Shown: one piece after another, positions 1 to 64,000 of the stretch
Layout: every line of letters starts with the position of its first letter
Position numbering within the stretch: position 1 is the stretch's first letter
Assembly (NCBI RefSeq): GCF_022846255.1
Contig: NZ_AP025682.1
Length of the DNA: 64,000 nt
Origin: Escherichia coli
GTDB taxonomy: Bacteria > Pseudomonadota > Gammaproteobacteria > Enterobacterales > Enterobacteriaceae
Direction: 5' to 3' (one strand)
Translations under genes and position numbers: made by a program
The notes under the pieces: generated by a model
The model's input: only the letters and a program-made list of their open reading frames with translations
The model's database searches: none
What the model was told of the DNA's origin: nothing

Positions 1-1938
1 GATTATGGCATCTGCGTGCGTACAGGCCATGGCTGGCTGGCGCTGGACTGTGATAGCGAAGATGAAGACATTCAGGCAGATATTCGTAAAACGCTTGTGC
101 AACTTCTGGGTGAGTTGCCGCCGCGACGCTGGCGAGCAAACAGTAATAAGTGTCTGTATCTGCTGGCCGTTGATGGTGATTTCCGTAAGCGTATCCATCG
201 CCTGGCGGGGGATATGGGCATTATCGAGTTGCTGGCGAACGGGCAGCAGTTCGTTGCCTGCGGTACGCACAGCAGCGGCGCGCGTATTGAATGGGACGGC
301 GGTTTGCCGGATGAACCTCCGGCTATTACTGGTGAGCAGCTTGAAACGCTGTGGCAGCGCCTGGCTGAACAACTCCCTGTGTCGGTAACCACCGAAGCGG
401 GCAACACGAAGATGCGCGACCGATCAGCATTCACGCCCGGCGCGACGGATGATACAGCTGAATATCTTGATGCCAATGGCTGGACGCTGCTGGATGGCGC
501 AAATGGTGAACGATATATCCGCTGTCCGTTTGAAGACGGCCACAGTAGCGGGGGCGATCCAACAAGCACAGTTTATTTTCCTGCGGGAACCGCGGGCTTT
601 GAGCAGGGGCATTTTAAATGCCTGCATGCCAGTTGTGCGCATCGTGATGACGGAGATTTCCTTAATGCCATCGGGATCCGCAACGACGATTTCGAAGATC
701 TGACCAGCACCGAAGTGGCGGAACCTTTACCGCTGCCTGCTTTCGAGCGTGATAAATGGGGGCGTATCGAGGCAACCATCAGCAACGCAGCAAAAGCAGT
801 AGTACGCCCTGATTTTGTGGACATCGATATTCGCTTTGACCAGTTCCGCGACGAAATCATGTTTGCCCCTGCAGGATCCGGACAATGGCGGGCATTCACC
901 GATGCGGATTATGCGCGCCTGCGCATCACGATGGAAAAGCGGGGATTTAAACCTGTTGGTCGTGAACTTATTCGCGATGTGGTGTTACTTGCAGCCGATG
1001 AACAACCATTCGATTCAGCGATCACCTGGCTGAACGGACTGGAGTGGGATGGCGTGCCGCGCATCGAATGTTTCTACCATACGCACTTCGGTACAGCCGA
1101 CACGCCTTATACCCGTGCGGTGTCTATGTACATGTGGACCGCGTTGGCGGGGCGAGTACTGGAGCCAGGCATCAAAGCGGATATGGTGCCGATCCTCGTT
1201 GGTCCGCAGGGCTGCGGTAAGTCTTCCGGAGTAGAGGCACTGAGCCCTGATCCTGCGTTTTTTACTGAAATCTCTTTTGCCGAAAAAGACGATGATCTCG
1301 CTCGAAAAATGCGTGGTCGGCTGGTGGCAGAGATTGGTGAACTGCGCGGACTTAATACCAAAGAGCTGGAGTCAATCAAAGCGTTTGTGACGCGTACTCA
1401 CGAAAACTGGATCCCGAAATACCGGGAGTTCGCCACCCAGTTTCCTCGTCGCCTGGTGTTCGTTGGTACCACCAATGAGGACGAATTCCTTGCGGACAAG
1501 ACTGGTAACCGTCGCTGGCTCCCCGTGGAAGTGTCGAAAGTCGACGTGAAAGCGATAAAAAGAGATCTCCTTTTACTTTGGGCTGAGGCTCGTGAGGTGT
1601 TTCAGCGTCTGGGGGGTATCCAGTTCCGTGAGGCTGAACAACTGGCAGCGAGTGTCCATGAACAGTACACCATCAAGGATGCTTGGCTTGAAACGGTAGA
1701 GAAATGGCTCGACACGCCAGACCTGATGACTAATGAACTTCCGCGAAATTGCGAATTTTTACGCGCAAGTGATGTTTTGCGTGATGCGATTGGGCTAAAT
1801 CCTGACCGCATCGGAAAACGCGAAGAAATGCGAATTAGTAATGTTTTGCAAAATTGCGGGTATAAGCGTGCCCAAAGGCGAATTGGGGGGAAAAAATGCA
1901 AGGTTTGGGAACCGCTGGAACCACGCGGAACCACCTAA
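1..1938 (+). CDS. Phage DNA primase / replication protein, P-loop NTPase (VirE / P4-primase C-terminal-like); 5'-partial
   Basis: Reading frame is open from nt 1 (no stop before the GTG at 16), so the gene starts upstream of the window. Walker A-like GPQGCGKSS, Walker B-like LVFVGTTNE, N-terminal CxxC/HxxC cluster. Confidence 0.6.
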   Translation, partial: DYGICVRTGHGWLALDCDSEDEDIQADIRKTLVQLLGELPPRRWRANSNKCLYLLAVDGDFRKRIHRLAGDMGIIELLANGQQFVACGTHSSGARIEWDGGLPDEPPAITGEQLETLWQRLAEQLPVSVTTEAGNTKMRDRSAFTPGATDDTAEYLDANGWTLLDGANGERYIRCPFEDGHSSGGDPTSTVYFPAGTAGFEQGHFKCLHASCAHRDDGDFLNAIGIRNDDFEDLTSTEVAEPLPLPAFERDKWGRIEATISNAAKAVVRPDFVDIDIRFDQFRDEIMFAPAGSGQWRAFTDADYARLRITMEKRGFKPVGRELIRDVVLLAADEQPFDSAITWLNGLEWDGVPRIECFYHTHFGTADTPYTRAVSMYMWTALAGRVLEPGIKADMVPILVGPQGCGKSSGVEALSPDPAFFTEISFAEKDDDLARKMRGRLVAEIGELRGLNTKELESIKAFVTRTHENWIPKYREFATQFPRRLVFVGTTNEDEFLADKTGNRRWLPVEVSKVDVKAIKRDLLLLWAEAREVFQRLGGIQFREAEQLAASVHEQYTIKDAWLETVEKWLDTPDLMTNELPRNCEFLRASDVLRDAIGLNPDRIGKREEMRISNVLQNCGYKRAQRRIGGKKCKVWEPLEPRGTT

Positions 1939-2090
1939 AAGAGAAGGTGGTTCCACCTTGCAGACCTTGTGGCAAGCGGGGCGGAACCACTGGAACCACC
2001 TTTCTACTAGAAACCCCATATATATATATAAGTCGATTGAGGGAAAGGTTAGGAAAAGGTGGTTCCAGGTGGGGGCAGGTGGTTCCACTC
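1905..2090. repeat. Iteron array flanking an AT-rich tract; putative phage origin of replication
   Basis: At least 8 copies of GGAACCAC(C) in both orientations (direct about 1908, 1917, 1927, 1983, 1992; inverted GGTGGTTCC about 1946, 2058, 2078) around (TA)n at 2018-2030. Overlaps the 3' end of the primase gene. Confidence 0.5.
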
Positions 2091-2217
2091 CGCATTAGCA
2101 ACTTTTTGCATGTTGATACATGCAATATGCGAATCGGAACTGCGTTATCCACACCCACGGATAAACAGACGTGGTTCTCAGAAAATTTTTTCGTAGCAAA
2201 ACGTAGAGGTCAGAGCT

Positions 2218-2640
2218 ATGCGTAATATTCAACAGGTTTTAGAGCGCTGGGGTGGCTGGGCAGCGAGTGAAGGTGGTAGCGTCTACTTTCCTCCTGTTGC
2301 AGCCGGGTTTAAGAATCTGCTACCCGCGACGCAGTCTGGAAGGCTGAAATGCAGTGACAATGACGGTCTTATCATCAACTCCGCTATGAGCTGCCTGAAG
2401 AAAAAAGATCCGTATCTGTGCACGCTCCTTGAGTGGCATTACGTCCAGGCCATGCCCGTGCGGGCGATGGGTGAGAAGCTCGGCGTATCTCACACCCACG
2501 TTCTGAAGAGGCTTCAGGCGGCAGAGGGATTTATTGACGGTTGCTTAGCCATGCTGGATGTGGTGCTCGAAATGGATCAGTCGGTTCAGTCAAAGCCTCA
2601 GGCGATCAGGACTTTGCGTAGGAGCTGCTCGGCGGCATAA
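2218..2640 (+). CDS. Late-gene antitermination protein Q (QuuD-like small Q family)
   Basis: 140 aa; N-terminus MRNIQQVLERWGGWAA and C-terminal LKRLQAAEGFIDGCLAMLDVVLEMD resemble my recollection of E. coli prophage QuuD-type Q; sits immediately upstream of the lysis cassette; SD present. Confidence 0.7.
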   Translation: MRNIQQVLERWGGWAASEGGSVYFPPVAAGFKNLLPATQSGRLKCSDNDGLIINSAMSCLKKKDPYLCTLLEWHYVQAMPVRAMGEKLGVSHTHVLKRLQAAEGFIDGCLAMLDVVLEMDQSVQSKPQAIRTLRRSCSAA

Positions 2641-2671
2641 TATCCAGCAATCAATCACGTAAGGGAACCAG

Positions 2672-3013
2672 ATGGCTCTGATCAGCGTTCGCAACAGATT
2701 TGAAAGCTTCATGGAACAGAGGTACCCAGACCTGTCGTTGCAGGTCAAAGGTAATATTAGCGCATCAATGAAGGCTCAACTTGGCATCAGGATTGAACGA
2801 GAATTGTACAGTGAAGATGTTACTTACTGTGATTCAGCAGTTCAGTTGATGTGGACACTCTTTCAGGCAGGTGTTCTGGCCGAACGAAGAGCTACCAGCG
2901 TTACGCTTCCTGCGCTGAAGGCAAAGCCGGATAGCTTATACGATGCGGGTTATAACGAAGGTATTCAGGACTGTCGTAAACATCTGACGGCATCAGGCAT
3001 CAAGGTAAGATAA
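2672..3013 (+). CDS. Hypothetical protein, 113 aa, between Q and the lysis genes
   Basis: ORF starts 31 nt after Q stop and is followed by a hairpin terminator; no recognisable motif. Confidence 0.4.
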   Translation: MALISVRNRFESFMEQRYPDLSLQVKGNISASMKAQLGIRIERELYSEDVTYCDSAVQLMWTLFQAGVLAERRATSVTLPALKAKPDSLYDAGYNEGIQDCRKHLTASGIKVR

Positions 3014-3080
3014 AAAATAGTTGTGGAATTCCAAAAAGCCGATTAGCCTGATATCCGTTGAAAACAGTTCATCACGAAGA

Positions 3081-3104
3081 GGCTTCCGCAAGGGGGCCTT
3101 TTTT
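3081..3104 (+). terminator. Rho-independent terminator (GGCUUCC-GCAA-GGGGGCC + U6)
   Basis: 7-bp stem including G-U pairs, GCAA tetraloop, T-run 3099-3104, downstream of the 113-aa ORF. Confidence 0.4.
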
Positions 3105-3109
3105 ATTGC

Positions 3110-3334
3110 CCCATTCTGGGGAAAAGTTAATAAAACAGGGCTTTCGCTGCGAAAAAACGCTATGCAGTTTTTGCCCTTTTTTATGCACCTTTTATTCACT
3201 CGAATTTCGTCATTCTGGACCACTTAAGTTGATTAAATAGGCCTTTCATCGCAAATCTATTGCGAGCGGGGATCGTGTGGTTCCTATAACGTACATTATG
3301 TTAAATCACCTTCTTTTTTAACAAATTTAACAAG
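3110..3334 (+). promoter_or_regulatory. Putative Q-dependent late promoter / qut region (inferred by position only)
   Basis: Non-coding, AT-rich stretch between the Q-operon terminator and a strong terminator just upstream of the holin, analogous to lambda pR'-tR'. No confident -35/-10 assignment. Confidence 0.3.
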
Positions 3335-3357
3335 GTTCGCTATGGCGAACTTTTTTT
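3335..3357 (+). terminator. Rho-independent terminator, candidate tR'-like terminator upstream of lysis genes
   Basis: Perfect hairpin GTTCGC-TATG-GCGAAC (3335-3350) followed by T7 (3351-3357). Confidence 0.55.
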
Positions 3358-3458
3358 GTATTCAGGGCCCACCGAAGGACGGCTCATAACCCAATCCTAC
3401 GGGCGTATACGCAGGGCCCGCCTTTCAACAACACCCCGTAATGGCGGAGGTGGGAAGT

Positions 3459-3800
3459 ATGAAAATGCACAATGCTCCTCATTCCTGGCCTGACTTACTG
3501 GAACTCTTACAAAGTTGGTGGCGTGGAGATACGCCGTTGGGCGCAGTGGTTATGTCAATTGTTATGGCTGGTTTGCGCATTGCCTATTTTGGCGGTGGCG
3601 GCGGCTGGAAACGAAAAACGCTTGAGATTTTGCTCTGTGGTGCTCTGACGCTGACCTTTGCATCCGCTCTTGAGTATGTTGGATGGCCTAAATCGCTTTC
3701 TGTTGCCATTGGTGGCGGCGTTGGGCTGATCGGTGTCGATGCTATTCGTGGGGCTGCAATGCGAGTAATCGGTAACAAATTTGGTAGCTCGAAGGAGTAA
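3459..3800 (+). CDS. Holin (lambda S-like) with M-K-M dual-start motif
   Basis: Hydrophobic segments and charged C-terminus; start MKMHN at 3459/3465 preceded by GGAGGTGG; the ORF track's start at 3441 is also possible. Directly upstream of endolysin. Confidence 0.7.
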   Translation: MKMHNAPHSWPDLLELLQSWWRGDTPLGAVVMSIVMAGLRIAYFGGGGGWKRKTLEILLCGALTLTFASALEYVGWPKSLSVAIGGGVGLIGVDAIRGAAMRVIGNKFGSSKE

Positions 3801-3803
3801 TTT

Positions 3804-4280
3804 ATGCAGGAACTAAATCCCCAGCGTAAAGCTTTCCTGGATATGTTGGCCTGGTCAGAAGGAACGGATAACGGGCGACAACCGACACGTAATCACGGTT
3901 ATGACGTTATCGTCGGAGGTGAGTTGTTCACTGATTACTCCGATCACCCTCGCAAACTTGTCACGCTAAACCCGAAGCTTAAATCAACAGCTGCAGGCCG
4001 GTATCAACTTCTTTCACGCTGGTGGGATGCCTACCGCAAGCAGCTTGGCCTGAAAGATTTTTCGCCAGAAAGTCAGGACGCTGTGGCGCTGCAGCAGATT
4101 AAAGAGCGTGGCGCTTTACCGATGATTGACCGTGGCGATATTCGTCAGGCAATCGACCGTTGCAGCAATATCTGGGCGTCGTTACCTGGTGCAGGTTACG
4201 GTCAGTATGAACATAAAATCGGTGACCTGATTTCCAGGTTTAAAGATGCTGGTGGGGTGGTAAATGAAGCTGACTTATAA
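3804..4280 (+). CDS. Endolysin, lambda R-like lytic transglycosylase
   Basis: 158 aa; near-identical over most of its length to lambda R as I recall it (NPQRKAFLDMLAWSEGTDNGRQPTRNHGYDVIVGGELFTDYSDHPRKLVTLNPKLKST). Confidence 0.9.
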   Translation: MQELNPQRKAFLDMLAWSEGTDNGRQPTRNHGYDVIVGGELFTDYSDHPRKLVTLNPKLKSTAAGRYQLLSRWWDAYRKQLGLKDFSPESQDAVALQQIKERGALPMIDRGDIRQAIDRCSNIWASLPGAGYGQYEHKIGDLISRFKDAGGVVNEADL

Positions 4281-4788
4281 GATTGTCATCGCGGCATTTT
4301 TCTTCTCTGTCTTTGGGGCGCTCGTCTGGTCTGCAAACCATTACCACAGCAAGTATCAGGCAGAAAAGTTGCGGGCTGATAAAGCGGAAGGTGAAGCTGA
4401 ATATCAAGGGAAAGTGATAGCTAATCAGGCATTAAACTTCAATCGTTTTAACCAGATAGCAGAAAACGCAAGCCGATTAAATTCTCTGGTCGACATCGGT
4501 CACGAGAAGACAGTCATCAAATACCGTGAGGTTCTGCTCCGTGAAAAGAACTGTGATTTCCCTGTTCCTGTTGATATTGCTGTCGGGTTGCTCAACTACG
4601 CGAACCGTTTACGTGCCAGCGCATTGCACGCCGATTCCGGGGACATTGACTCAGCCGGTGATCGTGCCACTACCACCAGAACGTTGACATATTGCCAGGC
4701 TGTTCTGTGGATTAACCCACTGTTGGCAGCCATCGAGAAGGCGAATAACCAGTTGGCTGGTGTCCGACAAATAGAACAGTCCCGGTAA
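4264..4788 (+). CDS. i-spanin (Rz-like)
   Basis: N-terminal signal-anchor helix then a long charged helical region; overlaps endolysin stop; contains an embedded +1-frame lipoprotein ORF. Confidence 0.65.
   Translation: MKLTYKIVIAAFFFSVFGALVWSANHYHSKYQAEKLRADKAEGEAEYQGKVIANQALNFNRFNQIAENASRLNSLVDIGHEKTVIKYREVLLREKNCDFPVPVDIAVGLLNYANRLRASALHADSGDIDSAGDRATTTRTLTYCQAVLWINPLLAAIEKANNQLAGVRQIEQSR
4541..4687 (+). CDS. o-spanin (Rz1-like outer-membrane lipoprotein) embedded in the Rz frame
   Basis: Translation from GTG at 4541: VKRTVISLFLLILLSGCSTTRTVYVPAHCTPIPGTLTQPVIVPLPPER; lipobox LLSGC, Pro-rich C-terminus; not in the supplied ORF track (under 60 aa). An in-frame GTG at 4526 is an alternative start. 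Confidence 0.6.
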   Translation: MKRTVISLFLLILLSGCSTTRTVYVPAHCTPIPGTLTQPVIVPLPPER

Positions 4789-4849
4789 TAGCATTACAGA
4801 AGCTCTTCCAGGAGGGGCTTCGATAATGACCTGATAACTGGAAAATAAA

Positions 4850-5422
4850 ATGACTAAGAAGCTGAAAGCAAAACACGAGGTGTTTTGTCGCGAGTTTCTT
4901 GTCGATCTGAATGCTACACAAGCAGCTATTCGCGCAGGCTACGTCTCCAGGCGAGCACATGTTACGGGGGCTGAACTATACGGTAAACCTGAGATACGCG
5001 CCCGTATTAACGAGCTAAAGCAGGAGCGTATTGATCAACTGGGCATTGATGCGAATTATGTGCTGATACGACTGGTTGAGATCGACAGGCTCGATGTGGC
5101 TGACATCCTGGAGGACGATTTAAGTATTAAGCCTCTGTCTGCGTGGCCGGAATCGTGGCGTCGGTACCTGAGTGGATTTAACCTCGCTGAAATGTTTGAG
5201 GGGCGAGGAGATGACAGAGAAATGGTCGGGATCCTTAAAAAGATTAAGTGGCCTGATAAGGTTAAAAACCTTGAGTTGCTTGGGCGTCATGTTTCTGTTC
5301 AGGCGTTTAAAGACAACGTCAAAAATGAAGTGACTGGCGCTGATGGAGGACCCGTCAGAACAGAAATTACCAACTTAACGCCGGAGCAGGCTGCAGAGGC
5401 GTATAGAAAAATGATGGGCTAA
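4850..5422 (+). CDS. Terminase small subunit
   Basis: 190 aa; N-terminal [16 protein letters not shown] motif typical of phage small terminase; directly upstream of large terminase. Confidence 0.8.
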
Positions 5423-5424
5423 GT

Positions 5425-7047
5425 ATGCCGTTACCATTCCCCTTCGATTTTAAACATCCTGATTACCAGATGGTTTTTGAATGGCGGATGGAACGCCTGC
5501 AGCGCATTCGCCAGAATCCTGAAATATTGCCTGCACTAAAACAGTTTTACCGAACTAATCCGGCTCAGTTCATCATCGACTGGGGCATGACAACGGACCC
5601 GCGTAATATTGATTATGGCCTGCCGGTGACCATTCCGTTTTTACTCTTCCCTAAGCAGGAGGAGTGGATCCACTGGATTATGGAACGCTGGGGCAATCGG
5701 GAGAATGGTATTACCGAAAAATCCCGTGAAATGGGGCTCAGTTGGACCGCGATCGGACTGGCATGTTCGCTTTGTCTCTTCAACAAAGAAATGGTTATCG
5801 GTTTCGGCTCCCGTAAAGAGGAATACGTCGACAGCACCGGTGACCCGAAAGCATTGTTCTGGAAGGCGCGCAAGTTCGTGGAAACACTGCCTGTAGAGTT
5901 TCGCGGTTCGTGGAGCGAGAAGAAGCACGCGCCATATATGCGTGTTGAGTTTCCTGAAACTGGTGCCGTTATCAAAGGCGAGGCTGGCGATAATATTGGT
6001 CGTGGTGACCGTACCACGCTTTATCTGGTTGATGAGGCTGCATTCCTTCAGCGTCCTCTGCTGATTGATGCGGCGTTGTCACAAACGACGCGTTGCCGTA
6101 TCGACCTGAGTTCAGTTAACGGCATGGCGAACCCGTTCGCTCAGAAGCGTCATGGCGGGAAGATACCAGTATTCACATTCCACTGGCGGGATGATCCTCG
6201 CAAGGATGAAGAGTGGTATCGCAGGGAATGCGAGAAAATCGATAATCCGGTGGTGGTGGCACAGGAACTTGATCTGAACTACAGCGCATCAGCGGAAGGC
6301 GTCCTGATTCCATCCGAATGGGTACAGGCTGCCGTTGATGCGCATATCAAACTGGGTATCCAGCCAACAGGCAAACGACTTGGCGCGATGGATGTCGCCG
6401 ACGAAGGCAGGGACAAAAATGCCTTTTCCACCCGTCATGGCTTCCTCCTGGAAAATGTGCGGGAATGGTCCGGTGTGGGCAGCGACATTTATCAGTCCGT
6501 CGAGAAGGTTTTCGGCTTTTGCGAACAGGATAACCTCGAAGAGTTTCGCTTTGACGAGGACGGGCTGGGCGCTGGCGTTCGCGGCGATGCACGCGCTATC
6601 AACGAACTGCGTAACGCTGCGCGTCGACCGTCAATACTCGCCACACCGTTTCGAGGTAGTGGCGCGGTATTTGATCCGGATGATGAAGCTGTTCGCGGGG
6701 ACAACGGGCAAGCCGCACGTCTGAACAAGGACTTCTTCGCTAACGCCAAAGCCCAAAGCTGGTGGCGGTTACGTAAACTTTTTCAGAATACCTGGCGCGC
6801 CGTGGTTGAAGGTATGGCTTACAACCCGGACGAAATCATCTCAATCAGCAGTAGCATGGCACTCAAAGATAAACTCATCATCGAGCTTTCGCAGCCGACC
6901 TATTCCATTAATGGTGTGGGAAAAATCGTTATTGATAAACAGCCTGATGGGACCCGGTCGCCAAATCTTGCCGACTCGGTGATGATCAACTATGCCCCAA
7001 TGAATTCAGCCCTGAACATCTGGGAGTTGCTAGGGAGACAGGCCTGA
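5425..7047 (+). CDS. Terminase large subunit
   Basis: 540 aa; Walker B-like LYLVDEAAF; position between small terminase and portal. Confidence 0.75.
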
Positions 7048-8513
7048 TGGCACGAAACAAACAAGCCCTGCGGCGAACTGCGCAGGCCACAGCTGATGGT
7101 TATGAGAATTTTATCGCCCGCGTAGGGATGCAGACACCTAACCAGCACTCAGCATCCACCTACCGGGCTAATTTCACCAGTCGTAACCGCATGCTGGTGG
7201 AATGGTCCTATCGTTCTTCCTGGATCATCGGCGAAGCAGTCGATGCTATCCCGGATGATATGACCCGCAAAGGCATTCGCATCACTTCGGAAATTGATGC
7301 AAAAGATCGTGGCATTCTCGAATCACAACTGGATGAGTTGCAAATCTGGGATGCGCTGAATGACGTGCTGAAATGGTCGCGCCTCTACGGCGGCGCGGTG
7401 GGTTTCATCATGATTGAGGGGCAGGCACCAATGACCCCGCTGCGACCCGAAACCATCGGTAAGGGCAAGTTTAAGGGGATTCTCCCGCTCGACCGCTGGA
7501 TGATTGACCCGGTACTGACCCGCCGCATTAAAGATATGGGGCCGGACCTGGGTAAACCTGAGTTTTATGATGTGGTGACCACAGCAACGGGAATTCCTGC
7601 CTGGCGCATTCATCACAGTCGCCTGATTCGCTTTGATGGCGTCACGCTGCCATTTCAGCAGAAGATGACCGAGAACGAATGGGGAATGTCGGTTGTAGAG
7701 CGTATCTGGGATCGTCTTACCGCGTTCGACAGCGCTACTGTCGGTGCGGCGCAGCTGGTCTACAAGGCGCATTTGCGTACCTACAGCGTGGAGAAGCTAC
7801 GCGAGCTTATCGCACTTGGTGGTCCTGCGTATGAAGCGTTGCTGAAGAATATTGACCTGATTCGACAGTTCCAGAGCAATGAAGGCATGACTCTCATGGA
7901 CTCGCGGGATAAGTTTGAAACCCATCAGTACAGCTTCAGTGGTCTGGATGACATCCTTTCACAGTTTGCAGAACAGATTAGTGGCGCTGTTGGTATCCCA
8001 CTGGTGCGGTTGTTCGGACAGTCCCCGAAGGGATTTTCTACCGGCGATGCAGACCTTGCCAACTATTACGACCGGGTAAGTTCGTTGCAGGAGAGGCGTT
8101 TACGTCTTCCGGTGCGGCGGATACTGGACATCATGCATCGTTCGGAACTTGGCAAGCCGCTCCCGGATGATTTTACATTTGAGTTTAACCCGCTCTGGCA
8201 AATGTCTGATGTCGATCGTTCAACGGTGGCATTAAATACCACCAACGCAATCAGTACAGCGCTGGGTGATGGTCTGATGACACTGAAAGCTGCTATGACT
8301 GATTTGCGCGAAAATTCTGACGTAACCGGCATCGGGGCATCCATTACCGACGAGGACATCGAGAATGCCGAAGACGAAGCGCCGCCCGGCATCGGCGAAC
8401 CTGATGACGAACCGCAGGAACCGTCAGGCGGAAATCCGCTATCGAACCAGCCTACGCAGGATAGCGCGGGCGGTCGGGGACATCGTAAATGGTCGCTACG
8501 ATGGTTCAAATGA
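7047..8513 (+). CDS. Portal protein (putative)
   Basis: 488 aa; follows large terminase with ATGA overlap; acidic C-terminus. Confidence 0.65.
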   Translation: MARNKQALRRTAQATADGYENFIARVGMQTPNQHSASTYRANFTSRNRMLVEWSYRSSWIIGEAVDAIPDDMTRKGIRITSEIDAKDRGILESQLDELQIWDALNDVLKWSRLYGGAVGFIMIEGQAPMTPLRPETIGKGKFKGILPLDRWMIDPVLTRRIKDMGPDLGKPEFYDVVTTATGIPAWRIHHSRLIRFDGVTLPFQQKMTENEWGMSVVERIWDRLTAFDSATVGAAQLVYKAHLRTYSVEKLRELIALGGPAYEALLKNIDLIRQFQSNEGMTLMDSRDKFETHQYSFSGLDDILSQFAEQISGAVGIPLVRLFGQSPKGFSTGDADLANYYDRVSSLQERRLRLPVRRILDIMHRSELGKPLPDDFTFEFNPLWQMSDVDRSTVALNTTNAISTALGDGLMTLKAAMTDLRENSDVTGIGASITDEDIENAEDEAPPGIGEPDDEPQEPSGGNPLSNQPTQDSAGGRGHRKWSLRWFK

Positions 8514-9138
8514 CAGTATCACGGAAATTATTGAGGCGCTGGAACGCTACAGTGAAATCATAACCCCCTGGGCGACAAAGGTCGCGGAAAACTTTACCGC
8601 CGACATTGTGCGCAAGAATGATGAGCAGTGGCGTAAACACAGCAAAACCATCAGCCGTGAGCTACGCAATCTGGTAAACAGTGCCCCTCCAGGGCAGGTG
8701 ATGAAATCCATCGTTGCTGAACAGGTTAAGTACATCAAATCGCTACCCCTCGAGGCGGCTGACAGGGTGTACGACATCCAGAATCGGGCGATAGAAGCTG
8801 TTGTTACCGGTGGGAGAGCGGAACATTTTGCTAAAGAAATAGCAGCATCGGGTGATATAGCAAAGTCCAGAGCTGACCTGATTGCCTGTACTGAACTTGG
8901 ACGTGCAACCGGCGCGCTGGATCAGGCGCGTGCGCTGTCAATTGGTTCGAATGGTTATATCTGGCGTACAGCCGAAGATGGTGATGTCAGGCATTCTCAT
9001 CGGGAAATGGAAGGTAAATTTGTCGAATGGGGCAAACCTCCAACGCTTGACGGCATGACAGGTCACGCTGGCGAGCTCCCGAATTGTCGCTGTAATAAAG
9101 AAATTGTTTTTCCCACCTCCCATTCTTACCCCGCCTGA
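8365..9138 (+). CDS. Head morphogenesis protein (Mu F-like / SPP1 gp7 family); start uncertain
   Basis: 257 aa; C-terminal region with NCRC motif as in F-like minor capsid proteins; overlaps portal 3' end by 149 nt if the 8365 ATG is used (alternative ATG at 8404). Confidence 0.6.
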   Translation: MPKTKRRPASANLMTNRRNRQAEIRYRTSLRRIARAVGDIVNGRYDGSNDSITEIIEALERYSEIITPWATKVAENFTADIVRKNDEQWRKHSKTISRELRNLVNSAPPGQVMKSIVAEQVKYIKSLPLEAADRVYDIQNRAIEAVVTGGRAEHFAKEIAASGDIAKSRADLIACTELGRATGALDQARALSIGSNGYIWRTAEDGDVRHSHREMEGKFVEWGKPPTLDGMTGHAGELPNCRCNKEIVFPTSHSYPA

Positions 9139-9152
9139 ATCGCAGGTAACAC

Positions 9153-10373
9153 ATGAAATATTTTTTCAATACCCGGCTGGGGGAAACCCGCTATCAGCTG
9201 GCTGACGGCTCGTTGCTGTGCAGAGACGTGCCGATAGGACGAACAGGTAAGCAGCTCTATGGTGCTGATGACCTGCCAAAACTGAAACCCGATAAGTTCG
9301 GTGAAATAGTCGTCACGCGTTCTCCTGAGCAGGTATTCCATCCCGCCACGCTTGCCTCATTCGAAGGAATGAGTATCACGGTGTTGCATCCCGAGGATGA
9401 AAACGGGGATGTGCGGCTGGTGAATCCAGAGAACTGGAAAGAGCTCGCGGTCGGGCATCTTCAGAATGTCCGGCGCGGGGCGGGTGTGCAGTCTGATTTG
9501 ATGCTGGCTGACCTTATCGTCAAAGACGAAAACGCCATTCAGCTGATCGAAGATGGCCTGCGCGAAGTGTCGTGTGGCTATGACGCGGAATATAAACAGG
9601 CTGAGCCGGGTAAGGCTCAGCAGGTCGATATTACCGGAAACCATGTGGCTCTTGTCCCTAAAGGCAGAGCCGGAAATCGTTGTGCAATTGGAGACAGAGA
9701 CACAATGGCAAATCAAAAGAAAAGCTGGTGGACCCGCATGCGCACGGCCATCAAAACGGGTGACGCTGACACCATGAACGAACTGGTGGAGTCGGCTCCC
9801 GCATCGGTTACAGGAGATGAGGGGGATTTGCCGCAGGGCGTTAATCTCAACATCAACCTGTCCCCGCAGCAACCGCTACCGGACAAAGCACCAGAGATGG
9901 GCGGAGGTCCAACCGGCGACAGTGATGATGACCTCAAAACATTACTGAAAGCCCTGCTGGCTAAGCTGGAAGGAAATGCGACGGGCGATAACGACAATAA
10001 GCCTGACGATAATCCGACCGGTGACGGCGAGGACGATGAAGAGGAAACCACGATTACTGGTGACTCAGCCTGGCGTGCCGAAGTTATCGTTCCGGGTATC
10101 GATCTGAGCCGTAAGATGAAACCGACCGCGTTCAAACGTGAGGTTCTGGCTTCTGCTGACAAAACGCTGGTTCGCCAGATAGTCGGTGATGCGGATATCC
10201 GCAAATTACCGAAACAATCGGTCGACATGGCGTTTAATGCCGTGTCTGAGATTGCCAAAGGGCGAAACACCCGCGCCACCACCGGCGATGCACAGCGCCC
10301 AAACATGGGCATGACCAGTATCGCTTCCCTGAACAAACAAAACGCTGAATTCTGGGCAAACCGTAAAGGGTAA
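9153..10373 (+). CDS. Putative head scaffolding/protease-like protein
   Basis: 406 aa; highly acidic low-complexity central region (GDGEDDEEETT); position between portal/F-like and capsid genes. Confidence 0.45.
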   Translation: MKYFFNTRLGETRYQLADGSLLCRDVPIGRTGKQLYGADDLPKLKPDKFGEIVVTRSPEQVFHPATLASFEGMSITVLHPEDENGDVRLVNPENWKELAVGHLQNVRRGAGVQSDLMLADLIVKDENAIQLIEDGLREVSCGYDAEYKQAEPGKAQQVDITGNHVALVPKGRAGNRCAIGDRDTMANQKKSWWTRMRTAIKTGDADTMNELVESAPASVTGDEGDLPQGVNLNINLSPQQPLPDKAPEMGGGPTGDSDDDLKTLLKALLAKLEGNATGDNDNKPDDNPTGDGEDDEEETTITGDSAWRAEVIVPGIDLSRKMKPTAFKREVLASADKTLVRQIVGDADIRKLPKQSVDMAFNAVSEIAKGRNTRATTGDAQRPNMGMTSIASLNKQNAEFWANRKG

Positions 10374-10376
10374 AAA

Positions 10377-10883
10377 ATGAATAATGTATTTCTGTACCGG
10401 ATGCCTGTTGGCATTGCCGGGGCCGTCTCTCGCCCGCAGGACTTAACCGTCGAACCGGTGGTCCTTAAATCCGATAACGCCTTCGCTGCCTATGGCCTGG
10501 CTGGTAAATACGATGATGACGGTTTTTTCGTGCCGCTGGCAGATGGTGATACCGCAGACAAGGTGAAGGGGATCTACGTGCGCCCTTATCCGACCACTTC
10601 GCAGCCGGACATGGTTCGCCAGGTGGGGACTGGCAAGAACTTCCCGGGCGACGCCATGAAGCGTGGCTACGTGACCGTTAATCTCGGTTCTGATTTTGAT
10701 GCCAGCACCATCAAAAAAGGCGACCCGGTATACGTTGTCGTCTCCACTGATGAATCCATCAAAGTGCCGCTGGGTGGATTCATGGCCACGTCAGTCAGTG
10801 GCAAAAACGTGGTGCTGACCAACGCTGAATTCACAGGTGCCGGTGATGCTGACGGCAATGCAGAAATTTCCTGGAAGATTTAA
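10377..10883 (+). CDS. Putative head structural/decoration protein
   Basis: 168 aa ORF tightly packed immediately upstream of the major capsid gene. Confidence 0.4.
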   Translation: MNNVFLYRMPVGIAGAVSRPQDLTVEPVVLKSDNAFAAYGLAGKYDDDGFFVPLADGDTADKVKGIYVRPYPTTSQPDMVRQVGTGKNFPGDAMKRGYVTVNLGSDFDASTIKKGDPVYVVVSTDESIKVPLGGFMATSVSGKNVVLTNAEFTGAGDADGNAEISWKI

Positions 10884-10894
10884 GGAACAGACGA

Positions 10895-11836
10895 ATGATT
10901 ACTTTTGATCAGGCAACCGTTGACAGCTCTGGTGCCTTTCTCATCGGGGAGCTGGAGCGACTCGACCAGACGCTGAACCTGCCACTGGTGGGGTACACCT
11001 GGACCCGCGATATTCAGTTGCGTGAAGATGTCTCCATCGCAGATGACATTTCCAGCTGGACGAATACCAGCTTCGCCGCTGCGGGTACTGGTGCAAATCC
11101 GAATGGCAAAAACTGGGTAGGCAAAGACTCAACCGCTATTGCTGGCGTGAACGTGGATATCGGCAAATCCGGTAACCCGCTGAACTTGTGGGGGATGGAA
11201 CTTGGCTGGACGGTCATAGAATTGCAGGCTGCTCAGCAGATCGGACGCCCGATTGATACGCAGAAGTATGACGGGATGCAACTGAAATGGCAGATGGATA
11301 ACGATGAACAGGTATATGTTGGCGATTCCGCATTAAACCTGAAAGGTCTTGTTACCCTGGACGGCGTGCCTGTCAACAACGCTGCCAAAACGTGGGCAAC
11401 CTCAACACCGGACGAAATCCGCGCAAGCATTAACCAGGTGCTGTCTGATGCGTGGGCCGCTTCCGGTTACTCTGTGGTTCCGCGTGATTTGCTGATCCCG
11501 CCTGAGCAGTTTGCTCTGTTGTCCAGCATCATCGTTTCATCTGCGGGTAACCAGTCCCTGTTGACGTACCTTCAGACCAACACCATCAGCTATCACCAGA
11601 ACGGTGTTCCGCTGAATATCCGCGCGGTTAAATGGCTGAAAGGCCGTGGTGTGGGGAATAAGGATCGCATGGTTGCGTACACCAACGATAAAAAATACGT
11701 CCGCTACCCGCTGGTTCCGCTTCAGAGCGTGCCGGTGCAGTATCGCGGTCTGTATCAGATCGTCACTTACTACGGCAAGCTGGGTGCAGTCGAGCCAGTG
11801 TACAAAGAAACCATTTCGTACGTTGATGGCATTTAA
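10895..11836 (+). CDS. Major capsid protein (putative)
   Basis: 313 aa; position after scaffold-like gene. Confidence 0.55.
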   Translation: MITFDQATVDSSGAFLIGELERLDQTLNLPLVGYTWTRDIQLREDVSIADDISSWTNTSFAAAGTGANPNGKNWVGKDSTAIAGVNVDIGKSGNPLNLWGMELGWTVIELQAAQQIGRPIDTQKYDGMQLKWQMDNDEQVYVGDSALNLKGLVTLDGVPVNNAAKTWATSTPDEIRASINQVLSDAWAASGYSVVPRDLLIPPEQFALLSSIIVSSAGNQSLLTYLQTNTISYHQNGVPLNIRAVKWLKGRGVGNKDRMVAYTNDKKYVRYPLVPLQSVPVQYRGLYQIVTYYGKLGAVEPVYKETISYVDGI

Positions 11837-11877
11837 CAGCCACATGGCCCCCTGGCGGGGCCATTAAGGATGACCCG

Positions 11878-12099
11878 ATGGCAAAAAATAATGCAGTAAT
11901 ACACGTACATACCCCGTTTGTGCTCACGCTTCCCGACGGTTCACGGCGCGAGTTTGTTAAAGGCCGTCATGCTGTGGAGGAAGACGTTGCCACGCACTGG
12001 TTCACTCGTGCGCACGCGGAAGTATCCGTTGGCAAAGCCACAGACGCGCGTAACGAGGTAAAAAATGCCAAAGAATCAAAGTCTGCCAGCGGTAAGTGA
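11878..12099 (+). CDS. Hypothetical small phage protein
   Basis: 73-aa ORF after the capsid gene; overlaps next ORF by 35 nt. Confidence 0.3.
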
Positions 12100-12472
12100 T
12101 TTTCGCCGCGACTTCCCGCAGTTTGCTGACCCTGCCAAATATCCCGAAGCGCAAATCCAGTTTCGTCTGAATCTGGCCGATGAACTGCTGAGCGAAAACG
12201 TCACCGGCAAAAAGTTGTTTCCGTACTTTGCCGGGTTGTTCGTTGCGCACTACATGACGCTCTGGGCGGCAGACAGCCGGGCGATGCTGGCTGGCGGGCC
12301 GGGCGGTTCAACCAATGGTGTTCAGTCCTCAAAGTCCGTGGATAAGGTAAGCGTCAGTTATGACACCAGCGCGACGCTGAATCCTGATGCAGGTTTCTGG
12401 AATAACACCCGATATGGCGCTGAATTTTATCAGTTGATCACGATGTTCGGTGCAGGTGGTCGCCAGCTATGA
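12065..12472 (+). CDS. Putative head-tail connector / head completion protein
   Basis: 135 aa; position in head-tail joining block. Confidence 0.4.
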
Positions 12473-13023
12473 GTTTCAAAAGCGGTGTAACAACGAGGGT
12501 GGATAACGCTAAGGCTATTCTGGATGCGCTCAGGTCGTTAACCAAAAAAGATGTGCTGGTCGGCATCCCTTCGGAAGACAGCGAGCGGGATGATGTTCCG
12601 TTTGGTAATGCGGGCATCGGTTACCTCAACGAATACGGCTCACCAGAGCAGAACATCCCGCCACGACCTCACCTGGTCCCCGGCGTTAAATCGGCAGAAG
12701 AGCAGACGGTGCCGCAGCTCAAAGCCGCGGCGCAGGCTGCACTTGATGGTAATGCTGCGGGAGCAGAAAGCGTACTCAACCGTGCCGGAACACTGGCCGC
12801 TAATGGCGTCAGGCGTTACATGACCATTACCGGCTTTACGCCGCTTGCTGACAGTACTGTTGAAGCCCGGGCTCGTCGGGGGCGCAAGGGGGCAACACTG
12901 GAACTTGCCCGGCGTGCTGCTGGCGAATCCCCGGGAACCGAACTGGCGAAACCATTAATTGACACCGGGCAATATCGCAGAGCGATTACCCATGTTGTGA
13001 GGGATAAAAATGCCGACTCTTGA
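12469..13023 (+). CDS. Putative neck / head-tail joining protein
   Basis: 184 aa; ATGA-coupled to previous gene. Confidence 0.4.
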
Positions 13024-13399
13024 TGTAACAGATGTGCTTTTTGACCCCGATTTTTGCGATTTCAATTTGTGGGTAACACGCCGTGTGCAAACGGTGGATG
13101 AGGACGGGATCGGCAGCGACAGCGAAGTTAAAAAGCAGTTTGCCGGAGTCGTAACTGTTGATCGCTCTCTGGAAAACCGTCGTATGCAGGCCGGGCAGGT
13201 AGTCAGTGGTGCAATTCTGATTGTGACGACTGAGCGACTGACGCAGGGACAGACTGGCCGTGATGCCGATATCGTGACGTATCAGGGCCGTGATTATCGT
13301 GTGACTTTCGTCGACCCGTATACAGCGTATGGTGCCGGATTCGTTCAGGCGCATTGTGAGTTGCTGCCGTTTGATGGGGGAATTCCGGTTGAGCAATAA
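13010..13399 (+). CDS. Putative neck / tail completion protein
   Basis: 129 aa; overlapping start typical of a phage structural operon. Confidence 0.4.
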   Translation: MPTLDVTDVLFDPDFCDFNLWVTRRVQTVDEDGIGSDSEVKKQFAGVVTVDRSLENRRMQAGQVVSGAILIVTTERLTQGQTGRDADIVTYQGRDYRVTFVDPYTAYGAGFVQAHCELLPFDGGIPVEQ

Positions 13400-13937
13400 C
13401 ACCAGCACAGAGCGCGGATGGCTGATACCAACCAGTGGCGATCCGGATTATGACGAAGCGCTCGACAGGCTGTTAAGCCAGTGGATGCGTAACGTTTCCG
13501 GTCTGTCTGCCGGGATGGTTCGCCCGCGCTGGCAGAAAGAGCAGCCGCCACTGCTACCGGCTGAAACGAACTGGTGTGCGTTTGGGGTTATCGGATGGTC
13601 AGGTGATGACAGTCCGGCATTCACCAGACAGACTGATGATGGCTCTCAGCTCTGGCGGCATGAAACGATTGAGTGTATGGCTTCGTTTTATGGTCCGGCG
13701 GGGATGGTGTATGCGTCCCGGTTTCGTGACGGTATATCTGTACCGCAGAACAACGCAGCACTGAATGTGCTGGGGCTGTCTCTTGGCGATTACACAGGTC
13801 TGACTCCCTTCCCTGAACTTATTAATCAGCAATGGGTCCGCCGCTACGATATGACGGTGCGTCTGCGCCGGAAGGTTGTGCGCGAGTACGGTATTAAATC
13901 GCTGGTGGAAGCACCAGTCATCTTTTTCGGAGATTAA
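13389..13937 (+). CDS. Putative tail completion protein (start uncertain: TTG 13389 or ATG 13329)
   Basis: ORF in structural operon; the 13329 start would overlap the previous gene by 70 nt, while TTG at 13389 overlaps its stop. Confidence 0.35.
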   Translation: MSNNTSTERGWLIPTSGDPDYDEALDRLLSQWMRNVSGLSAGMVRPRWQKEQPPLLPAETNWCAFGVIGWSGDDSPAFTRQTDDGSQLWRHETIECMASFYGPAGMVYASRFRDGISVPQNNAALNVLGLSLGDYTGLTPFPELINQQWVRRYDMTVRLRRKVVREYGIKSLVEAPVIFFGD

Positions 13938-13940
13938 GCT

Positions 13941-15086
13941 ATGGCACAGGGCTTGCCTGTATCAAACGTTGTTAATGTTGATGTGATCATGTCGCCACGT
14001 GCAGCATCAGGGCGAAATTTTGGTGCATTACTCATTCTCGGCCCGTCCACAATCATTCCGGTAAGTGAGCGCATTCGCCGTTATTCTGCCGCGGAAGATA
14101 TTGGAAAAGATTTTGGCGTGGAATCACCAGAATATAAGGCTGCGCAGGTGTTTTTCTCTCAATCACCGAAACCTCAGGAGGTTTTTGTTGGTCGTTGGGT
14201 GAAAACGAAGGGAGACAGCGAACAGGCCACGCCTGAGACGCTGGAGCAGGCTGTGAATGCCATGCTCGATTATACTTCATGGTATGGGCTGGGGATTGCA
14301 GACGATGCAGATATTCCGGATGCAGACTGGCTGAAAGTGGCTGCGGCGATCGAATCCTCTTCTGTAAGCCGTATTCTGGCGATTACGACAAGCGATGAGA
14401 AATGCCTGCAGACTGCATCCAGCGATGATTTGGCATCAAAACTGAAAACCGCCGGATATTCACGCAGTTTTATTCAGTATTCATCGGGTAATAAATACGC
14501 TGCGTTATCTGCATTTGGCCGGGCATTCACGGTTAATTTCAATGGCAGTAATACCGCGATTACGCTCAAGTTTAAGCAGGAGCCGGGCGTCGGGTATGAA
14601 ACACTGACAGTCAGCCAGGCATCGGCACTTGATGCAAAAAACTGCAATGTATTCGTGTACTACCAGAATGATACGGCTATCCTCCAGCAGGGAGTGATGG
14701 CTAACGGCGATTTCTTTGATGAACGCCACGGCCTGGACTGGTTACAGAATTATGTGCAGACCAACCTCTATAACCTGCTTTATACCAGCGCCACGAAAGT
14801 ACCCCAGACTGAAGCCGGTATTACCAGACTGTTATCAAGTGTTGAAAAATCACTGGATCAGGCCGTTCAGAATGGACTGATTGCTCCGGGCGTATGGAAC
14901 GGTGGCGACCTGGGTCAGTTGTCATCAGGTGACACGCTGCCCAAAGGTTATTACGTATACGCCCAGCCACTGGATGAACAGGCACAATCAGAACGTGAAG
15001 CCCGTAAGGCTCCGGTGATTCAGGCTGCAATAAAACTTGCAGGCGCGGTTCATTACGCTGACGTACAGATTAACGTTGTTCGCTAA
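13941..15086 (+). CDS. Putative tail sheath-like protein
   Basis: 381 aa, immediately upstream of a ~146-aa tube-like gene, a chaperone with frameshift, and the tape-measure gene. Confidence 0.4.
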
Positions 15087-15096
15087 GGGGAAGTGA

Positions 15097-15537
15097 ATGT
15101 CTACCTATTCTTTTATGGATGTCACTGCGACGCTGACCGGGCCGACCGGTTCGATTGACCTCGGGTACGGTTCGGCAAGTTCTGAAGAGGGGATTGTGGT
15201 TGCGATGGGCGGTCCTAAAAACACCATGACCATCGGTGCTGATGGCGAAGTGATGCACAGTCTCCATGCAGATAAAAGCGGGACGATTACCGTTAACCTT
15301 CTGAAGACATCACCGACAAATAAAAAATTGTCGCTGGCGTATAACGCACAGAGCCAGTCTTCTGCCACATGGGGGAATAACGTTATCGTGATCCGCAACA
15401 AGGTCAGCGGCGACATCATCACGGCACGCAGTGTTGCGTTCCAGAAACAACCGGATAACGCCAACGCTAAAACCGGTAATACGATGCCGTGGGTGTTTGA
15501 CTGCGGCAAGATTGACCAGGTTCTCGGGGAGTTTTAA
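15097..15537 (+). CDS. Putative tail tube protein
   Basis: 146 aa; position between sheath-like gene and tail assembly chaperone. Confidence 0.4.
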   Translation: MSTYSFMDVTATLTGPTGSIDLGYGSASSEEGIVVAMGGPKNTMTIGADGEVMHSLHADKSGTITVNLLKTSPTNKKLSLAYNAQSQSSATWGNNVIVIRNKVSGDIITARSVAFQKQPDNANAKTGNTMPWVFDCGKIDQVLGEF

Positions 15538-15540
15538 TAC

Positions 15541-15993
15541 ATGGAATTCGAAATCAAAGGCGTGAAATATCGCGTGGTAAAACTCAGCGTTTTTGACCAA
15601 CTGAAAGTGACCCGCAAACTTCTGCCGGTGCTGGCAGGAATGATGTCAGATTTCGGGAGCATTCGCTCCCGTTTGCCTGCTGATGGCAAAATCGACACCG
15701 TGAAATTCGAGCAGTTAAAACCGGTGTTTGAAACCATGCTCCCGCGTATCGCTGAGGAACTGTCTTCCCTGACCGAAGATGACACCAGTGCGATTATTCA
15801 TCCCTGTCTTGCGGTGGTATCGCGGCGTCATATGGACGGATGGGTTCCGGTATTTACCCAGGGCGAACTGATGTTTGATGATATTGACTTGCTGGTCATG
15901 CTGCAGCTGGTGGCGCGGGTGGTCGCCGATTCGCTGGGAAATTTTTTGCCTACACCCCTTACCAGCACGACGCAGAGCCTGCAACAGGGCTGA
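15541..15993 (+). CDS. Tail assembly chaperone (G-like); a -1 frameshift extension (GT-like) is predicted to 16181
   Basis: 150 aa immediately upstream of tape-measure gene; slippery run A_AAT_TTT_TTG at 15939-15948; the -1 frame is open from there to TGA at 16179-16181. Confidence 0.55.
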   Translation: MEFEIKGVKYRVVKLSVFDQLKVTRKLLPVLAGMMSDFGSIRSRLPADGKIDTVKFEQLKPVFETMLPRIAEELSSLTEDDTSAIIHPCLAVVSRRHMDGWVPVFTQGELMFDDIDLLVMLQLVARVVADSLGNFLPTPLTSTTQSLQQG

Positions 15994-16149
15994 CGTTTAA
16001 CAGCCTGCCGGACGGGCTGTCCTACCTTCTCAATCCGGTTGACGCCGGGTTAATTCCTTATACAGCACTTAAAGATGGCTCTGTCGATTTGTACGATATT
16101 GCTCTTTTGAATGACCATCTGGCGGTAAAAGCGGATAACCAGCGGCGCA

Positions 16150-18159
16150 TTGAGAAATGGAGAGAGGATAATGAACGCTGAAACTATTAAAGATTTCCTC
16201 GTCTCGCTTGGCTTCAGTGTGGATGATGCAGGAGCGAAAAAGTTCGGTTCTGTCCTCGCCGGTACAACTGCAAATGTCATCAAAATGGGGCTGGCCGTTG
16301 AAGGAGCCGCGCTGTCCGTGGTGGCCTTCACGGCTAAGATCGCCTCCGGTCTGGATAATCTTTACTGGGCGTCACAGCGCACTGGAGCGACAGTCCAGGG
16401 AATTCAGTCTATTGGCTATGCGGTTTCGCAGGTTGGCGGCAGCGTGGACGCTGCGCGATCTTCTCTGGAAAGCCTCTCCCGGTTTATTCGTAATAATCCC
16501 GGTGCAGAGGGATTTCTGAATCGCCTGGGGGTACAGACACGGGATGCCAGCGGTAACATGCGTGACATGGCCGCTATTTTTACAGGTGTAGGCCAGAAGC
16601 TCAGCGGCATGCCGTATTACCGGGCTAACCAGTATGCGCAGATGCTGGGCATTGACGAAAATACCCTTATGGCGATGCGTCGGGGTGTGGGTGGTTTCTC
16701 CGGGCAGTACAGCGCAATGGCGAAAGCTATCGGCTTCAATGCTGACGAGGCGGCCAGAAGCTCCAACAAATTTATGACCTCCCTGCGTGAGTTTAGCGCG
16801 ATGGCAGGCATGGCCCGTGACAAAATCGGCTCTAATCTTGCGGGTGGACTTGCGGGGTCGCTGGACACCCTGCGCCGCCATATCCTGGACAACTTCCCGC
16901 GCATCGAGCAGACTCTGACGAAAGCCATAAAAGGCATTCTGGCGCTCGGGGATATTATCGGGCGGCTGTTCTTCAGACTGATTGAGGGGACATCAGGCCT
17001 TATCACCTGGTGGCAATCGCTGGATAAGCAAACGCGGGAGTTGATCTCGCTGTTTGGCGCACTGACGATTGCGCTGCGCATTCTGAACAGTACGTTCTGG
17101 ATGTCGCCGATTGGCCTCATTACCGCGCTGGCGGCGGGGATTGCCCTCCTGTGGGAGGACTATCAGACCTGGAAGGAAGGCGGCGACAGCCTGATTGACT
17201 GGGGCAAGTGGAAACCGGAGGTCGATGCCGCGCTGAAGATGGTTCGTGACCTTAAAACGACCGTTAACGACCTGGCGAAAGCGCTGGCGAAACTACTCAA
17301 TATTGACCCCAAATCATGGTCCCTGAAGTGGGATTTCAGCAACTTCATCGACCAGATGGGCGAATTCAGCAAAATGCTGAACATGATCGCCGACCTGCTC
17401 AACGCTATCAAAGATGGCCGCTGGGCTGATGCCGTCAGCATCGGCAAACAGATACTTAATCAGGGCAGCGAAAATCCGTCAGCGATGCCGATGGTTACAG
17501 ACAGCGCTAACAGTACTGCCGACTGGATTAAAGAGCACTGGGGATTCGATCCCCGCAGTGTGGGCCGAACGGTACGCGGCTGGTTTGGTGATGATGAGCC
17601 GGAACAACATGCACAGGCTACGAAACGAGGAGAACGGAATAACAATCCGGGAAACCTTAATTTTGCTGGTCAGGCGGGGGCTTCTCTTGAACGCCCGGGC
17701 GGGCGATTTGCCAGATTCGAAACTGCCTTTGATGGATTACGGGCTCTTGCTCGTCAGTTAATGTTGTACGCCGGACGTGGAATAAACAGCGTGGAGAAAA
17801 TTATCTCTACCTGGGCGCCTGCGTCTGATAATAACAACACAACTGCGTATATCAGGGCTGTATCGCAACGACTGGGAGTGGATCCCCGGGCTGCCCTGAA
17901 TATGAGCGATCCGCAAACCATGTCAGCATTGATGAGCAGCATTATCCAGCATGAAAATGGAAGAAATATCTATTCTCAAGAGCTGATTAATAAGGCTGCC
18001 GTGGCGGGAATTAGTGGCAAAGTGACAGAGGTTAACCAGCAAAATACCTACCACATTTACGGTGGCGGAGATCCGCACGTTGTCGGTAATGAGGTTGCAC
18101 GTCGGCAACAGTCTGCAAATGCTCAGGTCATGCGAAGTAATCAGGTGAGGGTGAGTTAG
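16150..18159 (+). CDS. Tail tape-measure protein
   Basis: 669 aa, helical/Gly-Ala-rich N-terminal half; likely true start is ATG 16171 (GAGAGAGGA SD); the ORF track starts at TTG 16150. Confidence 0.7.
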   Translation: MRNGERIMNAETIKDFLVSLGFSVDDAGAKKFGSVLAGTTANVIKMGLAVEGAALSVVAFTAKIASGLDNLYWASQRTGATVQGIQSIGYAVSQVGGSVDAARSSLESLSRFIRNNPGAEGFLNRLGVQTRDASGNMRDMAAIFTGVGQKLSGMPYYRANQYAQMLGIDENTLMAMRRGVGGFSGQYSAMAKAIGFNADEAARSSNKFMTSLREFSAMAGMARDKIGSNLAGGLAGSLDTLRRHILDNFPRIEQTLTKAIKGILALGDIIGRLFFRLIEGTSGLITWWQSLDKQTRELISLFGALTIALRILNSTFWMSPIGLITALAAGIALLWEDYQTWKEGGDSLIDWGKWKPEVDAALKMVRDLKTTVNDLAKALAKLLNIDPKSWSLKWDFSNFIDQMGEFSKMLNMIADLLNAIKDGRWADAVSIGKQILNQGSENPSAMPMVTDSANSTADWIKEHWGFDPRSVGRTVRGWFGDDEPEQHAQATKRGERNNNPGNLNFAGQAGASLERPGGRFARFETAFDGLRALARQLMLYAGRGINSVEKIISTWAPASDNNNTTAYIRAVSQRLGVDPRAALNMSDPQTMSALMSSIIQHENGRNIYSQELINKAAVAGISGKVTEVNQQNTYHIYGGGDPHVVGNEVARRQQSANAQVMRSNQVRVS

Positions 18160-18746
18160 TGGATATTCTCTCTACACTTTTTCATCAGCAGAGCAGAAAA
18201 ATAGGAATGATTGTTCCCAGTGTTGTTATTTCAGAGAAGCATACAGATATGCTTGAAATAACCGAGCATCCGGTAGAAGTCGGGGCCGCTGTCGCTGATC
18301 ATGCCTATAAAAAACCGTCAGAAGTGGTGATGGAGGTTGGTTTCGCCGGTGGCGGCGCATTGCTGGATTTTGCCAGTAATCTGACGGCTACCAGCCTGCT
18401 CGGCCTGAGTCCTCAGCAGACGTATCAGGAGCTACTGGATCTGCAGGAAAGCCGTATCCCCTTCGATGTGGTAACCGGTAAACGACTGTACAGCAACATG
18501 TTGATCCGGGCGCTGGAAGTGACGACGGACAAGACAACCGAAAACGTCCTGTCCGCCGTTCTTACCCTGAGGGAGGTCCTTATCTCCCGGACACAGCAGA
18601 TTACCGTCGCGGATAAAACCAATATGAAGGAAGGGGCCAGCACCTCGGCGGTACAGAACAGCGGCAACAAAACCACAAAACCTCCAGATACTTCACTGCT
18701 GAAAAGCATCACGGGTAACGTGGCGTCATTACTGGGGGGCGGCTAA
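18159..18746 (+). CDS. Putative tail/baseplate protein
   Basis: 195 aa; GTG start overlapping tape-measure stop. Confidence 0.4.
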   Translation: MDILSTLFHQQSRKIGMIVPSVVISEKHTDMLEITEHPVEVGAAVADHAYKKPSEVVMEVGFAGGGALLDFASNLTATSLLGLSPQQTYQELLDLQESRIPFDVVTGKRLYSNMLIRALEVTTDKTTENVLSAVLTLREVLISRTQQITVADKTNMKEGASTSAVQNSGNKTTKPPDTSLLKSITGNVASLLGGG

Positions 18747-19048
18747 TGACAATTCAGGAAATTCCGCTGACAGCGGACAACCAGCAGTTCAGCATCGTCC
18801 TGGGTGGTGTCACCTGGCGGATTAGCATCATATGGCGCGATCTTTACTGGATTATGGACCTGCTGAATGACAGAGGGGAGCCGGTAATCTCCGGTATTCC
18901 TCTCGTCACTGGCGCTGATCTGCTGGCGCAGTACGCCTGTATGGGACTTGGTTTTAAGCTGTTGGTGGTCTGCGATGACAACACACAGGATTATCCCACG
19001 AAAACTGACTTGGGCGGGCGCAGTCATTTACTGGTATTAACGGAGTAA
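18746..19048 (+). CDS. Putative tail/baseplate protein
   Basis: 100 aa; coupled start. Confidence 0.35.
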   Translation: MTIQEIPLTADNQQFSIVLGGVTWRISIIWRDLYWIMDLLNDRGEPVISGIPLVTGADLLAQYACMGLGFKLLVVCDDNTQDYPTKTDLGGRSHLLVLTE

Positions 19049-19050
19049 GC

Positions 19051-20112
19051 ATGTCACAGAACTGGATGAGACATTTCGAGCTGCAGCTTGTGGACGGGAA
19101 CGGTCAGGGAATTGAGCTAAGTGATTTCAAAGTCACCTTTACGATCGACTGGTTCAACATCAGCAGCGCGTCCCGGGTAGGGACTATCAAAATTTATAAC
19201 CTTTCGGCAGATACTGTGAACCGAATTACCGGGCAGGAGTTTTCGAAAGTGCGTCTGATTGCGGGTTACGACGGTATCGCGCCGGAGGTGTCGGCAAGCG
19301 ACGTCGGGACAGTGCGGGAAGTTGACGCGGCGGACGTGGGCCAGAGTGATGGTCGCAACTACGGACTGATTTTCAGCGGTGAAATTCGCTACTCGGTCAC
19401 AGGAAAAGACAGTCCGGTTGATTCCTACGTCCTGATTCAGGCAGCAGATACTGATCTGGCTTTTGCCACCAGTATAACCTCACAGACGCTGGCTGCCGGT
19501 TACACGGTCGCTGATGTGAACCGTGCGCTGATGAAAGACTTCGAAGCCAAAGGTGTGACCGAAGGCCTGACGCCTGAAATGCCTGCTACTGTATTCCCCC
19601 GGGGGCGGGTGCTCTTTGGCATGACGCGGCATCTAATGGATAACGTAGCCGGGCAATGTGGCGCAACATGGCAATTCGTGGACGGTCAGCGCCAGATGGT
19701 GGCGACTAATGAATATGTTCACGAAGCGATTGTGCTCAACAGTGCTACCGGGCTTATTGGCATGCCGCAGCAGACCATCGGCAACGGCGTAAACGTCCGC
19801 GCTCTTATTAATCCGAACATCCGGGTTAACGGGCTCATTCAGCTGGATCAGGCTTCCGTCTATCGTACCGCGTTGTCGAACAACGATATTGCGATGGCTG
19901 GTGGTCAGATCACCGACCAGAACACGGACGGAAATATCACGCTCAGCGGCACCACATCGCAGCCTGCCAGCATCGCAACGGATGGAGTTTATATTGTGCG
20001 CGGGATTATGTACAGTGGCGATACAAGGGGCCAGGCGTGGTACATGGATATGATGTGCGAAGCGCGTGGCGCGGCGGATCTGTATACGCAATCGGCTTTG
20101 CAAAGGGGATGA
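19051..20112 (+). CDS. Putative baseplate hub protein (Mu gp44 / P2 gpD-like by position)
   Basis: 353 aa; directly upstream of baseplate spike, gp46-, J- and gp48-like genes. Confidence 0.4.
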   Translation: MSQNWMRHFELQLVDGNGQGIELSDFKVTFTIDWFNISSASRVGTIKIYNLSADTVNRITGQEFSKVRLIAGYDGIAPEVSASDVGTVREVDAADVGQSDGRNYGLIFSGEIRYSVTGKDSPVDSYVLIQAADTDLAFATSITSQTLAAGYTVADVNRALMKDFEAKGVTEGLTPEMPATVFPRGRVLFGMTRHLMDNVAGQCGATWQFVDGQRQMVATNEYVHEAIVLNSATGLIGMPQQTIGNGVNVRALINPNIRVNGLIQLDQASVYRTALSNNDIAMAGGQITDQNTDGNITLSGTTSQPASIATDGVYIVRGIMYSGDTRGQAWYMDMMCEARGAADLYTQSALQRG

Positions 20113-20115
20113 GCA

Positions 20116-20457
20116 ATGAGGGGTATTATTTTTCTGTTAGCTGTCTTTTCTGCGTGCAGCGCGTGGGCGGATGGCTTCACGGTTAAATGCGGTGGCTACA
20201 CTATGGTTGCAAACCAGGGCGAGTTATCGACAATCAACGGTGAAAGAGTTACCTCTCAAAAAATCACCGAACTGGGTACCAATGGTTTGAAAGTAGACAT
20301 GGGGCTTATGCCTGCCAAAGACGGTAACAACTACGGCTTTGAATACATTCGTCGCCCTGGTACCGAAACGCGATTCCTGAATGTCCAACTGCTGCAGAAC
20401 AGCATGGATGCGCCGAAAATCATCGGTTCCTTTCCATGCAAAAAGATTGTTGATTAA
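20116..20457 (+). CDS. Small exported protein (signal peptide; possible lipoprotein); moron inserted in the baseplate operon
   Basis: 113 aa; N-terminus MRGIIFLLAVFSACSAWADG (signal peptide; AWA-DG SPI site or FSAC lipobox-like); two later Cys; AGGGGA SD. Confidence 0.55.
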   Translation: MRGIIFLLAVFSACSAWADGFTVKCGGYTMVANQGELSTINGERVTSQKITELGTNGLKVDMGLMPAKDGNNYGFEYIRRPGTETRFLNVQLLQNSMDAPKIIGSFPCKKIVD

Positions 20458-20474
20458 TCACTCGTAATTATAAT
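20447..20474 (+). promoter_or_regulatory. Putative sigma70 promoter for the small membrane-protein gene
   Basis: -35 TTGTTG (20447-20452), 16-nt spacer, -10 TATAAT (20469-20474), about 36 nt upstream of the ATG at 20511. Confidence 0.4.
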
Positions 20475-20510
20475 GTGGTACTTCTACTTTCACGATAAGG
20501 AATTTGTCGC

Positions 20511-20750
20511 ATGTTCGGATTTGATAAATTAATAACTCCAAAAATCATCAACGTTCTGTATGGCATCACAATGTTACTTCTGGTTGTTGCCGCCATTATA
20601 ACGTTTGTTAATGGGAAGGCTGCTGGCGCTTTAGTGCTTTTGTTATGTGCTGTATTTTGCCGAATATTCTTTGAGTGCATCATGGTTTCATTTAAAAACA
20701 ATGAGTATCTTCGCCGAATAGCTGAAGCGTTAGAAGCAAACAAGCAGTAA
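20511..20750 (+). CDS. Small membrane protein (two predicted TM helices); moron
   Basis: 79 aa; two hydrophobic helices (ITMLLLVVAAIITFV, ALVLLLCAVFCRIFFECIMV); AAGGA SD; followed by a strong terminator. Confidence 0.55.
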   Translation: MFGFDKLITPKIINVLYGITMLLLVVAAIITFVNGKAAGALVLLLCAVFCRIFFECIMVSFKNNEYLRRIAEALEANKQ

Positions 20751-20768
20751 TGAAACTTCAATAATGAA

Positions 20769-20790
20769 CCCGCCACCCGGCGGGTTTTTT
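20769..20790 (+). terminator. Rho-independent terminator
   Basis: CCCGCC-ACCC-GGCGGG hairpin followed by T6. Confidence 0.6.
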
Positions 20791-20809
20791 GCTTTCTGGA
20801 GCCTACTAA

Positions 20810-21562
20810 ATGGCAGTATCTGACCAGACCCGCAGCGGCGACCTTGCCGAAACATTCAAATCTGAACGGGAAACAACAAAGAACCAGATCCGTGTCGCCT
20901 TGCCTGGCATTGTTCAGTCATTCGATCCCGACGCGGTGACGGCGGTTGTGCAGCCAGCTATCCGTTCGGTTGAAAAGGATAACGACGGTAACCGCATTAC
21001 CAAAAATTACCCGTTGCTGGTGGATGTGCCAGTGGTATTTCCGCGCGGCGGAGGCTGTACGTTGACTTTTCCGGTTAAAGCCGGGGATGAGTGTCTTGTC
21101 GTTTTTGCCGATCGTTGTATTGATTTCTGGTGGCAGAGCGGTGGGATACAGGAGCCGGTCGATGACAGAATGCATGATTTATCGGATGCGTTTTGTATTG
21201 CCGGTCCCCAGTCGCAGGCGAGGAAGATTAGCGGTATTAATACCAGTGCCACACAGTTGCGTAGTGACGACGGCAGCACCTATTTTGAGCTTAATCCTGA
21301 TACCCGGAAAATTAAAATTGTCGCCCCGGGTGGTCTTGATGTGGTTGCCCCTCTGGCTGATTTTTCTGAGAAAGTAACCATTCATGGCCTATTAACCTGG
21401 ATGGGGGGCATGGTGGGGTCTGTTGTTTCTGGTGTGGCTTCAAAAATCACTGGTGCTGTTGAGTTCTTGGGGAGCGTTAAGGCTAACGGCAAGCCAATCG
21501 ATGATACGCACACTCATGGCGGTGTTCAGCGCGGTGGAAGCAATACCGATGGGGTAAACTGA
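20810..21562 (+). CDS. Putative baseplate spike protein (gpV / Mu gp45-like)
   Basis: 250 aa; C-terminal THTHGG motif; position before gp46/J-like genes. Confidence 0.45.
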   Translation: MAVSDQTRSGDLAETFKSERETTKNQIRVALPGIVQSFDPDAVTAVVQPAIRSVEKDNDGNRITKNYPLLVDVPVVFPRGGGCTLTFPVKAGDECLVVFADRCIDFWWQSGGIQEPVDDRMHDLSDAFCIAGPQSQARKISGINTSATQLRSDDGSTYFELNPDTRKIKIVAPGGLDVVAPLADFSEKVTIHGLLTWMGGMVGSVVSGVASKITGAVEFLGSVKANGKPIDDTHTHGGVQRGGSNTDGVN

Positions 21563-21915
21563 TGCGATACAGACGTGAAGACGCCGATGGCGATTACACC
21601 TTTGGCAGCGGTGATGACACCTGGCTGATTAACTCACCGGAGGCCGTGGCGCAGGCGGTAAAAACGCGATTCGAATTGTGGTATGGGCAATGGTTTCTCG
21701 ACACCACCGAGGGGACTCCGTGGATCCAGTCCGTGCTGGGCAGGCAAAAACCGGAAACTTACAACCTGGCGATCAGAAAACGCATTCTGGAAACGCGGGG
21801 CGTTAAATCAATCCTCTCTTTCAATACGACGGTGGATACCACGACCCGACGTGTCATGTTTTCCGCTGAAATCGACACTCTCTATGGAATAACGACTGTT
21901 ACATCGGAGGCGTAA
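21562..21915 (+). CDS. Putative baseplate protein (Mu gp46 / gpW-like)
   Basis: 117 aa; ATGA-coupled to flanking baseplate genes. Confidence 0.4.
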   Translation: MRYRREDADGDYTFGSGDDTWLINSPEAVAQAVKTRFELWYGQWFLDTTEGTPWIQSVLGRQKPETYNLAIRKRILETRGVKSILSFNTTVDTTTRRVMFSAEIDTLYGITTVTSEA

Positions 21916-23114
21916 TGGCTCTGAACCTTGATTCTCTCGGTTTATCTGCAAAGGTAACCGCGGAGGGGATCAGTGCGCCTGATTATCAGACGATACTCAG
22001 CACCCTGATTAGCTATTTTCAGCAGATTTATGGCAGTGATGCCTACCTCGAACCGGACAGCAAAGACGGCCAGATGGTGGCTCTGACGGCGCTGGCGATT
22101 CATGATGCCAATAATATGGCGATAACTGTCTACAACTGTTTTTCACCGGCAACCGGCTATGGGGCTGCACTGACCAGTAACGTGAAAATAAATGGTATTT
22201 CACGTAAAGGCGCGACGAACTCTACGGTTGATTTGCTTCTTACAGGAACTGCCGGAACAACCATCATTAATGGCAGCGTGAAAGACAGTAATAATGTGAT
22301 ATGGCGTTTGCCTGCTTCAGTGGTGGTCGGCGTGGATGGTACAGTGATGGCGACCGCAACATGTTCCGTCAGTGGTGCAGTGGCGGCGCTGGCTGGAACT
22401 ATCACTGAAATTAATACGCCAACCCGTGGCTGGGTTTCGGTAACTAATCCTGCTGCGGCTACTGTTGGCTCTCCGGCAGAAACTGATGCTGAGTTACGTA
22501 TCCGCCAGTCGCAAAGTGTTGCGTTGCCATCAATAACCCCATTTGAAGCACTGGATGGTGCTGTTTCTAATGTTACCGGTGTAACCCGCCACAAACTCTA
22601 TGAAAACGATACTGGTTCGGAGGACGGTAACGGGTTACCGCCACACTCTGTTGCTGTAATTGTGGATGGCGGTGATGTGACGGATATTGCTCAGGCTATC
22701 AGAGGGAATAAAGGCCAGGGGACAGCCACTCACGGTACAACATCCGTTACGGTTCCGGATAAATACGGCAATCCCCATGTAATCAAATTCTCGCGTTCCA
22801 GTGATGTGCCTGTTTATGCCCGGATTAAATTAAAAGTTTTTACGGGTTATACCTCACAGATAGGGCAGCAGATCCAGCAGGCTATTTCCGACTATATCAA
22901 TAGTTTGACGATTGGTGATTCGGTCCTTTTAAGTCGCATTTACTCACCGGCGAATCTTGGCGTGGTGAGTGGCGGGAATGCACGCTATTACGATATTCAG
23001 GAACTGACGATTGGGAAATCCCCGGGGGCTTTGTCGTCATCAAACATTGATATCAGATACAACGAATCTGCGTCCTGTACCCCGGAAAATATCGTTATAA
23101 CGGTGGAGTCATGA
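21915..23114 (+). CDS. Putative baseplate J-like protein (Mu gp47-like)
   Basis: 399 aa; position and size in Mu-like baseplate order. Confidence 0.5.
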   Translation: MALNLDSLGLSAKVTAEGISAPDYQTILSTLISYFQQIYGSDAYLEPDSKDGQMVALTALAIHDANNMAITVYNCFSPATGYGAALTSNVKINGISRKGATNSTVDLLLTGTAGTTIINGSVKDSNNVIWRLPASVVVGVDGTVMATATCSVSGAVAALAGTITEINTPTRGWVSVTNPAAATVGSPAETDAELRIRQSQSVALPSITPFEALDGAVSNVTGVTRHKLYENDTGSEDGNGLPPHSVAVIVDGGDVTDIAQAIRGNKGQGTATHGTTSVTVPDKYGNPHVIKFSRSSDVPVYARIKLKVFTGYTSQIGQQIQQAISDYINSLTIGDSVLLSRIYSPANLGVVSGGNARYYDIQELTIGKSPGALSSSNIDIRYNESASCTPENIVITVES

Positions 23115-23791
23115 GCAAATACACCGAACTAATCACGAACTACCACGCCACCAAACCTAAATTTCTTGCGCATGTTGATCTGATGACCCGGCCGCTTATT
23201 GATGCTGCGGCGGCCACCAGAGGGCTGATTACTGCATTTGATATTGACTCTGCGGTTGGTGTGCAACTTGACATTCTGGGATTGTGGATCGGACGTAGCC
23301 GTGTTGTCAGCCAGCCTATCTCAGGTGTCTATTTCAGCTGGGATACCGACGGGCTTGGATATGATCAGGGGGTATGGCAGGGACCATACGATCCTGATTC
23401 CGGATACATGTACCTCAGCGATGAAACTTATCGTGTCATTCTTAAAGCGAAGATTGCGATTAATAACTGGGATGGACGGAATGATTCGCTTCCGGCAATT
23501 CTTGACGCTGCAACAGCAGGATCCGGGCTGCGAATGCAGATAGTCGATAACCAGGACATGACGATATCGGTCTGGGTCTTTCCTGATACTGATATTTCAG
23601 ATGTATCGCGTGAGTTAATTGCGGCAATTAAACAGGGGTATCTCACAGTAAAAGCCGCCGGGGTATGGGCGGGTGGCATTGAAACACCTTCGGTGGAAAC
23701 CCCATCGGAAGGCTCAAAATTTTTTGGTTTTGATATGGATAACGAATTCATCAGTGGTTTTGATGTAGGAGCATGGGGAGTATTACTCTGA
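23111..23791 (+). CDS. Putative tail protein (Mu gp48-like), immediately upstream of tail fibre
   Basis: 226 aa; ATGA overlap with the tail-fibre start. Confidence 0.45.
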
Positions 23792-24609
23792 TGGCGAAAA
23801 ATGACTTTAAAGCGTTTGCAACGGATCGAAATGCCAATGTTATATCGCAGGAGGAATGGGAAGCGTTGCCCGCGCTTGTATCCGGATTTACAGCAGGGAA
23901 AGCCTCCAGTGCGCAAGTCAATAAGGTTATTCGGCAGGCCAGCTTTATTGCTGCAGCTCTGGCCCAGTTTGTAAGTGATAAAACGCAACGGGATGTGCTT
24001 GATAATGGTGATCTGCCCGGTTTTGTTGAATTGCTGGGATCGGGGTTTGCTGTTGAATACCTGAGCCGCAAGAATCCGTTTGGTGATATCAAATCGGATG
24101 GCACGGTGAAAACGGCTCTCGAAAACCTTGGTTTGGGAGAAGGCTCTGCATTACCTGTTGGTGTGCCTGTTCCGTGGCCCTCCGCAACCCCGCCAACGGG
24201 CTGGCTGAAATGCAACGGCGCTGCCTTTGATAAGGTGAAATATTCCCATCTTGCTACAGCATATCCATCAGGGAAACTACCTGATCTCCGTGGTGAGTTT
24301 ATTCGTGGATGGGATGACGGGCGTGGTATTGATGCAGGACGTGCTTTATTGAGCATTCAGACTGGGATGCTGGAAAAACACCGCCATATTGTTGTTGCCA
24401 ACGATGGGTATGATTCAAAAGAGGAATGGGAACTGGCGACAATCTTCAGAAGAGCATATACGCAAGGCCGGGGGCTTGATGCTGCCGATGCCGGAGGAAC
24501 TCTGATTCCATCACCAACGCTACATACACGAGGGAGTATTGGTAACACAGGTGGGAGCGAAACCCGTCCACGAAATATTGCATTTAACTATATCGTGAGA
24601 GCTGCATAA
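23791..24609 (+). CDS. Tail fibre protein: constant N-terminal part fused to variable C-terminus in the current orientation of the invertible segment
   Basis: C-terminal collar-like motif [16 protein letters not shown]; gene spans the left crossover site at 24116-24141; likely start ATG 23791 (the ORF track's ATG 23773 is in frame). Confidence 0.7.
24116..24141. repeat. Left crossover site of the invertible segment (hix/gix-like 26-bp site)
   Basis: CTCTCGAAAACC-TT-GGTTTGGGAGAA; its inner half-site is a perfect inverted repeat of 26069-26080. Confidence 0.65.
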
Positions 24610-25211
24610 TGGATAAAGCCGTATTAAATAGCGAACTTATTGCCACGAAGGCGGGGAATATTACCGTCTATAACTATGATGGTGAAACACGGGAATATAT
24701 TTCCACTTCAAATGAATATCTTGCCGTTGGTGTCGGTATCCCGGCATATTCCTGTTTAGATGCTCCTGGCACATATAAGGCTGGTTATGCAATCTGCCGT
24801 TCAGTAGATTTAAACTCATGGGAATATATGCCAGACCATCGCGGTGAAATTATCTATAGCACCGAAACAGGAGAAGCAAAAGAAATCACAGCTCCGGGTG
24901 ATTACCCTGAAAATACAACCACTATCGTCCCGTTAACGCCATATGATAAATGGGATGGTGAGAAATGGGTGACAGATTCTGAGGCACAACACGGTGCCGC
25001 AGTAGAAGCGGCAGAAGCACAGCGCCAGTCACTGATTGATGCAGCAATGGCTTCCATCGGTCTGATTCAGCTGAAATTACAGGCCGGACGGAAGCTGATG
25101 CAGGCAGAAACAACCCGGCTTAACGCTGTGCTGGATTACATTGACGCGGTGACGGCAACAAATACCAGCACAGCGCCGGATGTCATCTGGCCTGAACTGC
25201 CGGAGGCGTAG
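24609..25211 (+). CDS. Tail fibre assembly protein (U-like)
   Basis: 200 aa; ATGA-coupled to tail-fibre stop. Confidence 0.7.
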   Translation: MDKAVLNSELIATKAGNITVYNYDGETREYISTSNEYLAVGVGIPAYSCLDAPGTYKAGYAICRSVDLNSWEYMPDHRGEIIYSTETGEAKEITAPGDYPENTTTIVPLTPYDKWDGEKWVTDSEAQHGAAVEAAEAQRQSLIDAAMASIGLIQLKLQAGRKLMQAETTRLNAVLDYIDAVTATNTSTAPDVIWPELPEA

Positions 25212-25626
25212 GCCATTCAATATCTGGCGCACAGGAAGTATCGACCAGTTCCAGTGCGTCCAGATAATCCAGCCATAAATTATATTGCTCCAGCTCGTTA
25301 CCTTTCAGACGACCAATAGCAGCTTTGCCAGGCCACTGATGGGTATTGATGTAAGTATTGGCTTCTGAAACCAAAGATATTTTTTTCATTTCAGCCATCA
25401 ACACCTCATCCTCTTTTGAAGGCGGTGGGGAATTAATCCATATTGGCCGTCCTGAACTGTCAGCGCCAATTTCTTTCCCTTCTGGATGCAGCCCAAGAAA
25501 TTGCTCATATGTTTCTCGGGTAATTTCAATAACATCATCTGGAAGCGTTCCCGCATCCTCATATTCTGGAAACAATTCTTGTAGATAAAAACTTTTACTT
25601 CCGGGTGAAAAGAATACTGAGTTCAT
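25183..25626 (-). CDS. Alternative tail fibre assembly protein (U'-like)
   Basis: 147 aa on the opposite strand inside the invertible segment; 3' end converges with tfa. Confidence 0.65.
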   Translation of the reverse strand: MNSVFFSPGSKSFYLQELFPEYEDAGTLPDDVIEITRETYEQFLGLHPEGKEIGADSSGRPIWINSPPPSKEDEVLMAEMKKISLVSEANTYINTHQWPGKAAIGRLKGNELEQYNLWLDYLDALELVDTSCAPDIEWPTPPAVQAR

Positions 25627-25628
25627 TA

Positions 25629-26080
25629 TTACCGTCCAATGATTAACGCTGAGACGCTGGTATCTGAAGGAAAGGCTGCATTCAGTGGTTTGTCGACTTT
25701 GAACACAATCGTATTATTCCCCCTGACAGCGGCAAAAGAACAAACCGCAGTCGCGTATGAACCTGTAATATTACTGGATACACCACCATAAGCTGTTGTT
25801 GATACCAGAGGGATAACGCCCAGCACCTTATTAGGAAATACAAAGGGCAATGTGGCTGTGGCAATATAAGACTTATTAGAGCCTGTGATGGCATAAGCAT
25901 TATCAGTCATTCCATTCATCGCCACCGGGCCGCTTATACTTACAGTAACCATCTGAATGATTAGCCCGTCAGGTTGACGAATCACAAAATTTCCATTGCC
26001 ACCAGTAACCGTCCAGAAAGACATATCAGGGATTTGGTTTTCCCCGTTGCCCACATTCCGTTTTGCCGCTTCTCCCAAAC
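25629..26080 (-). CDS. Alternative tail-fibre variable C-terminal segment (Sv'-like); no own start, expressed only after inversion
   Basis: Open frame runs from the right crossover site; encodes GLGE at the site, matching LGLGE at the left site in the expressed fibre. The ORF-track start at 26123 lies outside the segment. Confidence 0.6.
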
Positions 26081-26094
26081 CAACGTTTATGAAA
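26069..26094. repeat. Right crossover site of the invertible segment
   Basis: TTCTCCCAAACC-AA-CGTTTATGAAAA. Confidence 0.65.
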
Positions 26095-26149
26095 ATGCAG
26101 AAATAACGAGCAAATGGCATCATTCCTGCTTTTGTCAGGGAGATCTACC

Positions 26150-26704
26150 ATGCTTATTGGCTATGTACGCGTATCAACAAATGACCAGAATACCGATCTA
26201 CAACGTAATGCGTTGAACTGTGCAGGATGCGAGCTGATTTTTGAAGACAAGATAAGCGGTACAAAGTCCGAAAGGCCGGGACTGAAAAAACTGCTCAGGA
26301 CATTATCGGCAGGTGACACTCTGGTTGTCTGGAAGCTGGATCGGCTGGGGCGTAGTATGCGGCATCTGGTCATTCTGGTTGAGGAGTTGCGCGAACGTGG
26401 CGTTAATTTTCGCAGCCTGACGGATGCTATTGATACCAGCACACCGATGGGGCGTTTTTTCTTTCATGTGATGGGGGCCCTGGCTGAAATGGAACGAGAA
26501 CTGATTGTTGAACGAACAAAAGCTGGACTGGAAGCTGCTCGCGCACAGGGACGAATTGGTGGACGTCGTCCCAAACTTACACCAGAACAATGGGCGCAGG
26601 CCGGGCGACTAATTGCATCAGGAGTTCCTCGCCAGAAGGTGGCGATCATTTATGATGTTGGCGTATCGACTTTGTATAAGAAGTTTCCGGTCGGAGATAA
26701 ATGA
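26150..26704 (+). CDS. pin: Serine-recombinase DNA invertase (Pin/Gin/Hin family)
   Basis: 184 aa from MLIGYVRVSTNDQNTDLQRNAL; catalytic Ser in VRVSTNDQ; C-terminal HTH; AGGGAG SD; adjacent to the invertible segment. Confidence 0.85.
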   Translation: MLIGYVRVSTNDQNTDLQRNALNCAGCELIFEDKISGTKSERPGLKKLLRTLSAGDTLVVWKLDRLGRSMRHLVILVEELRERGVNFRSLTDAIDTSTPMGRFFFHVMGALAEMERELIVERTKAGLEAARAQGRIGGRRPKLTPEQWAQAGRLIASGVPRQKVAIIYDVGVSTLYKKFPVGDK

Positions 26705-26784
26705 AACCGTAGCACGTCGTATGCAAGAACGTGCCACGGCTGGCTGATAAGCTTGTAAAAATATTGAACAGGGAGTGGAGCATT

Positions 26785-27432
26785 CTATGAAGCTAATTTG
26801 TTTAATTTCATTTGTAGTGACTTTACTTCTTGGTCGATAATGTCGAATCCCTTATTGACAGCATCTCTTAGCTCTGCATCAATATTTTTTATCCCTTGAG
26901 CATAATCTACCATTACATTTATTTTTGCATCATGTAATCTCTTATACATGGTTTTATCTTTGTTATTGTCTGCCATGCCAATAAGGATTTTTTCATAATC
27001 CTCAATGAGTTTGTTGTTTCCTTTAAATGATTGTATTAATGAGCGTGAATATGTGTATATGTTAATTATTGAGTCTCTAGCAGAATCATTTAGTTTTGCA
27101 ATGACATTCGCATTTTGCTCATAGAATGTGAAATTATCATCCCCTACAGGGAATGTGAGAATCAACATTTGTCCCGGTTTTATATTATCAATGTGTGTTT
27201 TCATCCTTTTATTATATAAATTGATTAGGGTGAAAACTTCTCCCTTAACTCCTTTTAATACTGAAAGTTGTAATTCAAGGGATTCTCTTTCTGTCTCTAC
27301 TTTAGACAGCTTAGCTTGTTGGGTAACTCCTTTTAGGGTAAACCATCCGCCAATAAGAGTACCAACTAGAGCTGTGAGGGAGGAGGATAACCATCCAGGT
27401 ATGCTATTTAAAAGATTACTAAATTCACTCAT
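26785..27432 (-). CDS. Hypothetical membrane-anchored protein (N-terminal TM helix plus charged helical region); cargo gene
   Basis: 215 aa; hydrophobic segment WLSSSLTALVGTLIGGWFTL then K/E-rich region; AT-rich composition unlike flanking DNA. Confidence 0.5.
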   Translation of the reverse strand: MSEFSNLLNSIPGWLSSSLTALVGTLIGGWFTLKGVTQQAKLSKVETERESLELQLSVLKGVKGEVFTLINLYNKRMKTHIDNIKPGQMLILTFPVGDDNFTFYEQNANVIAKLNDSARDSIINIYTYSRSLIQSFKGNNKLIEDYEKILIGMADNNKDKTMYKRLHDAKINVMVDYAQGIKNIDAELRDAVNKGFDIIDQEVKSLQMKLNKLAS

Positions 27433-27490
27433 TATAAGTACTCGCTAATATTGAACGATATATATATCAAATTATTATAAAACTCGTCAG

Positions 27491-27769
27491 CTACTGGAGC
27501 AGGCTACCTGAACTTCGATCTATTCCTGCATCCATATAGTTGATGGTCTTCTGGAGCTCTTCGATTAGGGCAACAGCTTTTGCTCGAGAAATGCATATTA
27601 GTTGATCCGGAAATTCTTGTAAGGGCCAGTTTGGTATACAGGCCATGTTATCAGTGAAGGATGCAGACAAGTAAACTTCATTGGTAACCAGAGAATAGCT
27701 TACCTCAAAATTGGTGAGTTCCGGCAAACTGCTAACGTTTGACTCTTTTCTGCGCATAATATTATCCAT
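27491..27769 (-). CDS. Hypothetical small protein (cargo gene; start uncertain, ORF could extend to 27919)
   Basis: 92 aa from MDNIMRRKE; the longer 142-aa frame includes a PPP stretch encoded by a C10/G10 tract; no strong SD at either start. Confidence 0.35.
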   Translation of the reverse strand: MDNIMRRKESNVSSLPELTNFEVSYSLVTNEVYLSASFTDNMACIPNWPLQEFPDQLICISRAKAVALIEELQKTINYMDAGIDRSSGSLLQ

Positions 27770-27851
27770 GACTGTAATTATGTACAGGTGATGGTCTTCA
27801 ATTTCGAAGAGGGAGTCAAGGGGGAGTCTCAAATGAACCGTTATAGAAAAA

Positions 27852-27861
27852 GGGGGGGGGG
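27852..27861. repeat. Homopolymeric tract G10 (C10 on the coding strand of the cargo gene)
   Basis: Ten consecutive G at 27852-27861. Confidence 0.9.
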
Positions 27862-28073
27862 ATCTTTGTGTTGCTGAACTTATGCAAAATTTTTTTGCAC
27901 CATAAATCCAACAACACATTCAATAACACATTGCTGTATCACTATGAAAATAAATGTGTTTTTATTTGATTTCACACATATCACAATTGATGCATTTTTT
28001 AGTGATTAACAGCGCCATAAGGAAACTCTCAAAACAACACAAACCGGGCGGGCATTATACGCGCATTCTTTAC

Positions 28074-28922
28074 TCAGACCAGTTTTTTCACCAGCGCTTC
28101 GCTATGACGAATACGTTCTGGTGCCAGTTCCAGATCCTGCTGAATCAGCGCAATGAACAGCAAATCCGTTAACATTCCCTGCGCGTGACAAGCAGAGATT
28201 GAAGCACTGTTTGTCGCTTGTTCTTCGGCAATGGTATACAGGCAATGAGAAGCACGCTGTTGCAGGGCATTGGGAGTAAAGCCGGTAATAGCCAGCACTT
28301 TTCCGCCCACTCGCAGCATCTCATCTGCCGCCAGGTTTAACTCGCGTCGTACACCGGTGTAGGAAATGGCTAATAACAGATCGTCAGGGGACGACGCCTG
28401 TACTGTAGCGAGTAGCGCATGCATATCGCGCACTGCGGCAGCATTGAAGCCAATCTTCATCAGCTTCCAGGCAAAGTTTTGCGCCACCAGACCCGAAGCG
28501 CCAATACCGGTCAGAATTATCCGCCGCGCAGAGCGCAACATTGCCACGCATTCATGCAGTTTCTCTTCACTATTAACGTTTAACGTTGCGTACATAGCGG
28601 CAGTATTTTCTTTAATCAGTTTTTCGCCGACCAGCCGTAACGGATCATCACCGCGGATTTGGTTATGAATGGGCACGGAGGGAGATTCCGGCTGGCTTGC
28701 CAGCGCTTCACTCAACGCCAACTTTAGTGCCGGAAAACCTTTATAGCCGAGTTTTTGCGCGAACTTCACGACGCTGGATTGACTGACTCCGGCTTCGTTG
28801 GCCAGTTGCTGAGAGCTTAAATGGCGCGCCGTATCAGGTTGTAGCAGCAGATAATCCGCCAGTTTTTTATCACTCTGGGCAAGCCCCTGGTAACGCTGAC
28901 GGATACGAAGTAAGCCGTTCAT
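28074..28922 (-). CDS. yfhH: RpiR/SIS-family transcriptional regulator YfhH
   Basis: 282 aa from MNGLLRIRQRY; N-terminal HTH, SIS domain (ILTGIGASGLVAQ); conserved context next to pgpC-tadA-mltF-purL. Confidence 0.8.
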   Translation of the reverse strand: MNGLLRIRQRYQGLAQSDKKLADYLLLQPDTARHLSSQQLANEAGVSQSSVVKFAQKLGYKGFPALKLALSEALASQPESPSVPIHNQIRGDDPLRLVGEKLIKENTAAMYATLNVNSEEKLHECVAMLRSARRIILTGIGASGLVAQNFAWKLMKIGFNAAAVRDMHALLATVQASSPDDLLLAISYTGVRRELNLAADEMLRVGGKVLAITGFTPNALQQRASHCLYTIAEEQATNSASISACHAQGMLTDLLFIALIQQDLELAPERIRHSEALVKKLV

Positions 28923-29130
28923 ATCTTTCCTCGCGATGAAATAATGGCGACAACAGGCAATATGAGACAAACGCGAGTGAATTTTATATTCCATTGCCGC
29001 TAATTGCCATGAATTAAAAATTCCAGTTAGCCATGATGCGGTCGATTGTTGCCGGAAAAGTGATGATCTATCTGTTAGGCTATGTAGTAGCGAAAATTAA
29101 TCAGGATGTTTCAGTCCAGAGGAGTATGGT

Positions 29131-29766
29131 TTGGCAACTCACGAGCGTCGTGTGGTGTTTTTTGACTTAGATGGAACATTGCATCAGCAGGATATGTTCG
29201 GCAGTTTTTTGCGTTATTTACTGCGTCGCCAACCGCTGAATGCGTTACTTGTTCTGCCGTTGTTGCCGATCATAGCCATTGCGTTATTGATAAAAGGTCG
29301 TGCGGCACGCTGGCCGATGAGTCTGCTTCTGTGGGGATGCACTTTTGGTCACAATGAAGCGCGTTTGCAGGCGTTGCAGGCCGATTTCGTACGCTGGTTT
29401 CGTGACAATGTTACCGCCTTTCCGCTGGTTCAGGAGCGATTAACCACCTACCTGTTAAGTTCCGATGCTGATATCTGGTTGATTACCGGCTCTCCGCAGC
29501 CGCTGGTTGAAGCGGTTTATTTCGATACGCCCTGGCTGCCGCGGGTTAATCTTATCGCCAGTCAGATTCAGCGTGGCTATGGTGGTTGGGTATTGACGAT
29601 GCGTTGTCTGGGACATGAAAAGGTCGCGCAACTGGAGCGCAAAATCGGCACGCCGCTGCGGCTGTACAGTGGCTATAGCGACAGTAATCAGGACAACCCG
29701 CTGCTTTATTTCTGTCAGCATCGTTGGCGAGTAACTCCGCGCGGTGAACTCCAGCAACTGGAATAG
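29131..29766 (+). CDS. pgpC: Phosphatidylglycerophosphatase C (HAD family)
   Basis: 211 aa; HAD motif FFDLDGTL; synteny with tadA. Confidence 0.8.
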   Translation: MATHERRVVFFDLDGTLHQQDMFGSFLRYLLRRQPLNALLVLPLLPIIAIALLIKGRAARWPMSLLLWGCTFGHNEARLQALQADFVRWFRDNVTAFPLVQERLTTYLLSSDADIWLITGSPQPLVEAVYFDTPWLPRVNLIASQIQRGYGGWVLTMRCLGHEKVAQLERKIGTPLRLYSGYSDSNQDNPLLYFCQHRWRVTPRGELQQLE

Positions 29767-29778
29767 AGTAAAGCATAG

Positions 29779-31880
<2,102 letters not shown>

Positions 31881-32045
31881 TTAGTTAATTCTCTGTGTCG
31901 TGCGCGTCCCAGCTTGAAAAAACGTAATAATAGTGAAAGGTTTACTCATAAATGAGCGGCATTTTGCGTAAACCTGCGCCAGTTGGCAACTTATTACAGC
32001 CATTGGCGGCACGCGTTGCTAATTCACGATGGTGATTTTATTTCC

Positions 32046-32061
32046 ACGCAAACGGTTTCGT
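32046..32061 (+). promoter_or_regulatory. PurR operator (pur box) in purL control region
   Basis: ACGCAAACGGTTTCGT matches the pur-box consensus, about 90 bp upstream of the purL start. Confidence 0.6.
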
Positions 32062-32137
32062 CAGCGCATCAGATTCTTTATAATGACGCCCGTTTCCCCC
32101 CCTTGGGTACACCGAAAGCTTAGAAGACGAGAGACTT

Positions 32138-35100
32138 ATGATGGAAATTCTGCGTGGTTCGCCTGCATTGTCGGCATTCCGAATCAACAAACTGCTGGCA
32201 CGTTTTCAGGCTGCCAGGCTCCTGGTTCACACTATTTACGCCGAGTATGTCCATTTTGCTGACCTCAATGCGCCGTTAAACGATGATGAGCACGCACAAC
32301 TTGAACGCCTGCTGAAATATGGCCCGGCACTCGCCAGCCACGCCCCGCAAGGCAAACTCCTGCTGGTGACCCCGCGTCCTGGCACCATCTCTCCCTGGTC
32401 TTCGAAAGCGACCGATATTGCCCATAACTGCGGGCTGCAACAGGTAAACCGCCTTGAGCGCGGCGTTGCTTACTATATAGAAGCCGGTACGCTGACCAAT
32501 GAACAATGGCAGCAGGTTACCGCTGAACTGCACGACCGCATGATGGAAACGGTCTTTTTTGCTTTAGATGATGCAGAGCAGCTGTTTGCACACCATCAAC
32601 CGACTCCGGTCACCAGCGTTGATTTGCTGGGGCAGGGCCGTCAGGCGCTAATCGACGCTAACCTGCGTCTTGGCCTGGCACTGGCGGAAGATGAAATTGA
32701 CTATTTGCAGGATGCTTTCACAAAGCTTGGTCGTAACCCGAACGACATCGAACTGTATATGTTTGCCCAGGCGAACTCCGAGCACTGCCGCCACAAAATT
32801 TTTAACGCCGACTGGGTTATCGATGGTGAACAGCAGCCGAAATCGCTATTTAAGATGATCAAAAACACCTTCGAAACCACGCCGGATCACGTTCTCTCTG
32901 CTTATAAAGATAACGCCGCCGTAATGGAAGGTTCTGAAGTGGGCCGCTACTTTGCTGACCACGAAACGGGCCGCTACGATTTCCATCAGGAACCGGCGCA
33001 TATTCTGATGAAAGTCGAAACTCACAACCACCCGACGGCGATTTCTCCGTGGCCGGGCGCGGCGACCGGTTCCGGCGGTGAAATCCGCGATGAAGGTGCC
33101 ACCGGACGTGGCGCAAAGCCGAAAGCCGGTCTGGTTGGTTTCTCCGTATCCAACCTGCGAATTCCTGGCTTCGAACAGCCGTGGGAAGAAGATTTCGGTA
33201 AACCTGAGCGCATTGTTACCGCGCTGGACATCATGACCGAAGGCCCGCTGGGCGGTGCGGCGTTTAACAACGAATTTGGTCGTCCGGCACTGAACGGCTA
33301 CTTCCGTACTTATGAAGAAAAAGTGAACAGCCACAATGGCGAAGAGCTGCGCGGTTATCACAAACCGATCATGCTGGCGGGTGGGATCGGCAACATTCGC
33401 GCCGATCACGTACAAAAAGGCGAGATCAACGTTGGTGCGAAGCTGGTCGTTCTCGGCGGCCCGGCAATGAACATCGGTCTTGGCGGCGGCGCGGCGTCTT
33501 CCATGGCATCTGGTCAGTCTGATGCCGACCTCGACTTTGCTTCCGTACAGCGCGACAACCCGGAGATGGAGCGTCGCTGCCAGGAAGTGATCGACCGTTG
33601 CTGGCAGCTTGGTGATGCCAACCCAATCCTGTTTATCCACGACGTTGGCGCAGGCGGTCTTTCTAACGCCATGCCGGAACTGGTGAGCGACGGCGGGCGC
33701 GGCGGTAAATTTGAACTGCGCGATATCCTGAGCGACGAACCGGGCATGAGCCCGCTGGAAATCTGGTGTAACGAATCCCAGGAACGCTACGTGCTGGCGG
33801 TTGCTGCCGATCAGTTACCGCTGTTTGACGAACTGTGTAAGCGTGAGCGCGCACCCTACGCGGTGATTGGTGAAGCGACCGAAGAACTGCATCTTTCTTT
33901 GCACGATCGTCATTTTGATAATCAGCCGATTGATCTACCGCTGGACGTACTGCTTGGCAAAACGCCGAAGATGACCCGCGATGTACAAACGCTGAAAGCG
34001 AAAGGCGACGCGCTGGCCCGTGAAGGGATCACCATCGCTGACGCGGTGAAACGCGTGCTGCATCTGCCGACCGTGGCGGAGAAAACTTTCCTGGTGACCA
34101 TCGGTGACCGCAGCGTAACCGGCATGGTGGCGCGCGATCAGATGGTGGGGCCGTGGCAGGTGCCGGTCGCTAACTGCGCGGTCACTACCGCCAGCCTCGA
34201 CAGCTACTATGGCGAAGCGATGGCAATTGGCGAACGTGCGCCAGTTGCGCTGCTGGATTTCGCCGCTTCTGCCCGTCTGGCAGTCGGTGAAGCGCTAACC
34301 AACATCGCCGCAACACAAATTGGCGATATCAAACGCATTAAACTTTCCGCCAACTGGATGGCGGCGGCAGGCCACCCTGGTGAAGATGCTGGCCTGTATG
34401 AAGCCGTTAAAGCTGTGGGTGAAGAACTTTGTCCGGCGCTGGGCCTGACGATACCGGTGGGTAAAGACTCTATGTCGATGAAAACCCGCTGGCAGGAAGG
34501 TAACGAAGAGCGCGAAATGACGTCGCCGTTGTCGCTGGTGATTTCCGCATTTGCCCGCGTGGAAGATGTACGTCACACCATTACGCCGCAGCTTTCTACC
34601 GAAGATAACGCACTGTTGCTGATTGATTTGGGCAAAGGCAATAACGCGCTGGGCGCAACGGCACTGGCGCAGGTTTATCGTCAGCTTGGCGACAAACCGG
34701 CAGATGTACGCGATGTTGCCCAACTGAAAGGTTTCTATGACGCGATTCAGGCACTGGTTGCACAGCGTAAGCTGCTCGCGTACCACGACCGCTCTGACGG
34801 TGGCCTGCTGGTGACGCTGGCGGAAATGGCGTTTGCTGGTCATTGTGGCATTGACGCAGATATCGCCACTCTGGGTGACGATCGTCTGGCTGCATTGTTT
34901 AGCGAAGAACTGGGTGCGGTGATTCAGGTGCGAGCCGCTGACCGTGAAGCCGTTGAAGCGGTACTGGCACAGCATGGGCTTGCTGATTGCGTCCATTATG
35001 TTGGGCAGGCGGTTTCCGGTGACCGTTTTGTGATTACCGCCAACGGGCAGACTGTATTTAGCGAAAGCCGCACCACGTTGCGTGTCTGGTGGGCAGAAAC

Positions 35101-36025
35101 TACCTGGCAGATGCAGCGCCTGCGTGACAACCCGGAGTGTGCCGATCAGGAACATCAGGCGAAATCAAACGACGCCGATCCGGGCCTTAATGTGAAACTG
35201 TCGTTCGATATCAACGAAGATGTGGCAGCACCGTTTATTGCCACTGGCGCGCGTCCGAAAGTTGCTGTGCTGCGTGAGCAGGGCGTGAACTCCCATGTTG
35301 AAATGGCGGCAGCTTTCCACCGTGCAGGCTTCGATGCTATCGACGTGCATATGAGCGATCTGCTGGCTGGACGCACGGGCCTGGAGGGTTTCCACGCCCT
35401 GGTCGCGTGCGGTGGTTTTTCCTACGGTGATGTGCTGGGCGCTGGTGAAGGTTGGGCGAAGTCTATCCTGTTCAATGACCGTGTACGCGATGAGTTTGCA
35501 ACCTTCTTCCATCGTCCGCAAACGCTGGCGCTGGGGGTATGTAACGGTTGCCAGATGATGTCTAATCTGCGTGAACTGATCCCAGGTAGCGAGTTGTGGC
35601 CACGTTTTGTGCGTAACACCTCCGATCGCTTTGAAGCGCGTTTCAGTCTGGTAGAAGTAACCCAAAGCCCGTCGCTGCTGTTGCAGGGGATGGTGGGCTC
35701 GCAGATGCCGATTGCTGTCTCTCACGGTGAAGGGCGCGTTGAAGTGCGCGATGCGGCGCATCTGGCGGCACTGGAAAGCAAAGGGCTGGTGGCACTGCGC
35801 TATGTCGATAACTTCGGCAAAGTCACTGAAACCTACCCGGCTAACCCGAACGGTTCACCGAACGGTATTACGGCGGTCACGACTGAAAGTGGTCGAGTCA
35901 CCATTATGATGCCGCACCCGGAACGAGTTTTCCGTACTGTCAGCAACTCCTGGCATCCGGAAAACTGGGGCGAGGATGGCCCATGGATGCGCATTTTCCG
36001 CAATGCACGTAAGCAGTTGGGGTAA
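32138..36025 (+). CDS. purL: Phosphoribosylformylglycinamidine synthase
   Basis: 1295 aa; FGAM synthetase with C-terminal glutamine amidotransferase domain. Confidence 0.95.
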
Positions 36026-36048
36026 GTCGTCAACCCATTGGTATTGCA

Positions 36049-36080
36049 GCCCGGATGAGGCATTCACGCCGCATCCGGCA
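36049..36080. repeat. REP-like palindromic element
   Basis: GCCCGGATGAGGCATTCACGCCGCATCCGGCA with CCGGATG / CATCCGG inverted arms. Confidence 0.5.
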
Positions 36081-36102
36081 TTAAGCACCAACCGCTATTA
36101 TG

Positions 36103-36127
36103 AGCTCCCAACTTCGGGAGCTTTTTT
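36103..36127 (+). terminator. Rho-independent terminator downstream of purL
   Basis: AGCTCCC-loop-GGGAGCT followed by T6. Confidence 0.6.
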
Positions 36128-36128
36128 G

Positions 36129-36243
36129 TGTCTGTAAATCACGACAATGGGTGGTTTGCCGTGTCGCTTTTTGGTGACACTTAACTCATTGATTTTAATA
36201 TTATCTAATAAGTTTATCTTAAGTTGTCTCTTTTTAGCGACAC
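36129..36243 (+). promoter_or_regulatory. Three TGTC-N10-GACA sites (GlrR-type sigma54 activator binding sites) upstream of glmY
   Basis: Sites at 36129-36146, 36162-36179 and 36226-36243, each exactly TGTC-N10-GACA. Confidence 0.65.
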
Positions 36244-36331
36244 AGTGGCTGATTTACATTCAAATAGCGGAGAAGCCATAAACCCCTCAAAGCAGCGTAT
36301 AATCAGTATGTTACCAAACTATTTTCTTTAT

Positions 36332-36351
36332 TGGCACAGTTACTGCATAAT
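36332..36351 (+). promoter_or_regulatory. Overlapping sigma54 (-24 TGGCAC / -12 TGCA) and sigma70 (-10 CATAAT) promoters of glmY
   Basis: TGGCACagttacTGCATAAT with GG-to-GC spacing of 12; predicted start about 36359. Confidence 0.65.
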
Positions 36352-36358
36352 AGTAAGC

Positions 36359-36543
36359 AGTGGCTCATTCGCCGACTTATGTCAGCCCCTTCGGGACGTG
36401 CTACATAAAATTCGAATGACGCACAACAAGGTGCCTGCCGTCCAACTTCTGATATCAGCGTAGCTATATCAACCATCGGGCGAAACGTCGAGTTAGGCAC
36501 CGCCTTATTCCATAACAAAGCCGGGTAATTCCCGGCTTTGTTG
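36359..36543 (+). ncRNA. glmY: Small regulatory RNA GlmY
   Basis: Begins AGTGGCTCATTC right after the sigma54/sigma70 promoter and ends at hairpin AAAGCCGGG-TAATT-CCCGGCTTT plus U-run; lies between purL and glrK. Confidence 0.75.
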
Positions 36544-36600
36544 TATCTGAACTTCCCCTCGGTTAGCATCAGGCTATTCGCGTCTGACGAGAGTAACGCC

Positions 36601-38028
36601 TTGAAACGCTGGCCCGTTTTTCCCCGCTCATTACGACAACTGGTAATGCTGGCATTTTTGCTGATTCTGCTGCCCCTGTTGGTGCTGGCATGGCAAGCCT
36701 GGCAAAGCCTGAATGCACTTAGCGATCAGGCGGCGCTGGTTAACCGCACTACGCTTATTGATGCCCGGCGCAGTGAAGCGATGACCAACGCGGCACTGGA
36801 GATGGAGCGCAGCTATCGTCAGTACTGCGTGCTGGACGACCCTACGCTTGCGAAGGTTTATCAAAGCCAGCGCAAGCGTTACAGCGAAATGCTCGATGCC
36901 CACGCAGGCGTGCTGCCGGACGATAAACTCTACCAGGCATTACGTCAGGATTTGAACAATCTGGCTCAACTTCAGTGTAACAACAGCGGTCCCGATGCTG
37001 CTGCCGCCGCGCGTCTGGAAGCCTTTGCCAGTGCCAATACCGAAATGGTGCAGGCCACGCGCACAGTGGTGTTCTCTCGTGGGCAGCAACTTCAGCGTGA
37101 AATCGCCGAACGTGGGCAATATTTTGGTTGGCAATCGCTGGTGCTATTTCTGGTGAGTCTGGTGATGGTACTGCTTTTCACGAGGATGATTATCGGTCCG
37201 GTGAAAAATATCGAGCGCATGATCAACCGGCTGGGGGAAGGGCGTTCTCTGGGCAATAGCGTCTCGTTCAGTGGACCGAGCGAGTTACGCTCGGTTGGGC
37301 AACGTATTCTTTGGTTAAGTGAGCGCCTGTCATGGCTGGAATCCCAACGCCATCAATTTTTAAGACATTTATCTCATGAATTAAAAACGCCACTGGCGAG
37401 TATGCGCGAGGGCACTGAATTACTGGCTGATCAGGTTGTCGGGCCGCTTACGCCAGAGCAAAAAGAGGTGGTGAGCATTCTTGATAGCAGCAGCCGCAAT
37501 TTGCAAAAGCTGATCGAACAACTGCTTGATTACAACCGTAAACAGGCGGACAGTGCGGTGGAACTGGAGAATGTTGAGTTAGCACCGCTGGTGGAGACAG
37601 TGGTTTCTGCTCATAGCCTGCCCGCACGGGCTAAAATGATGCATACCGACGTTGATCTCAAAGCAACAGCTTGCCTGGCGGAGCCAATGCTGCTGATGAG
37701 CGTACTGGATAATCTTTACTCCAATGCGGTGCACTACGGGGCTGAATCCGGTAACATTTGCCTTCGCAGCAGTTTACATGGTGCGCGGGTTTATATTGAT
37801 GTCATCAATACAGGCACGCCCATTCCGCAAGAGGAACGCGCCATGATCTTCGAACCCTTTTTTCAGGGAAGCCACCAGCGAAAAGGGGCGGTGAAGGGCA
37901 GCGGTCTGGGATTAAGCATTGCCAGGGATTGTATTCGCCGTATGCAAGGGGAACTGTATCTGGTCGACGAGAGCGGGCAAGACGTTTGTTTCCGCATTGA
38001 ATTACCGTCGTCGAAAAACACGAAATAA
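36601..38028 (+). CDS. glrK: Sensor histidine kinase GlrK
   Basis: TM helices, H-box (LSHELKTPL), ATPase domain; 475 aa from the TTG at 36601 (ORF track starts earlier at 36538). Confidence 0.85.
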   Translation: MKRWPVFPRSLRQLVMLAFLLILLPLLVLAWQAWQSLNALSDQAALVNRTTLIDARRSEAMTNAALEMERSYRQYCVLDDPTLAKVYQSQRKRYSEMLDAHAGVLPDDKLYQALRQDLNNLAQLQCNNSGPDAAAAARLEAFASANTEMVQATRTVVFSRGQQLQREIAERGQYFGWQSLVLFLVSLVMVLLFTRMIIGPVKNIERMINRLGEGRSLGNSVSFSGPSELRSVGQRILWLSERLSWLESQRHQFLRHLSHELKTPLASMREGTELLADQVVGPLTPEQKEVVSILDSSSRNLQKLIEQLLDYNRKQADSAVELENVELAPLVETVVSAHSLPARAKMMHTDVDLKATACLAEPMLLMSVLDNLYSNAVHYGAESGNICLRSSLHGARVYIDVINTGTPIPQEERAMIFEPFFQGSHQRKGAVKGSGLGLSIARDCIRRMQGELYLVDESGQDVCFRIELPSSKNTK

Positions 38029-38186
38029 TGCTAACAGCCCATCCCATCAGGCTATTTTATTTGTCAGTTCGGCCCCGGGCAGTGCTCGAAATCTTCACGT
38101 ACGACATGTACGCTCCGGTTTCTCCGCGCTGTCCATGTCCAAACTGCCTGCAACAATTACGCCCACTGGGATAGGCTTTAAGTCTG

Positions 38187-38906
38187 GTGAATATGCGACA
38201 CATTTTTCAACGATTATTGCCCCGACGGCTGTGGCTGGCAGGGCTGCCATGTCTGGCATTGCTGGGTTGCGTGCAGAGTCACAATAGGCCAGCCATTGAT
38301 ACGCCAGCAGAAGAAAAAATTCCGGTTTATCAACTGGCTGACTATCTTTCTACTGAATGTAGCGACATCTGGGCGCTGCAAGGTAAATCTACCGAAACCA
38401 ATCCGCTTTACTGGCTGCGGGCGATGGATTGTGCTGATCGTTTAATGCCTGCGCAGTCGCGTCAGCAAGCCCGCCAATATGACGACGGCAACTGGCAAAA
38501 TACCTTTAAACAAGGGATTTTGCTCGCCGACGCCAAAATTACTCCGTATGAGCGCCGCCAGCTGGTCGCGCGCATTGATGCGCTAAGTACCGAGATCCCG
38601 GCACAGGTTCGCCCACTGTATCAACTTTGGCGCGACGGTCAGGCGCTGCAACTGCAACTGGCGGAAGAGCGCCAACGCTACAGCAAACTCCAGCAGTCCA
38701 GCGACAGCGAGCTGGATACTTTGCGCCAGCAACATCACGTTCTACAACAGCAACTGGAACTCACTACCCGCAAGCTGGAAAACCTGACCGATATTGAACG
38801 CCAGCTCTCGACCCGCAAACCGGCCGGAAATTTCTCGCCGGATACGCCGCACGAGAGTGAAAAGCCCGCGCCATCCACCGATGAGGTCACTCCTGATGAG
38901 CCATAA
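38187..38906 (+). CDS. qseG: Two-component-system accessory lipoprotein QseG
   Basis: Signal peptide with lipobox LLGCVQ; located between glrK and glrR. Confidence 0.8.
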   Translation: MNMRHIFQRLLPRRLWLAGLPCLALLGCVQSHNRPAIDTPAEEKIPVYQLADYLSTECSDIWALQGKSTETNPLYWLRAMDCADRLMPAQSRQQARQYDDGNWQNTFKQGILLADAKITPYERRQLVARIDALSTEIPAQVRPLYQLWRDGQALQLQLAEERQRYSKLQQSSDSELDTLRQQHHVLQQQLELTTRKLENLTDIERQLSTRKPAGNFSPDTPHESEKPAPSTDEVTPDEP

Positions 38907-40230
38907 ACCTGCGCATTTATTACTGGTCGATGACGATCCGGGATTGCTGAAACTGCTTGGCCTGCGCCTGACCAGCGAAGGCTACAGTGTGGTCACGGCG
39001 GAAAGTGGTGCTGAAGGATTGCGGGTACTGAATCGCGAAAAAGTAGATTTAGTCATCAGCGACCTGCGGATGGATGAAATGGACGGTATGCAGCTGTTTG
39101 CTGAAATCCAGAAAGTGCAGCCGGGAATGCCAGTAATTATTCTTACCGCGCATGGTTCTATTCCTGATGCCGTTGCTGCAACACAGCAGGGCGTGTTCAG
39201 TTTTCTCACCAAGCCTGTCGATAAAGATGCGCTATATCAGGCAATTGACGATGCGCTGGAACAATCCGCGCCAGCCACCGACGAACGTTGGCGCGAGGCG
39301 ATTGTCACCCGCAGCCCGCTGATGCTGCGCTTGCTGGAACAGGCGCGGCTGGTGGCACAATCAGACGTTAGCGTTTTGATTAACGGCCAGAGCGGCACCG
39401 GGAAAGAGATTTTCGCCCAGGCTATCCACAACGCCAGCCCGCGCAACAGCAAGCCATTTATTGCTATTAACTGTGGCGCATTACCCGAGCAATTGCTGGA
39501 GTCGGAGCTGTTTGGTCATGCACGTGGCGCGTTTACTGGCGCTGTCAGCAATCGCGAAGGTTTATTCCAGGCGGCGGAAGGCGGTACGCTATTTCTTGAT
39601 GAGATTGGCGATATGCCTGCACCGTTGCAGGTCAAACTGCTGCGCGTGTTGCAGGAGCGTAAAGTGCGCCCGCTGGGCAGTAACCGCGATATTGATATCG
39701 ACGTGCGGATTATTTCTGCGACCCACCGCGACCTGCCAAAAGCGATGGCGCGTGGGGAATTCCGTGAAGATCTTTATTACCGCCTCAATGTTGTCAGCCT
39801 GAAAATTCCGGCACTGGCGGAGCGCACAGAAGACATTCCGCTACTGGCAAATCACCTGTTGCGCCAGGCGGCAGAGCGACATAAACCGTTTGTCCGCGCG
39901 TTCTCCACCGATGCAATGAAACGCCTGATGACTGCGAGCTGGCCGGGCAACGTGCGCCAGTTGGTCAACGTGATTGAACAGTGCGTGGCGCTGACATCAT
40001 CTCCGGTAATTAGTGATGCGCTGGTGGAGCAGGCGCTGGAGGGCGAAAACACGGCGCTGCCAACCTTTGTTGAGGCGCGTAATCAGTTTGAACTCAACTA
40101 TTTGCGTAAGCTGCTGCAAATCACCAAAGGCAACGTCACCCACGCGGCGAGAATGGCGGGGCGCAACCGGACAGAATTTTATAAACTGCTTTCCCGACAC
40201 GAACTGGATGCAAACGATTTCAAGGAATGA
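38896..40230 (+). CDS. glrR: Sigma54-dependent response regulator GlrR
   Basis: Receiver domain (LLVDDD), AAA+ sigma54-interaction domain with GAFTGA motif, C-terminal HTH; start ATG overlaps qseG stop. Confidence 0.9.
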   Translation: MSHKPAHLLLVDDDPGLLKLLGLRLTSEGYSVVTAESGAEGLRVLNREKVDLVISDLRMDEMDGMQLFAEIQKVQPGMPVIILTAHGSIPDAVAATQQGVFSFLTKPVDKDALYQAIDDALEQSAPATDERWREAIVTRSPLMLRLLEQARLVAQSDVSVLINGQSGTGKEIFAQAIHNASPRNSKPFIAINCGALPEQLLESELFGHARGAFTGAVSNREGLFQAAEGGTLFLDEIGDMPAPLQVKLLRVLQERKVRPLGSNRDIDIDVRIISATHRDLPKAMARGEFREDLYYRLNVVSLKIPALAERTEDIPLLANHLLRQAAERHKPFVRAFSTDAMKRLMTASWPGNVRQLVNVIEQCVALTSSPVISDALVEQALEGENTALPTFVEARNQFELNYLRKLLQITKGNVTHAARMAGRNRTEFYKLLSRHELDANDFKE

Positions 40231-40254
40231 ATTGGCGTTATGTGTTACGTTTAG

Positions 40255-40629
<375 letters not shown>

Positions 40630-40641
40630 AACGCGTCAAGG

Positions 40642-40666
40642 GTTGCCGGATGTGTCCATCCGGCAA
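40642..40666. terminator. Bidirectional hairpin terminator between convergent glnB and hmp
   Basis: Perfect inverted repeat GTTGCCGGATG-TGT-CATCCGGCAAC. Confidence 0.6.
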
Positions 40667-40673
40667 CATCAAA

Positions 40674-41864
40674 TCACAGCACCTTATGCGGGCCAAAGCA
40701 TTCGTAATGAATGTTTTCCTGTTTCACGCCCAGATCCACTAACTGTTTCGCGGCAAACTGCATGAAGCCAACCGGGCCGCAGAGATAGAACTGCATTGTC
40801 GGATCGCTGAACGCACCTTCCAGTTTGCTCAAATCCATCAGACCTTCGCTATCAAACTGACCTTTAGCGCGATCGGCTTCGCTCGGCTGACGATACCAGG
40901 TGTGTGCGGTAAAGCGTGGCAGTGATTGACCCAGTTCCTTAACTTCATCGGCAAAGGCGTGAACATTGCCATTTTCTGCCGCATGGAACCAGTTCACTTG
41001 TGCTGTGTGGCCTGCTTTTGCCAGCGTGTCGAGCATTGCCAGCATTGGCGTTTGACCGACACCGGCAGAGATTAACGTCACTGGTGTGTCATCTGCGACA
41101 GCCATAAAGAAATCACCTGCCGGAGCGACCAGTTTCACGACATCGCCAACATTGGCGTGATTGTGCAGCCAGTTGGATACCTGCCCGCCATCTTCGCGTT
41201 TCACCGCAATACGATAGCCTTTGCCATCCGGTTTGCGAGTCAAAGAGTACTGACGAATTTCCTGATGCGGGAAACCTTCCGGCTTCAGCCAGACGCCGAG
41301 ATATTGCCCCGGACGGTATTCTGCCACTGCGCCACCGTCGACCGGCTCCAGTTCGAAGCTGGTGATAAGCGCGCTGCGCGGTGTTTTAGCCACAATGCGG
41401 AAATCGCGAGTACCTTCCCAACCACCGGCTTTGCTGGCGTTTTCGTTATAGATTTCCGCCTCGCGATTGATAAATACATTAGCCAGGACGCCATAGGCTT
41501 TACCCCACGCGTCCAGCACTTCCTGCCCCGGGCTGAACATTTCGTCCAGCGTTGCCAACAGGTGTTCACCGACGATGTTGTACTGTTCCGGTTTGATCTG
41601 GAAACTGGTGTGCTTCTGCGCGATTTTTTCTACCGCTGGCAGCAGCGCAGGCAGGTTTTCAATATTGCTGGCGTAGGCGGCAATAGCGTTAAACAGGGCT
41701 TCACGTTGATCGCCATTACGCTGGTTACTCATGTTAAAAATTTCTTTGAGTTCTGGGTTATGAGTAAACATACGGTCGTAGAAATGGGCGGTTAACTTTG
41801 GTCCCGTTTCCACCAGTAAAGGGATGGTGGCTTTTACTGTAGCGATGGTTTGAGCGTCAAGCAT
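40674..41864 (-). CDS. hmp: Flavohaemoglobin (nitric oxide dioxygenase)
   Basis: 396 aa; N-terminal globin domain plus FAD/NAD-binding reductase domain. Confidence 0.95.
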
Positions 41865-41892
41865 ATGGTCTTCCTTTTTTTTTGCATCTTAA

Positions 41893-41915
41893 TTGATGTA
41901 TCTCAAATGCATCTT
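41893..41915. promoter_or_regulatory. NsrR-type operator in the hmp promoter
   Basis: Inverted repeat AAGATGCATTTGAGATACATCAA (reverse strand) about 30-50 bp upstream of the hmp start, in the hmp-glyA divergent region. Confidence 0.55.
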
Positions 41916-42193
41916 ATAAAAAATAGCCCTGCAATGTAAATGGTTCTTTGGTGTTTTTCAGAAAGAATGTGATGAAGTGAAAAATTTGCATCACAAACCT
42001 GAAAAGAAATCCGTTTCCGGTTGCAAGCTCTTTATTCTCCAAAGCCTTGCGCAGCCTGAAGGTAATCGTTTGCGTAAATTCCTTTGTCAAGACCTGTTAT
42101 CGCACAATGATTCGGTTATACTGTTCGCCGTTGTCCAACAGGACCGCCTATAAAGGCCAAAAATTTTATTGTTAGCTGAGTCAGGAGATGCGG

Positions 42194-43447
42194 ATGTTAA
42201 AGCGTGAAATGAACATTGCCGATTATGATGCCGAACTGTGGCAGGCTATGGAGCAGGAAAAAGTACGTCAGGAAGAGCACATCGAACTGATCGCCTCCGA
42301 AAACTACACCAGCCCGCGCGTAATGCAGGCGCAGGGTTCTCAGCTGACCAACAAATATGCTGAAGGTTATCCGGGCAAACGCTACTACGGCGGTTGCGAG
42401 TATGTTGATATCGTTGAACAACTGGCGATCGATCGTGCGAAAGAACTGTTCGGCGCTGACTACGCTAACGTCCAGCCGCACTCCGGCTCCCAGGCTAACT
42501 TTGCGGTGTACACCGCGCTGCTGGAACCAGGCGATACCGTTCTGGGTATGAACCTGGCGCATGGCGGTCACCTGACTCACGGTTCTCCGGTTAACTTCTC
42601 CGGTAAACTGTATAACATCGTTCCTTACGGTATCGATGCTACCGGGCATATCGACTACGCCGATCTGGAAAAACAAGCCAAAGAACACAAACCGAAAATG
42701 ATTATCGGTGGCTTCTCTGCATATTCCGGCGTGGTGGACTGGGCGAAAATGCGTGAAATCGCTGACAGCATCGGTGCTTACCTGTTCGTTGATATGGCGC
42801 ACGTTGCGGGCCTGGTTGCAGCTGGCGTCTACCCGAACCCGGTTCCTCATGCTCACGTTGTTACTACCACCACTCACAAAACCCTGGCGGGTCCGCGCGG
42901 CGGCCTGATCCTGGCGAAAGGTGGTAGCGAAGAGCTGTACAAAAAACTGAACTCTGCCGTTTTCCCTGGTGGTCAGGGTGGTCCGTTGATGCACGTAATC
43001 GCCGGTAAAGCGGTTGCTCTGAAAGAAGCAATGGAACCTGAGTTCAAAACTTACCAGCAGCAGGTCGCGAAAAACGCCAAAGCGATGGTAGAAGTGTTCC
43101 TCGAACGTGGCTACAAAGTGGTTTCTGGTGGTACTGATAACCACCTGTTCCTGGTTGATCTGGTTGATAAAAACCTGACCGGTAAAGAAGCAGACGCCGC
43201 TCTGGGCCGTGCTAACATCACCGTGAACAAAAACAGCGTACCGAACGATCCGAAGAGCCCGTTTGTGACTTCCGGTATTCGTGTAGGTACTCCGGCGATT
43301 ACCCGTCGTGGCTTTAAAGAAGCCGAAGCGAAAGAACTGGCTGGCTGGATGTGTGACGTGCTGGACAGCATCAATGATGAAGCCGTTATCGAGCGCATCA
43401 AAGGTAAAGTTCTCGACATCTGCGCACGTTACCCGGTTTACGCATAA
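42194..43447 (+). CDS. glyA: Serine hydroxymethyltransferase
   Basis: 417 aa from [12 protein letters not shown]; PLP-lysine region [14 protein letters not shown]. Confidence 0.95.
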
Positions 43448-43473
43448 GCGAAACGGTTAATCTGTTGAAAAAA

Positions 43474-43491
43474 GGCTTCCTTCGGGAAGCC
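43474..43491. terminator. Bidirectional hairpin terminator between convergent glyA and yphH
   Basis: GGCTTCC-TTCG-GGAAGCC flanked by A/T runs. Confidence 0.55.
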
Positions 43492-43510
43492 TTTCTACGT
43501 TATCGCGCCA

Positions 43511-44710
43511 TCAAATCTGCCGTAACTGCGCCTCAACATACAAATAGCCAATTCCCAGTACCTGTTGTGCGCGGCTTAATTGCCCAAAGCCAATCTGTGT
43601 CGCTTTCACGCTCGGTCCTTCGTCGCGGTCGAACGGGTTAAATCCCGTCTGGCGAATAATGGTATTAAGCCAGTTCTCACCAAAGGCACAACTGCGACCG
43701 TACAACCAAATCTGATTAATATTGAGGATGTTGAGGAAGTTATACAGACTCAAACCAATGGCGTTGGCACTGTGGTCAACCCAACTGGTGATCCACGGTT
43801 CTCCACTCTGCCAGGCAGCGATTAACTGCGCGGTAGTCAGTTTTTCAGGATCAAGCTGAGTATTAACCGGTTGTGATTTTAGCCATACCCGCGCCTGTTT
43901 TTTTAATGCGCTTAACGAGGCGACGGTTTCCAGGCAGCCATAACGTCCGCAGTCGCAGACGACGCCATCCGGATTAACGATGGTGTGACCAATCTGTCCG
44001 CTACCATACAAACTGCCGCGATAAATTTGCTCGTTAATCACGAACGACGAGCCAATGCCGTAATCAACGTTGATCACGCAGAAATCCCGGCCCTGCGAAT
44101 TATTTTGCCATTTCTCCGCCAGCGCCAGCATCACGCAGTCATTATCGACCATCACCCGAATGCCGAGCTTCTCTTCCAGCAGATATTTTACCTCAACCGG
44201 CGTTGTCCACGGCGCTTGCGGCATGGTTTGCGACACGCCGGTCACCGGATCAACCTGACCGTGGATTGCCAGCGCCAGGTTGATGGTACGGTCCGGCCAC
44301 AATTTACGGTGGCGATGCCAGCATTTTTCGATTTCGGACAGCAGCGCCTGCGGCGTCGGTGCATCAATCTGTAAATACTCAAATTCACCTTTCGGACTTA
44401 AACAAGCATTAGCAACCTGACACTCAATACTGGTGGGCGTCACGTTCAGGCACAGCGTCCAGTCACCTTCCGGCGCAATCAGCCATGTACCGCTACTATG
44501 CCCGCGCGTCTGGCTTTCATCGTCGATATTCACCACCCGTTTTTCGCTTTCCAGTTCCTGCAAAATATTACTGACTGCCGGAATCGAAATTTGCGCCAGC
44601 CGGGCCAGTGTCGATTTATTGGCGCGCTTTTGCCGGTACAGCAGTTCCAGAATCACGCATTTGTTATGGTGGCGAATCTGTTGATTATTAATGCAGGCTC
44701 TCATCTTCAC
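43511..44710 (-). CDS. yphH: ROK-family (NagC/XylR-like) transcriptional regulator
   Basis: N-terminal HTH, sugar-kinase-like fold with Cys/His cluster; synteny. Confidence 0.75.
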   Translation of the reverse strand: MKMRACINNQQIRHHNKCVILELLYRQKRANKSTLARLAQISIPAVSNILQELESEKRVVNIDDESQTRGHSSGTWLIAPEGDWTLCLNVTPTSIECQVANACLSPKGEFEYLQIDAPTPQALLSEIEKCWHRHRKLWPDRTINLALAIHGQVDPVTGVSQTMPQAPWTTPVEVKYLLEEKLGIRVMVDNDCVMLALAEKWQNNSQGRDFCVINVDYGIGSSFVINEQIYRGSLYGSGQIGHTIVNPDGVVCDCGRYGCLETVASLSALKKQARVWLKSQPVNTQLDPEKLTTAQLIAAWQSGEPWITSWVDHSANAIGLSLYNFLNILNINQIWLYGRSCAFGENWLNTIIRQTGFNPFDRDEGPSVKATQIGFGQLSRAQQVLGIGYLYVEAQLRQI

Positions 44711-44821
44711 TAAACCTTGTTTAGTTAATTGCGTGATTATTCCACGAAAACATTGCCAGATTGTTCAATACACTGCCACAAATCTTTTAATTCAGTATGT
44801 CTTGTTAATATTGAGGGTACC

Positions 44822-47800
44822 ATGACTCCAGTAAAAGTGTGGCAAGAGCGCGTTGAGATCCCGACCTATGAAACCGGGCCGCAGGATATACATCCCATGT
44901 TCCTGGAAAATCGCGTTTATCAGGGATCGTCCGGCGCGGTTTATCCCTACGGCGTGACCGATACGCTGAGCGAGCAGAAAACCCTGAAATCCTGGCAGGC
45001 GGTGTGGCTGGAAAACGACTACATCAAAGTGATGATCCTGCCGGAACTGGGCGGTCGGGTGCATCGCGCGTGGGATAAAGTGAAACAGCGCGATTTTGTT
45101 TATCACAATGAAGTCATTAAACCGGCGCTGGTGGGACTGCTGGGGCCGTGGATCTCCGGCGGGATTGAGTTTAACTGGCCGCAACACCATCGCCCGACCA
45201 CCTTTATGCCCGTTGATTTCACCCTCGAAGCCCATGACGACGGCGCACAGACGGTGTGGGTCGGCGAAACGGAGCCGATGCACGGTTTACAGGTGATGAC
45301 AGGTTTCACCCTGCGCCCTGACCGGGCGGCGCTGGAAATCGCCAGTCGCGTCTATAACGGCAACGCCACGCCGCGTCATTTCTTGTGGTGGGCCAACCCG
45401 GCAGTGAAAGGGGGTGAAGGGCATCAGAGCGTTTTCCCACCGGATGTGACTGCGGTGTTTGATCACGGCAAACGGGCCGTCTCCGCTTTCCCCATCGCCA
45501 CCGGCACTTACTACAAAGTGGACTACTCCGCCGGAGTGGACATTTCTCGCTATAAAAATGTGCCCGTTCCAACCTCATATATGGCTGAAAAATCACAGTA
45601 CGATTTTGTTGGCGCGTGGTGTCACGATGAAGATGGTGGTTTGCTACACGTTGCCAACCACCATATTGCGCCAGGTAAAAAACAGTGGAGCTGGGGACAC
45701 AGTGAATTTGGCCAGGCGTGGGATAAGAGCCTGACCGACAATAACGGTCCGTATATCGAACTGATGACCGGTATTTTTGCCGATAACCAGCCTGATTTTA
45801 CCTGGCTTGATGCTTACGAGGAGAAGCGTTTCGAGCAGTATTTCCTGCCTTACCATTCTTTGGGCATGGTGCAAAACGCCTCCCGCGATGCGGTGATTAA
45901 ACTCCAGCGTAGCGAGCGGGGGATTGAGTGGGGGCTGTATGCCATCTCTCCGTTGAACGGATACCGTCTGGCGATCCGCGAAATCGGCAAATGCAACGCG
46001 TTGCTCGATGATGCGGTGGTCCTGACACCAGCGACCGCCATCCAGGGCGTGTTGCACGGTATCAATCCTGAAAGGCTGACCATTGAGCTCTCCGATGCCG
46101 ACGGCAATATTGTACTGAGTTATCAGGAACATCAGCCGCAAGCGTTGCCGTTGCCGGACGTCGCCAAAGCGCCACTGGCAGCACAAGACATTACCAGTAC
46201 AGATGAAGCCTGGTTTATCGGTCAACATCTGGAGCAATATCATCACGCCAGCCGTTCACCGTTCGATTACTATCTGCGCGGCGTGGCGCTGGATCCGCTG
46301 GATTATCGCTGTAATCTGGCGCTGGCAATGCTGGAATATAACCGTGCCGATTTCCCGCAAGCGGTGGTATATGCCAGTCAGGCACTGAAACGCGCACATG
46401 CGCTGAACAAAAATCCGCAGTGCGGACAGGCGAGTTTGATTCGCGCCAGCGCTTACGAACGTCAGGGGCAATATCAACAAGCCGAAGAGGATTTCTGGCG
46501 TGCGGTCTGGAGCGGCAACAGTAAAGCGGGCGGCTATTATGGTCTGGCACGACTGGCGGCGCGTAATGGTAACTTCGACACTGGTCTGGATTTTTGCCAA
46601 CAAAGTCTTCGCGCCTGCCCAACCAATCAGGAAGTGCTTTGCCTGCATAACCTGCTACTGGTGTTAAGTGGTCGTCAGGACAACGCGCGTTTGCAGCGCG
46701 AGAAACTGCTGCGTGATTATCCGCTGAACGCCACTCTGTGGTGGCTGAACTGGTTCGATGGTCGTAGCGAATCAGCCCTCGCGCAGTGGCGAGGTCTTTG
46801 TCAGGGACGCGACGTTAACGCCCTGATGACCGCCGGGCAACTGATTAACTGGGGCATGCCCGCCCTGGCGGCAGATATGCTGAACGCACTGGACTGTCAG
46901 CGCACGCTACCGCTTTACCTGCAAGCCAGTTTGCTACCAAAAGCTGAACGCGGAGAACTGGTCGTAAAAGCTATTGATGCCTTCCCGCAGTTTGTCCGTT
47001 TCCCTAATACGCTGGAAGAAGTGGCGGCGCTGGAGAGTATCGAAGAGTGCTGGTTTGCCCGGCATTTACTGGCCTGCTTCTACTACAACAAGCGTAGCTA
47101 CGGCAAAGCCATTGCCTTATGGCAGCGTTGCGTAGAGATGTCGCCGGAGTTTGCCGACGGCTGGCGCGGGTTGGCGATCCATGCGTGGAATAAGCAGCAC
47201 GATTATGAGCTGGCCGCGCGTTATCTTGATAATGCTTATCAGCTTGCGCCGCAGGATGCACGTCTGCTTTTCGAACGGGATTTGCTGGATAAGTTAAGCG
47301 GTGTCACACCGGAGAAACGACTGGCGCGTCTGGAAAATAATCTGGAAATTGCGCTGAAACGCGACGACATGACCGCAGAACTGCTCAATTTGTGGCATCT
47401 CACTGGTCAGGCAGACAAAGCGGCGGACATTCTCGCCACGCGCAAATTCCACCCGTGGGAAGGTGGGGAAGGGAAGGTCACCAGCCAGTTTATCCTCAAC
47501 CAGTTATTACGCGCCTGGCAGCATCTTGATGCCAGAGAGCCGCAGCAGGCCAGCGAACTGCTTCATGCCGCGCTGCATTATCCGGAGAATTTAAGCGAAG
47601 GCCGTTTACCGGGGCAAACTGACAACGACATCTGGTTCTGGCAGGCAGTATGCGCCAACGTGCAGGGCGATGAAACTGAAGCGACGCGTTGTTTACGTCT
47701 GGCGGCGACCGGCGATCGCACCATTAACATCCACAGTTATTACAACGATCAGCCGGTTGATTATCTCTTCTGGCAAGGAATGGCGCTGCGACTGCTGGGC

Positions 47801-48103
47801 GAACAACACACCGCACAGCAACTGTTTAGTGAAATGAAACAGTGGGCACAAGAGATGGCGAAAACCAGTATCGAAGCGGATTTCTTTGCCGTCTCGCAGC
47901 CTGACTTGTTGTCGCTGTATGGCGATTTACAACAGCAGCATAAAGAAAAATGCCTGATGGTGGCGATGCTGGCGGCCGCGGGATTAGGGGAGGTTGCGCA
48001 CTATGAATCTGCTCGCGCTGAATTGATGGCGATTAATCCAGCCTGGCCGAAAGCGGCATTATTCACCACCGTGATGCCTTTTATTTTTAGCTACGTTCAC
48101 TAA
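44822..48103 (+). CDS. yphG: Large TPR-containing protein YphG
   Basis: 1093 aa from MTPVKVWQ; C-terminal TPR-like repeats; synteny with yphF-A. Confidence 0.7.
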   Translation: MTPVKVWQERVEIPTYETGPQDIHPMFLENRVYQGSSGAVYPYGVTDTLSEQKTLKSWQAVWLENDYIKVMILPELGGRVHRAWDKVKQRDFVYHNEVIKPALVGLLGPWISGGIEFNWPQHHRPTTFMPVDFTLEAHDDGAQTVWVGETEPMHGLQVMTGFTLRPDRAALEIASRVYNGNATPRHFLWWANPAVKGGEGHQSVFPPDVTAVFDHGKRAVSAFPIATGTYYKVDYSAGVDISRYKNVPVPTSYMAEKSQYDFVGAWCHDEDGGLLHVANHHIAPGKKQWSWGHSEFGQAWDKSLTDNNGPYIELMTGIFADNQPDFTWLDAYEEKRFEQYFLPYHSLGMVQNASRDAVIKLQRSERGIEWGLYAISPLNGYRLAIREIGKCNALLDDAVVLTPATAIQGVLHGINPERLTIELSDADGNIVLSYQEHQPQALPLPDVAKAPLAAQDITSTDEAWFIGQHLEQYHHASRSPFDYYLRGVALDPLDYRCNLALAMLEYNRADFPQAVVYASQALKRAHALNKNPQCGQASLIRASAYERQGQYQQAEEDFWRAVWSGNSKAGGYYGLARLAARNGNFDTGLDFCQQSLRACPTNQEVLCLHNLLLVLSGRQDNARLQREKLLRDYPLNATLWWLNWFDGRSESALAQWRGLCQGRDVNALMTAGQLINWGMPALAADMLNALDCQRTLPLYLQASLLPKAERGELVVKAIDAFPQFVRFPNTLEEVAALESIEECWFARHLLACFYYNKRSYGKAIALWQRCVEMSPEFADGWRGLAIHAWNKQHDYELAARYLDNAYQLAPQDARLLFERDLLDKLSGVTPEKRLARLENNLEIALKRDDMTAELLNLWHLTGQADKAADILATRKFHPWEGGEGKVTSQFILNQLLRAWQHLDAREPQQASELLHAALHYPENLSEGRLPGQTDNDIWFWQAVCANVQGDETEATRCLRLAATGDRTINIHSYYNDQPVDYLFWQGMALRLLGEQHTAQQLFSEMKQWAQEMAKTSIEADFFAVSQPDLLSLYGDLQQQHKEKCLMVAMLAAAGLGEVAHYESARAELMAINPAWPKAALFTTVMPFIFSYVH

Positions 48104-48199
48104 ACCCTATTAACTGTAATATTTGAGCGGCACGCGCTGCCGCTCACGCTCAAATAATTAAAATAAGCCGTTGTAAATAAAAACCCTACAGGAGGCACT

Positions 48200-49183
48200 A
48201 TGCCTAAAAAAATGACAAGAACCCGTAATTTATTATTAATAGCTACGCTATTGGGTAGCGCACTATTTGCCAGGGCTTCTGATAAAGACATGACTATTGG
48301 CGCAATATACCTTGATACCCAGGGATATTACGCCGGAGTGCGTCAGGGCGTTCAGGATGCGGCAAAAGATTCTTCAGTACAGGTACAGTTAATTGAAACT
48401 AACGCTCAGGGCGATATTTCGAAAGAAAGTACCTTTGTTGATACCCTCGTGGCGCGTAATGTCGATGCCATTATTTTATCGGCAGTGTCTGAAAATGGCA
48501 GTAGCCGTACCGTTCGTCGCGCCAGTGAAGCGGGTATTCCGGTGATTTGCTACAACACCTGTATTAATCAAAAGGGTGTCGATAAATATGTCTCGGCATA
48601 TCTGGTTGGTGACCCGCTGGAATTTGGTAAAAAACTGGGTAACGCAGCCGCCGATTATTTTATTGCCAACAAAATTGACCAGCCGAAAATTGCCGTCATC
48701 AATTGCGAAGCCTTTGAAGTTTGTGTGCAGCGACGTAAAGGATTTGAAGAAGTATTAAAATCCCGCGTTCCCGGCGCGCAAATAGTCGCTAATCAGGAAG
48801 GGACTGTTTTAGATAAAGCGATTTCCGTTGGTGAAAAACTGATTATCTCCACGCCGGATCTCAACGCCATTATGGGGGAATCGGGCGGAGCGACACTCGG
48901 CGCGGTAAAAGCGGTACGTAATCAAAATCAGGCCGGAAAAATTGCTGTTTTCGGTTCGGATATGACCACTGAAATTGCTCAGGAGCTGGAAAACAATCAG
49001 GTGTTGAAAGCGGTGGTGGATATTTCCGGTAAGAAAATGGGCAATGCTGTTTTCGCGCAAACTTTGAAGGTTATCAATAAACAAGCCGACGGTGAAAAAG
49101 TGATTCAGGTGCCTATCGATCTCTATACCAAAACGGAAGACGGTAAACAGTGGCTGGCAACGCACGTTGATGGTCTGCCCTAA
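48200..49183 (+). CDS. yphF: ABC transporter periplasmic sugar-binding protein
   Basis: 327 aa; signal peptide; upstream of ABC ATPase and permease genes. Confidence 0.8.
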   Translation: MPKKMTRTRNLLLIATLLGSALFARASDKDMTIGAIYLDTQGYYAGVRQGVQDAAKDSSVQVQLIETNAQGDISKESTFVDTLVARNVDAIILSAVSENGSSRTVRRASEAGIPVICYNTCINQKGVDKYVSAYLVGDPLEFGKKLGNAAADYFIANKIDQPKIAVINCEAFEVCVQRRKGFEEVLKSRVPGAQIVANQEGTVLDKAISVGEKLIISTPDLNAIMGESGGATLGAVKAVRNQNQAGKIAVFGSDMTTEIAQELENNQVLKAVVDISGKKMGNAVFAQTLKVINKQADGEKVIQVPIDLYTKTEDGKQWLATHVDGLP

Positions 49184-49205
49184 TCGCTGATTCGCAGAGG
49201 TCCCT

Positions 49206-50717
49206 ATGTTCACGGCAACAGAGGCAGTCCCGGTAGCAAAAGTGGTGGCAGGAAATAAGCGTTACCCCGGCGTCGTTGCGCTGGATAACGTTAACTTCAC
49301 GCTCAATAAAGGCGAAGTTCGCGCGCTGTTAGGCAAAAACGGTGCGGGAAAATCGACCCTCATTCGAATGCTGACCGGTAGCGAACGTCCGGATAGCGGT
49401 GATATCTGGATTGGCGAGACGCGACTGGAAGGTGACGAAGCTACGCTGACTCGCCGTGCCGCTGAACTGGGGGTTCGTGCGGTTTATCAGGAGTTAAGTC
49501 TGGTGGAAGGGCTGACAGTGGCGGAAAACCTCTGCCTCGGTCAGTGGCCCCGCCGCAACGGCATGATTGATTACCTGCAAATGGCGCAGGACGCCCAACG
49601 TTGCTTGCAGGCGTTGGGCGTTGACGTTAGTCCTGAACAACTTGTTTCAACACTAAGCCCGGCGCAAAAGCAACTGGTGGAAATTGCGCGGGTGATGAAG
49701 GGCGAGCCGCGCGTGGTCATTCTTGATGAACCCACCAGCTCGCTTGCCAGTGCGGAAGTTGAACTGGTGATCAGCGCGGTGAAAAAGATGTCGGCACTGG
49801 GCGTGGCGGTGATTTATGTCAGCCACCGGATGGAAGAAATTCGCCGCATTGCCTCCTGTGCCACCGTTATGCGCGATGGTCAGGTGGCGGGCGATGTGAT
49901 GCTCGAAAACACCTCTACGCATCATATTGTGTCGCTAATGCTCGGGCGCGATCACGTTGATATTGCGCCGGTTGCCCCTCAGGAAATTATGGATCAGGCC
50001 GTGCTGGAAGTCCGTGCGTTACGCCATAAGCCCAAGCTGGAGGATATCAGCTTTACGCTACGTCGCGGCGAAGTGCTCGGCATTGCTGGCCTGCTGGGGG
50101 CAGGGCGCAGTGAATTGCTGAAGGCGATTGTTGGGCTGGAGACGTATGAACAGGGCGAAATTGTTATCAACGGCGAGAAAATCACGCGCCCCGATTACGG
50201 CGACATGCTGAAACGCGGCATTGGCTATACGCCAGAAAACCGCAAAGAAGCGGGGATCATTCCCTGGCTGGGCGTTGACGAAAATACAGTGCTGACCAAT
50301 CGGCAAAAAATCAGCGCCAACGGTGTGCTGCAATGGTCCACCATCCGCCGCCTGACCGAAGAGGTGATGCAGCGGATGACGGTCAAGGCCGCCAGTAGCG
50401 AAACGCCCATCGGCACGCTTTCTGGCGGCAATCAGCAAAAAGTGGTGATCGGTCGTTGGGTCTATGCCGCCAGCCAGATTTTGTTGCTCGACGAGCCAAC
50501 GCGTGGCGTCGATATCGAAGCCAAACAGCAGATTTACCGTATTGTCCGCGAGCTGGCTGCCGAAGGAAAAAGCGTGGTGTTTATCTCCAGTGAAGTGGAG
50601 GAGTTGCCGCTGGTGTGTGACCGCATCCTGTTATTACAGCACGGCACGTTCTCGCAGGAGTTTCACTCTCCGGTCAATGTGGATGAGCTGATGTCCGCCA
50701 TTCTGTCTGTGCACTGA
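49206..50717 (+). CDS. yphE: ABC transporter ATP-binding protein (two fused ATPase domains)
   Basis: 503 aa; Walker A GKNGAGKST and ABC signature LSGGNQQK. Confidence 0.85.
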   Translation: MFTATEAVPVAKVVAGNKRYPGVVALDNVNFTLNKGEVRALLGKNGAGKSTLIRMLTGSERPDSGDIWIGETRLEGDEATLTRRAAELGVRAVYQELSLVEGLTVAENLCLGQWPRRNGMIDYLQMAQDAQRCLQALGVDVSPEQLVSTLSPAQKQLVEIARVMKGEPRVVILDEPTSSLASAEVELVISAVKKMSALGVAVIYVSHRMEEIRRIASCATVMRDGQVAGDVMLENTSTHHIVSLMLGRDHVDIAPVAPQEIMDQAVLEVRALRHKPKLEDISFTLRRGEVLGIAGLLGAGRSELLKAIVGLETYEQGEIVINGEKITRPDYGDMLKRGIGYTPENRKEAGIIPWLGVDENTVLTNRQKISANGVLQWSTIRRLTEEVMQRMTVKAASSETPIGTLSGGNQQKVVIGRWVYAASQILLLDEPTRGVDIEAKQQIYRIVRELAAEGKSVVFISSEVEELPLVCDRILLLQHGTFSQEFHSPVNVDELMSAILSVH

Positions 50718-50741
50718 TGAATTTTACCGAGGAACCTGAAG

Positions 50742-51740
50742 ATGTCTGCTTCGTCATTACCATTGCCGCAGGGCAAGAGCGTCTCGCTCAAACAATTTGT
50801 CAGTCGCCATATTAATGAGATCGGTTTGCTGGTGGTGATTGCCATTCTTTATCTGGTCTTCTCCCTGAACGCGCCTGGCTTTATCTCATTGAATAACCAG
50901 ATGAACGTGCTGCGCGATGCCGCCACCATCGGGATCGCCGCCTGGGCGATGACGCTGATTATTATCTCCGGTGAAATTGATGTCAGCGTTGGGCCGATGG
51001 TGGCTTTTGTTTCAGTGTGCTTGGCGTTTTTGCTGCAATTTGAAGTTCCGCTGGCGATTGCTTGTCTGCTGGTGTTGCTGTTAGGTGCGCTGATGGGAAC
51101 GCTGGCCGGGGTGCTGCGCGGCGTGTTTAATGTGCCAAGTTTTGTTGCCACGCTGGGTTTATGGAGCGCCCTGCGCGGAATGGGGCTGTTTATGACGAAC
51201 GCCTTGCCAGTGCCAATTAACGAAAACGAAGTGCTGGACTGGCTGGGCGGACAATTTCTCGGTGTGCCGGTATCCGCGCTGATCATGATGGTGTTATTTG
51301 CGCTGTTTGTGTTCATTAGCCGCAAAACCGCCTTCGGGCGCTCGGTTTTTGCTGTTGGCGGTAATGCCACTGCAGCGCAGTTGTGCGGTATTAACGTTCG
51401 TCGGGTACGCATTCTTATTTTTACCCTTTCGGGATTATTAGCGGCGGTGACCGGCATTTTGTTGGCGGCGCGCCTCGGTTCCGGTAACGCAGGTGCCGCA
51501 AACGGTCTGGAGTTTGACGTCATCGCCGCGGTCGTGGTCGGCGGTACGGCGCTTTCCGGTGGTCGCGGCTCGTTGTTCGGTACGCTGCTTGGCGTACTGG
51601 TGATTACGCTAATCGGTAACGGTCTGGTGCTGCTCGGGATTAACTCCTTTTTCCAGCAGGTGGTGCGCGGCGTCATCATCGTGGTGGCGGTGCTGGCGAA
51701 TATCTTGCTGACCCAGCGTAGCAGTAAAGCGAAACGCTAA
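50742..51740 (+). CDS. yphD: ABC transporter permease
   Basis: 332 aa; multiple TM helices; operon position. Confidence 0.85.
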   Translation: MSASSLPLPQGKSVSLKQFVSRHINEIGLLVVIAILYLVFSLNAPGFISLNNQMNVLRDAATIGIAAWAMTLIIISGEIDVSVGPMVAFVSVCLAFLLQFEVPLAIACLLVLLLGALMGTLAGVLRGVFNVPSFVATLGLWSALRGMGLFMTNALPVPINENEVLDWLGGQFLGVPVSALIMMVLFALFVFISRKTAFGRSVFAVGGNATAAQLCGINVRRVRILIFTLSGLLAAVTGILLAARLGSGNAGAANGLEFDVIAAVVVGGTALSGGRGSLFGTLLGVLVITLIGNGLVLLGINSFFQQVVRGVIIVVAVLANILLTQRSSKAKR

Positions 51741-51805
51741 ACCTTAACGCCCCTGGCGCGGGTGCGGCAGGGATGAAAATTAATCGTATTGTTAATGAGG
51801 GATTT

Positions 51806-52867
51806 ATGAAAACGATGCTGGCAGCTTATTTACCAGGAAATTCGACCGTCGATCTGCGGGAAGTTGCGGTGCCGACGCCGGGTATTAACCAGGTACTGAT
51901 CAAAATGAAATCCTCCGGAATTTGCGGAAGCGATGTCCACTATATCTACCACCAGCACCGCGCTACGGCGGCGGCACCCGATAAACCGTTATACCAGGGA
52001 TTTATCAACGGTCATGAACCGTGCGGGCAAATTGTGGCGATGGGGCAAGGCTGCCGCCATTTTAAAGAGGGCGACCGTGTGCTGGTGTATCATATTTCTG
52101 GCTGTGGTTTTTGCCCGAACTGCCGTCGTGGTTTTCCTATCTCTTGTACTGGCGAAGGAAAAGCGGCTTACGGCTGGCAGCGTGACGGCGGCCATGCTGA
52201 ATACCTGCTGGCGGAAGAAAAAGATCTGATCCTCCTGCCGGATGCACTGAGTTACGAAGATGGTGCGTTTATCAGTTGCGGCGTTGGTACAGCGTATGAA
52301 GGGATTTTGCGCGGCGAAGTTTCCGGCAGTGATAACGTGCTGGTGGTCGGTCTGGGGCCGGTCGGCATGATGGCGATGATGCTGGCAAAAGGTCGCGGTG
52401 CAAAAAGGATCATCGGCGTTGATATGCTGCCGGAACGTCTGGCGATGGCGAAACAGTTAGGAGTGATGGATCACGGCTATTTAGCGACTACCGAAGGTCT
52501 GTCGCAGATAATCGCCGAACTCACTCACGGCGGCGCGGATGTTGCGCTTGATTGTTCCGGTAATGCCGCAGGTCGCTTACTGGCACTGCAATCCACCGCT
52601 GACTGGGGACGCGTGGTTTACATTGGTGAAACCGGAAAAGTGGAGTTCGAGGTTAGCGCCGACCTGATGCACCATCAACGGCGGATTATCGGCTCCTGGG
52701 TGACCAGTTTGTTCCATATGGAAAAATGCGCCCACGATTTAACGGACTGGAAACTGTGGCCGCGTAACGCCATTACCCATCGTTTCTCGCTGGAACAGGC
52801 GGGAGATGCTTATGCACTGATGGCAAGCGGCAAATGTGGGAAAGTTGTGATTAATTTCCCGGATTAA
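51806..52867 (+). CDS. yphC: Zn-dependent alcohol/polyol dehydrogenase family oxidoreductase
   Basis: 353 aa from MKTMLAAY; GHEPCG zinc motif; GLGPVG Rossmann motif. Confidence 0.8.
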   Translation: MKTMLAAYLPGNSTVDLREVAVPTPGINQVLIKMKSSGICGSDVHYIYHQHRATAAAPDKPLYQGFINGHEPCGQIVAMGQGCRHFKEGDRVLVYHISGCGFCPNCRRGFPISCTGEGKAAYGWQRDGGHAEYLLAEEKDLILLPDALSYEDGAFISCGVGTAYEGILRGEVSGSDNVLVVGLGPVGMMAMMLAKGRGAKRIIGVDMLPERLAMAKQLGVMDHGYLATTEGLSQIIAELTHGGADVALDCSGNAAGRLLALQSTADWGRVVYIGETGKVEFEVSADLMHHQRRIIGSWVTSLFHMEKCAHDLTDWKLWPRNAITHRFSLEQAGDAYALMASGKCGKVVINFPD

Positions 52868-52878
52868 GGAGTCTGCGG

Positions 52879-53751
52879 ATGACCATCTATACCTTATCTC
52901 ACGGGCCGCTAAAGCTGGACGTTTCTGATCAGGGCGGCGTAATCGAAGGCTTCTGGCGCGATACGACGCCGCTGCTACGTCCTGGTAAAAAAAGCGGTGT
53001 GGCAACCGATGCCTCTTGTTTTCCGCTGGTGCCGTTTGCAAACCGGGTGAGCGGCAATCGTTTTGTCTGGCAGGGGCGTGAGTATCAACTGCAACCGAAT
53101 GTTGAGTGGGATGCGCACTATCTGCACGGCGACGGCTGGCTGGGGCAGTGGCAATGTGTCTCGCGCAGCGAAGATAGCTTGTGTCTGGTGTATGAACATC
53201 GCAGCGGTGTTTATCACTATCGGGTAAGTCAGGCGTTTCATTTAACGGCAGATACGCTGACGGTGACGCTCTCTGTCACCAATCAAGGGGCAGAGACGCT
53301 GCCATTTGGTACCGGCTGGCATCCTTATTTTCCGTTGTCGCCGCAAACGCGGATTCAGGCACAGGCGAGCGGTTACTGGCTGGAGCGGGAGCAGTGGCTG
53401 GCGGGTGAATTTTGCGAGCAGCTACCGCAGGAACTGGATTTTAACCAGCTCACGCCGTTGCCGCGCCAGTGGGTAAACAATGGTTTTGCCGGATGGAATG
53501 GTAAGGCCCGCATCGAGCAGCCGCAGGAGGGTTATGCCATCATCATGGAAACGACGACACCTGCACCGTGTTATTTCATCTTTGTTTCAGACCCGGCGTT
53601 TGATAAAGGATATGCGTTTGATTTCTTCTGTCTGGAACCGATGAGCCATGCGCCGGATGACCATCATCGCCCGGAAGGTGGTGACCTCATTGCGCTTGCA
53701 CCAGGGGAATCAACAACTTCAGAGATGTCGTTGCGGGTTGCGTTACTGTAA
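52879..53751 (+). CDS. yphB: Aldose 1-epimerase family protein
   Basis: 290 aa; operon position. Confidence 0.75.
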   Translation: MTIYTLSHGPLKLDVSDQGGVIEGFWRDTTPLLRPGKKSGVATDASCFPLVPFANRVSGNRFVWQGREYQLQPNVEWDAHYLHGDGWLGQWQCVSRSEDSLCLVYEHRSGVYHYRVSQAFHLTADTLTVTLSVTNQGAETLPFGTGWHPYFPLSPQTRIQAQASGYWLEREQWLAGEFCEQLPQELDFNQLTPLPRQWVNNGFAGWNGKARIEQPQEGYAIIMETTTPAPCYFIFVSDPAFDKGYAFDFFCLEPMSHAPDDHHRPEGGDLIALAPGESTTSEMSLRVALL

Positions 53752-53759
53752 TTTATAAA

Positions 53760-53792
53760 ATGCCGGATAAGGCGTTCACGCCGCATCCGGCA
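53760..53792. repeat. REP palindromic element
   Basis: TGCCGGATAAGGCGTTCACGCCGCATCCGGCA between convergent yphB and yphA. Confidence 0.6.
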
Positions 53793-53798
53793 TCTTTC

Positions 53799-54221
53799 CT
53801 AACGGCGATCGAGAGAAATCGCCCCCGGCCCGGTAATTGCCAACAGCAGGAATGCGCCAGCGATACTGACATTCTTCCAGAAATTAATCATATTTGGCCC
53901 AACCGCATCGCCGGTCATATCCCAGTAATGGTGACCAATTACCGCTGTACCCAGCGTGTAGAAAATAAACAGCACCGCCAGCGGACGGGTGAAAAAGCCA
54001 AGCACGATTAATATCGCGGCGGGCACTTCCATAACTACCGCAATAATCGCTGCCAGCATCGGCATTGGCGCGCCCAGCGAGGCCATATATTGGACCGTAC
54101 CGTCAAAGCCCATCATTTTGGGAAAACCAAAAATAATGAAAATTAAGACCACGGCGATACGGGCAATTAATAACAAAACGGGGCGTGCAGCACCAAAATC
54201 AAAATAACGTAGTGTGTTCAT
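53799..54221 (-). CDS. yphA: DoxX-family inner membrane protein
   Basis: 140 aa from MNTLRYFDF; four hydrophobic helices. Confidence 0.75.
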
Positions 54222-54317
54222 AACCAATCCCTTTGCAAGATAATGTGATTTAAACGTAATACACACTCTGGCACCTCGCCACGCCCCAGGAGTTGAGATA
54301 TTCGCTAATTGTCCTGG

Positions 54318-55529
<1,212 letters not shown>

Positions 55530-56342
55530 TTAAAGATCCAGCCCAGCCGCTACGTGGCGAATGCCGCGAATCGCTAAACCCGCATCAGCGTTGATCATCA
55601 CACCGCTTAATGCGCGATTATTGCGCCGCGATGCCAACATCACATACGGACCCGTAAAATCCGCCGGTTGCGGGAAAAATTGCAGCGGTAATATGGCGGC
55701 AATTTTCTCCGGCGTCAGAGACTGCATTATCGAGGTTTCACTTTGCCCGAGCGCCTGTGGGCCGCGCAGGTCGCTGGCCATACCACACGGGCCGACGCCA
55801 TTCACCCGCACTTTCGGTGCCAGTTCATAAGCCAGTTGGCGAATAAGTCCGGTTGCGGCATGTTTACTGGCGGTGTACAGCGGGCCACCGCCGCCGGGAT
55901 ACCAGGCGGCATTTGACAGTGTGAAAATCATGCTGCCTTCACTGGCGATTAACGCCGGAGCGCAGGCTTTTGCGCCCAGCAGGTAACCGAGTACGTTGAC
56001 GTTAAACAGCTCGTGGAAGCCGGTTTCGAGCGTCTCTGCGGGAGTATTAACCAGTGAGGCATTGTGATCCCAGATGCCCGCATTGCCGATAAAACAATCC
56101 AGTTTGCCAGAACGAGTCAGGATCTGATCGATCGCGCGTTGATAATCGGTATAACAGGTCACGTTGCCTTCCACCGCCAGAATATGTTCACCAAATCGCT
56201 GACGCAGACTGGCGACTTTCGCCGCCGACAGTTCCAACGTGGCAACCTGCGCGCCTTCTTCGATAAATCGCTCGACCAGCGCCAGGCCTAATCCCGAACC
56301 GCCGCCGGTAATAAAGATGGACTCGTTATGCAGATCGCTCAT
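55530..56342 (-). CDS. hcaB: cis-Dihydrodiol dehydrogenase (SDR family)
   Basis: 270 aa; SDR motifs TGGGSGLG and YTASK. Confidence 0.85.
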
Positions 56343-56658
56343 GGCTGCGCCTCCGGTAAGTCGATGAAGATGTCACCACCTTCAACGTGTACTGGATAAG
56401 TGGTTAGCGGATCGGTGGCGGGCAGGCATAATGCTTTCCCCGTTTTCAGGCAAAAACTGGCGGCGTGCAGCGGGCACTCCACCGTGGCGTCATCTTCCAG
56501 ATACCCTTCTGACATCGACGCATTACCATGGCTGCAACGATCGTTAATGGCATAAAACTCGCCGCCTACGTTGAACAGGGCGATGACGGGCGAGGTATCG
56601 ATCCGGAGAGCCTCACCCTCCGGCACATCCGCAACGGGACACGCATAAATTCGATTCA

Positions 56659-56659
<1 letters not shown>
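56339..56659 (-). CDS. hcaC: Rieske-type ferredoxin of 3-phenylpropionate dioxygenase
   Basis: 106 aa; Rieske motifs CSHG and CPLH. Confidence 0.85.
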
Positions 56660-58571
<1,912 letters not shown>

Positions 58572-58670
58572 CTATTTTTGTGCCATAAGGATGTTGCTGG
58601 TTGGTTGCTGATATGTGAAATAGTTAATTTCTACCAGCTGAGACGTTTTTTCGATAACAAGGGGAAGGTG

Positions 58671-59561
58671 ATGGAACTACGGCATTTACGCTATTTCGTC
58701 GCAGTGGCGCAGGCACTGAACTTTACCCGTGCGGCGGAAAAACTGCATACCTCACAGCCTTCGTTAAGCAGCCAGATCCGCGATCTTGAAAACTGTGTCG
58801 GTGTTCCGTTACTGGTGAGGGATAAGCGCAAAGTCGCGTTGACGGCGGCGGGAGAATGTTTTCTCCAGGACGCGCTGGCAATCCTCGAACAAGCGGAAAA
58901 TGCCAAATTACGGGCGCGGAAAATTGTTCAGGAAGACAGACAATTAACCATTGGCTTTGTGCCATCGGCGGAAGTGAATTTACTGCCAAAAGTATTACCG
59001 ATGTTTCGTCTCAGACAGCCAGACACCTTAATTGAGCTGGTGAGTTTAATCACCACGGAACAGGAAGAAAAAATTCGCCGTGGTGAACTCGACGTCGGCT
59101 TAATGCGCCATCCCGTTTATAGCCCGGAGATTGATTATCTGGAGCTTTTTGACGAACCATTAGTGGTGGTGTTACCGGTTGATCACCCTTTAGCACATGA
59201 AAAAGAGATCACTGCCGCGCAACTGGATGGCGTGAATTTCGTCAGTACTGATCCAGCGTATTCCGGTTCGCTTGCGCCGATCGTTAAAGCGTGGTTTGCG
59301 CAAGAAAACAGCCAGCCAAATATCGTCCAGGTGGCAACGAATATTCTGGTGACCATGAATCTGGTGGGGATGGGGCTGGGCGTCACTTTGATACCCGGTT
59401 ATATGAATAATTTTAATACCGGCCAGGTGGTATTTCGACCCATTGCCGGAAATGTGCCTGCCATTGCTTTACTGATGGCGTGGAAAAAAGGGGAGATGAA
59501 GCCGGCATTACGCGATTTCATCGCCATTGTGCAGGAACGTTTGGCATGCGTAACGGCATAA
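58671..59561 (+). CDS. hcaR: LysR-type transcriptional activator of the hca operon
   Basis: 296 aa from MELRHLRYFVAVAQALNFTRAAEKLHTSQPSLS (LysR HTH); divergent from hcaE. Confidence 0.85.
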   Translation: MELRHLRYFVAVAQALNFTRAAEKLHTSQPSLSSQIRDLENCVGVPLLVRDKRKVALTAAGECFLQDALAILEQAENAKLRARKIVQEDRQLTIGFVPSAEVNLLPKVLPMFRLRQPDTLIELVSLITTEQEEKIRRGELDVGLMRHPVYSPEIDYLELFDEPLVVVLPVDHPLAHEKEITAAQLDGVNFVSTDPAYSGSLAPIVKAWFAQENSQPNIVQVATNILVTMNLVGMGLGVTLIPGYMNNFNTGQVVFRPIAGNVPAIALLMAWKKGEMKPALRDFIAIVQERLACVTA

Positions 59562-59720
59562 TTACGCATTATTTTTGCAACATGCGTCGCGGCTCGCAGT
59601 TTTTTAGTGCTTGTGAACTGGCGTTACAGACATCAGGAAGCAGGCTCGAATATTCTTATTTTTCAACTTGCACCAACATTCGATTAACCCCAGACTAACG
59701 CCTCCTGACGGGAGGGACTC

Positions 59721-60860
59721 ATGGTTTTGCAATCCACGCGCTGGTTGGCGCTCGGCTATTTCACATACTTTTTTAGTTACGGCATTTTTCTACCTTTCTG
59801 GAGCGTCTGGCTTAAAGGGATTGGTTTAACGCCAGAAACCATCGGCCTGTTATTGGGGGCGGGTCTGGTTGCCCGTTTCCTCGGGAGTTTGCTCATCGCG
59901 CCCCGCGTCAGCGATCCTTCCCGCCTGATTTCCGCCTTGCGCGTGCTGGCACTGCTGACACTTCTCTTTGCTGTCGCCTTCTGGGCGGGGGCGCACGTAG
60001 CGTGGCTGATGCTGGTGATGATTGGCTTTAACCTCTTTTTCTCACCGCTGGTACCGTTGACCGATGCACTGGCGAATACGTGGCAAAAGCAGTTCCCGCT
60101 TGATTACGGCAAAGTGAGACTGTGGGGCTCGGTGGCGTTTGTCATTGGCTCGGCGCTGACGGGCAAACTGGTCAGTATGTTTGATTATCGGGTGATCCTC
60201 GCGCTGTTGACGTTGGGCGTGGCATCCATGCTGCTCGGCTTTCTCATCCGTCCGACGATTCAGCCACAAGGGGCAAGCCGCCAGCAGGAGAGCACCGGCT
60301 GGTCTGCGTGGTTGGCGTTGGTTCGCCAGAACTGGCGCTTTCTGGCCTGCGTTTGTTTATTGCAGGGGGCACATGCGGCCTATTACGGTTTTAGCGCCAT
60401 TTACTGGCAGGCAGCTGGCTACTCGGCCTCGGCGGTGGGGTATTTGTGGTCGCTGGGCGTGGTGGCGGAAGTCATTATCTTTGCGCTGAGTAATAAACTT
60501 TTCCGCCGTTGTAGTGCACGCGATATGCTGTTGATCTCGGCGATTTGCGGCGTAGTGCGCTGGGGCATTATGGGAGCAACGACGGCGTTGCCGTGGTTGA
60601 TAGTGGTGCAAATTCTGCATTGCGGTACCTTCACGGTCTGCCACCTGGCTGCCATGCGCTATATTGCTGCTCGCCAGGGTAGCGAAGTCATCCGTTTACA
60701 GGCGGTTTACTCTGCCGTCGCGATGGGCGGCAGTATCGCCATCATGACCGTTTTCGCCGGTTTCCTGTATCAATATCTCGGCCACGGCGTGTTCTGGGTG
60801 ATGGCGCTGGTGGCGCTTCCGGCAATGTTTTTGCGCCCGAAAGTTGTTACCTCATGCTGA
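59721..60860 (+). CDS. hcaT: MFS transporter (putative 3-phenylpropionate permease)
   Basis: 379 aa; 12 predicted TM helices. Confidence 0.8.
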   Translation: MVLQSTRWLALGYFTYFFSYGIFLPFWSVWLKGIGLTPETIGLLLGAGLVARFLGSLLIAPRVSDPSRLISALRVLALLTLLFAVAFWAGAHVAWLMLVMIGFNLFFSPLVPLTDALANTWQKQFPLDYGKVRLWGSVAFVIGSALTGKLVSMFDYRVILALLTLGVASMLLGFLIRPTIQPQGASRQQESTGWSAWLALVRQNWRFLACVCLLQGAHAAYYGFSAIYWQAAGYSASAVGYLWSLGVVAEVIIFALSNKLFRRCSARDMLLISAICGVVRWGIMGATTALPWLIVVQILHCGTFTVCHLAAMRYIAARQGSEVIRLQAVYSAVAMGGSIAIMTVFAGFLYQYLGHGVFWVMALVALPAMFLRPKVVTSC

Positions 60861-62132
60861 TTCGAGCATTTTGCGGATCTGCTCCTGTTGATGTGTTGTC
60901 AATGTCAGGTCCGTATAGATCAGCGGTGGTGAAAAGAGCGGTAACGGCATGGTATAAGGCGCAATAATCAGTGCCGCGCCGCGCGGAGCGCCTGTCTGCA
61001 AAAATGCCTTTACCGACATATGTTTAATGTTGAGCGGCAGTAACGTTAGTTCGCGTAGCTGCTGCTCAATCTGCGCTTCTCGCTCGCTATCATTCCCGGT
61101 CAGTAGAATAATCTGTTTCTCATGCAGGTCGTTTTCCTGCATTAGCCAGGCACCAAAAATCACCGCTACCAGACCGCTTTCCTCATCAGAAAGATGGACG
61201 CCGTATTCACTTTCAAATCCGGCCAGCGCCGCGCGGGTGGTGCGCACCAGGCGTGGATACAGGCGGGCGAACTCTTCCGGCAGGGTGTTATCAATACCGA
61301 TGGCAAACAAACTGCGATTTAACGCCTGGGCGAGGTGGGTATAAAGCTGATCGCATAACCCCTGTTCATCATAAAAACGAACATTTCCCAGCTCACGAAA
61401 GTGGTTTACCAGACGTTTGATAGACTGACGCAGTTGTCTGTCCCGCTGATGCGCATCCCGCAGTGGATCGGGAACCCGCAACATGGAAAAGAGTAGAGCC
61501 ATAAACAGTGGCTCATCAGGCGGTACAGGCTGGAGTGCCCGACGCTGCCAGTGGCGTCCAATTTCCTGCGCTACCTGAAATTCAAGGCAGGATTCTGCCC
61601 AGCGACGTTGGAGCGGATTAAACTGAGGCGTAATTCCAGCGTGATGTTGCAACAAACAATATTGCAAATACAGACACAGGAAATGAATATCGCGCGTTTC
61701 AAAGCGTTTTTGCAGCCGTCGGGAGCAGAGATTCACTAACGCTTGTAGATTGGTATCGTCGTAAAAGTTACGCGCAATTCCGCGCCGCTTCAGTTCACTC
61801 TTCAGGGCGGGGGTGAATCGGCTGGTAATAAATGACGGACACAGACGGAAACCACGTCGTAGCCAGTGAAATAAACACAAACGTTGGTTAAGCACTGTAC
61901 CTTCAACCCGGTAGCTGCCGTCATAACCAGTAGTCAGTGTGAGTTGATGATAGCGCAGGATCTCCCGTCCTGTTTCGCTGATATCAAGACTGGCAATATC
62001 ATCATCCACACCATTAAGCTCGCTGAAAGTTGCCGTGGTGGCGGTCAACCCCGGCTGAAAGAGCGTCAGCAAGATCTGGCAGCGGCGCTGGGGAGCCGAA
62101 AGGACAGATGGTGGAGCAAGCGTAGGCATCAT
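60852..62132 (-). CDS. csiE: Stationary-phase inducible protein CsiE
   Basis: 426 aa from MMPTLAPPSV; synteny between hcaT and yfhR. Confidence 0.75.
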   Translation of the reverse strand: MMPTLAPPSVLSAPQRRCQILLTLFQPGLTATTATFSELNGVDDDIASLDISETGREILRYHQLTLTTGYDGSYRVEGTVLNQRLCLFHWLRRGFRLCPSFITSRFTPALKSELKRRGIARNFYDDTNLQALVNLCSRRLQKRFETRDIHFLCLYLQYCLLQHHAGITPQFNPLQRRWAESCLEFQVAQEIGRHWQRRALQPVPPDEPLFMALLFSMLRVPDPLRDAHQRDRQLRQSIKRLVNHFRELGNVRFYDEQGLCDQLYTHLAQALNRSLFAIGIDNTLPEEFARLYPRLVRTTRAALAGFESEYGVHLSDEESGLVAVIFGAWLMQENDLHEKQIILLTGNDSEREAQIEQQLRELTLLPLNIKHMSVKAFLQTGAPRGAALIIAPYTMPLPLFSPPLIYTDLTLTTHQQEQIRKMLESA

Positions 62133-62322
62133 CTGTAGATCTCCCATAAGCATAATTGATAAGAATAGCTAAAGTTTGCTCAGGGAAATGGCGAAGGGAA
62201 TGCTAATCATCAGAAATGTTGGCAAGCATCACAGAATTTTTCTCATTTTAAACTGTTCTGACCAGTGGATTAGCATGTCTTAAGGTGGTTTTGTGAATGA
62301 TTATCGTGCTAGTGATCATGGG

Positions 62323-63177
62323 TTAGTTCTGCGGATTCAACGCGCTAAGAATAAAATCCACCATCTGTTCGCGATAAACATCGCCGTGACGATCGGAAAA
62401 AGCATCAATGTGTTCGCCATCCGGGATTAGGATCAACCGTTTTGGTTCTTTTGCCAGGCTATACAACTTTTCACTGTGCTGCCATGGGATAACGTGATCA
62501 GCTTTACCGTGAATGAGTAAAAGCGGGATCGGGCTGACGCTGGCGATGTAATTTTCGCCGCTGTAACTCTCATCAAGTAAGTAGCCACTGCCGGGGATCA
62601 TCTGGTTGGCAATGGTCGCATAAGAGGCAAATGTGGAGTCGAGGATCACCGCACGTATGCCTTCACGATCACCCTGACCAATAACATCCAGAATATTCGC
62701 CCCGCCAATACTCTGCCCGAACAGCACCAGCCGTTGTGGGTTTACATCGCTGCGATGGCGCACCACATTGATGGCACTTTGCGTATCGTCCAGCAATCCG
62801 GCCTGGGACGGTGTGCCTTTTGATTTACCAAACCCGCGATAATCAAACATAAAAACGTTGAAATTACGCTCGGGTAACCAACTGACCAGCGGCCAGTGGG
62901 CGGACATATTTCCGGCATTGCCGTGAGCATGAATGATGGTTGCGATGGCGTTGTCAGCAGGGCCCGTCGAAGAAGGAATAAACCAGCCTTGCAGACGAGT
63001 ACCGTCCTTAGCCGTAAATTCGACGGATTCCGCCGACCAGGGGTCGGGACCGTATATTTTATCGTCAGGATAATAGAAGAAGTTGATGGCGACGCGCGGC
63101 ACTAAATAAACGCAGAAGGCAACAACAAAGAGAATAAACAGAATTTTGAGAACGCGTTTGTTCACTGGCAGCGCCAT
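62323..63177 (-). CDS. yfhR: Alpha/beta-hydrolase (S9 peptidase-like) membrane-anchored protein
   Basis: 284 aa from MALPVNKRV; N-terminal TM helix; nucleophile elbow GQSIG. Confidence 0.75.
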   Translation of the reverse strand: MALPVNKRVLKILFILFVVAFCVYLVPRVAINFFYYPDDKIYGPDPWSAESVEFTAKDGTRLQGWFIPSSTGPADNAIATIIHAHGNAGNMSAHWPLVSWLPERNFNVFMFDYRGFGKSKGTPSQAGLLDDTQSAINVVRHRSDVNPQRLVLFGQSIGGANILDVIGQGDREGIRAVILDSTFASYATIANQMIPGSGYLLDESYSGENYIASVSPIPLLLIHGKADHVIPWQHSEKLYSLAKEPKRLILIPDGEHIDAFSDRHGDVYREQMVDFILSALNPQN

Positions 63178-63321
63178 AACCTTTCCTTGCGACTTCTTTA
63201 TCATCCATTAATCGGGGAAAGATGGTGGGAGAGTGACGAAAGAAAGTAAAGCGGTGAGGAAGTATTTCGGAATAGCGCCTGAAAGGCGAGGGCGGGTGAG
63301 TGATATCACCCGCCTGAGTCA

Positions 63322-64000
63322 TTAACGCTTCAGAGCGTCGCTTAACTCGTCACGCATGTTCGCCAGCATGGCTTTAACAACGCGCGGGTTACCAGCAACG
63401 ATGTTACCGGTCAGCATATAGTTATGACCACCGGTGAAGTCGCTGACGATGCCGCCTGCTTCACGAACCAGCAGCTCGCCTGCCGCGAAATCCCACGGGC
63501 GCAGACCGATTTCAAAGAAACCGTCAACACGACCCGCAGCGACGTAAGCCAGATCCAGCGCCGCAGAACCGGTACGACGGAAGTCTGCACATTCGTTGAA
63601 CAGTTTGCCGACGATATTGATGTAGGTAGTGGCGTACTGTTTTGCTTTGAACGGGAAGCCGGTCGCCAGAATAGTACCGTCGAGATCGCGAGCGGTGCTG
63701 CCGCGCAGACGGTAGCCGTTCAGCTGTGCGCCCTGACCGCGAGTGGCGGTGAACAGTTCGTTACGCATAGGATCGTATACCACAGCAACTTCGGTGCGGC
63801 CTTTGATACGAACGGCGATAGATACCGCGAAGTGCGGCAGACGTTTGATAAAGTTGGTAGTGCCATCCAGTGGATCGATAACCCATTGAACATCCTGATC
63901 GGTACCTTCAAGTTCACCGCTTTCTTCGGTGATGATGGTGTGCTGTGGGTAAGATTTACGAATCGTGTCGATAATCACCGCTTCGGCAGCTTTATCTACG
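63322..64000 (-). CDS. suhB: Inositol monophosphatase; 5' end (N-terminus) lies beyond the window
   Basis: IMPase motifs WVIDPLDGT and DFAAG; frame continues to the window edge. Confidence 0.85.
   Translation of the reverse strand, partial: VDKAAEAVIIDTIRKSYPQHTIITEESGELEGTDQDVQWVIDPLDGTTNFIKRLPHFAVSIAVRIKGRTEVAVVYDPMRNELFTATRGQGAQLNGYRLRGSTARDLDGTILATGFPFKAKQYATTYINIVGKLFNECADFRRTGSAALDLAYVAAGRVDGFFEIGLRPWDFAAGELLVREAGGIVSDFTGGHNYMLTGNIVAGNPRVVKAMLANMRDELSDALKR

Follow-up and report, generated by a model that had tools for sequence, protein, structure and literature searches.

The interval 1908-2086 of the 64-kb window (the whole stretch of DNA analysed here) very probably serves as the origin of replication for a temperate phage of E. 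coli, a relative of APSE-1 and YeP4, and would be fired by the phage's own primase-helicase. The first-pass annotation had placed an iteron-type origin beside, and partly inside, its initiator gene at 1905-2090, an interval that encloses the element accurately; homology of the initiator to SaPI1 Rep1, predicted folds, conservation in 86/86 related loci and co-variation between the repeats and the predicted wing of the protein argue for this reading. In type, the origin appears to be an additional case of an established kind (SaPI/PICI, pRN1 and P4-like), to which the series of iteron specificities described below would add a modestly novel extra. We found no published origin mapping or description for this phage group in the literature searched.

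The word GGAACCAC occurs nine times across both strands of the window, compared with 1.69 +/- 1.14 times in dinucleotide-preserving shuffles, whose maximum was 4 and none of which (0/100) reached nine; the repeats noted in the first-pass annotation are therefore real. Seven of the nine exact copies lie inside 1917-2086, degenerate copies are also present in 1908-2086, and the remaining two exact 8-mers are scattered singletons. Scoring sites by their mismatches to the 9-mer GGAACCACC gave the units listed in Table 1, in which adjacent copies are 9-10 bp apart. The first three copies precede the TAA at 1936-1938 that ends the initiator ORF (16..1938) and encode the protein tail EPLEPRGTT, which bears out the claim that some repeats lie within the primase coding sequence. 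The lone inverted copy at 1946-1954 is the '<' of the canonical pattern '>><>>>|TA|<<<' and forms, with 1927-1936, a 10-bp palindrome with 8 nt between its arms; longer inverted arms pair 1906-1936 with 2057-2087 and 1990-2003 with 2055-2068. The annotation had also set the array apart from a CRISPR, rightly so: CRISPR arrays combine direct repeats of 20-50 bp with unique spacers of similar length, whereas the units here are 9 bp long, run in both orientations 9-10 bp apart and have no spacers. No second iteron array was found in the 64-kb window, from which the prophage left arm falls outside, and other 9-mer matches with at most one mismatch are scattered singletons.

Table 1. Coordinates of the predicted origin, its initiator gene and the associated cassette in the window.
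Feature	Position	Strand	Basis or remark
Initiator gene, 3' 1.9 kb, truncated by window edge	1-1938	+	728 aa in full-length relatives
Predicted winged-helix domain, last ~66 aa	1738-1935	+	Fold prediction
Wing hairpin codons	1861-1914	+	Sole protein part differing between 98%-identical primases with different iterons
Beta2, YKRAQRRI	1861-1884	+	Wing hairpin, followed by turn GG
Beta3, KKCKVWEP	1891-1914	+	Wing hairpin
Candidate specificity residues KCKVW	1894-1908	+	Wing motif tracks iteron type across loci
Exchangeable specificity cassette (wing strand and predicted origin), approximate extent	1894-2128	.	Alignment with E. coli relatives
Outer left iterons, three direct copies in coding sequence	1908-1935	+	Mismatch scan
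Outer left iteron 1, GGAACCGCT	1908-1916	+	2 mismatches to GGAACCACC
Outer left iteron 2, GGAACCACG	1917-1925	+	1 mismatch to GGAACCACC
Outer left iteron 3, GGAACCACC	1927-1935	+	0 mismatches
Lone inverted iteron	1946-1954	-	0 mismatches to GGAACCACC
Inner left iterons, two direct copies 9 bp apart	1983-2000	+	Mismatch scan
Inner left iteron 1	1983-1991	+	1 mismatch to GGAACCACC
Inner left iteron 2	1992-2000	+	0 mismatches to GGAACCACC
Non-iteron core, CTTTCTACTAGAAACCCC-(AT)6A-AGTCGATTGAGGGAAAGGTTAGGAAAA	2001-2057	.	Conserved across iteron types while iterons differ
AT tract ATATATATATATA, 13 nt, proposed DNA-unwinding element	2018-2030	.	Sequence and stability
Right iterons, inverted, 10-bp spacing	2058-2086	-	Mismatch scan; relatives carry three copies here
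Right iteron 1	2058-2066	-	0 mismatches to GGAACCACC
Right iteron 2, degenerate, GGTGGGGGC	2068-2076	-	3 mismatches; middle right-hand copy in relatives
Right iteron 3	2078-2086	-	0 mismatches to GGAACCACC
Right flank CGCATTAGCAACTTTTTGCA, conserved; relatives have CGAACATGTAATTTATTGCA	2091-2110	.	Alignment with relatives

By nearest-neighbour free energy, no 20-mer in the first 6 kb is less stable than the AT tract at the centre of the array, which comes 30th among the 63,980 20-mers of the window. No sigma-70-like promoter was found in 1700-2700, and the only terminator-like site in that interval, on the - strand within the iteron palindrome, is not above shuffles (mean 1.0). Rfam gave no match in the array region, its sole match in the window being GlmY at 36359-36506, and a search for tRNA genes likewise gave none. 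In relatives, cro is followed by the primase-helicase gene and then by Q, and genes for O and P are absent; lysis, terminase, portal and head genes mark the carrier as a full prophage.

The layout is the same in 86/86 related loci, drawn from E. coli prophages, Yersinia phage YeP4, Hamiltonella phage APSE-1 and IMG/VR contigs (57 IMG/VR loci lie outside the examined set). In every one of these loci the AT tract is directly preceded on its left by two or more direct copies and directly followed on its right by two or more inverted ones, and nearly all have two or three direct copies at the outer left position; in 76/86 loci the last left iteron is separated from the tract by 17 nt and the tract from the first right iteron by 27 nt. 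This architecture is kept down to 52% primase identity. The first-pass annotation had named absence of the repeats from homologous prophages as an observation that would count against an origin; the array is present in all of the homologous loci, including those of the isolated phages YeP4 and APSE-1. Among complete E. coli genomes the query is matched in 140 of 5426 (~2.6%). When the phage collection was searched at the DNA level, the flanking primase and Q genes matched, and the cassette itself gave no match. Alignment of E. coli relatives with the window places the cassette's limits where identity drops, after GGGGGGAAAA (~1893), and where it returns, at GCGAATCGGAACTGCG (~2129).

The protein encoded upstream carries an AEP primase-polymerase domain, a Zn-finger-like region, a VapE/SF3 helicase (PF05272, 2.7e-60) and a predicted C-terminal winged helix. 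The helicase is homologous to SaPI1 Rep1 (PDB 7PDS, E 8e-34, residues 393-657), and the homology is colinear as far as the start of the C-terminal domain. Fold comparison matches the N-terminal domain to AEP prim-pol folds rather than Toprim, and fold predictions give the C-terminus a winged-helix topology. Neither Pfam nor NCBIfam names a DNA-binding domain in the protein; a PDB profile search with the C-terminal domain returned matches limited to the helicase-linker part of 7PDS, and the N-terminal 316 aa had no PDB sequence match. The label 'primase' used in the first-pass annotation understates the protein, as it is the helicase and winged-helix portion that would act at the origin.

The 9-bp iteron exists in at least ten versions among the related loci, and its copies change in concert: within a locus every copy is of one version, and the intervening core is conserved throughout. 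Versions other than GGAACCACC include GTACCAACC and GTTACCACC, from loci L002 and L003. Between primases of 98% identity, differences are confined to the last ~25 aa; one 97%-identity backbone cluster holds seven iteron types, and the type switches at least 34 times on the tree of the primase body. Some 34 moves have carried the repeat/wing cassette from one primase to another that is otherwise 97-100% identical. Seventeen beta3 variants map onto ten iteron types with no conflict in 82 loci. By comparison, 25 clusters of the CI/Cro region and 13 downstream (Q) clusters assort freely with iteron type, and an identical small terminase (WP_000162796.1) occurs with three types. Iteron version tracks the last beta-hairpin of the primase, not CI/Cro, Q or the small terminase. 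The wing-strand codons lie 1-25 bp from the first iteron, so physical linkage alone would also yield this co-variation.

As a blind test, a search of IMG/VR with nothing but the iteron dimer led to a primase of only 66% identity whose wing again reads GKKCKVW, and in DNA-first searches 6/8 new family loci fit the wing-iteron mapping. IMG/VR DNA-pattern scans for satellites with this phage's iterons gave no clear case for GGAACCACC, the extra matches being Gly/Ser-coding repeats. A strict one-to-one code from beta3 to iteron held in the first 86 loci and was broken by two, L111 and L114, in which the wing KVQRVW pairs with GTTACCACC; in six other loci it pairs with GTAACCACC. A T/S residue in beta2 resolves this conflict post hoc, and a reading of the whole hairpin, likewise post hoc, is proposed in place of the one-to-one code. 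Under a possible specificity code, iteron positions 1-4 may be set by the two residues after the invariant Gly-Lys, position 6 (C or A) by the final Trp or Phe, and T at position 3 by Thr/Ser in the preceding strand. The phage group may hold a natural series of at least ten distinct origin specificities, carried on a ~240-bp cassette of wing hairpin and iterons in which a few wing residues determine the bases at the variable positions of the 9-bp site, and swapped ~34 times between near-identical 728-aa initiators; we regard the case for this series as evenly balanced.

Replication in this phage could proceed as follows. On induction, rightward early transcription would yield Cro and then the 728-aa primase-helicase, whose C-terminal winged helix would bind the 9-bp iterons (GGAACCACC in this phage), the choice of iteron depending mostly on the wing hairpin (the last beta-strand and one residue of the strand before it) as reader of the variable bases. 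The bound iterons would be direct copies one helical turn apart to the left, and inverted copies to the right, of the conserved 57-bp core. Two opposed helicase assemblies, like those proposed for SaPI Rep, would form and open the (AT)6A tract. SF3 rings would self-load onto the single strands, independently of any host loader; primers made by the N-terminal AEP domain would be extended by the phage's own family-A DNA polymerase, and replication would be bidirectional. A gene set that fits host-independent replication is found in STEFF_1, an E. coli relative of 99% identity, whose prophage has a DNA polymerase of its own along with a VRR-NUC nuclease, a DEAD/DEAH-box helicase, and DUF2815 and DUF2800 proteins.

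Several known replicons share parts of this arrangement. In the lambda origin, iterons overlap the initiator's coding sequence next to an AT-rich region in the early rightward operon, and among lambdoid phages initiator and origin specificity co-vary between relatives, as work on Stx-phage O and ori reportedly also describes (PMC7466680). The DNA-binding part of lambda O is N-terminal, however, and O recruits host DnaB, whereas here it would be C-terminal on a self-contained primase-helicase, and any homologue of O or P is absent. P4 alpha binds octamer iterons in both orientations, and in P4 the iterons fall into two clusters set apart from each other (ori and crr), in contrast to the single cluster in the 64-kb window. 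As predicted for the protein studied here, P4 alpha joins primase, SF3 helicase and a C-terminal winged-helix origin-binding domain in one polypeptide, but its primase is DnaG/Toprim-like rather than AEP (PMC2777425). The N-terminal AEP primase-polymerase is shared with ORF904 of the Sulfolobus plasmid pRN1, whose origin lies downstream of the prim-pol/SF3/winged-helix gene (PMC2777425, PMC4234260); the essential pRN1 stem-loop or inverted repeat is paralleled here by inverted arms and a stable predicted fold, but it was described with no recognised iterons and its cognate binding site was not found, unlike the discrete, helically phased 9-bp iterons described here.

The closest likeness is to the staphylococcal islands, with their homologous helicase-initiator of the SF3/VapE type. 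SaPI Reps self-load, and the iterons they bind come directly after rep, split into two oppositely oriented halves about an AT-rich centre (PMC9371898), the same layout as here; SaPI Rep ends in a winged helix, as is predicted for the phage protein, and SaPI5 PriRep5 likewise fuses primase and helicase (PMC9371898). In Gram-negative PICIs, too, the ori is downstream of pri (PMC10111431). The iterons differ in length (5-6 bp in SaPI, 9 bp here), and here the first copies overlap the last codons of the gene. The carriers also differ, helper-dependent satellites in the one case and a complete temperate Enterobacteria phage in the other, such that the replicon type is common to both while the element is not itself a SaPI or PICI.

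Other readings of the array can be weighed against a protein-bound origin. That the functional element is instead a DNA or RNA secondary structure is unlikely. Such a structure might be a cruciform or single-strand stem-loop origin resembling that of pRN1, for which a stem-loop of ~100 nt was defined (PMC4234260), or it might be a hairpin that forms in the cro-primase-Q transcript and modulates read-through into Q. The + strand of 1900-2095 does fold at -39.9 kcal/mol, against -25.1 +/- 3.0 for shuffles (z = -4.87), but a stem needs inverted complementarity only, leaving unexplained both the tandem direct copies at 9-10 bp phasing and the use of one 9-mer word in every arm, and the scan of 1700-2700 gave no matching + strand feature. 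The structural and protein-binding readings are compatible with each other. Quite improbable, too, is that the primase-helicase binds the iterons chiefly for regulation (copy number or handcuffing, autoregulation, or a roadblock delaying the late regulator Q until replication begins), with the true origin elsewhere. Plasmid iterons do serve both initiation and control (review, PMC4980987), and the array lies between the primase gene and Q in one transcription unit with no promoter detected between them; against this, an AT-rich tract placed exactly between inverted iteron sets at fixed spacing is the signature of an initiation site, the equivalent array in the homologous SaPI system is the origin (PMC9371898), and the window contains no second array.

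Binding of the repeats by some other protein, whether the CI/Cro repressor, the Q antiterminator, the small terminase (at a pac site) or host DnaA, is very improbable despite the array's position in an early or regulatory region. We rejected CI/Cro, Q and the small terminase as the iteron binder on the grounds of free assortment and the shared terminase. A perfect DnaA box, TTATCCACA, does lie 60 bp downstream, at 2145-2153, but it is found in just 23/85 loci and travels with one Q-leader type, for which reasons we rejected it as a core origin element; it falls outside the cassette, unlike the conserved box or boxes within DnaA-assisted iteron plasmid origins. The probability that the repeats are a functionless chance cluster or coding by-product is, finally, negligible: three copies do overlap codons, and the same dimer word turns up in Gly/Ser-coding repeats elsewhere in IMG/VR, but most copies are non-coding, and neither the shuffled sequences nor the architecture conserved over 86 loci accords with chance.

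The origin as predicted gives a precise annotation for a prophage family that includes the aphid-symbiont phage APSE-1 and the Yersinia phage YeP4, and would bring complete temperate Enterobacteria phages into a design, the self-loading helicase-initiator with its iteron origin just 3' of the gene, that is known from staphylococcal satellites and archaeal plasmids. Natural specificity variants on a near-constant protein backbone would make an unusually clean system for studying how a winged-helix wing reads DNA, and could be used for building compatible replicons; if the specificity series is true, it would supply a wing-mediated DNA recognition code together with a ready set of orthogonal phage replicons. 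For the phages themselves, cassette swaps might be favoured by selection because they would keep prophages or satellites resident in the same cell from cross-activating the origin or stealing the initiator.

The repeats at 1905-2090 very probably form a phage origin that is read by the C-terminus of the primase-helicase. The first-pass annotation had described a repeat array here, and the sequence bears that description out. The 64-kb window holds nine copies of the word GGAACCAC, where 1.69 +/- 1.14 are expected, and seven of the nine fall inside 1917-2086; no shuffle reached nine, which contradicts a chance origin of the cluster. From one iteron copy to the next the spacing is 9-10 bp, roughly a helical turn, and the tract ATATATATATATA is the lowest-stability 20-mer within the first 6 kb (rank 30 of 63,980 across the window). 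The first three copies are coding, since the long ORF stops only beyond them, and they encode the tail EPLEPRGTT.

Coordinates of features in the window (iteron sites scored as the 9-mer GGAACCACC)
Feature	Position	Remark
Direct iteron copy	1908	2 mismatches to GGAACCACC
Direct iteron copies	1917, 1927, 1983, 1992	
Stop of long ORF	1936-1938	TAA
Inverted iteron copies	1946, 2058, 2078	
Degenerate inverted iteron copy	2068	
Spacer, lone inverted copy to inner direct copies	1955-1982	
(AT)n tract	2018-2030	ATATATATATATA
Box between AT tract and right iterons	2040-2052	GGGAAAGGTTAGG
DnaA-box consensus	2145-2153	context 2140-2170
Gap, post-Q ORF to holin gene	3013-3440	AT-rich, 430 bp
Single GGAACCAC copy away from array	3277-3284 (-)	
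9-bp-stem hairpin, then T run	3332-3353 (+)	within the gap
GlmY small RNA	36359-36506 (+)	Rfam, 143.6 bits

A 1.2-kb query across the region matched 140 of 5426 complete E. coli genomes, and related primases occur in Yersinia phage YeP4 (76% identity over the C-terminal 412 aa) and Hamiltonella phage APSE-1 (72% identity); for comparison we fetched 80 IMG/VR loci at 72-100% identity. A common design was found in 86/86 loci: two or three direct copies that overlap or closely follow the stop codon, usually a single inverted copy, another two or three direct copies, the conserved core CCCC-(AT)n-AAG...GGAAAGGTTA, and then inverted copies. At least two direct copies lie directly left of the AT tract and at least two inverted copies directly right of it in every locus, with flanking gaps of exactly 17 and 27 nt in 76. 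Because all 86 homologous loci carry the repeats, the refutation proposed in the first-pass annotation, their absence from homologous phages, fails.

Several details of this layout vary. The tract is 11, 13, 17 or 18 nt long among otherwise near-identical prophages (the window; L001, L007-L086), which looks like microsatellite slippage within the presumed unwinding element; the 17-nt and 27-nt gaps beside it are unchanged. The box GGAAAGGTTA is kept across most iteron types and at about 73% primase identity (L082, L083), and is absent from YeP4 and L079. Most iteron types have a conserved, AT-rich spacer (TTTTAAC..ATTGAA.TTTAA) ahead of the inner direct copies; in GGAACCACC-type loci it is mostly GC-rich instead (GC 0.52-0.69 in all but one locus), whatever the backbone. 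In APSE-1 (L006, AF157835) the annotated ORF 'P4' (3445-3666), which directly overlaps the AT tract and right-hand iterons, is probably not a real gene.

The 9-mer itself differs between loci, the versions being GGAACCACC, GTACCAACC, GTTACCACC, GTAACCACC (with GTATCCACC), GTCCCAACC, GTCCCCACC, TAGACAACC, TAGACCACC, GTAACAACC and GTAACCAAT. Each locus uses one version in all copies, and the core between them stays conserved whatever the version; such concerted change would be expected if all copies are read by a single sequence-specific factor that differs from phage to phage. The last hairpin of the primase follows the iteron version. Among E. coli loci that carry three different iterons, the primases share 97-98% identity, and their differences are confined to the final ~25 residues. 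In a set of 82 loci, the last strand behind an invariant Gly-Lys comes in 17 variants, which correspond to 10 iteron types with zero conflicts.

Wing strands and the iterons beside them (last strand given from after the invariant Gly)
Wing strand	Iteron
KK[CSR]K[VIL]W	GGAACCACC
KMTRIF	GTACCAACC
KLMKVW	GTTACCACC
KV[QLS][RK]VW	GTAACCACC
KKMRIF	GTCCCAACC
KKQRIW	GTCCCCACC
KQQR[IV]F	TAGACAACC
KQIRVW	TAGACCACC
KVCRVW	GTAACAACC
KVCKVW	GTAACCAAT

Searching IMG/VR from the DNA side, with iteron dimers alone, recovered a primase at 66% identity whose wing, GKKCKVW, stands beside GGAACCACC iterons; dimers of two other types gave seven more family loci. The mapping holds in 6 of these 8 new loci, the exceptions (L111 and L114, one lineage) pairing KVQRVW with GTTACCACC rather than GTAACCACC. 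Thr/Ser as residue 3 of the preceding strand is common to all GTTACCACC loci, against Gln/Leu in other types, so the whole hairpin rather than one strand may set specificity, a post hoc reading. On the primase-body tree at least 34 iteron-type changes are needed, against 49 with shuffled tips, and seven types occur within a single 97%-identity primase cluster; wing and iterons are evidently often exchanged as a cassette. The main caveat is linkage: 1-25 bp separate the wing codons from the first iteron, so the two would be inherited together whether or not they interact. The iteron word also dictates the length of the primase C-terminal tail (window 1908-1938; L003, L038, L079 and others): a TAA stop lies within the first copy in inspected GTAACCACC and GTTACCACC loci (e.g. 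L003, L031, L038), the window-type ORF runs through three iterons, and a deletion variant (L016, L068) has an ORF longer by 8 residues.

Other candidate factors do not follow the iteron type. Free assortment with it is seen for the 25 clusters of the CI/Cro region as well as the 13 clusters of the downstream region, and an identical small-terminase protein accompanies three iteron types. The Q gene leader holds a perfect DnaA-box consensus, TTATCCACA, inside the inverted repeat TTATCC-N8-GGATAA, but this box is found in just 23/85 related loci and so is not a conserved origin part; together with the free assortment this contradicts binding by such proteins. A purely structural DNA or RNA element is possible, as a single strand of the region folds at z = -4.9, but it does not account for the phased direct repeats. 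Lying between the primase gene and Q, the repeats could also have a mainly regulatory role, compatible with origin function; a scan of this interval found no promoter-like site and no + strand terminator-like site.

Related E. coli genomes arrange the genes as repressor (leftward), cro, primase, repeats, antiterminator Q, lysis genes and terminase. The AT-rich gap before the holin gene, with its hairpin and T run, may be a late-operon leader and terminator acted on by Q. The left arm of the 99%-identical relative in STEFF_1 (L087, NZ_CP048609.1 1275416-1289000), a prophage inserted beside yfhL, encodes a DNA polymerase, DUF2800, DUF2815, a VRR-NUC nuclease, a DEAD/DEAH-box helicase and an Nmad5 protein; the last, a putative nucleotide-modification gene adjoining the polymerase gene, is a hint of possible phage DNA modification. 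Given the GlmY match, the window's right-hand part belongs to the host chromosome, not the prophage.

Iteron words are common to different initiator families. Unrelated viral contigs (L123, also L113; L110, L122; L135, L136, L142) contain origin-like arrays of GTTACCACC and TAGACAACC, with direct then inverted copies flanking an AT- or T-rich centre. The L123 array (10541-10815) adjoins the 3' end of a 618-aa 'DNA primase/helicase' (phrog_8841) without BLASTP similarity to the window primase, and that of L136 lies just upstream of a divergently transcribed small-terminase gene. VapE-type primases at 28-30% identity overall have matching iterons downstream in L121 (8764-9130) and L146. The L121 wing ends ...GIQRVW, followed by four GTTACCAC copies, and its DNA-binding end is better conserved than the enzyme body, the winged-helix part being 43% identical; L146 has four AGACAACC copies and a winged helix without significant match.

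The primase ORF is truncated at the window edge (full-length relatives have 728 aa). Its helicase part is a VapE domain (PF05272, 2.7e-60), and the only solved structure found by sequence is SaPI1 Rep1 (7PDS, E 8e-34), colinear as far as the start of the C-terminal domain; for the C-terminal ~66 residues the prediction is helices and then a beta-hairpin (pLDDT 74-87 per 10-residue block, residues 81-140). The SaPI Rep/ori replicon is the closest experimentally characterised system: Rep is a self-loading SF3 helicase-initiator that binds iterons through a C-terminal winged helix without needing ATP, and its iterons follow rep directly, split into two halves of opposite orientation by an AT-rich centre (PMC9371898). 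Gram-negative PICIs have ori downstream of pri (PMC10111431), and pRN1 ORF904, which shares the prim-pol/SF3/winged-helix order predicted for the prophage primase-helicase, has an essential cis element downstream of its gene (PMC2777425, PMC4234260). An analogous mechanism here would have the primase-helicase bind the two inverted iteron sets, open the AT tract, self-load and lay down primers, which the phage polymerase would then extend.

The origin design itself is already known; we found no description of the present origin in the papers searched on APSE phages and VapE prophages. What may be new to specialists is the exchangeable wing-plus-iteron cassette, with its apparent recognition rules.

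Follow-up and report, generated by a model that had tools for sequence, protein, structure and literature searches.

A modular temperate myovirus prophage within the ferredoxin gene yfhL of Escherichia coli

The window, i.e. the whole stretch of 64,000 nucleotides of Escherichia coli DNA analysed here, carries in positions 1–27988 what is very probably the right two-thirds of a temperate myovirus prophage of about 41.4 kb, integrated in the 5′ end of yfhL by means of a tyrosine integrase. The prophage sits inside this ferredoxin gene, and not merely downstream of yfhH. Recombination by the integrase would be site-specific, at an 18-bp core corresponding to yfhL codons 11–16. At attR, the native yfhL promoter and first 16 codons would remain as a dead stub pointing into the prophage; at attL, some 13 kb left of the window, the phage would provide its own recoded first ten yfhL codons, resulting in an intact 86-aa YfhL frame beside the integrase gene.

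Table 1. Features of the prophage and its right flank in the window, with the basis of each assignment.
Feature	Position	Strand	Basis
VapE/D5-type primase-helicase, first ~84 codons beyond window edge	1–1938	+	PF05272, E 1.8e-60; PHROG 256 DNA helicase, E 2e-141
Iteron-like cluster (candidate origin), GGAACCAC/GTGGTTCC words in both orientations around conserved (TA)6 AT-rich core	1906–2090		Word count
Late antiterminator Q, 140 aa	2218–2640	+	PF06530 Phage_antitermQ, E 5e-42
113-aa gene in Q–holin gap, then terminator-like hairpins	2672–3013	+	PHROG 37465/343
Lysis cassette: holin 3441–3800, endolysin 3804–4280, Rz 4264–4788, embedded Rz1 4526–4687	3441–4788	+	
Terminase, small 4850–5422, large 5425–7047	4850–7047	+	PF03592; PHROG 2
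Head/neck: portal, Mu F-like minor head protein, DUF2213, cement, major capsid, connectors, neck terminator	7047–13937	+	
Contractile tail: sheath (DUF3383), tube, assembly chaperone, tape measure	13941–18159	+	PF11863, PF11681, PF21822, PF10145
Baseplate: Dit-like, plug, hub, small variable island (20116–20810), spike, W-like, J-like, DUF2612	18159–23791	+	
Expressed tail fibre (constant N-terminus + variable C-terminus, 278 aa), chaperone 24609–25211	23773–25211	+	PF07484 Collar, PF02413 Caudo_TAP
Left crossover site AAACCTTGGTTTGGGAGAAG, fibre codon 117	24123–24142		20-nt inverted repeat, 95% complementary
Silent alternative chaperone 25183–25626, alternative fibre C-terminus 25629–26123	25183–26123	-	PF02413, PF21882
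Right crossover site	26069–26088		20-nt inverted repeat; DEC5B inversion breakpoint
Gin/Pin-family serine DNA invertase, 184 aa	26150–26704	+	PF00239 + PF02796
Cargo gene 1, 215 aa, N-terminal hydrophobic segment + long-helix bundle	26785–27432	-	AlphaFold2 model
Cargo gene 2, ~88–92 aa	27491–27769	-	PHROG 17793, E 3e-44, residues 55–142 of long ORF
G10 homopolymer, ~85 nt upstream of cargo gene 2	27852–27861		Length hypervariable among relatives
Phage arm of attR, four AACACAWW motifs, candidate integrase arm-type sites	27865–27960		Motif excess in attP
attR core TTCACACATATCACAATT, yfhL codons 11–16	27971–27988		Shared by empty site/attR/attL; direct repeat in DEC5B
Host yfhL remnant, 18 codons: native codons 1–16 + two phage codons, then stop (MALLITKKCINCDMCEIK)	27962–28018	-	Translation vs intact 86-aa YfhL
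Host yfhH (MurR/RpiR regulator), first intact chromosomal gene	28074–28922	-	Annotation of 99%-identical loci

A sequence-only reading of this stretch had described a mosaic prophage with its right end abutting yfhH, the boundary being predicted within 27920–28073. Alignment with a prophage-free E. coli genome (L001), a check proposed in that reading, displays host homology from 27971 rightwards at 100% identity and none to the left; the junction falls inside the predicted range, and the duplicated core was located as well. The site had been placed just downstream of the yfhH stop codon. The prophage does abut yfhH, but the junction, 86–103 bp past this stop, lies within the 5′ end of yfhL. 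The gene yfhL had been missed, and the attR core was recognisable only by comparison with other genomes: the 18-bp stretch (encoding NCDMCE) is common to the empty site, attR and attL, and occurs once in the window and once in the empty site. Phage genes occupy positions 1–27970, nearly throughout on the plus strand. From yfhH on (pgpC, tadA, mltF, purL and further genes), the chromosome keeps its collinearity with other E. coli at least as far as 51002, and phage genes beyond yfhH, named by the sequence-only reading as evidence against its boundary, were not found in this range. As stated there, the window holds no tRNA (ARAGORN, 0) and no tyrosine integrase among the scanned ORFs, the sole recombinase being the serine invertase. 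All ten relative copies examined have the same attR junction, and 79 genomes have this right end beside yfhH, indicating an insertion point shared among independent host lineages. The gene is a published prophage integration site (PMC3603311, PMC10675304), and Bobay et al. count it among the genes "disrupted" by phage (PMC3603311).

The integration mechanism and the att core had been considered unreadable, which holds for the window alone; related genomes resolve both, and the attR core is in the window. The whole element is present in DEC5B, MINF_1D and RMDEC465, where the core recurs about 41.4 kb leftwards (in DEC5B as a direct repeat with a spacing of 41,393 bp). The left copy adjoins a phage-borne recoded yfhL 5′ end and, 214 bp from the resulting hybrid yfhL, a predicted tyrosine recombinase of 465 aa (PF00589, 30 bits against a cutoff of 27.1), the catalytic residues of which were read by eye. 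This integrase is very divergent, with no NCBIfam match and no sequence relative among solved structures. The hybrid YfhL (MSLLITKRC...) is intact in all three genomes: 11 of its first 30 nucleotides are changed, yet only two residues (A2S, K8R). A search upstream of the start supplied by the phage found no consensus-like promoter, and hence the reconstitution of yfhL concerns the reading frame only, and not expression. In the genome studied here, integrase and attL probably lie left of the window, as the sequence-only reading had expected, judging from these relatives, which are 97–99% identical over the visible part.

A 465-aa integrase with 76% identity is found in the Serratia phage vB_SspS_OS31, where an annotated att site and then a yfhL 5′ end (MALLITKRCINCDMC) follow at the same position relative to int. 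On the other hand, OS31 is a lambdoid siphovirus (Hendrixvirinae) of another genus, and its core (TCGCACATGTCGCAGTTG) differs at several bases. Phages 21 and e14 in icd, and Gifsy-1 in lepA, also integrate in a protein-coding gene and bring a replacement end. In those cases, as here, the core lies within the ORF, and the phage carries a copy of the gene end that it displaces, which preserves the frame. Unlike icd, where the 3′ end is replaced, it is the 5′ end that is exchanged here, and therefore yfhL is also parted from its native promoter. Both icd and lepA are cited as integration sites of this kind (PMC3603311). The reconstructed 463-bp attP contains six copies of the motif AACACAWW against 0.13 expected, which may represent arm-type sites of the integrase.

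The structural genes are of SEN34 type, in Pfam families of the E217/KPP10 type. The large terminase subunit is 95.7% identical to that of SEN34; identities amount to 69–96% for the head and neck proteins (PF06381, PF04233, PF09979, PF22758, PF09950, PF23961), 65–93% for the contractile tail and 67–91% for the baseplate (PF21821, PF22759, PF18352, PF04865, PF11041; PHROG 196/120). The baseplate had been read as Mu-like. This view is not supported: among the Mu-type tail and baseplate proteins (gp39–48), the J-like protein alone finds a match, and a weak one (gp47; 25.7% over 171 aa, E 3.5e-4). Apart from Stf/Tfa, no lambda structural protein is matched in the window either, and a lambda-type HK97-fold head with non-contractile tail is not what is encoded.

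In the replication region, window position 1 aligns with base 250 of the 2187-bp primase-helicase gene of DEC5B, and the replication genes of the complete relatives further comprise a family-A DNA polymerase, a DUF2800 nuclease, an Enc34-type SSB and an SNF2 helicase. No window protein matches lambda O or P, nor is either present among the replication genes of these relatives; the proposed lambdoid replication is thus contradicted. The iteron cluster noticed in the same reading does exist: GGAACCAC occurs seven times in 1917–2086 and nine times in all, where 1.7 copies would be expected over the window. Its architecture is kept in relatives while the words differ, and it is a candidate replication origin.

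The assignment of a small Q and the S/R/Rz/Rz1 lysis genes to the lambdoid type is borne out. As in lambda, the order is Q, terminators (a terminator-like site at 3332–3353), holin, endolysin and Rz with embedded Rz1, and a late operon, predicted to depend on Q, begins with the lysis genes. The holin belongs to the Pfam family of lambda S (PF05106), the endolysin is 89% identical to lambda R, Rz is a PHROG 214 Rz-like spanin, and Rz1 is a 53-aa ORF in the +1 frame with a lipobox (LLSGC) and a Pro-rich tail. Unlike the endolysin, however, Q, holin and Rz have no tblastn match to lambda's own proteins; for Q, no relation to lambda Q was detected by this search. MINF_1D lacks the 113-aa gene.

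The Mu-like invertible fibre module was likewise recognised correctly. The arrangement is that of a Gin/Pin/Cin (Din) cassette and resembles the G segment of Mu (and P1 Cin, e14 Pin): the invertase lies directly right of the segment, 20-nt inverted sites lie in the fibre gene, and two alternative fibre C-termini each have their own chaperone. The invertase is 78% identical to Mu Gin and annotated as pinE in relatives, and the crossover sites have the AAACC..GGTTT core in common with Mu gix. In DEC5B the segment is flipped, with breakpoints exactly at the two repeats, and inversion in silico yields a 269-aa fibre that is in frame and, after it, a 147-aa chaperone. In contrast to the G segment, fibre and chaperone have no match in Mu (E<1e-3) and are nearer to lambda Stf/Tfa (35–45%); beyond this cassette, the phage is not related to Mu and has no transposase.

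Taken together, the sequence-only reading amounts to a hybrid with a lambdoid replication and lysis half and a Mu-like tail and baseplate half. Its lysis layout, the PF06530-type Q, the lambda-family holin and R-like endolysin, the Gin-like invertase with gix-like crossover sites and the Mu F-like domain in one minor head protein all agree with such a hybrid. However, SEN34 is matched by 27 of the 38 window proteins, lambda by four and Mu by two (E<1e-3), the replication genes are of VapE type, with a family-A polymerase in relatives, and the structural genes of SEN34 type. No window protein matches MuA or MuB, and the relatives' left-end integrase and fixed site are at odds with a Mu-like transposable phage. 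The hybrid is already largely refuted, and we regard it as very improbable.

It might also be argued that the phage ends at the invertase and that the AT-rich segment 26705–27970 is a chromosomal islet beside yfhH. GC falls there (0.361 in 27001–28000), both genes lie on the strand opposite to the phage late operon, and vB_EcoM-606R2 and SEN34 have a different content in this slot. However, in 5266 of 5425 genomes the site is empty and uninterrupted and the segment is lacking there, with homology resuming only at 27971; this absence identifies it as phage DNA, in agreement with the sequence-only reading, which had named its presence in prophage-free strains as evidence to the contrary. In DEC5B the segment lies within the core repeats, the candidate arm-type motifs stand between cargo gene 2 and the core, and in a packaged phage genome, that of SEN34, gene 31 occupies the equivalent place beside attP and shares 81% identity with cargo gene 2. 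An islet of this kind has next to no probability.

With regard to its content, neither cargo protein matches a PADLOC-DB model of known anti-phage defence, a Pfam family or an NCBIfam; cargo gene 1 has no PHROG match either. It has 216 homologues across Enterobacterales, and its AlphaFold2 model (pLDDT 79.7) remained without a match in fold comparison. We presume an accessory role for both genes. The poly-G tract is the sole G/C run of at least 8 in the window; in eight otherwise ~99% identical copies, including the window, it comprises 6, 7, 8, 8, 8, 9, 10 and 10 G, and three copies have an interrupted form. This hypervariable tract, the swappable iteron words and one cargo protein are minor curiosities of the element.

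A further question concerns activity and not identity, namely whether the prophage is decaying and non-inducible. Frameshifts affect the invertase of ETEC H10407 and O103:H2 12009, and DUF2800 of RMDEC465. Moreover, the closest GenBank "phage" records contain the host genes tadA, pgpC and yfhH and no integrase, and hence look like predicted regions rather than packaged DNA. Against this, comparison with relatives shows full length for each of the 38 gene models in the window, and both orientations of the invertible segment occur in nature. A temperate phage from urinary E. coli, with vB_EcoM-683R1 as closest match (72% coverage, 97.1% identity), is recorded as having myovirus morphology (PMC12945033), and SEN34 virions have been observed by electron microscopy (PMC5261728). 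A cryptic state appears rather unlikely.

The nearest relatives of the prophage are vB_EcoM-606R2, 611R5 and 683R1 (ON470579, ON470588, ON470593) and the prophages of O55:H7 DEC5B and CB9615, ETEC H10407, O103:H2 12009 and MINF_1D, with 97–99% nucleotide identity over most of the window (vB_EcoM-606R2: 97% over 81% of the first 25 kb) and the same gene order, yfhL/yfhH junction and core. They differ in a swapped region of Q and the 113-aa gene, the baseplate islet 20116–20810, fibre tips, iteron words, cargo (in vB_EcoM-606R2, other genes between invertase and yfhH), orientation of the invertible segment and poly-G length. SEN34 (genus Brunovirus) shares a morphogenesis module of 25 consecutive genes from TerL to DUF2612 (64–96% amino acid identity), the 88-aa gene beside attP, myovirus morphology and a lambdoid late region. 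Unlike the present phage, SEN34 replicates with lambda-type O/P and has exo/bet/gam and nin genes, an unrelated 393-aa integrase without the yfhL core, and an O-acetyltransferase gene in place of the invertible fibre segment. The nucleotide alignment with SEN34 covers 66% of positions 1–25000 at 81.7% identity, early region, integrase and fibre cassette being unrelated. Since the ICTV convention for a genus is about 70% whole-genome nucleotide similarity, the similarity to Brunovirus would fall below genus level. For a related urinary isolate, the score against SEN34 is 31.3 (PMC12945033).

Based on these data, we propose that the prophage in yfhL is a modular phage of five parts, in which an integrase/att cassette common to a Serratia siphovirus would be combined with a replication region of polymerase and primase-helicase holding an AT-rich candidate origin flanked by iterons, a lambdoid late switch (Q, holin, endolysin, Rz/Rz1), SEN34-type morphogenesis genes for head, contractile tail and baseplate, and an invertible fibre cassette that resembles the Mu G segment and is run by a Gin/Pin invertase; two AT-rich accessory genes lie past the invertase. 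Among the genomes of the collection, none is identical to the window, the best match being 98.9%. Given that near-identical elements are public and that integration in yfhL has already been published, the element is an ordinary one.

The sequence-only reading had placed the right end of a mosaic prophage between 27920 and 28073, next to yfhH. Closely packed plus-strand phage genes run from window position 1 to about 26700 and are followed by two minus-strand open reading frames, in a segment where the GC content falls to 0.36. Of 5,426 complete E. coli genomes, 5,425 gave a megablast match to the query 26000-31000, and in all but 79 of these the match starts at query base 1972, i.e. window position 27971. 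Prophage-free strains lack the AT-rich segment, and beyond yfhH phage genes are absent. Rightwards of the junction the gene order is yfhH, pgpC (yfhB), tadA, mltF and purL, and on this chromosomal side the window is collinear with E. coli MINF_1D at least as far as 51002. Both the prophage and the boundary on its right are hence borne out, the proposed position being correct to within 100 bp. The target itself, namely the 5' end of yfhL, which the phage has replaced, had been overlooked.

In the empty site of the prophage-free strain AREA_492, yfhL encodes an 86-aa 4Fe-4S ferredoxin and is located immediately downstream of yfhH on the same strand. The attachment core was defined by two pairwise alignments to this empty site: the window is identical to it from TTCACACAT... 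(27971) rightwards, and the left prophage junction of MINF_1D, which carries a complete related prophage, is identical to it up to ...ATCACAATT. Both junctions overlap by 18 bp, TTCACACATATCACAATT, a sequence that occurs once in the window. On the coding strand the core reads AATTGTGATATGTGTGAA and represents yfhL codons 11-16 (NCDMCE) at the first CxxCxxC cysteine motif, which puts the prophage within yfhL, at a distance of 86-103 bp beyond the yfhH stop. In strain DEC5B, whose complete copy spans 1352985-1394395, the core forms a direct repeat with copies 41,393 bp apart, and by comparison with this strain the window begins some 13.0 kb rightwards of the left copy. Among the 5,425 complete genomes, the site is uninterrupted in 5,266 and interrupted in about 159, with the present right end in 79. 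Integration at yfhL is not new: the gene is listed among those "disrupted" by prophages (Bobay et al., PMC3603311), and Stx2b prophages at yfhL have been reported (PMC10675304, PMC12029490).

ARAGORN found no tRNA in the window, and a tyrosine integrase is absent among the roughly 40 window open reading frames scanned, the sole recombinase being a 184-aa serine invertase. The left end of this prophage lies outside the window, and we infer it from three related genomes. The left core of MINF_1D, DEC5B and RMDEC465 sits in an intact annotated 86-aa yfhL of which the first ten codons are phage-derived; 11 of their 30 nucleotides differ from the native start, with A2S and K8R as the only residue changes. 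By this comparison, the phage-borne 5' end preserves the yfhL reading frame in lysogens, a statement that covers the frame and not its expression. A scan of MINF_1D yielded no consensus-like promoter on the relevant strand upstream of the phage-supplied start. In the same three genomes a divergent 465-aa tyrosine-type recombinase (PF00589 at 30 bits) lies 214 bp from the hybrid yfhL; it is without an NCBIfam model and without a sequence relative among solved structures in the PDB. Among 50,697 phage records the integrase was found in one, the Serratia siphovirus vB_SspS_OS31, at 76% identity. There (L024, positions 1-262) the annotated attachment site is followed by reverse-strand MALLITKRCINCDMC, the phage's own yfhL 5' end, so that OS31 carries the same cassette of integrase, attachment site and yfhL 5' end. 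OS31 is a lambdoid siphovirus, unlike the contractile-tailed phage described here, and yet both have the integrase and attachment cassette in common; the cassette therefore travels across genera and across unrelated types of phage. A 463-bp attP, reconstructed from the window arm and the MINF_1D arm, contains the motif AACACAWW six times (0.13 expected), four of these in the window. The motifs may be considered candidate arm-type integrase sites.

The gene content according to family scans is listed in the table together with the coordinates of all features. When 38 proteins of the window were compared by local tblastn with the reference genomes of Mu, lambda and SEN34, 2, 4 and 27 of them, respectively, gave matches; we judge this result decisive. 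The matches to Mu are the invertase (78% to Gin) and the J-like protein (26% over 171 aa); those to lambda are the endolysin (89% to R) and the fibre with its chaperones (30-45% to Stf/Tfa). All genes from TerL through DUF2612 match SEN34 at 64-96%. "Mosaic" was thus a correct description of the element, and the attribution of its baseplate to Mu does not hold, as the J-like protein is the only baseplate match to Mu within a morphogenesis region of SEN34 type. The lambdoid replication module proposed earlier is likewise not what is found: the window carries a primase-helicase, and relatives carry a family-A polymerase early region. The left arm of complete relatives encodes a family-A DNA polymerase, a DUF2800 PD-(D/E)XK nuclease, an Enc34-type SSB, a SNF2/DEAD helicase, a VRR-NUC protein and a LexA-like repressor. 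SEN34, a myovirus with lambda-like early genes (PMC5261728), shares the morphogenesis genes, but its early region is of true lambda O/P type. The idea that SEN34 uses the same attachment site was rejected, given that its integrase is unrelated and the core is absent.

Features of the prophage part of the window and of its right junction
Feature	Coordinates	Strand	Remarks
VapE/D5-type primase-helicase			truncated by window edge
Iteron cluster (seven copies)	1917-2086	both	compared as 1906-2090
Q antiterminator			PF06530
113-aa gene	2672-3013
Terminator-like hairpins	3060-3360
Lysis genes			lambda-family holin, endolysin, Rz with embedded lipoprotein ORF (Rz1)
Terminase, small and large subunits			after lysis genes
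TerL	5425-7047
Head genes			Phage_portal_3 portal, Mu F-like minor head protein, DUF2213, cement protein, DUF2184 capsid protein
Neck and tail genes			neck terminator, DUF3383 sheath, KPP10-type tube, chaperone, tape measure
Baseplate genes			Dit-like, plug, hub, spike, W-like, J-like and DUF2612 proteins
Variable islet in baseplate cluster	20116-20810		GC 0.47
Collar-domain fibre and its chaperones			after baseplate genes
Fibre repeat, left copy	24123-24142		fibre codon 117
Fibre repeat, right copy	26069-26088		just upstream of invertase gene
215-aa cargo gene	26785-27432	minus
(TA)n/(AT)n tract	27458-27467		about 30 nt upstream of 215-aa gene
Small cargo gene (about 88 aa)	up to 27769	minus
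142-aa ORF through the G run	27491-27919		rejected as phase-variable CDS
G run	27852-27861		about 85 nt upstream of 88-aa gene
AACACAWW, four copies	27865-27960		candidate arm-type sites
yfhL stub	27962-28018	minus	MALLITKKCINCDMCEIK, then stop; all of yfhL kept in the window
att core	27971-27988		18 bp
Native yfhL upstream region at attR	28040-28090	minus	includes a perfect TATAAT
-10-like TATAAT of native yfhL	28054-28059	minus

The closest deposited sequences are vB_EcoM-606R2, 611R5 and 683R1, which are 97% identical across 81% of the initial 25 kb, and the same prophage is carried by ETEC H10407, O103:H2 12009 and O55:H7 CB9615. The vB_EcoM-606R2 record (ON470579.1, 1-8348) contains host tadA, pgpC and yfhH at one end, tblastn found no integrase in it, and a literature search for its name returned no paper. 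This record and its sisters seem to be predicted prophage regions with wrongly set limits, and not packaged genomes. Several further observations concern single loci. TerL has no Pfam-A match at E<0.01 and was recognised via PHROG 2 and its 96% identity to SEN34 TerL only. The gap between Q and the holin gene is filled by the 113-aa gene, which is present in DEC5B and missing from MINF_1D, and the terminator-like hairpins; Stx phages carry stx in this slot. The short open reading frames of the low-GC islet within the baseplate cluster differ between the window, MINF_1D, DEC5B and SEN34.

The label "Mu-like" proved apt for the invertible fibre module. Its 20-nt inverted repeat, AAACCTTGGTTTGGGAGAAG, has the core AAACC..GGTTT in common with Mu gix, and the invertase is of Gin type. 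When the segment is flipped in silico, the silent C-terminus comes to lie in frame behind the constant N-terminal part of the fibre, giving a 269-aa fibre followed by an alternative 147-aa chaperone. The switch operates in nature, since in DEC5B the orientation is reversed exactly between these repeats. In ETEC H10407 and O103:H2 12009 the pin-type invertase is annotated as frameshifted (L006 and L007, positions 1-300), and the fibre segment of these strains is therefore probably locked.

The word GGAACCAC occurs nine times in the window versus 1.7 expected, and seven of these copies are clustered directly behind the primase-helicase gene, where they flank a conserved AACCCCATATATATATATAAGTCG core and point either way. 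The repeat cluster described previously as an iteron origin is therefore present, although its placement after the primase-helicase, flanking an AT-rich core, is not that of lambda, and its role as an origin is that of a candidate. In lambda the iterons are located inside the O gene; the layout in the window, with a primase-helicase gene ahead of iterons on either side of an AT-rich core, rather resembles P4- and SaPI-type origins. Roughly 2,700 genomes match the region 1900-2100. Comparison with the related-prophage loci L003 (22790-22985) and L025 (37250-37640) shows that the architecture is kept with other words, GTACCA in MINF_1D and GGTAACAG in RMDEC465. Since entire words are exchanged in either orientation, the inverted symmetry is maintained; of 54 predicted pairs, 16 are altered at both members, a count from only two distinct sequence types in which protein-binding iterons and a hairpin are not separable. 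The VapE protein was considered as determinant of iteron specificity and rejected: the words differ between the window and MINF_1D, but their primase-helicases are identical save for the last ~15 residues, which the iterons themselves encode. Hence, no cognate iteron-binding protein is evident.

Two AT-rich cargo genes lie between the invertase gene and the core. The 215-aa protein has one hydrophobic segment (residues 15-33) and no match in Pfam, PHROGs, PADLOC or NCBIfam. Its family has no name; 216 homologues, roughly 60-75% identical, occur across Enterobacterales. In lambdoid prophages of Providencia the homologous gene directly follows those of a cI-like repressor and an HSDR_N protein, and in Enterobacter it lies beside a HigBA pair, positions that would be typical of accessory genes expressed in the lysogen. 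An AlphaFold2 model (pLDDT 79.7) displays a bundle of three long helices. Foldseek searches with it against PDB and BFVD gave no significant match (best E 0.08 and 0.07, all generic helical bundles), and because of these weak matches no function is assigned. The small cargo protein matches PHROG 17793, to which no function is assigned there, as its sole hit among the same four databases; SEN34 gene 31, likewise next to attP, shares 81% identity with it. The cargo slot is variable, with other genes in vB_EcoM-606R2. No paper was found by cargo protein accession, and Rfam contains no family matching 1-29000.

Two tracts near the cargo genes vary in length. The G run comprises 6, 7, 8, 8, 8, 9, 10 and 10 G in eight uninterrupted copies of about 99% identity (counting that of the window). 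Three further copies have an interrupted run (GGGGGAGG). The G10 is the only G/C run of at least 8 in the 64-kb window. In these prophages the (TA)n/(AT)n tract is 5-7 units long. A 142-aa open reading frame passing through the G run was considered as a phase-variable coding sequence and rejected, as the PHROG and the SEN34 homologue span only its last 88 residues, which places the G run upstream of the gene and outside its coding part. The variation of the G run could reflect hypermutable regulation, neutral slippage or homopolymer assembly error.

It is conceivable, if improbable, that integration at yfhL codons 11-16 amounts to a promoter swap. As read from the sequence, attR retains the region natively upstream of yfhL, whose -10-like TATAAT faces the 18-codon stub and the cargo genes (27769-26785, minus), with no terminator predicted in between. 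Native yfhH/yfhL signals could thereby express the cargo genes in the lysogen from a captured host promoter, the G6-G10 and (TA)5-7 leader tracts could make this expression switchable, and the membrane-anchored helical 215-aa protein would be a new factor, encoded by a single gene, for phage exclusion or conversion; yfhL would in turn be re-wired to a phage-supplied upstream region. A promoter and terminator scan of 26650-28150 detected no terminator, and no more promoter-like sites than expected by chance; hence, no promoter is claimed for the cargo genes or the G run.

The prophage is an ordinary one, of a known, sequenced E. coli group at a published site with a standard mechanism, and the understanding of phage biology is unchanged. 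Its exact boundary is now fixed by the core within yfhL, and its family assignment is corrected from a cross of lambda and Mu to SEN34-type morphogenesis genes with a polymerase/primase early region. Annotation pipelines should treat the short stub of yfhL left at attR as a scar and no gene, and should note that several such phages deposited in GenBank as "complete phage genomes" are mis-delimited prophage regions. Leads worthy of research are limited to the cargo family, the nearby hypermutable tracts and the iteron cassette. With regard to the host, yfhL, described as "disrupted" in the literature, retains an intact reading frame in lysogens by means of the phage-borne 5' end.

Follow-up and report, generated by a model that had tools for sequence, protein, structure and literature searches.

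A conserved non-coding cassette before the holin gene of an Escherichia coli prophage: a probable psi-like Xer recombination site

The non-coding interval that precedes the holin gene of an Escherichia coli prophage (positions 3014-3458 of the 64,000-nucleotide stretch of DNA analysed here, hereafter the window) contains a conserved plus-strand cassette of about 230 bp that ends in a Xer core site. Comparison of sequences makes it likely that positions 3125-3331 constitute a recombination site of the plasmid type, related to psi of pSC101 and cer of ColE1. The anatomy of the cassette, its conservation, its kinship with psi, and the use of its core as a target by insertion sequences are direct observations. 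Its function, judged by analogy with the plasmid sites, is most likely the resolution of phage genome multimers or tandem prophages by the host XerC and XerD recombinases (XerCD). Sites of this type, in which a Xer core is joined to accessory sequences, are textbook plasmid devices.

Genetic setting and distribution

The first 8,000 positions of the window (1-8000) hold the switch region of a prophage of about 40 kb. A VapE-type primase gene (16-1938) is followed on the plus strand by an antiterminator gene of the Q21/Q933W family (2218-2640; Pfam PF06530, E = 5e-42), which lies outside the cassette and encodes a Q protein with 89% identity to that of phage vB_EcoM-611R5 and 42-47% identity to those of Stx phages. 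Between Q and the first terminator, t1, is ORF113 (2672-3013, plus strand), a dispensable accessory gene of 113 codons without a match to any Pfam or NCBIfam family; it is deleted in phage 611R5, where a 9-codon remnant takes its place. The holin gene (3459-3800, plus strand) belongs to the lambda S family (Pfam PF05106, E = 1e-27; "phage holin, lambda family" in RefSeq), begins with Met-Lys-Met at 3459, and is followed by the genes for endolysin, Rz, TerS, and TerL. No open reading frame within 3014-3458 has family support, and a minus-strand frame of 38 amino acids in the interval is not conserved. Between yfhL and yfhH, E. coli 97-3250 has a near-identical prophage, which carries an integrase of its own, a DNA polymerase of family A, a portal protein with DUF1073, and a Mu-F-like head protein.

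BLAST matches to the interval with 95-99% identity are present in 135 E. coli genomes, and many of them start inside t1. The weaker matches narrow to a pair of conserved blocks, block A at about 3132-3202 and block B at about 3279-3325. These blocks are seen in Yersinia phage YP3, between the TerS and TerL genes of E. coli DX6, and in an E. coli prophage where they directly follow a Q gene different from that of the window. With Block A alone as the search pattern, more than 120 IMG/VR contigs were recovered; viral contigs were then searched with block B alone. The cassette is present in more than 120 phage contigs, including those of Klebsiella, Yersinia, and Enterobacter phages, and in 145 of 5,426 complete E. 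coli genomes. Outside the element, the block B motif is found beside iteron-like repeats in rV5-like virulent phages, beside DnaA boxes in a GC-rich contig, and as second copies inside phage late regions.

Across 125 loci, a Q gene is upstream in 43, with Q proteins falling into identity classes of at least 85%, 40-50%, and below 40%, and TerL starts right after the element in 58. The element lies between TerL and the portal gene in Klebsiella phage Mulock, and in the DX6 prophage the antitermination protein, encoded 6 kb upstream of the element, is a different one. The junctions at which a site has been found are those between Q and lysis genes, TerS and TerL, and TerL and portal, as well as the position after portal. 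All of the flanking-gene matches (331 of 331) are on the strand of the element, which is the late-gene orientation.

The core site and its accessory DNA

The core (3279-3306) is 28 bp long, reads GGTTCCTATAA-CGTACA-TTATGTTAAAT, and is the sole such site in the 64 kb. A full-text literature search for TTATGTTAAAT gave papers on dif and Xer, and the dif site of E. coli is GGTGCGCATAA-TGTATA-TTATGTTAAAT (PMC2731167). The predicted XerD-binding arm (3296-3306, plus strand), found once in the window, is identical to the XerD arm of dif at 11 of 11 positions, and the predicted XerC-binding arm GGTTCCTATAA (3279-3289, plus strand) shares 8 of 11 bases with the dif arm GGTGCGCATAA. The consensus of the XerC arm in the family is RGTGCGGRTAA with A10 and A11 invariant; the window has an unusual C at position 6, as do 8 of the 29 distinct cores, and this was counted against the assignment. 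The XerD arm is intact and at a fixed distance in 113 of the 117 homologues for which Block A alone was the search pattern. In Xer sites the XerD arm is reported to be better conserved than the XerC arm (PMC10132070), and since the phage cores have the same pattern of a constant XerD arm and a looser XerC arm, this was counted in favor of a Xer site. To the right of the core, the flank ...CTTCTTTTTTAACAAATTT (3307-3331, plus strand) is kept across contexts and holds a -35-like TTGTTA on the minus strand (3324-3319).

The central region, where crossover would occur, is CGTACA (3290-3295, plus strand) and has 6 bp, as in dif and psi. Its length is fixed, while 17 variants of its sequence exist in the family, none of them the TGTATA of host dif; even near-identical phages have the polymorphisms CATACA and CGCACA. 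In phages with two sites, the sites differ both in crossover region and in accessory family. For example, L142 has one site with CAGTTA and one with GAACCA, each with a different type of accessory DNA. Crossover regions that match neither dif nor one another would fit selection against harmful recombination, and the differences among them seem to fit selection acting on a real recombination activity.

Other identities for the conserved sequence were considered. TTATGTTAAAT as a -10 element, a sigma-dependent pause, a sigma-28 -10 element, an RfaH ops element, or an IHF site did not fit across the variants. Small conserved reading frames (MQFLPFFMH... and MLNxxxF) were rejected by inspection, as they have no ribosome-binding site and the conservation is at the nucleotide level.

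Insertion sequences have used the phage core as a target. The IS1202/ISAjo2 group of ISNCY elements has been described as "dif site hunters." Four IMG/VR copies of the cassette are interrupted exactly at the expected start of the XerC arm by DNA that begins TGTC..., and in one of them the insert encodes an ISNCY-family transposase (E = 9e-91). In five related phage copies, an ISKpn21-family element (ISNCY/IS1202 group) adjoins the XerC arm. Both junctions of such an element are in the cassette on the Enterobacter plasmid pE76_003, a cointegrate that contains the phage type of the window: ...GATCGCGT adjoins the left end of the element, and the right end, ...ACA, is followed by CGCGT and then by GGTGCAGATAA-CGGTAA-TTATGTTAAAT. 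The 5-bp duplication CGCGT is present on either side and abuts the XerC arm, and the usual right flank and holin gene follow the interrupted core. The same ISKpn21-family element is also found in an E. coli chromosome beside a dif-type site, where ...ACA is followed by ATGTT and GGTACGCATAATGTATATTATGTTAAAT, with ATGTT at both ends. A scan of viral contigs for the right end of the element adjoining a core gave only chance matches. Because insertion sequences that target dif abut the phage XerC arm, it follows that such elements treat the phage site as dif-like.

The accessory-sequence region occupies about 154 bp on the XerC side of the core (3125-3278, plus strand) and is conserved in 24 diverse representatives. 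For comparison, psi was taken from pSC101 and cer from ColE1. The region has the same length as that of psi, and the distance from the left-end box to the core is 147 bp, compared with 144 bp in psi. Its A/T tracts are phased at 11.5-12 bp, with a family mean z of about 9 (at 11.5 bp) and a z of 3.2-4.6 in the window; the corresponding values are 4.9-6.1 for cer and 8-11, at 10-11 bp, for psi. The left-end box AAAACAGGGCTTTCG (3132-3153, plus strand) contains the palindrome TTTCGC-T-GCGAAA, the arms of which, judged by eye, change together across homologues, and it aligns with GAAATAGCGCTTTCAG at the same position in psi and in the sites of a second phage family (family 2, below). The central palindrome TCGCAA-atcta-TTGCGA (3249-3265, plus strand) also has arms that change together across homologues, and psi has GCCCG-tttg-CGGGC at the equivalent place. 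A core-proximal block, GCGAG(C/T)GG, is common to the window family and psi.

Block A consists of the direct repeats TATGCAG (3161), TATGCAC (3182), and TATTCAC (3193), spaced by 21 and 11 bp (3161-3199, plus strand), and is a candidate site for a second accessory protein. Its center is 102 bp from the crossover region; the ArcA box of psi is at 104 bp and the ARG box of cer at 120 bp. The sequence TATGCAC-N4-TATTCAC fits neither the canonical ARG box (four mismatches, p = 0.33; three, p = 0.03, if one extra base of spacing is allowed) nor the ArcA box (two mismatches, p = 0.22), and this counts against the relationship to psi and cer.

Family 2 has the same core with a different upstream part, and its blocks align one by one, in the same order, with those of psi: first GAAATAGCGCTTTCA, then a TGTTA-N6-TGTTA repeat of the ArcA type, a block rich in C and T, GAGTG, and finally the core. 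A profile of family-2 accessory DNA that excluded psi and every core sequence matches the psi accessory region (L240:112-250; E = 2.2e-4 in a 2.1-Mb database). The accessory profile of the window's own family, family 1, had no significant match to psi or cer, which also counts against the relationship, and only the left box and the core-proximal block of the window family align with psi by eye. What links the window family to psi is the core they have in common, the layout, the left-end box, and the sister family.

The closest known system is psi, followed by cer. Like psi, the site in the window has a core of 28 bp in which the crossover region measures 6 bp, and the XerD arms of the two are nearly the same (TTATGTTAAAC in psi). 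They also have in common accessory DNA of about 150-160 bp on the XerC side with a palindrome in mid-region, the left-end box (G)AAA(T/C)AG(C/G)GCTTTC(A/G), the core-proximal GCGAG(T/C)GG block, and, about 100 bp away from the crossover region, a putative site for an accessory protein. However, psi resides on a plasmid, while the window site is inside the late transcription unit of an integrating tailed prophage, and in the window family the ArcA box of psi is replaced by the TATGCAC/TATTCAC repeats. Similarities to cer include a core with accessory DNA (about 180 bp) in which A/T tracts are phased at 11.5-12 bp, an element resembling the ARG box, TGCA(C/T)...ATTCA, and possibly an internal promoter like Pcer. 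In contrast, cer has an 8-bp crossover region and the XerD arm TTATGGTAAAT, where the window has 6 bp and the XerD arm of dif, and the ARG box of cer has a 4-bp spacing at 120 bp from the crossover region, where the window element has a 5-bp spacing at 102 bp. Chromosomal dif shares with the window the identical XerD arm, 8 of 11 bases of the XerC arm, the 6-bp spacer, and its use as a target by ISKpn21-family elements, but it has no accessory sequences, depends on FtsK, and is located at the replication terminus. The phages CTX, VGJ, and TLC, gokushovirus prophages, and IMEX are also cases of phage DNA using host XerCD (PMC5357621); their sites serve for integration of small non-tailed phages at host dif and do not have accessory DNA of the psi type. 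Unlike these Xer-exploiting phages, the window prophage integrates elsewhere by its own integrase, and its crossover region does not match dif.

Transcription through the interval

A small chance exists that the cassette also, or instead, encodes a leftward small RNA with a promoter overlapping the XerD arm, which would report the multimer state in the manner of Rcd and Pcer. These provide the precedent: within cer of ColE1, the promoter Pcer drives Rcd and is repressed by XerCD (PMC4393325, PMC2831885). The only sigma-70-like match in positions 1800-3900 is on the minus strand (TTGTTA at 3324-3319, 18 nt, and CATAAT at 3300-3295), the conserved TAACAA block is otherwise unexplained, and the palindromes with arms that change together are accompanied by a minus-strand hairpin and U run at the left edge. 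However, the -35 element is poor in the copies adjacent to TerL, the G-U pairs of the central hairpin favor the plus strand (26 versus 14), and there is no match to Rfam. RNAalifold gives no consensus fold of the plus strand (-0.82 kcal/mol). The choice of strand by folding energies together with G-U counts is ambiguous, and the consensus fold of the minus strand, computed from a redundant subset of 29 sequences only, is uninformative. A structured RNA on the plus strand, such as a put- or nut-like element or a riboswitch, was also considered and rejected, with RNAalifold finding only a trivial 4-bp helix and no co-variation. Single-sequence folds of the cassette have no common global shape.

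It is distinctly unlikely that the interval is a Q-dependent late control region with the late promoter pR', a qut or Q-binding element, a short terminated transcript, and the terminator tR'. This was the reading of the first-pass annotation, which does not describe the conserved block at 3125-3331, and several of the features it is built on are real. The interval does sit with a PF06530 Q gene on one side and the lysis genes on the other, a Q gene precedes the cassette at 43 of the 125 loci, and the two terminators reported there are both present, with small shifts in their coordinates. The first, t1 (3076-3106, plus strand), is an intrinsic terminator of the form GAAGAGGCTTCC-GCAA-GGGGGCCTTTTT plus a T run, in which 3076-3087 pairs with 3092-3103 in a 12-bp stem closed by the loop GCAA, with the T tract ending at 3104 (-17.1 kcal/mol, z = -2.5 against shuffles). 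It is missing from the list of a simple terminator scan and is kept directly after the Q stop codon in L002-type phages; in many E. coli prophages it is the place of a mosaic joint, with matches beginning at about 3094. A search for known RNA families and tRNAs found none except a weak, terminator-like ctRNA match at t1. The second terminator, t2 (3332-3360, plus strand), was found by both terminator scan and fold and is lineage-specific, occurring only where a holin of the lambda S type follows; its hairpin (3332-3353) and T run have a folding energy of -10.4 kcal/mol (z = -4.0), and none of 200 shuffles was equally stable. The conserved cassette runs from t1 to position 3331, and the two terminators flank the Xer-like site.

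The leader of the holin gene contains the direct repeat CAGGGCCC(A/G)CC noted in the first-pass annotation, as CAGGGCCCACC at 3363-3373 and CAGGGCCCGCC at 3412-3422, the latter 3 nt away from the position of about 3409 given there. An 11-mer present in two copies is weak evidence by itself. Its core GGGCCC is self-complementary, and folding of 3358-3475 pairs the two copies with each other in the minimum-energy structure, so that they close a stem-bounded domain of about 55 nt (3363-3422, plus strand; -40.6 kcal/mol, z = -2.0, with 5 of 200 shuffles equally stable). A hairpin over the holin Shine-Dalgarno sequence, as had been suspected, is also found by folding: positions 3432-3452 (plus strand) cover GGAGGTG, with 3432-3439 paired to 3444-3452 (-13.9 kcal/mol, z = -2.6). 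We take this hairpin to resemble the sdi element of lambda, by which the ratio between the two start codons of lambda S is set. Among 24 homologues the leader is near-invariant.

The promoter and the qut site are the parts of the late-control reading that found no support. A promoter scan of 1800-3900 gave no sigma-70 match on the plus strand, no pair of promoter hexamers is conserved across the homologues of the cassette, and the interval yielded neither a promoter nor a sigma-dependent pause element nor Q-binding repeats. The 3' block that is conserved is instead the dif-like core for XerC and XerD. A qut site is contradicted by the distribution of the cassette, which is found unchanged behind Q proteins only 33-47% identical to that of the window and also far from Q, at TerS/TerL (58 loci) or TerL/portal junctions, in phages with another antiterminator. 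Since the cassette is constant across types of Q and is not tied to the neighborhood of Q, it does not behave as a Q-specific promoter or binding element. The same distinction applies to the pR'-qut-tR' regions of the lambdoid phages lambda, 21, 82, and 933W; these are likewise downstream of Q, with terminators before the lysis genes and, as in the window, a Q protein of the Q21/Q933W family, but the window cassette is independent of Q type.

A late promoter is probably located at the 3' end of Q (about 2614-2643) rather than in the interval, because 933W-type Stx phages, with Q proteins 42-44% identical to that of the window, place pR' there. Differential RNA-seq of 933W-type phages maps the pR' start 258 nt upstream of the 3' end of tR' (PMC7547250). 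In Min27 the mapped start falls about 20 nt after the Q stop codon; the last Q codons contain the -35 element, the -10 element is just past the stop, and a hairpin resembling a terminator occupies about +22 to +50. The candidate pR' in the window (plus strand) would consist of TTGCGT (2614-2619), a spacer of 17-18 nt, and (A)TAATAT (2637-2643), overlapping the Q stop codon; it is below the threshold of the promoter scan. The last 60 nt of Q are 95% identical between two alleles with coding sequences that are 87% identical as a whole. A search for Q-binding repeats near the 3' end of Q found only the short palindrome GAGC-T-GCTC. With pR' at this position, ORF113 would be a moron transcribed from it, t1 would come first among the tR'-like terminators, and a Q-modified polymerase would reach the holin gene only after crossing t1, the Xer site, and t2.

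Proposed function and significance

By analogy with psi and cer, host XerC and XerD would bind the core. In the plasmid systems, PepA together with ArcA (psi) or ArgR (cer) wraps the accessory DNA, so that recombination is confined to direct repeats on a single supercoiled molecule (PMC5357621; bioRxiv 10.64898/2026.02.23.706985). In the phage, PepA and a second accessory protein would wrap the accessory DNA of two direct copies of the site on one supercoiled molecule, after which strands would be exchanged across the 6-bp region, by XerC and then by XerD, with deletion of the DNA between the copies. Two direct copies could arise in circular dimers during replication or in tandem lysogens, and resolution would return either to single units. 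Late transcription, probably from the 3' end of Q, would pass through the site.

Confidence in this function is moderate, mainly because the benefit to an integrating phage with headful packaging is not obvious. Phages that package by headful need concatemers, so dimer resolution has no evident use for them. The prophage integrates by its own integrase, between yfhL and yfhH. Some phages have two sites, which is more than resolution needs.

The location of the sites invites the proposal that they are docking or exchange points, at which XerCD would swap late modules between phages or integrate satellites or IMEX, as module exchange by XerCD has been proposed for the dif modules of Acinetobacter plasmids. 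The sites are exactly at module junctions, the same cassette precedes different downstream modules, the crossover regions are diverse, and the divergence of L050 begins inside the XerD arm. Nevertheless, this role is very unlikely: homology between relatives breaks off outside the crossover region, on one side 25-30 bp beyond the right end of the core and on the other side left of t1, accessory sequences of the psi/cer type block recombination between separate molecules, and the sites of one genome are all direct repeats, unlike the inverted pairs of dif modules. That the cassette is a pac or cos recognition site for the terminase family is extremely improbable, for despite its proximity to terminase genes, fixed orientation, phased repeats, and bent DNA, the motifs are invariant beside TerS proteins only about 25% identical to one another, a genome can have two copies, and the invariant motif is the host XerD arm, which recurs in plasmids and chromosomes.

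If the cassette is a plasmid-type Xer site, a broader generalization may be offered tentatively, as an idea with the weight of likelihood still against it: temperate tailed phages of enterobacteria would carry families of psi-like Xer sites at late-module junctions, one or two or more per genome, by means of which host XerCD and PepA would keep the genome monomeric as it replicates or when it is integrated in tandem. The accessory modules of these families would be the ArcA type and a new TATGCAC/TATTCAC type, and the crossover regions within one genome would be mutually incompatible. Such sites might also sense the multimer state through a leftward RNA resembling Rcd, or might allow rare Xer-mediated exchange of modules.

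The use of Xer recombination has been reported for filamentous phages, gokushoviruses, and tail-less Vibrio prophages, and a search of the literature, in a library that is incomplete, found no description of psi/cer-type sites in the late operons of tailed phages. A psi homologue in the late operon of integrating tailed phages would be a new class of natural Xer substrate. It would explain why a highly conserved non-coding cassette is found at mosaic junctions, would identify a new accessory-sequence module, and would show that insertion sequences that hunt dif can split phage late operons. For annotation, the cassette block should not be called a late promoter. If the generalization to families of psi-like sites is true, a plasmid maintenance device would be a standard part of phage late operons.

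Flanks and internal signals of the Q-holin cassette

Between the late antiterminator gene Q (2218-2640) and the cassette (3125-3331), ORF113 (window 2672-3013) gave no family match. In phage vB_EcoM-611R5 this reading frame has been cleanly deleted, leaving a 9-codon remnant (L001 5941-5970), and ORF113 has the look of a non-essential moron, which a promoter at the end of Q would transcribe. Only one sigma-70-like promoter match lies in 1800-3900; it is on the minus strand at window 3295-3324, overlapping the XerD arm (3296-3306). The minus strand also has a hairpin followed by a U run where the cassette borders its left flank (3128-3153). The combination of a leftward promoter match and a left-edge hairpin with U run is reminiscent of Pcer and its RNA, Rcd, in the cer site of ColE1.

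Paired sites, possible rearrangement and dif-like sites elsewhere

Some phages have two psi-like sites as direct repeats 2.3-3.9 kb apart with the portal region between them: positions 5594 and 7886 in L142, 1636 and 5531 in L010, and 2410 and 4707 in L183. The two sites of one phage differ both in accessory family, the DNA on the XerC side of the core, and in crossover region. In another comparison sequence, L050, family similarity is lost within the XerD arm (GCACCA TTAT|AATGG...), about 137 nt past block A, and 2 kb of additional DNA precedes TerL; the divergence may be a Xer-related rearrangement. The Enterobacter plasmid pE76_003 (CP042502.1; L247-L249) joins a phage of the window's type to a plasmid backbone with sopA/parB and a replication gene; the fusion is via IS26 copies in the tail-fibre region, and the phage Xer site is interrupted by ISKpn21.

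Sites resembling chromosomal dif were also seen outside the cassette family. Virulent rV5-like phages (about 145 kb) have a near-perfect dif, GGTGCGTATAA-CGTGTA-TTATGTTAAAT, in non-coding surroundings crowded with iteron-like repeats (L134 5471-5490, from Salmonella phage PVP-SE1, at approximately record position 117,400; also L131, L149, L150, L162, and L164). A GC-rich viral contig (L239, approximately 2860-3000) has the dif-like site AGTGCGTATAA-CACCCA-TTATGTTAAAT, with four DnaA boxes (TGTGGATAA) about 100 nt upstream.

The TerS-TerL position and an upstream recombinase gene

Just left of the cassette, window 3106-3128 (CTGGGGAAAAGTTAATAAAAC) is similar to the 3' end of TerS, final codons plus stop (ATGGGGTAAAACTGCAAAAAT), in L003, L009, and L016, phages with the cassette after TerS. 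This likeness hints at relocation of the cassette from a position between TerS and TerL. Phages with the site at that position have an additional tyrosine recombinase gene (PF00589, 240-334 aa; L003 925-1647, L128 462-1466, and 42 IMG/VR loci), located 0.9-1.6 kb upstream of the site and immediately ahead of a helix-turn-helix TerS-like gene. No homologue of this recombinase was found in the window. The additional enzyme may serve the site as its own specific partner.

Follow-up and report, generated by a model that had tools for sequence, protein, structure and literature searches.

The locus described here lies within a window of 64,000 nucleotides of Escherichia coli DNA, which is the whole stretch that was analysed, with position 1 as its first letter. 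Near one end of this window a phage lysis cassette is found, made up of the following features.

2218..2640, plus strand: antiterminator Q gene (PF06530 Phage_antitermQ, E = 5e-42)
3332..3362, plus strand: hairpin and T-run resembling an intrinsic terminator (tR'-like; terminator scan), about 100 nt upstream of the holin start
3459..3800, plus strand: holin gene of the lambda S family (PF05106, TIGR01594, PHROG 126, hydropathy and charge)
3804..4280, plus strand: lambda R-like endolysin, with no signal or SAR sequence (PHROG 90, E = 4e-63)
4264..4788, plus strand: Rz-like i-spanin (PHROG 214, E = 5e-59)
4526..4687, plus strand: Rz1-like o-spanin lipoprotein, inside Rz in the +1 frame (PHROG 456, E = 2e-7)

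An identical locus is present in E. coli ETEC-2264, where the PGAP annotation names the Q gene 'antiterminator Q family protein' and calls the holin from the equivalent of position 3459 (WP_000781777.1). The terminator-like element consists of a 9-bp stem (AAGGTTCGC/GCGAACTTT) followed by TTTTGTATTC, and in phage SfV a rho-independent terminator is annotated at the equivalent place. The endolysin, which starts about 3-4 nt past the holin stop, is 89% identical to lambda R over 158 aa. The Rz1-like open reading frame (ORF) shows a weak match to PF23793 LysC and a lipobox-like LLSGC in its translation. The holin gene is therefore immediately followed by genes for a soluble endolysin and the spanins, and together with Q and the terminator these genes constitute a standard lambdoid, Q-dependent late lysis cassette in the order S-R-Rz/Rz1. 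Related holin copies occur in 1187 of 5426 complete E. coli genomes.

A few further observations concern the cassette and its surroundings. The cassette is a mosaic, with a holin only 26% identical to lambda S adjoining an endolysin 89% identical to lambda R. Pfam yielded no endolysin match at E <= 0.01, despite the PHROG 90 match at 4e-63. Between Q and the late terminator lies a plus-strand ORF of 113 aa (2672-3013), a 'hypothetical protein' in RefSeq; it has no match in Pfam or NCBIfam but matches PHROGs of unknown function (37465, 343), and its residues 60-112 match a 'head closure' PHROG. At 1916-2087, between Q and a VapE-like primase/helicase gene (16-1938), YGGAACCAC is repeated seven times within 172 bp, in both orientations. 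The repeats resemble iterons, and a replication origin or an array of protein-binding sites may lie here. The GlmY sRNA is found at 36359-36506 on the plus strand (RF00128, 143.6 bits), which indicates that the window is E. coli chromosome with the prophage in roughly its first half. No tRNA genes were found in the whole window.

The holin and its family

The holin protein matches PF05106 (Phage_holin_3_1, 'lysis protein S') with E = 1e-27, scoring 96.9 bits (cutoff 23.8) across profile positions 2-99 of 99, and TIGR01594 ('phage holin, lambda family', an NCBIfam equivalog) over positions 1-106 of 107 (136.4 bits against a cutoff of 55.05); both are full-length matches above the curated cutoffs. 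It also matches PHROG 126, 'holin/anti-holin'. The gene is thus an equivalog-level member of the lambda S class I holin family.

Three hydrophobic segments stand out by hydropathy, covering approximately residues 26-44, 54-73 and 78-100. Loop 1 contains the basic stretch KRK, the C-terminal tail is likewise basic and the N-terminal tail of about 25 residues is acidic, a charge distribution which, by the positive-inside rule, fits an N-out/C-in orientation. The protein has in this way the layout of a class I holin: small, with three transmembrane segments, a probable N-out/C-in topology and a charged C-tail.

The initiation region

The 5' end of the holin gene and the RNA just ahead of it contain the following elements.

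3432..3452, plus strand: sdi-like RNA hairpin of 8 bp with bulged A3448 and loop AAUG at 3440-3443 (-10.8 kcal/mol)
3446..3450, plus strand: Shine-Dalgarno (SD) sequence GGAGG (extended GGAGGU), lying entirely in the 3' arm of the hairpin
3453..3457, plus strand: purine-rich GGAAG, a candidate weak SD for the holin start, single-stranded with the hairpin closed and 7 nt before AUG3
3459..3461, plus strand: AUG1, opening the 113-aa form with a Met-Lys extension, a putative antiholin; PGAP start of WP_000781777.1
3465..3467, plus strand: AUG3, opening the 111-aa form, the putative active holin; Met kept in 80/80 IMG/VR loci

Written as RNA, positions 3432-3467 read CACCCCGU-AAUG-GCGGAGGUG-GGAAGU-AUG-AAA-AUG. 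An earlier, sequence-only reading of this DNA had proposed an MKMHN terminus with starts at 3459 and 3465. Both starts are indeed in frame, as read from the sequence and from the ORF translation: ATG at 3459-3461, AAA (Lys) at 3462-3464 and ATG at 3465-3467 share one frame that from 3459 stays open until the stop at 3798-3800. Dual-start holins have two in-frame starts a few codons apart with at least one Lys or Arg in between, and ATG-AAA-ATG at 3459-3467 is such an arrangement.

The same reading had suggested that a stem occluding the SD lies within 3441-3467. A hairpin covering the SD is found in silico, but it begins at 3432, 9 nt further 5'. Its pairs are C3432-G3452, A3433-U3451, C3434-G3450, C3435-G3449, C3436-G3447, C3437-G3446, G3438-C3445 and U3439-G3444. 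The SD that it sequesters would form a duplex of -10.8 to -11.3 kcal/mol with the 3' end of 16S rRNA, and GGAGG is 8 nt from AUG1 and 14 nt from AUG3. By analogy with lambda, where the corresponding stretch is GGGGG-UAAGAC-AUG-AAG-AUG, we infer that GGAAG at 3453-3457 may act as a weak SD for AUG3. A hairpin over the SD, as expected of dual-start holins, is supported here both in silico and comparatively (3432-3452 covers GGAGG). Rfam provided no family for the region, with one sub-threshold match to Histone3 on the minus strand that is attributable to chance.

Annotation of this 5' end varies among database records. The holin is annotated from an internal Met in the GenBank entries for phages vB_EcoM-689R2, -606R2, -611R5 and -683R1 (98.4% identical DNA); the coding sequence at 1852-2100 of L001 (ON470582.1 and sister records) is 249 nt or 82 aa long and leaves out both the dual start and the N-terminal tail.

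Comparison with lambda S and other systems

In lambda, both starts of S are used: S105, initiated at Met3, is the holin and S107, initiated at Met1, its inhibitor, in a ratio of about 2:1 that is set by an RNA stem-loop including the ribosome-binding site (PMC3369941). What makes S107 an antiholin is its additional N-terminal positive charge, which alters topology until the membrane is de-energised (PMC9636201). The window holin shares with lambda S the family (PF05106/TIGR01594), the MKM N-terminus, three transmembrane domains (TMDs) and the charge layout. A BLASTP alignment of the two proteins (26% identity) places MKM on MKM; Met1-Lys2-Met3 thus aligns residue for residue with the S107/S105 terminus, in line with the arrangement proposed earlier, and the motif is conserved in relatives. 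A short hairpin 5-6 nt before AUG1 and the order S-R-Rz/Rz1 behind Q are also common to both. In lambda the region reads AUCCCC-UUAUU-GGGGGU-AAGAC-AUG-AAG-AUG, with the G-rich SD in the 3' arm of the hairpin as in the window. The SD is the canonical GGAGG in the window and GGGGG in lambda, and the stem is 8 bp with a bulge as against 6 bp. Ahead of TMD1 the window holin has an N-tail of about 25 residues compared with about 9 in lambda S, which makes it less certain here what one Lys would do to topology.

Comparison with the RNA structure upstream of lambda S had been put forward as a check, and it is borne out in part. The SD-covering stem is present in the same arrangement, but a counterpart of the downstream, intragenic stem of lambda is not evident in the window, where 3425-3520 folds like its shuffles (z = -0.09); the lambda equivalent has z = -2.39 and a clear GCCGC/GCGGC stem. 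This second lambda stem-loop, about 10 codons into the gene, was reportedly found by Blasi et al. in 1989 to influence start choice as well.

Other phages show comparable arrangements to different degrees. The holin of the Salmonella prophages Fels-1/ST64B resembles that of the window, with 58% identity over the first 78 residues, an MKMH N-terminus and an SD-covering hairpin (UCUCCC/GGGGGA), and the Fels-1 record is already annotated 'Dual start motif'. It differs in the C-terminal third and is accompanied by another endolysin, annotated as a putative glycohydrolase. Phage 21 shares the idea, as S21 has two starts (S21-71/S21-68) whose longer product, with an extra positive charge, is the antiholin (PMC9636201); S21 is, however, a class II pinholin with two TMDs, of an unrelated family and paired with a SAR endolysin, whereas the window encodes three TMDs and a soluble endolysin of the lambda R type.

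The closest characterised relatives are the S holins of the Shigella phages SfV, SfII and SfIV, with 88-92% protein identity to the window holin; they share with this locus the hairpin with its terminal GAGGUG as well as R and Rz/Rz1. Their holins begin with MPHN and are without an in-frame dual start, unlike the MKM allele of the window. For these three phages the lack of the dual-start motif has been reported and the control of timing stated as unknown (PMC3851460).

Chance expectation within the window

Taken by itself, the window gives weak evidence, since neither the hairpin nor the motif is statistically unusual in it. An ATG followed by a Lys or Arg codon and a second ATG occurs 11 times in 128 kb (both strands of the window), and a second Met within codons 2-4 is found at 3 of 47 crude gene starts. 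The pairing probability of the holin SD, 0.88, ranks 6th among the same 47 starts, and some SD-covering hairpin is present at 18 of 46 control starts (39%), the controls being crude ORF and start calls within the window. Folding statistics depend on the segment chosen. The 43-nt context folds at -13.9 kcal/mol (z = -2.66; 3 of 200 shuffles fold equally well), a wider fold of 101 nt gives z = +0.23 and folds of 51 nt taken lineage by lineage range from z = +0.4 to -3.6. As G-rich and C-rich segments fold well even when shuffled, z-scores of minimum free energy for the larger segments are uninformative. Because pairing of the SD is common among controls, the case for the stem is made here by comparison rather than from one sequence, and it is homology to lambda S (MKM on MKM) together with conservation across relatives that raises the site above chance.

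Conservation among relatives

For close relatives we considered the 80 nearest IMG/VR loci, with 96-100% protein identity. The stretch ATGAAAATG is retained in 75 of these, across at least 4 unrelated upstream contexts; Met1 is lost in the other five, twice by ATG to ATA and three times by a 1-nt deletion. The hairpin is found in all 11 distinct close alleles, with 7-9 bp, an end in GAGGUG and energies of -8.6 to -13.2 kcal/mol. Compensatory changes are seen at three of its pairs: G:C and C:G are swapped at positions -1 and -2, just 5' of the SD, and position -3 occurs as four pair types (G:U, U:A, C:G, A:U). Positions 3 and 5 show single G:U-compatible changes only (G:C to G:U, U:A to U:G). 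These pairs were tallied by a script anchored on GAGGUG, the 5' arms being out of register in the MAFFT alignment. Similarity between lineages stops directly 5' of the stem base, and the hairpin therefore appears to travel with the gene.

A wider set comprised 12 aligned relatives, including lambda and phages of Salmonella, Yersinia, Serratia, Aeromonas and Pseudomonas. The second, holin Met is invariant in all 12, and an upstream in-frame Met is present in 10 (MKM in 5, MRM in 2, MPNM in 1, MNTM in 1), and MKM or MRM persists between genera whose proteins share 35-55% identity. Of 16 family lineages including lambda, 14 have a compact hairpin whose 3' arm holds the SD, against 18 of 46 controls (Fisher p = 0.001); this comparison draws on lineages that lack phylogenetic independence and on crude control starts.

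In-frame types are widespread in complete E. coli genomes: at identities of at least 99%, the type of the window was found in 131 genomes, that of L026 in 232 and that of L062 in 19. About 400 of 5426 genomes carry 5' ends of the SfV type, which is about as common as the in-frame types. In SfV (L002, 1461-1482) the AUG with the most favourable position relative to the SD lies out of frame, at -8 relative to the holin AUG (GAGGUGAGAGAUGACGAAAUG), and opens an ORF of 30 codons across the holin start; E. coli 165 (L095) is also of SfV type. The same out-of-frame state is seen around position 1499 of L063, L066 and L083, here with a 29-codon ORF created by a 1-nt deletion in an A-run (AUGAAAUG); this state appears to have arisen independently of the SfV type. 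A single-start state is represented by SfII, which has AUA where SfV has the out-of-frame AUG, and by the ATA variants.

Proposed mechanism

Considering these lines of evidence together, we regard it as probable (about 0.7) that 3432-3467 is the initiation region of a lambda S-type class I holin in which the choice of start sets the timing of lysis. For this allele, homology and comparative analysis support an antiholin/holin pair; that both starts are used, that the long form acts as an antiholin and that the hairpin partitions ribosomes between the starts would follow by analogy with lambda.

All the sequence elements that the lambda scheme calls for are present in the window. On the Q-antiterminated late transcript, the strong SD at 3446-3450 would be locked in the 3' arm of the hairpin at 3432-3452. 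Initiation at AUG1 (3459) would yield the 113-aa form with its extra Met-Lys, and as in lambda S107 the added charge may prevent the N-terminus and TMD1 from passing through the membrane while it is energised, making this form an antiholin. Initiation at AUG3 (3465) would yield the 111-aa active holin. With the hairpin open, GGAGG at 8 nt from AUG1 should favour the antiholin; with the hairpin closed, only GGAAG at 3453-3457 would be exposed, 7 nt from AUG3 and too near AUG1, and the holin should be favoured. The ratio of the two products, along with a damping of translation by the hairpin, would then determine when the holin triggers and the lambda-R-like endolysin is released.

A possible alternative, which we hold to have a real though minority chance of being the better account, is that the hairpin serves mainly as a general translational throttle for a lethal protein, setting the rate of holin accumulation, with the choice of AUG secondary or unregulated. 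The hairpin, with its compensatory changes, is also retained in the SfV and SfII alleles, which have one in-frame start, and so need not be a selector of starts, and dividing initiation between two AUGs cannot be all that it does; moreover, lysis timing in lambda depends on holin accumulation (PMC9636201). Against this, the corresponding stem of lambda has been reported to set the S105:S107 ratio (PMC3369941), and the geometry in the window is like that of lambda: the strong SD enclosed by the stem stands at a suitable distance from AUG1, and the weak purine tract left outside the stem at one that suits AUG3. A throttle is compatible with the dual-start explanation and does not exclude it.

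It appears rather improbable that one start alone is used in practice, be it AUG3 or the AUG1 of the PGAP annotation, with Met-Lys-Met a neutral relic that has no effect on timing. Alleles without an in-frame Met1 are common, both as SfV-type ends (about 400 of 5426 E. coli genomes) and among the IMG/VR loci (5 of 80), and in distant relatives the MPNM or MNTM extensions bring no positive charge. The antiholin form is evidently dispensable, as very close alleles do without Met1 (SfV/SfII/SfIV, the ATA variants and the 1-nt deletions). A relic is, however, difficult to reconcile with the maintenance of MKM or MRM across genera, and in 75 of 80 close loci despite upstream recombination, or with the use of both starts in lambda (PMC3369941). 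With the two AUGs 6 nt apart behind one SD, exclusive use of either is mechanistically unlikely.

There is very little to recommend a start at ATG 3441, which would give a 119-aa product (MAEVGSMKM...) with the hairpin inside the coding sequence: this ATG is in frame with 3459 with no stop between and is the start used in the mechanical ORF list, but it sits in the hairpin loop without an SD or purine-rich tract upstream, is missing from the L026, L062, L051, SW-37 and SfV lineages, lies ahead of the MKM at which the family HMM matches begin, and is passed over by PGAP in favour of 3459. Given its loop position, the lack of a purine tract and its poor conservation, it was rejected, and 3459 and 3465 are the relevant starts. 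We are confident that these are the correct ones, rather than 3441 or the internal Met from which GenBank entries for the 98%-identical phages begin the gene.

Hardly credible, finally, is the notion that the hairpin is a transcription terminator or another DNA or RNA signal apart from translation: a minus-strand terminator with a 5-bp stem was flagged by the scan at 3449..3434, but it was rejected on account of its poor T-run (TGTTGTTGAA), of terminator-like matches in the region at shuffle level (2 found, 1.3 expected) and of the absence of a convergent gene ending there, and what is conserved across the family is the overlap of the 3' arm with the SD.

Allelic states and implications

The dual start in the window is a textbook feature in a known family; it is ordinary, and its value is mostly for annotation, where the label of a lambda-type holin/antiholin dual start with an sdi-like hairpin can be given with confidence.

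Setting the window allele beside its relatives suggests a more speculative idea, namely that prophages of E. coli and Shigella switch among in-frame, out-of-frame and single starts behind one hairpin, the out-of-frame AUG acting as a decoy. Such a decoy would divert ribosomes from the holin AUG, lowering translation of the holin and delaying lysis with no antiholin protein involved. We consider this unlikely on present evidence, though not negligible. If true, a decoy start would answer the question of timing left for SfV, SfII and SfIV (PMC3851460), and the alleles would form a natural series for the evolution of lysis timing. In-frame dual-start and out-of-frame alleles are each found in hundreds of E. 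coli genomes, and the series is perhaps a modestly useful natural system for understanding how the architecture of initiation tunes the time of lysis.

Follow-up and report, generated by a model that had tools for sequence, protein, structure and literature searches.

A probably genuine 149-nt out-of-frame overlap between the portal gene and the MuF-like minor head gene of an Escherichia coli prophage

Two adjacent head genes of an Escherichia coli prophage appear to share 149 nt in different reading frames, which raises the questions of whether this overlap is real, where the second gene starts, and what each frame encodes in the shared segment. In a large survey of prokaryotic genomes, none of the co-directional overlaps that exceeded 60 bp proved to be real (PMC2478687). 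The window analyzed here, a 64,000-nt stretch of contig NZ_AP025682.1, contains a portal gene (7047-8513, plus strand; 488 aa, ATG start) and, on the same strand, an F gene that encodes a MuF/SPP1 gp7-like minor head (head morphogenesis) protein (8365-9138; 257 aa from the ATG at 8365). The region of dual coding (8365-8513, plus strand) is read in frame 0 as portal codons 440-488 plus the stop, and in frame +1 as F codons 1-50; the two starts are 1,318 nt apart (8365-7047), hence the +1 relation. The portal stop, TGA (8511-8513, plus strand), lies inside the F codons Asn49-Asp50 (AAT GAC). An earlier note on this DNA had reported a 149-nt out-of-frame overlap from the ATG at 8365 and a second in-frame ATG at 8404, and the coordinates of the open reading frames bear out both. 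At its other end, the portal gene shares a single nucleotide of its ATG with the TerL stop (TGATG, 7045-7049).

The assignment of both genes relies on profile searches. The portal matches PF06381 (Phage_portal_3/DUF1073; 354 bits, residues 55-402) and TIGR01555 (251.8 bits) and is homologous to the solved portals of Pam3 (8HDS, E = 2.7e-37), 9JLF and T1 (9L01). F matches PF04233 (Phage_Mu_F; 60.8 bits against a cut-off of 29.6, residues 137-244), TIGR01641 (40.0 bits against a cut-off of 39.65), and phrog_324 (E = 1.2e-87, residues 8-255), and its gene lies directly 3' of the portal gene, the position described for MuF genes (PMC5576092). No solved structure for F was found by sequence search, and a search with the C-terminal fragment of the portal alone returned nothing useful.

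To assess conservation, close relatives were counted over 61 distinct sequences, the divergent set comprised 15 lineages, and the frame relation was tested in 23 lineages. The overlap region aligned without gaps in 80 of 80 full-length IMG/VR loci; full-length matches were found in 337 E. coli genomes, and among the matches listed, all 26 full-length ones consist of a single piece. In each of the 61 close sequences, the F frame is free of stops from 8365 on, and the portal frame extends unbroken to 8513 or 8516, with TGA replaced by a TAG one codon later in 17 variants. Overlaps of 68-179 nt, always with F in the +1 frame relative to the portal, are present in 20 or more lineages, and a long overlap recurs in phages of Xenorhabdus, Pantoea, Morganella, Klebsiella, Burkholderia, Acinetobacter, and Bordetella. 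The same layout is found in the plaque-forming phage SEN34 and in other isolated phages, and all of the relatives examined, to as low as about 40% protein identity, showed the overlap architecture. Both proteins, F with 257 aa and the portal with 488 aa, match orthologs across Enterobacterales end to end; neither length departs from those of the orthologs, and the two classes of annotation artefacts described by Palleja et al. 2008 (5' over-extension and 3' extension by frameshift) were accordingly rejected for this locus.

These observations bear directly on the possibility, raised in the earlier note, that the 3' end of the portal gene carries a frameshift, an indel or a sequencing error, so that the true portal would end earlier or in another frame. 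The portal of the distant phage T1 does stop near the equivalent of residue 457, and the portal tail is disordered and poorly conserved. Nevertheless, the portal frame and the stop region are the same in the 80 gapless loci and in hundreds of E. coli genomes that were sequenced independently, the frame relation holds in 23 of 23 lineages, and the layout occurs in viable phages, leaving the probability of such an error close to negligible. Nor does the portal end before 8404 in any close relative, an outcome that the note had named as a sign of error; an earlier end is confined to very distant portals (T1, 24% identity). We therefore consider it likely that the 149-nt co-directional, out-of-frame (+1) overlap between these two head-assembly genes is genuine and evolutionarily maintained.

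The predicted start of F is the ATG at 8365-8367 (plus strand), which is spelled by the portal codons AAT-GCC and is present in 61 of the 61 close sequences and in all 15 divergent lineages. A Shine-Dalgarno (SD) motif, GAGGA (8352-8356, plus strand), lies 8 nt 5' of this ATG and is itself spelled by portal Asp-Glu-Asp (GAC GAG GAC); GAGGA with the 8-nt spacer precedes the F ATG in all main-type loci. The portal codon that spells the ATG is AAT or GAT throughout, with AAC and GAC never used, and the Glu codon of the conserved Asp-Glu-Asp is GAG in 15 of 15 divergent lineages. Both synonymous portal sites that form the ATG and the SD are thus fixed throughout the divergent set, against background frequencies of 0.35-0.49, whereas the adjoining third positions vary among the same 15 lineages. 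At the F N-terminus, every lineage encodes a Met that precedes a basic stretch. In Xenorhabdus phages, whose portals carry an in-frame insertion of about 80 aa, a new F ATG with a GGGGAG SD is located directly after the insert.

The main competitor is the internal in-frame ATG at 8404-8406 (plus strand; F Met14), which lacks an SD and is the RefSeq start in strain CB9615. Initiation there would yield a 244-aa protein and leave the 13 upstream codons untranslated in the F frame. The choice of this start by PGAP in CB9615, the dominance of 244/245-aa forms among NCBI records, and the presence of Met at the equivalent position in Xenorhabdus poinarii, Pantoea, Morganella, and Providencia all favor it, as do the relaxed F-frame pN/pS over 8365-8403 and the disorder that AF2 predicts for F residues 1-16 (pLDDT < 50), which belong to a basic, variable tail (residues 1-19; 8365-8421, plus strand). 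However, ATG 8404 is kept in only 35 of the 61 close sequences, the other 26 having GCG, TCG or ACG; at least six distant lineages have no start candidate nearby; and the upstream ATG with its SD is universally conserved at synonymous portal sites. Scoring of the ribosome-binding sites, proposed in the earlier note as a check, favors 8365, with an anti-SD pairing energy of -5.9 kcal/mol compared to -2.1 kcal/mol at 8404. We accordingly regard 8404 as an unlikely start, and the suggestion in the note that F begins there or at some other in-frame site is not supported; as a way out of the overlap, it would in any case still leave 110 nt shared. Many relatives encode an additional in-frame ATG, GTG or TTG near F codon 10-15, and a second, shorter F isoform may be produced from such a start, along with that from ATG 8365.

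Within the overlap, the constraint passes from one frame to the other. Over 8365-8403, the portal frame dominates (pN/pS of 0.22, compared to 0.70 for the F frame); over 8404-8513, the F frame does, with a pN/pS of 0.13-0.22, similar to that in the remainder of F, whereas in a control in which the F frame was read over portal-only sequence, pN/pS was always at least 1.47. The polymorphic columns shift in parallel at about 8404, from portal position 3 (36/50 and 28/38) to position 3 of F (16/36). Across 8404-8513, purifying selection acts on the F frame. Most of this segment encodes a conserved N-terminal helix (F residues 20-44; 8422-8496, plus strand) that AF2 predicts with pLDDT > 90 and in which E23, Y26, L30, A34, G38, and I40 are nearly invariant; the N-terminal residues of F are conserved down to 39% identity. 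The same helix motif opens the F genes of JD001 and phiPLPE, which are free-standing, and because the helix also exists in phages with free-standing F, the F frame appears to be ancestral over 8404-8513.

The handover of constraint is hard to reconcile with the view that there is no real overlap, that is, that F starts 3' of the portal stop and the open frame upstream is accidental. The annotations of SEN34 and of strain 2021CK-01361 do start F at the equivalent of 8530, and in large surveys, all co-directional overlaps that exceeded 60 bp turned out to be misannotations (PMC2478687). In the window, however, the F-frame codon at 8530-8532 (plus strand) is ATT, and among the 61 close sequences, this codon is ATG in 22, including the relatives annotated to start here, and non-ATG in the other 39. 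A start at 8530 would drop the conserved, confidently predicted helix encoded in 8404-8513 with which the JD001 and phiPLPE F genes begin, and would leave the low F-frame pN/pS across this segment unaccounted for. We find this view extremely improbable.

The other partner in the overlap, the C-terminal tail of the portal (residues 444-488; 8376-8510, plus strand), is of a different kind: it is acidic and proline-rich, with a basic/aromatic end (RGHRKWSLRWFK), and is predicted to be disordered (pLDDT of about 30). Residues beyond about 457 have no counterpart in the solved T1 portal, whose C-terminus lies before them. This tail could be a meaningless run-on to the first stop that F happens to create, perhaps trimmed or ignored, even though the overlap is real in the DNA. 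The portal stop arises from an invariant Asn-Asp-Ser motif of F and its position drifts between lineages, giving overlaps of 92-179 nt, with the last 20 or so residues missing in Arsenophonus; T1, IFTN9, and Ab105 have no tail; and, along with the predicted disorder, the portal-frame pN/pS over 8404-8510 is 0.92, which is below the median of 2.3 in wrong-frame controls but inside their range (minimum 0.78) and is therefore only suggestive of selection. The rate of F-synonymous substitutions in the overlap, although reduced (0.20-0.24), is within the range observed elsewhere in F (0.136-0.494).

Against the run-on, stops are avoided in the portal frame far beyond the expectation from synonymous recoding. 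With the F protein fixed, the portal frame stays open over the 49 codons in 2.2-2.4% of random synonymous recodings, and the probability of such avoidance is 0.009-0.13 per lineage in 19 enterobacterial lineages, values that cannot simply be multiplied because the lineages are not independent. Furthermore, the frame of the tail is kept in the Xenorhabdus portals after the insertion of about 80 aa. This insert has no match among Pfam or PHROG families, and the possibility that four of these Xenorhabdus loci (L091, L092, L094, and L099) encode a different portal family was rejected, given that BLASTP recovered the same portal, with 76% identity over residues 1-452. Stop avoidance and the in-frame insertion suggest weak selection on the portal tail, as opposed to neutrality. 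A meaningless tail is nevertheless a possibility to be taken seriously, even if we do not favor it.

In the model that we propose, ribosomes on the portal mRNA would run to the TGA at 8511-8513 and produce the 488-aa portal, with its last 45 or so residues disordered, and other ribosomes would initiate independently at ATG 8365, within the portal ORF, guided by GAGGA. The latter ribosomes would read the +1 frame and produce the MuF-like minor head protein at its full 257 aa, with residues 1-19 forming a basic flexible tail and residues 20-44 the helix with which the F fold begins. The portal tail would be a later run-on extension overprinted on the older F frame. From the sequence features described above, we infer that both proteins are made in this manner.

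The earlier note had suggested that the overlap, if real, might be tied to translational coupling. Its first part stands, the overlap being conserved and dual-coding; the second fares poorly. Under coupling by termination-reinitiation, ribosomes that finish the portal would move back along the mRNA and initiate anew at the F ATG. The genes are co-directional and belong to one operon, and the adjoining TerL/portal junction shows the classic 1-nt TGATG overlap. However, the portal stop is 146-149 nt 3' of the F start, and termination-reinitiation is known to work only over distances far shorter than 149 nt. Moreover, a conserved SD serves F itself, and no conserved structure was found for portal translation to open: RNAalifold yielded -0.21 kcal/mol and no compensatory pairs at the F start, and the single-sequence fold at this site is weaker than those of shuffled sequences (z = +0.98). 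Coupling is thus quite unlikely to link the two genes.

A further conjecture makes use of the +1 relation: a +1 shift by a fraction of the ribosomes within 8365-8513 would produce a portal-MuF fusion of about 700 aa and place one or a few F domains on the portal ring. The F frame is indeed the portal frame +1, and such fusions exist in other phage families; no conserved RNA structure was found, nor was the position or the context of the portal stop found to be conserved. In 16 of the 61 variants, an F-frame stop lies two codons 5' of ATG 8365, so that any shift would be confined to the overlap. We consider a fusion of this kind highly improbable. The known portal-MuF fusions, phrog_2662 and phrog_859, combine the same two functions in the same order, and the window F matches their C-terminal part. 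They are, however, single in-frame polypeptides with a portal of another family, and the window portal does not match these two PHROGs; the portal and F frames in the window differ.

Among the closest known systems is phage T1 (portal gp52, PDB 9L01; head-morphogenesis protein gp51), which has a homologous head module with the same gene order of TerS, TerL, portal, MuF-like protein, protease, and capsid, and whose portal is homologous to that of the window (E = 1.9e-22, 24% identity). The T1 F start, too, is preceded by a GGGGAG SD and lies within the 3' end of the portal gene, but the overlap there is only 11 nt, compared to 149 nt in the window. The T1 portal ends about 5 residues past ...EPEPGLGEK, whereas the window portal has about 31 extra residues over the N-terminal helix of F. 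The holD/rimI pair of Enterobacteria is likewise a conserved, real co-directional overlap, out of frame, of the 3' end of one gene with the 5' end of the next; the portal/F overlap differs in its length (149 nt, with relatives reaching 179 nt) and its location in a prophage.

Overprinted genes read in two frames, with internal initiation within a translated ORF, are classical in phages (phiX174 A/B/K and D/E, the MS2 lysis gene, and lambda Rz/Rz1), and in these cases the peptide read from the younger frame is disordered or of low complexity. The overlaps in phiX174, MS2, and lambda mostly involve a whole novel gene nested in an older one, whereas in the portal/F case, two ancient, separately folded proteins share their termini, and the only novelty is the portal tail. 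The old F helix and the younger, disordered portal tail reveal the direction of overprinting in this case. As long overlaps go, that between portal and F is ordinary, if well supported, and represents an uncommon case of an arrangement of a known kind.

The muf gene is also directly 3' of the portal gene in SPP1, where the MuF-type protein gp7 binds the portal protein gp6 and is present in 1-2 copies per capsid (PMC5576092); a long overlap is not reported for that pair. By analogy, placement of the F start inside a translated ORF might help to hold F, of which SPP1 has few copies per capsid, below the portal, with its 12 copies. For SEN34-like phages, it follows from the shared sequence that edits of the portal C-terminus, such as tags or truncations, also alter the start, the SD or the first helix of F.

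The public records contain at least five different F N-termini (proteins of 244/245, 202, 176, and 149 aa among them). Those sourced from NCBI never use the 257-aa start, the only one that is conserved family-wide, and the shorter annotations remove the conserved, structured helix; the RefSeq starts of F are inconsistent with one another and are probably too short. Neither the SEN34 genome paper nor the paper on the MuF family (PMC5576092) mentions the overlap, and a literature search on portal, Mu F, and overlapping genes found nothing relevant. The prophage portal/F module, with its 149 nt and up to 179 nt in relatives, is a well-supported exception to the 60-bp limit of the survey.

An antisense ORF (8066-8509, 147 aa) also covers most of the overlap and is open in most relatives. 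It was rejected as a gene: when the portal is recoded with synonymous codons, only 1.2-2.4 antisense stops are expected per 100 codons, compared to the 1-4 observed, so that composition suffices to explain its openness.

The prophage head module comprises a TerS-like ORF (4850-5422), TerL (5425-7047), the portal gene (7047-8513, 488 aa; PF06381, 354 bits; TIGR01555, 252 bits), the gene for F, a MuF-like minor head protein (8365-9138, 257 aa from the first ATG; PF04233, 60.8 bits; TIGR01641, 40 bits), a DUF2213 protein gene (9153-10373), a small structural protein gene (10377-10883), and a large ORF (10895-11836) where related phages carry the major capsid gene. Portal and F share 149 nt (8365-8513), with F in the portal +1 frame; the overlap coordinates given in the earlier note and its two in-frame ATGs, 8365 and 8404, were exactly confirmed in the window. 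By contrast, one gene upstream, the TerL stop and the portal start share a single base (TGATG, 7045-7049, with a GGGAG Shine-Dalgarno (SD) sequence upstream), a classical coupling junction.

A prophage in E. coli O55:H7 CB9615 shares 99.7% identity with the segment, and Salmonella phage SEN34 (genus Brunovirus), a plaque-forming myovirus inducible with mitomycin, shares 84%. Among 5,426 complete E. coli genomes, 381 contain a match, full-length in 337, and among the matches listed each full-length place is one single aligned piece. All 80 fetched IMG/VR loci encoding F align to the window without gaps over 8100-8700, and the F frame from 8365 onward contains no stop in any of the resulting 61 distinct sequences (window included). 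An indel or sequencing error in the portal 3' end, one of the options first considered, is therefore excluded. The portal frame ends with TGA at 8511-8513 in 44 of the 61 and with TAG one codon downstream in the other 17. The long overlap is real and conserved.

Public annotations of F show at least five N-termini, including forms of 244/245, 202, 176, and 149 aa. The RefSeq start of F is 8404 for CB9615 but the equivalent of 8530 for SEN34 and strain 2021CK-01361; the 257-aa form is called in non-NCBI sources only and never in NCBI-sourced records. All of the distinct sequences (61/61) have ATG 8365, which in the window is preceded by an SD sequence, GAGGA (8352-8356, plus strand), with an 8-nt spacer, whereas 8404 is ATG in only 35/61 (GCG, TCG or ACG in the others), and at 8530 the window has ATT, as do 39/61. 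The scoring of ribosome-binding sites proposed in the earlier note also favors 8365 over the internal start it had suggested (anti-SD pairing of -5.9 vs -2.1 kcal/mol at 8404). An F-frame stop lies two codons 5' of ATG 8365 in 16 distinct sequences. We further analyzed 20 divergent loci from one-genome-per-species bacterial contigs (Shimwellia, Rahnella, Pantoea, Xenorhabdus, Izhakiella, Rosenbergiella, Morganella, Rouxiella, and Arsenophonus), with F 58-89% identical to that of the window. The portal/F junction was resolvable in 19, L095 having no long upstream portal-like ORF, and all 19 encode Met and then a basic stretch at the corresponding site, those of the main type in the same GAYGAGGAYAT...ATG context. 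The existence of an F start and SD depends on two portal-synonymous sites, the third base of the Asn/Asp codon that spans the ATG and that of the Glu codon within GAGGA. In 15/15 divergent lineages the first is T and the second G, compared with T-ending and GAG fractions of 0.35-0.49 elsewhere in the same portal genes, and the third positions of the adjacent Asp and Ile codons vary freely. On these comparative grounds, we conclude that F starts at ATG 8365; some lineages may also use a second, minor start around codon 13-14.

The distribution of polymorphic columns changes across the overlap: upstream, 36/50 and 28/38 fall in portal codon position 3; within 8404-8513, 16/36 fall in F position 3 vs 7/37 in portal position 3; and downstream, 47/63 fall in F position 3. 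Among 77 distinct full-length sequences, pN/pS (Nei-Gojobori, pairwise, summed) is 0.00-0.12 for portal-only sequence in the portal frame, 0.07-0.23 for F-only sequence in the F frame, and 0.13-0.22 for 8404-8513 in the F frame; in the control, portal-only sequence read in the F frame, it is at least 1.47 in 81 of 81 intervals. Over 8365-8403, the balance is reversed (portal 0.22, F 0.70). The less constrained, disordered part of each protein thus lies over the more constrained part of the other. AlphaFold2, run on an alignment including distant homologs (mean pLDDT 84), predicts that F residues 1-16 are disordered and residues 20-44 form a helix (pLDDT >90), which annotations of 202 aa and shorter lose. 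Residues E23, Y26, L30, A34, G38, and I40 vary little or not at all, even in F proteins with only 39-48% identity, those of Klebsiella GZ7, Burkholderia Magia, Edwardsiella ZHS, Bordetella IFTN9, and Acinetobacter Ab105-1phi. The otherwise nearly universal portal-MuF linkage is broken in two distant relatives, Klebsiella phage JD001 (L110:937-1940) and Iodobacter phage phiPLPE (L112:315-1871), where small reverse-strand gene blocks separate portal from the MuF-like gene. The JD001 F begins directly with the helix motif (MSRQTELNYYRQLKQVARLV, aligned to window residues 19-42), and that of phiPLPE has a basic leader followed by the motif; given its presence in these free-standing genes, the F frame is the ancestral one over 8404-8513.

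The overlap encodes portal residues 440-488, of which 444-488 are predicted by AlphaFold2 to be disordered (pLDDT ~30). The homologous solved portals of T1 (9L01, 427 aa) and 9JLF (444 aa) align up to window residue 452 and end five residues later (T1 ...EPEPGLGEK aligning with ...EAPPGIGEP), and the T1 portal/F overlap is 11 nt, compared with 149 nt in the window. The last ~31 residues of the window portal are therefore an extension printed over the F helix.

Selection on this extension is less certain. When codons are recoded synonymously with the F protein fixed, only 0.9-13% of trials per lineage, across 19 enterobacterial lineages, leave the portal frame open as far as the observed stop (~2.2-2.4% for the window, with a median simulated first stop at codon 11), which counts for selection. 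So does preservation of the tail frame in four prophages of Xenorhabdus lircayensis, innexi, szentirmaii, and griffiniae (L091:2760-3000; also L092, L094, and L099), where an in-frame insertion of ~80 aa (...LNGAQISSMVEIVSSVAAGLLPRDTGIQMLISSY...QEAEQIMGSVGNGF...) lies between the PPQIGEP motif and the tail. This insertion, which looks like a small helical domain and has no Pfam or PHROG family match, abolished the original F start, where a dead ORF of 19 codons remains; downstream of the insertion lies a new ATG preceded by a GGGGAG SD. Portal-frame pN/pS over 8406-8510 (0.92) is below the wrong-frame median of 2.3 but inside the control range (minimum 0.78), and so counts both ways. Against selection, the reduced F-synonymous rate in the overlap (0.20-0.24, against a median of 0.36) is also inside the range for the rest of F, the portal stop drifts by lineage, giving overlaps from 92 to 179 nt, and the invariant F motif YDGSND dictates the conserved ...LRWFK end. 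The truncation in Candidatus Arsenophonus triatominarum (L103:3001-3092), where the portal frame stops ~20 codons early (...GGNPISNEPE, overlap 92 nt), likewise counts against it, reflecting either a decaying endosymbiont prophage or dispensability of the end of the tail.

The suggestion that the overlap serves translational coupling fared poorly: F has its own conserved SD and ATG inside the translated portal ORF, the portal stop lies 149 nt 3' of the F start, and no conserved RNA structure was detected at that start (consensus energy -0.21 kcal/mol, 0 compensatory pairs, single-sequence z = +0.98). We infer that F would be made by independent internal initiation, without termination-reinitiation. 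Portal-frame ribosomes elongating across the F start probably compete with F initiation, which would fit a minor protein beside a 12-copy portal; SPP1 gp7 is present in 1-2 copies per capsid and binds portal (PMC5576092). A portal-F fusion through +1 frameshifting is conceivable but improbable, the analogy being the portal-MuF fusions that occur in other families (phrog_2662, phrog_859).

The overlap measures 149 nt in Klebsiella GZ7 (identical SD context), ~170 nt in Burkholderia Magia, 77 nt in Edwardsiella ZHS, 68 nt in Bordetella IFTN9, 74-80 nt in Acinetobacter Ab105-1phi, and 59-80 nt in Actinobacillus (Aggregatibacter) Aaphi23, with F in the portal +1 frame in every lineage tested. The overlap is an old trait of the head module, variable in length and not peculiar to the window. 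Small phages are a classical setting for long out-of-frame overlaps, and the usual overprinting signature is an older structured frame beneath a younger disordered one. A survey of 338 prokaryotic genomes identified no real co-directional overlap >60 bp, the longest being holD/rimI, 32-56 bp (PMC2478687), and we found no description of the portal/MuF overlap in the literature searched. The overlap has practical consequences for how these genes are annotated and is of some value as a clean example of terminal overprinting.

An antisense ORF (8066-8509, minus strand, 147 aa, TTG start) is open for 119-147 codons in 12 of 13 divergent relatives checked and for 82 in the remaining one, but its status as a gene is unsupported: in recoding simulations, its openness is explained by the scarcity of Tyr, His, and Gln in the C-terminal region of the portal. 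An ENA protein, P0091 (388 aa), combines PF09950 with the PF04233 MuF domain, at 86% identity to the window F, and might represent a fusion, an assembly error or an artefact of gene calling. Laboratory E. coli B strains (hits in E. coli B, BL21, and NEBExpress) keep only the first 753 nt of the portal gene (7047-7799, 98.9% identity); RefSeq names the fragment 'anti-CBASS protein Acb1 family protein', although Pfam, NCBIfam, and solved homologs all identify the full protein as a portal.
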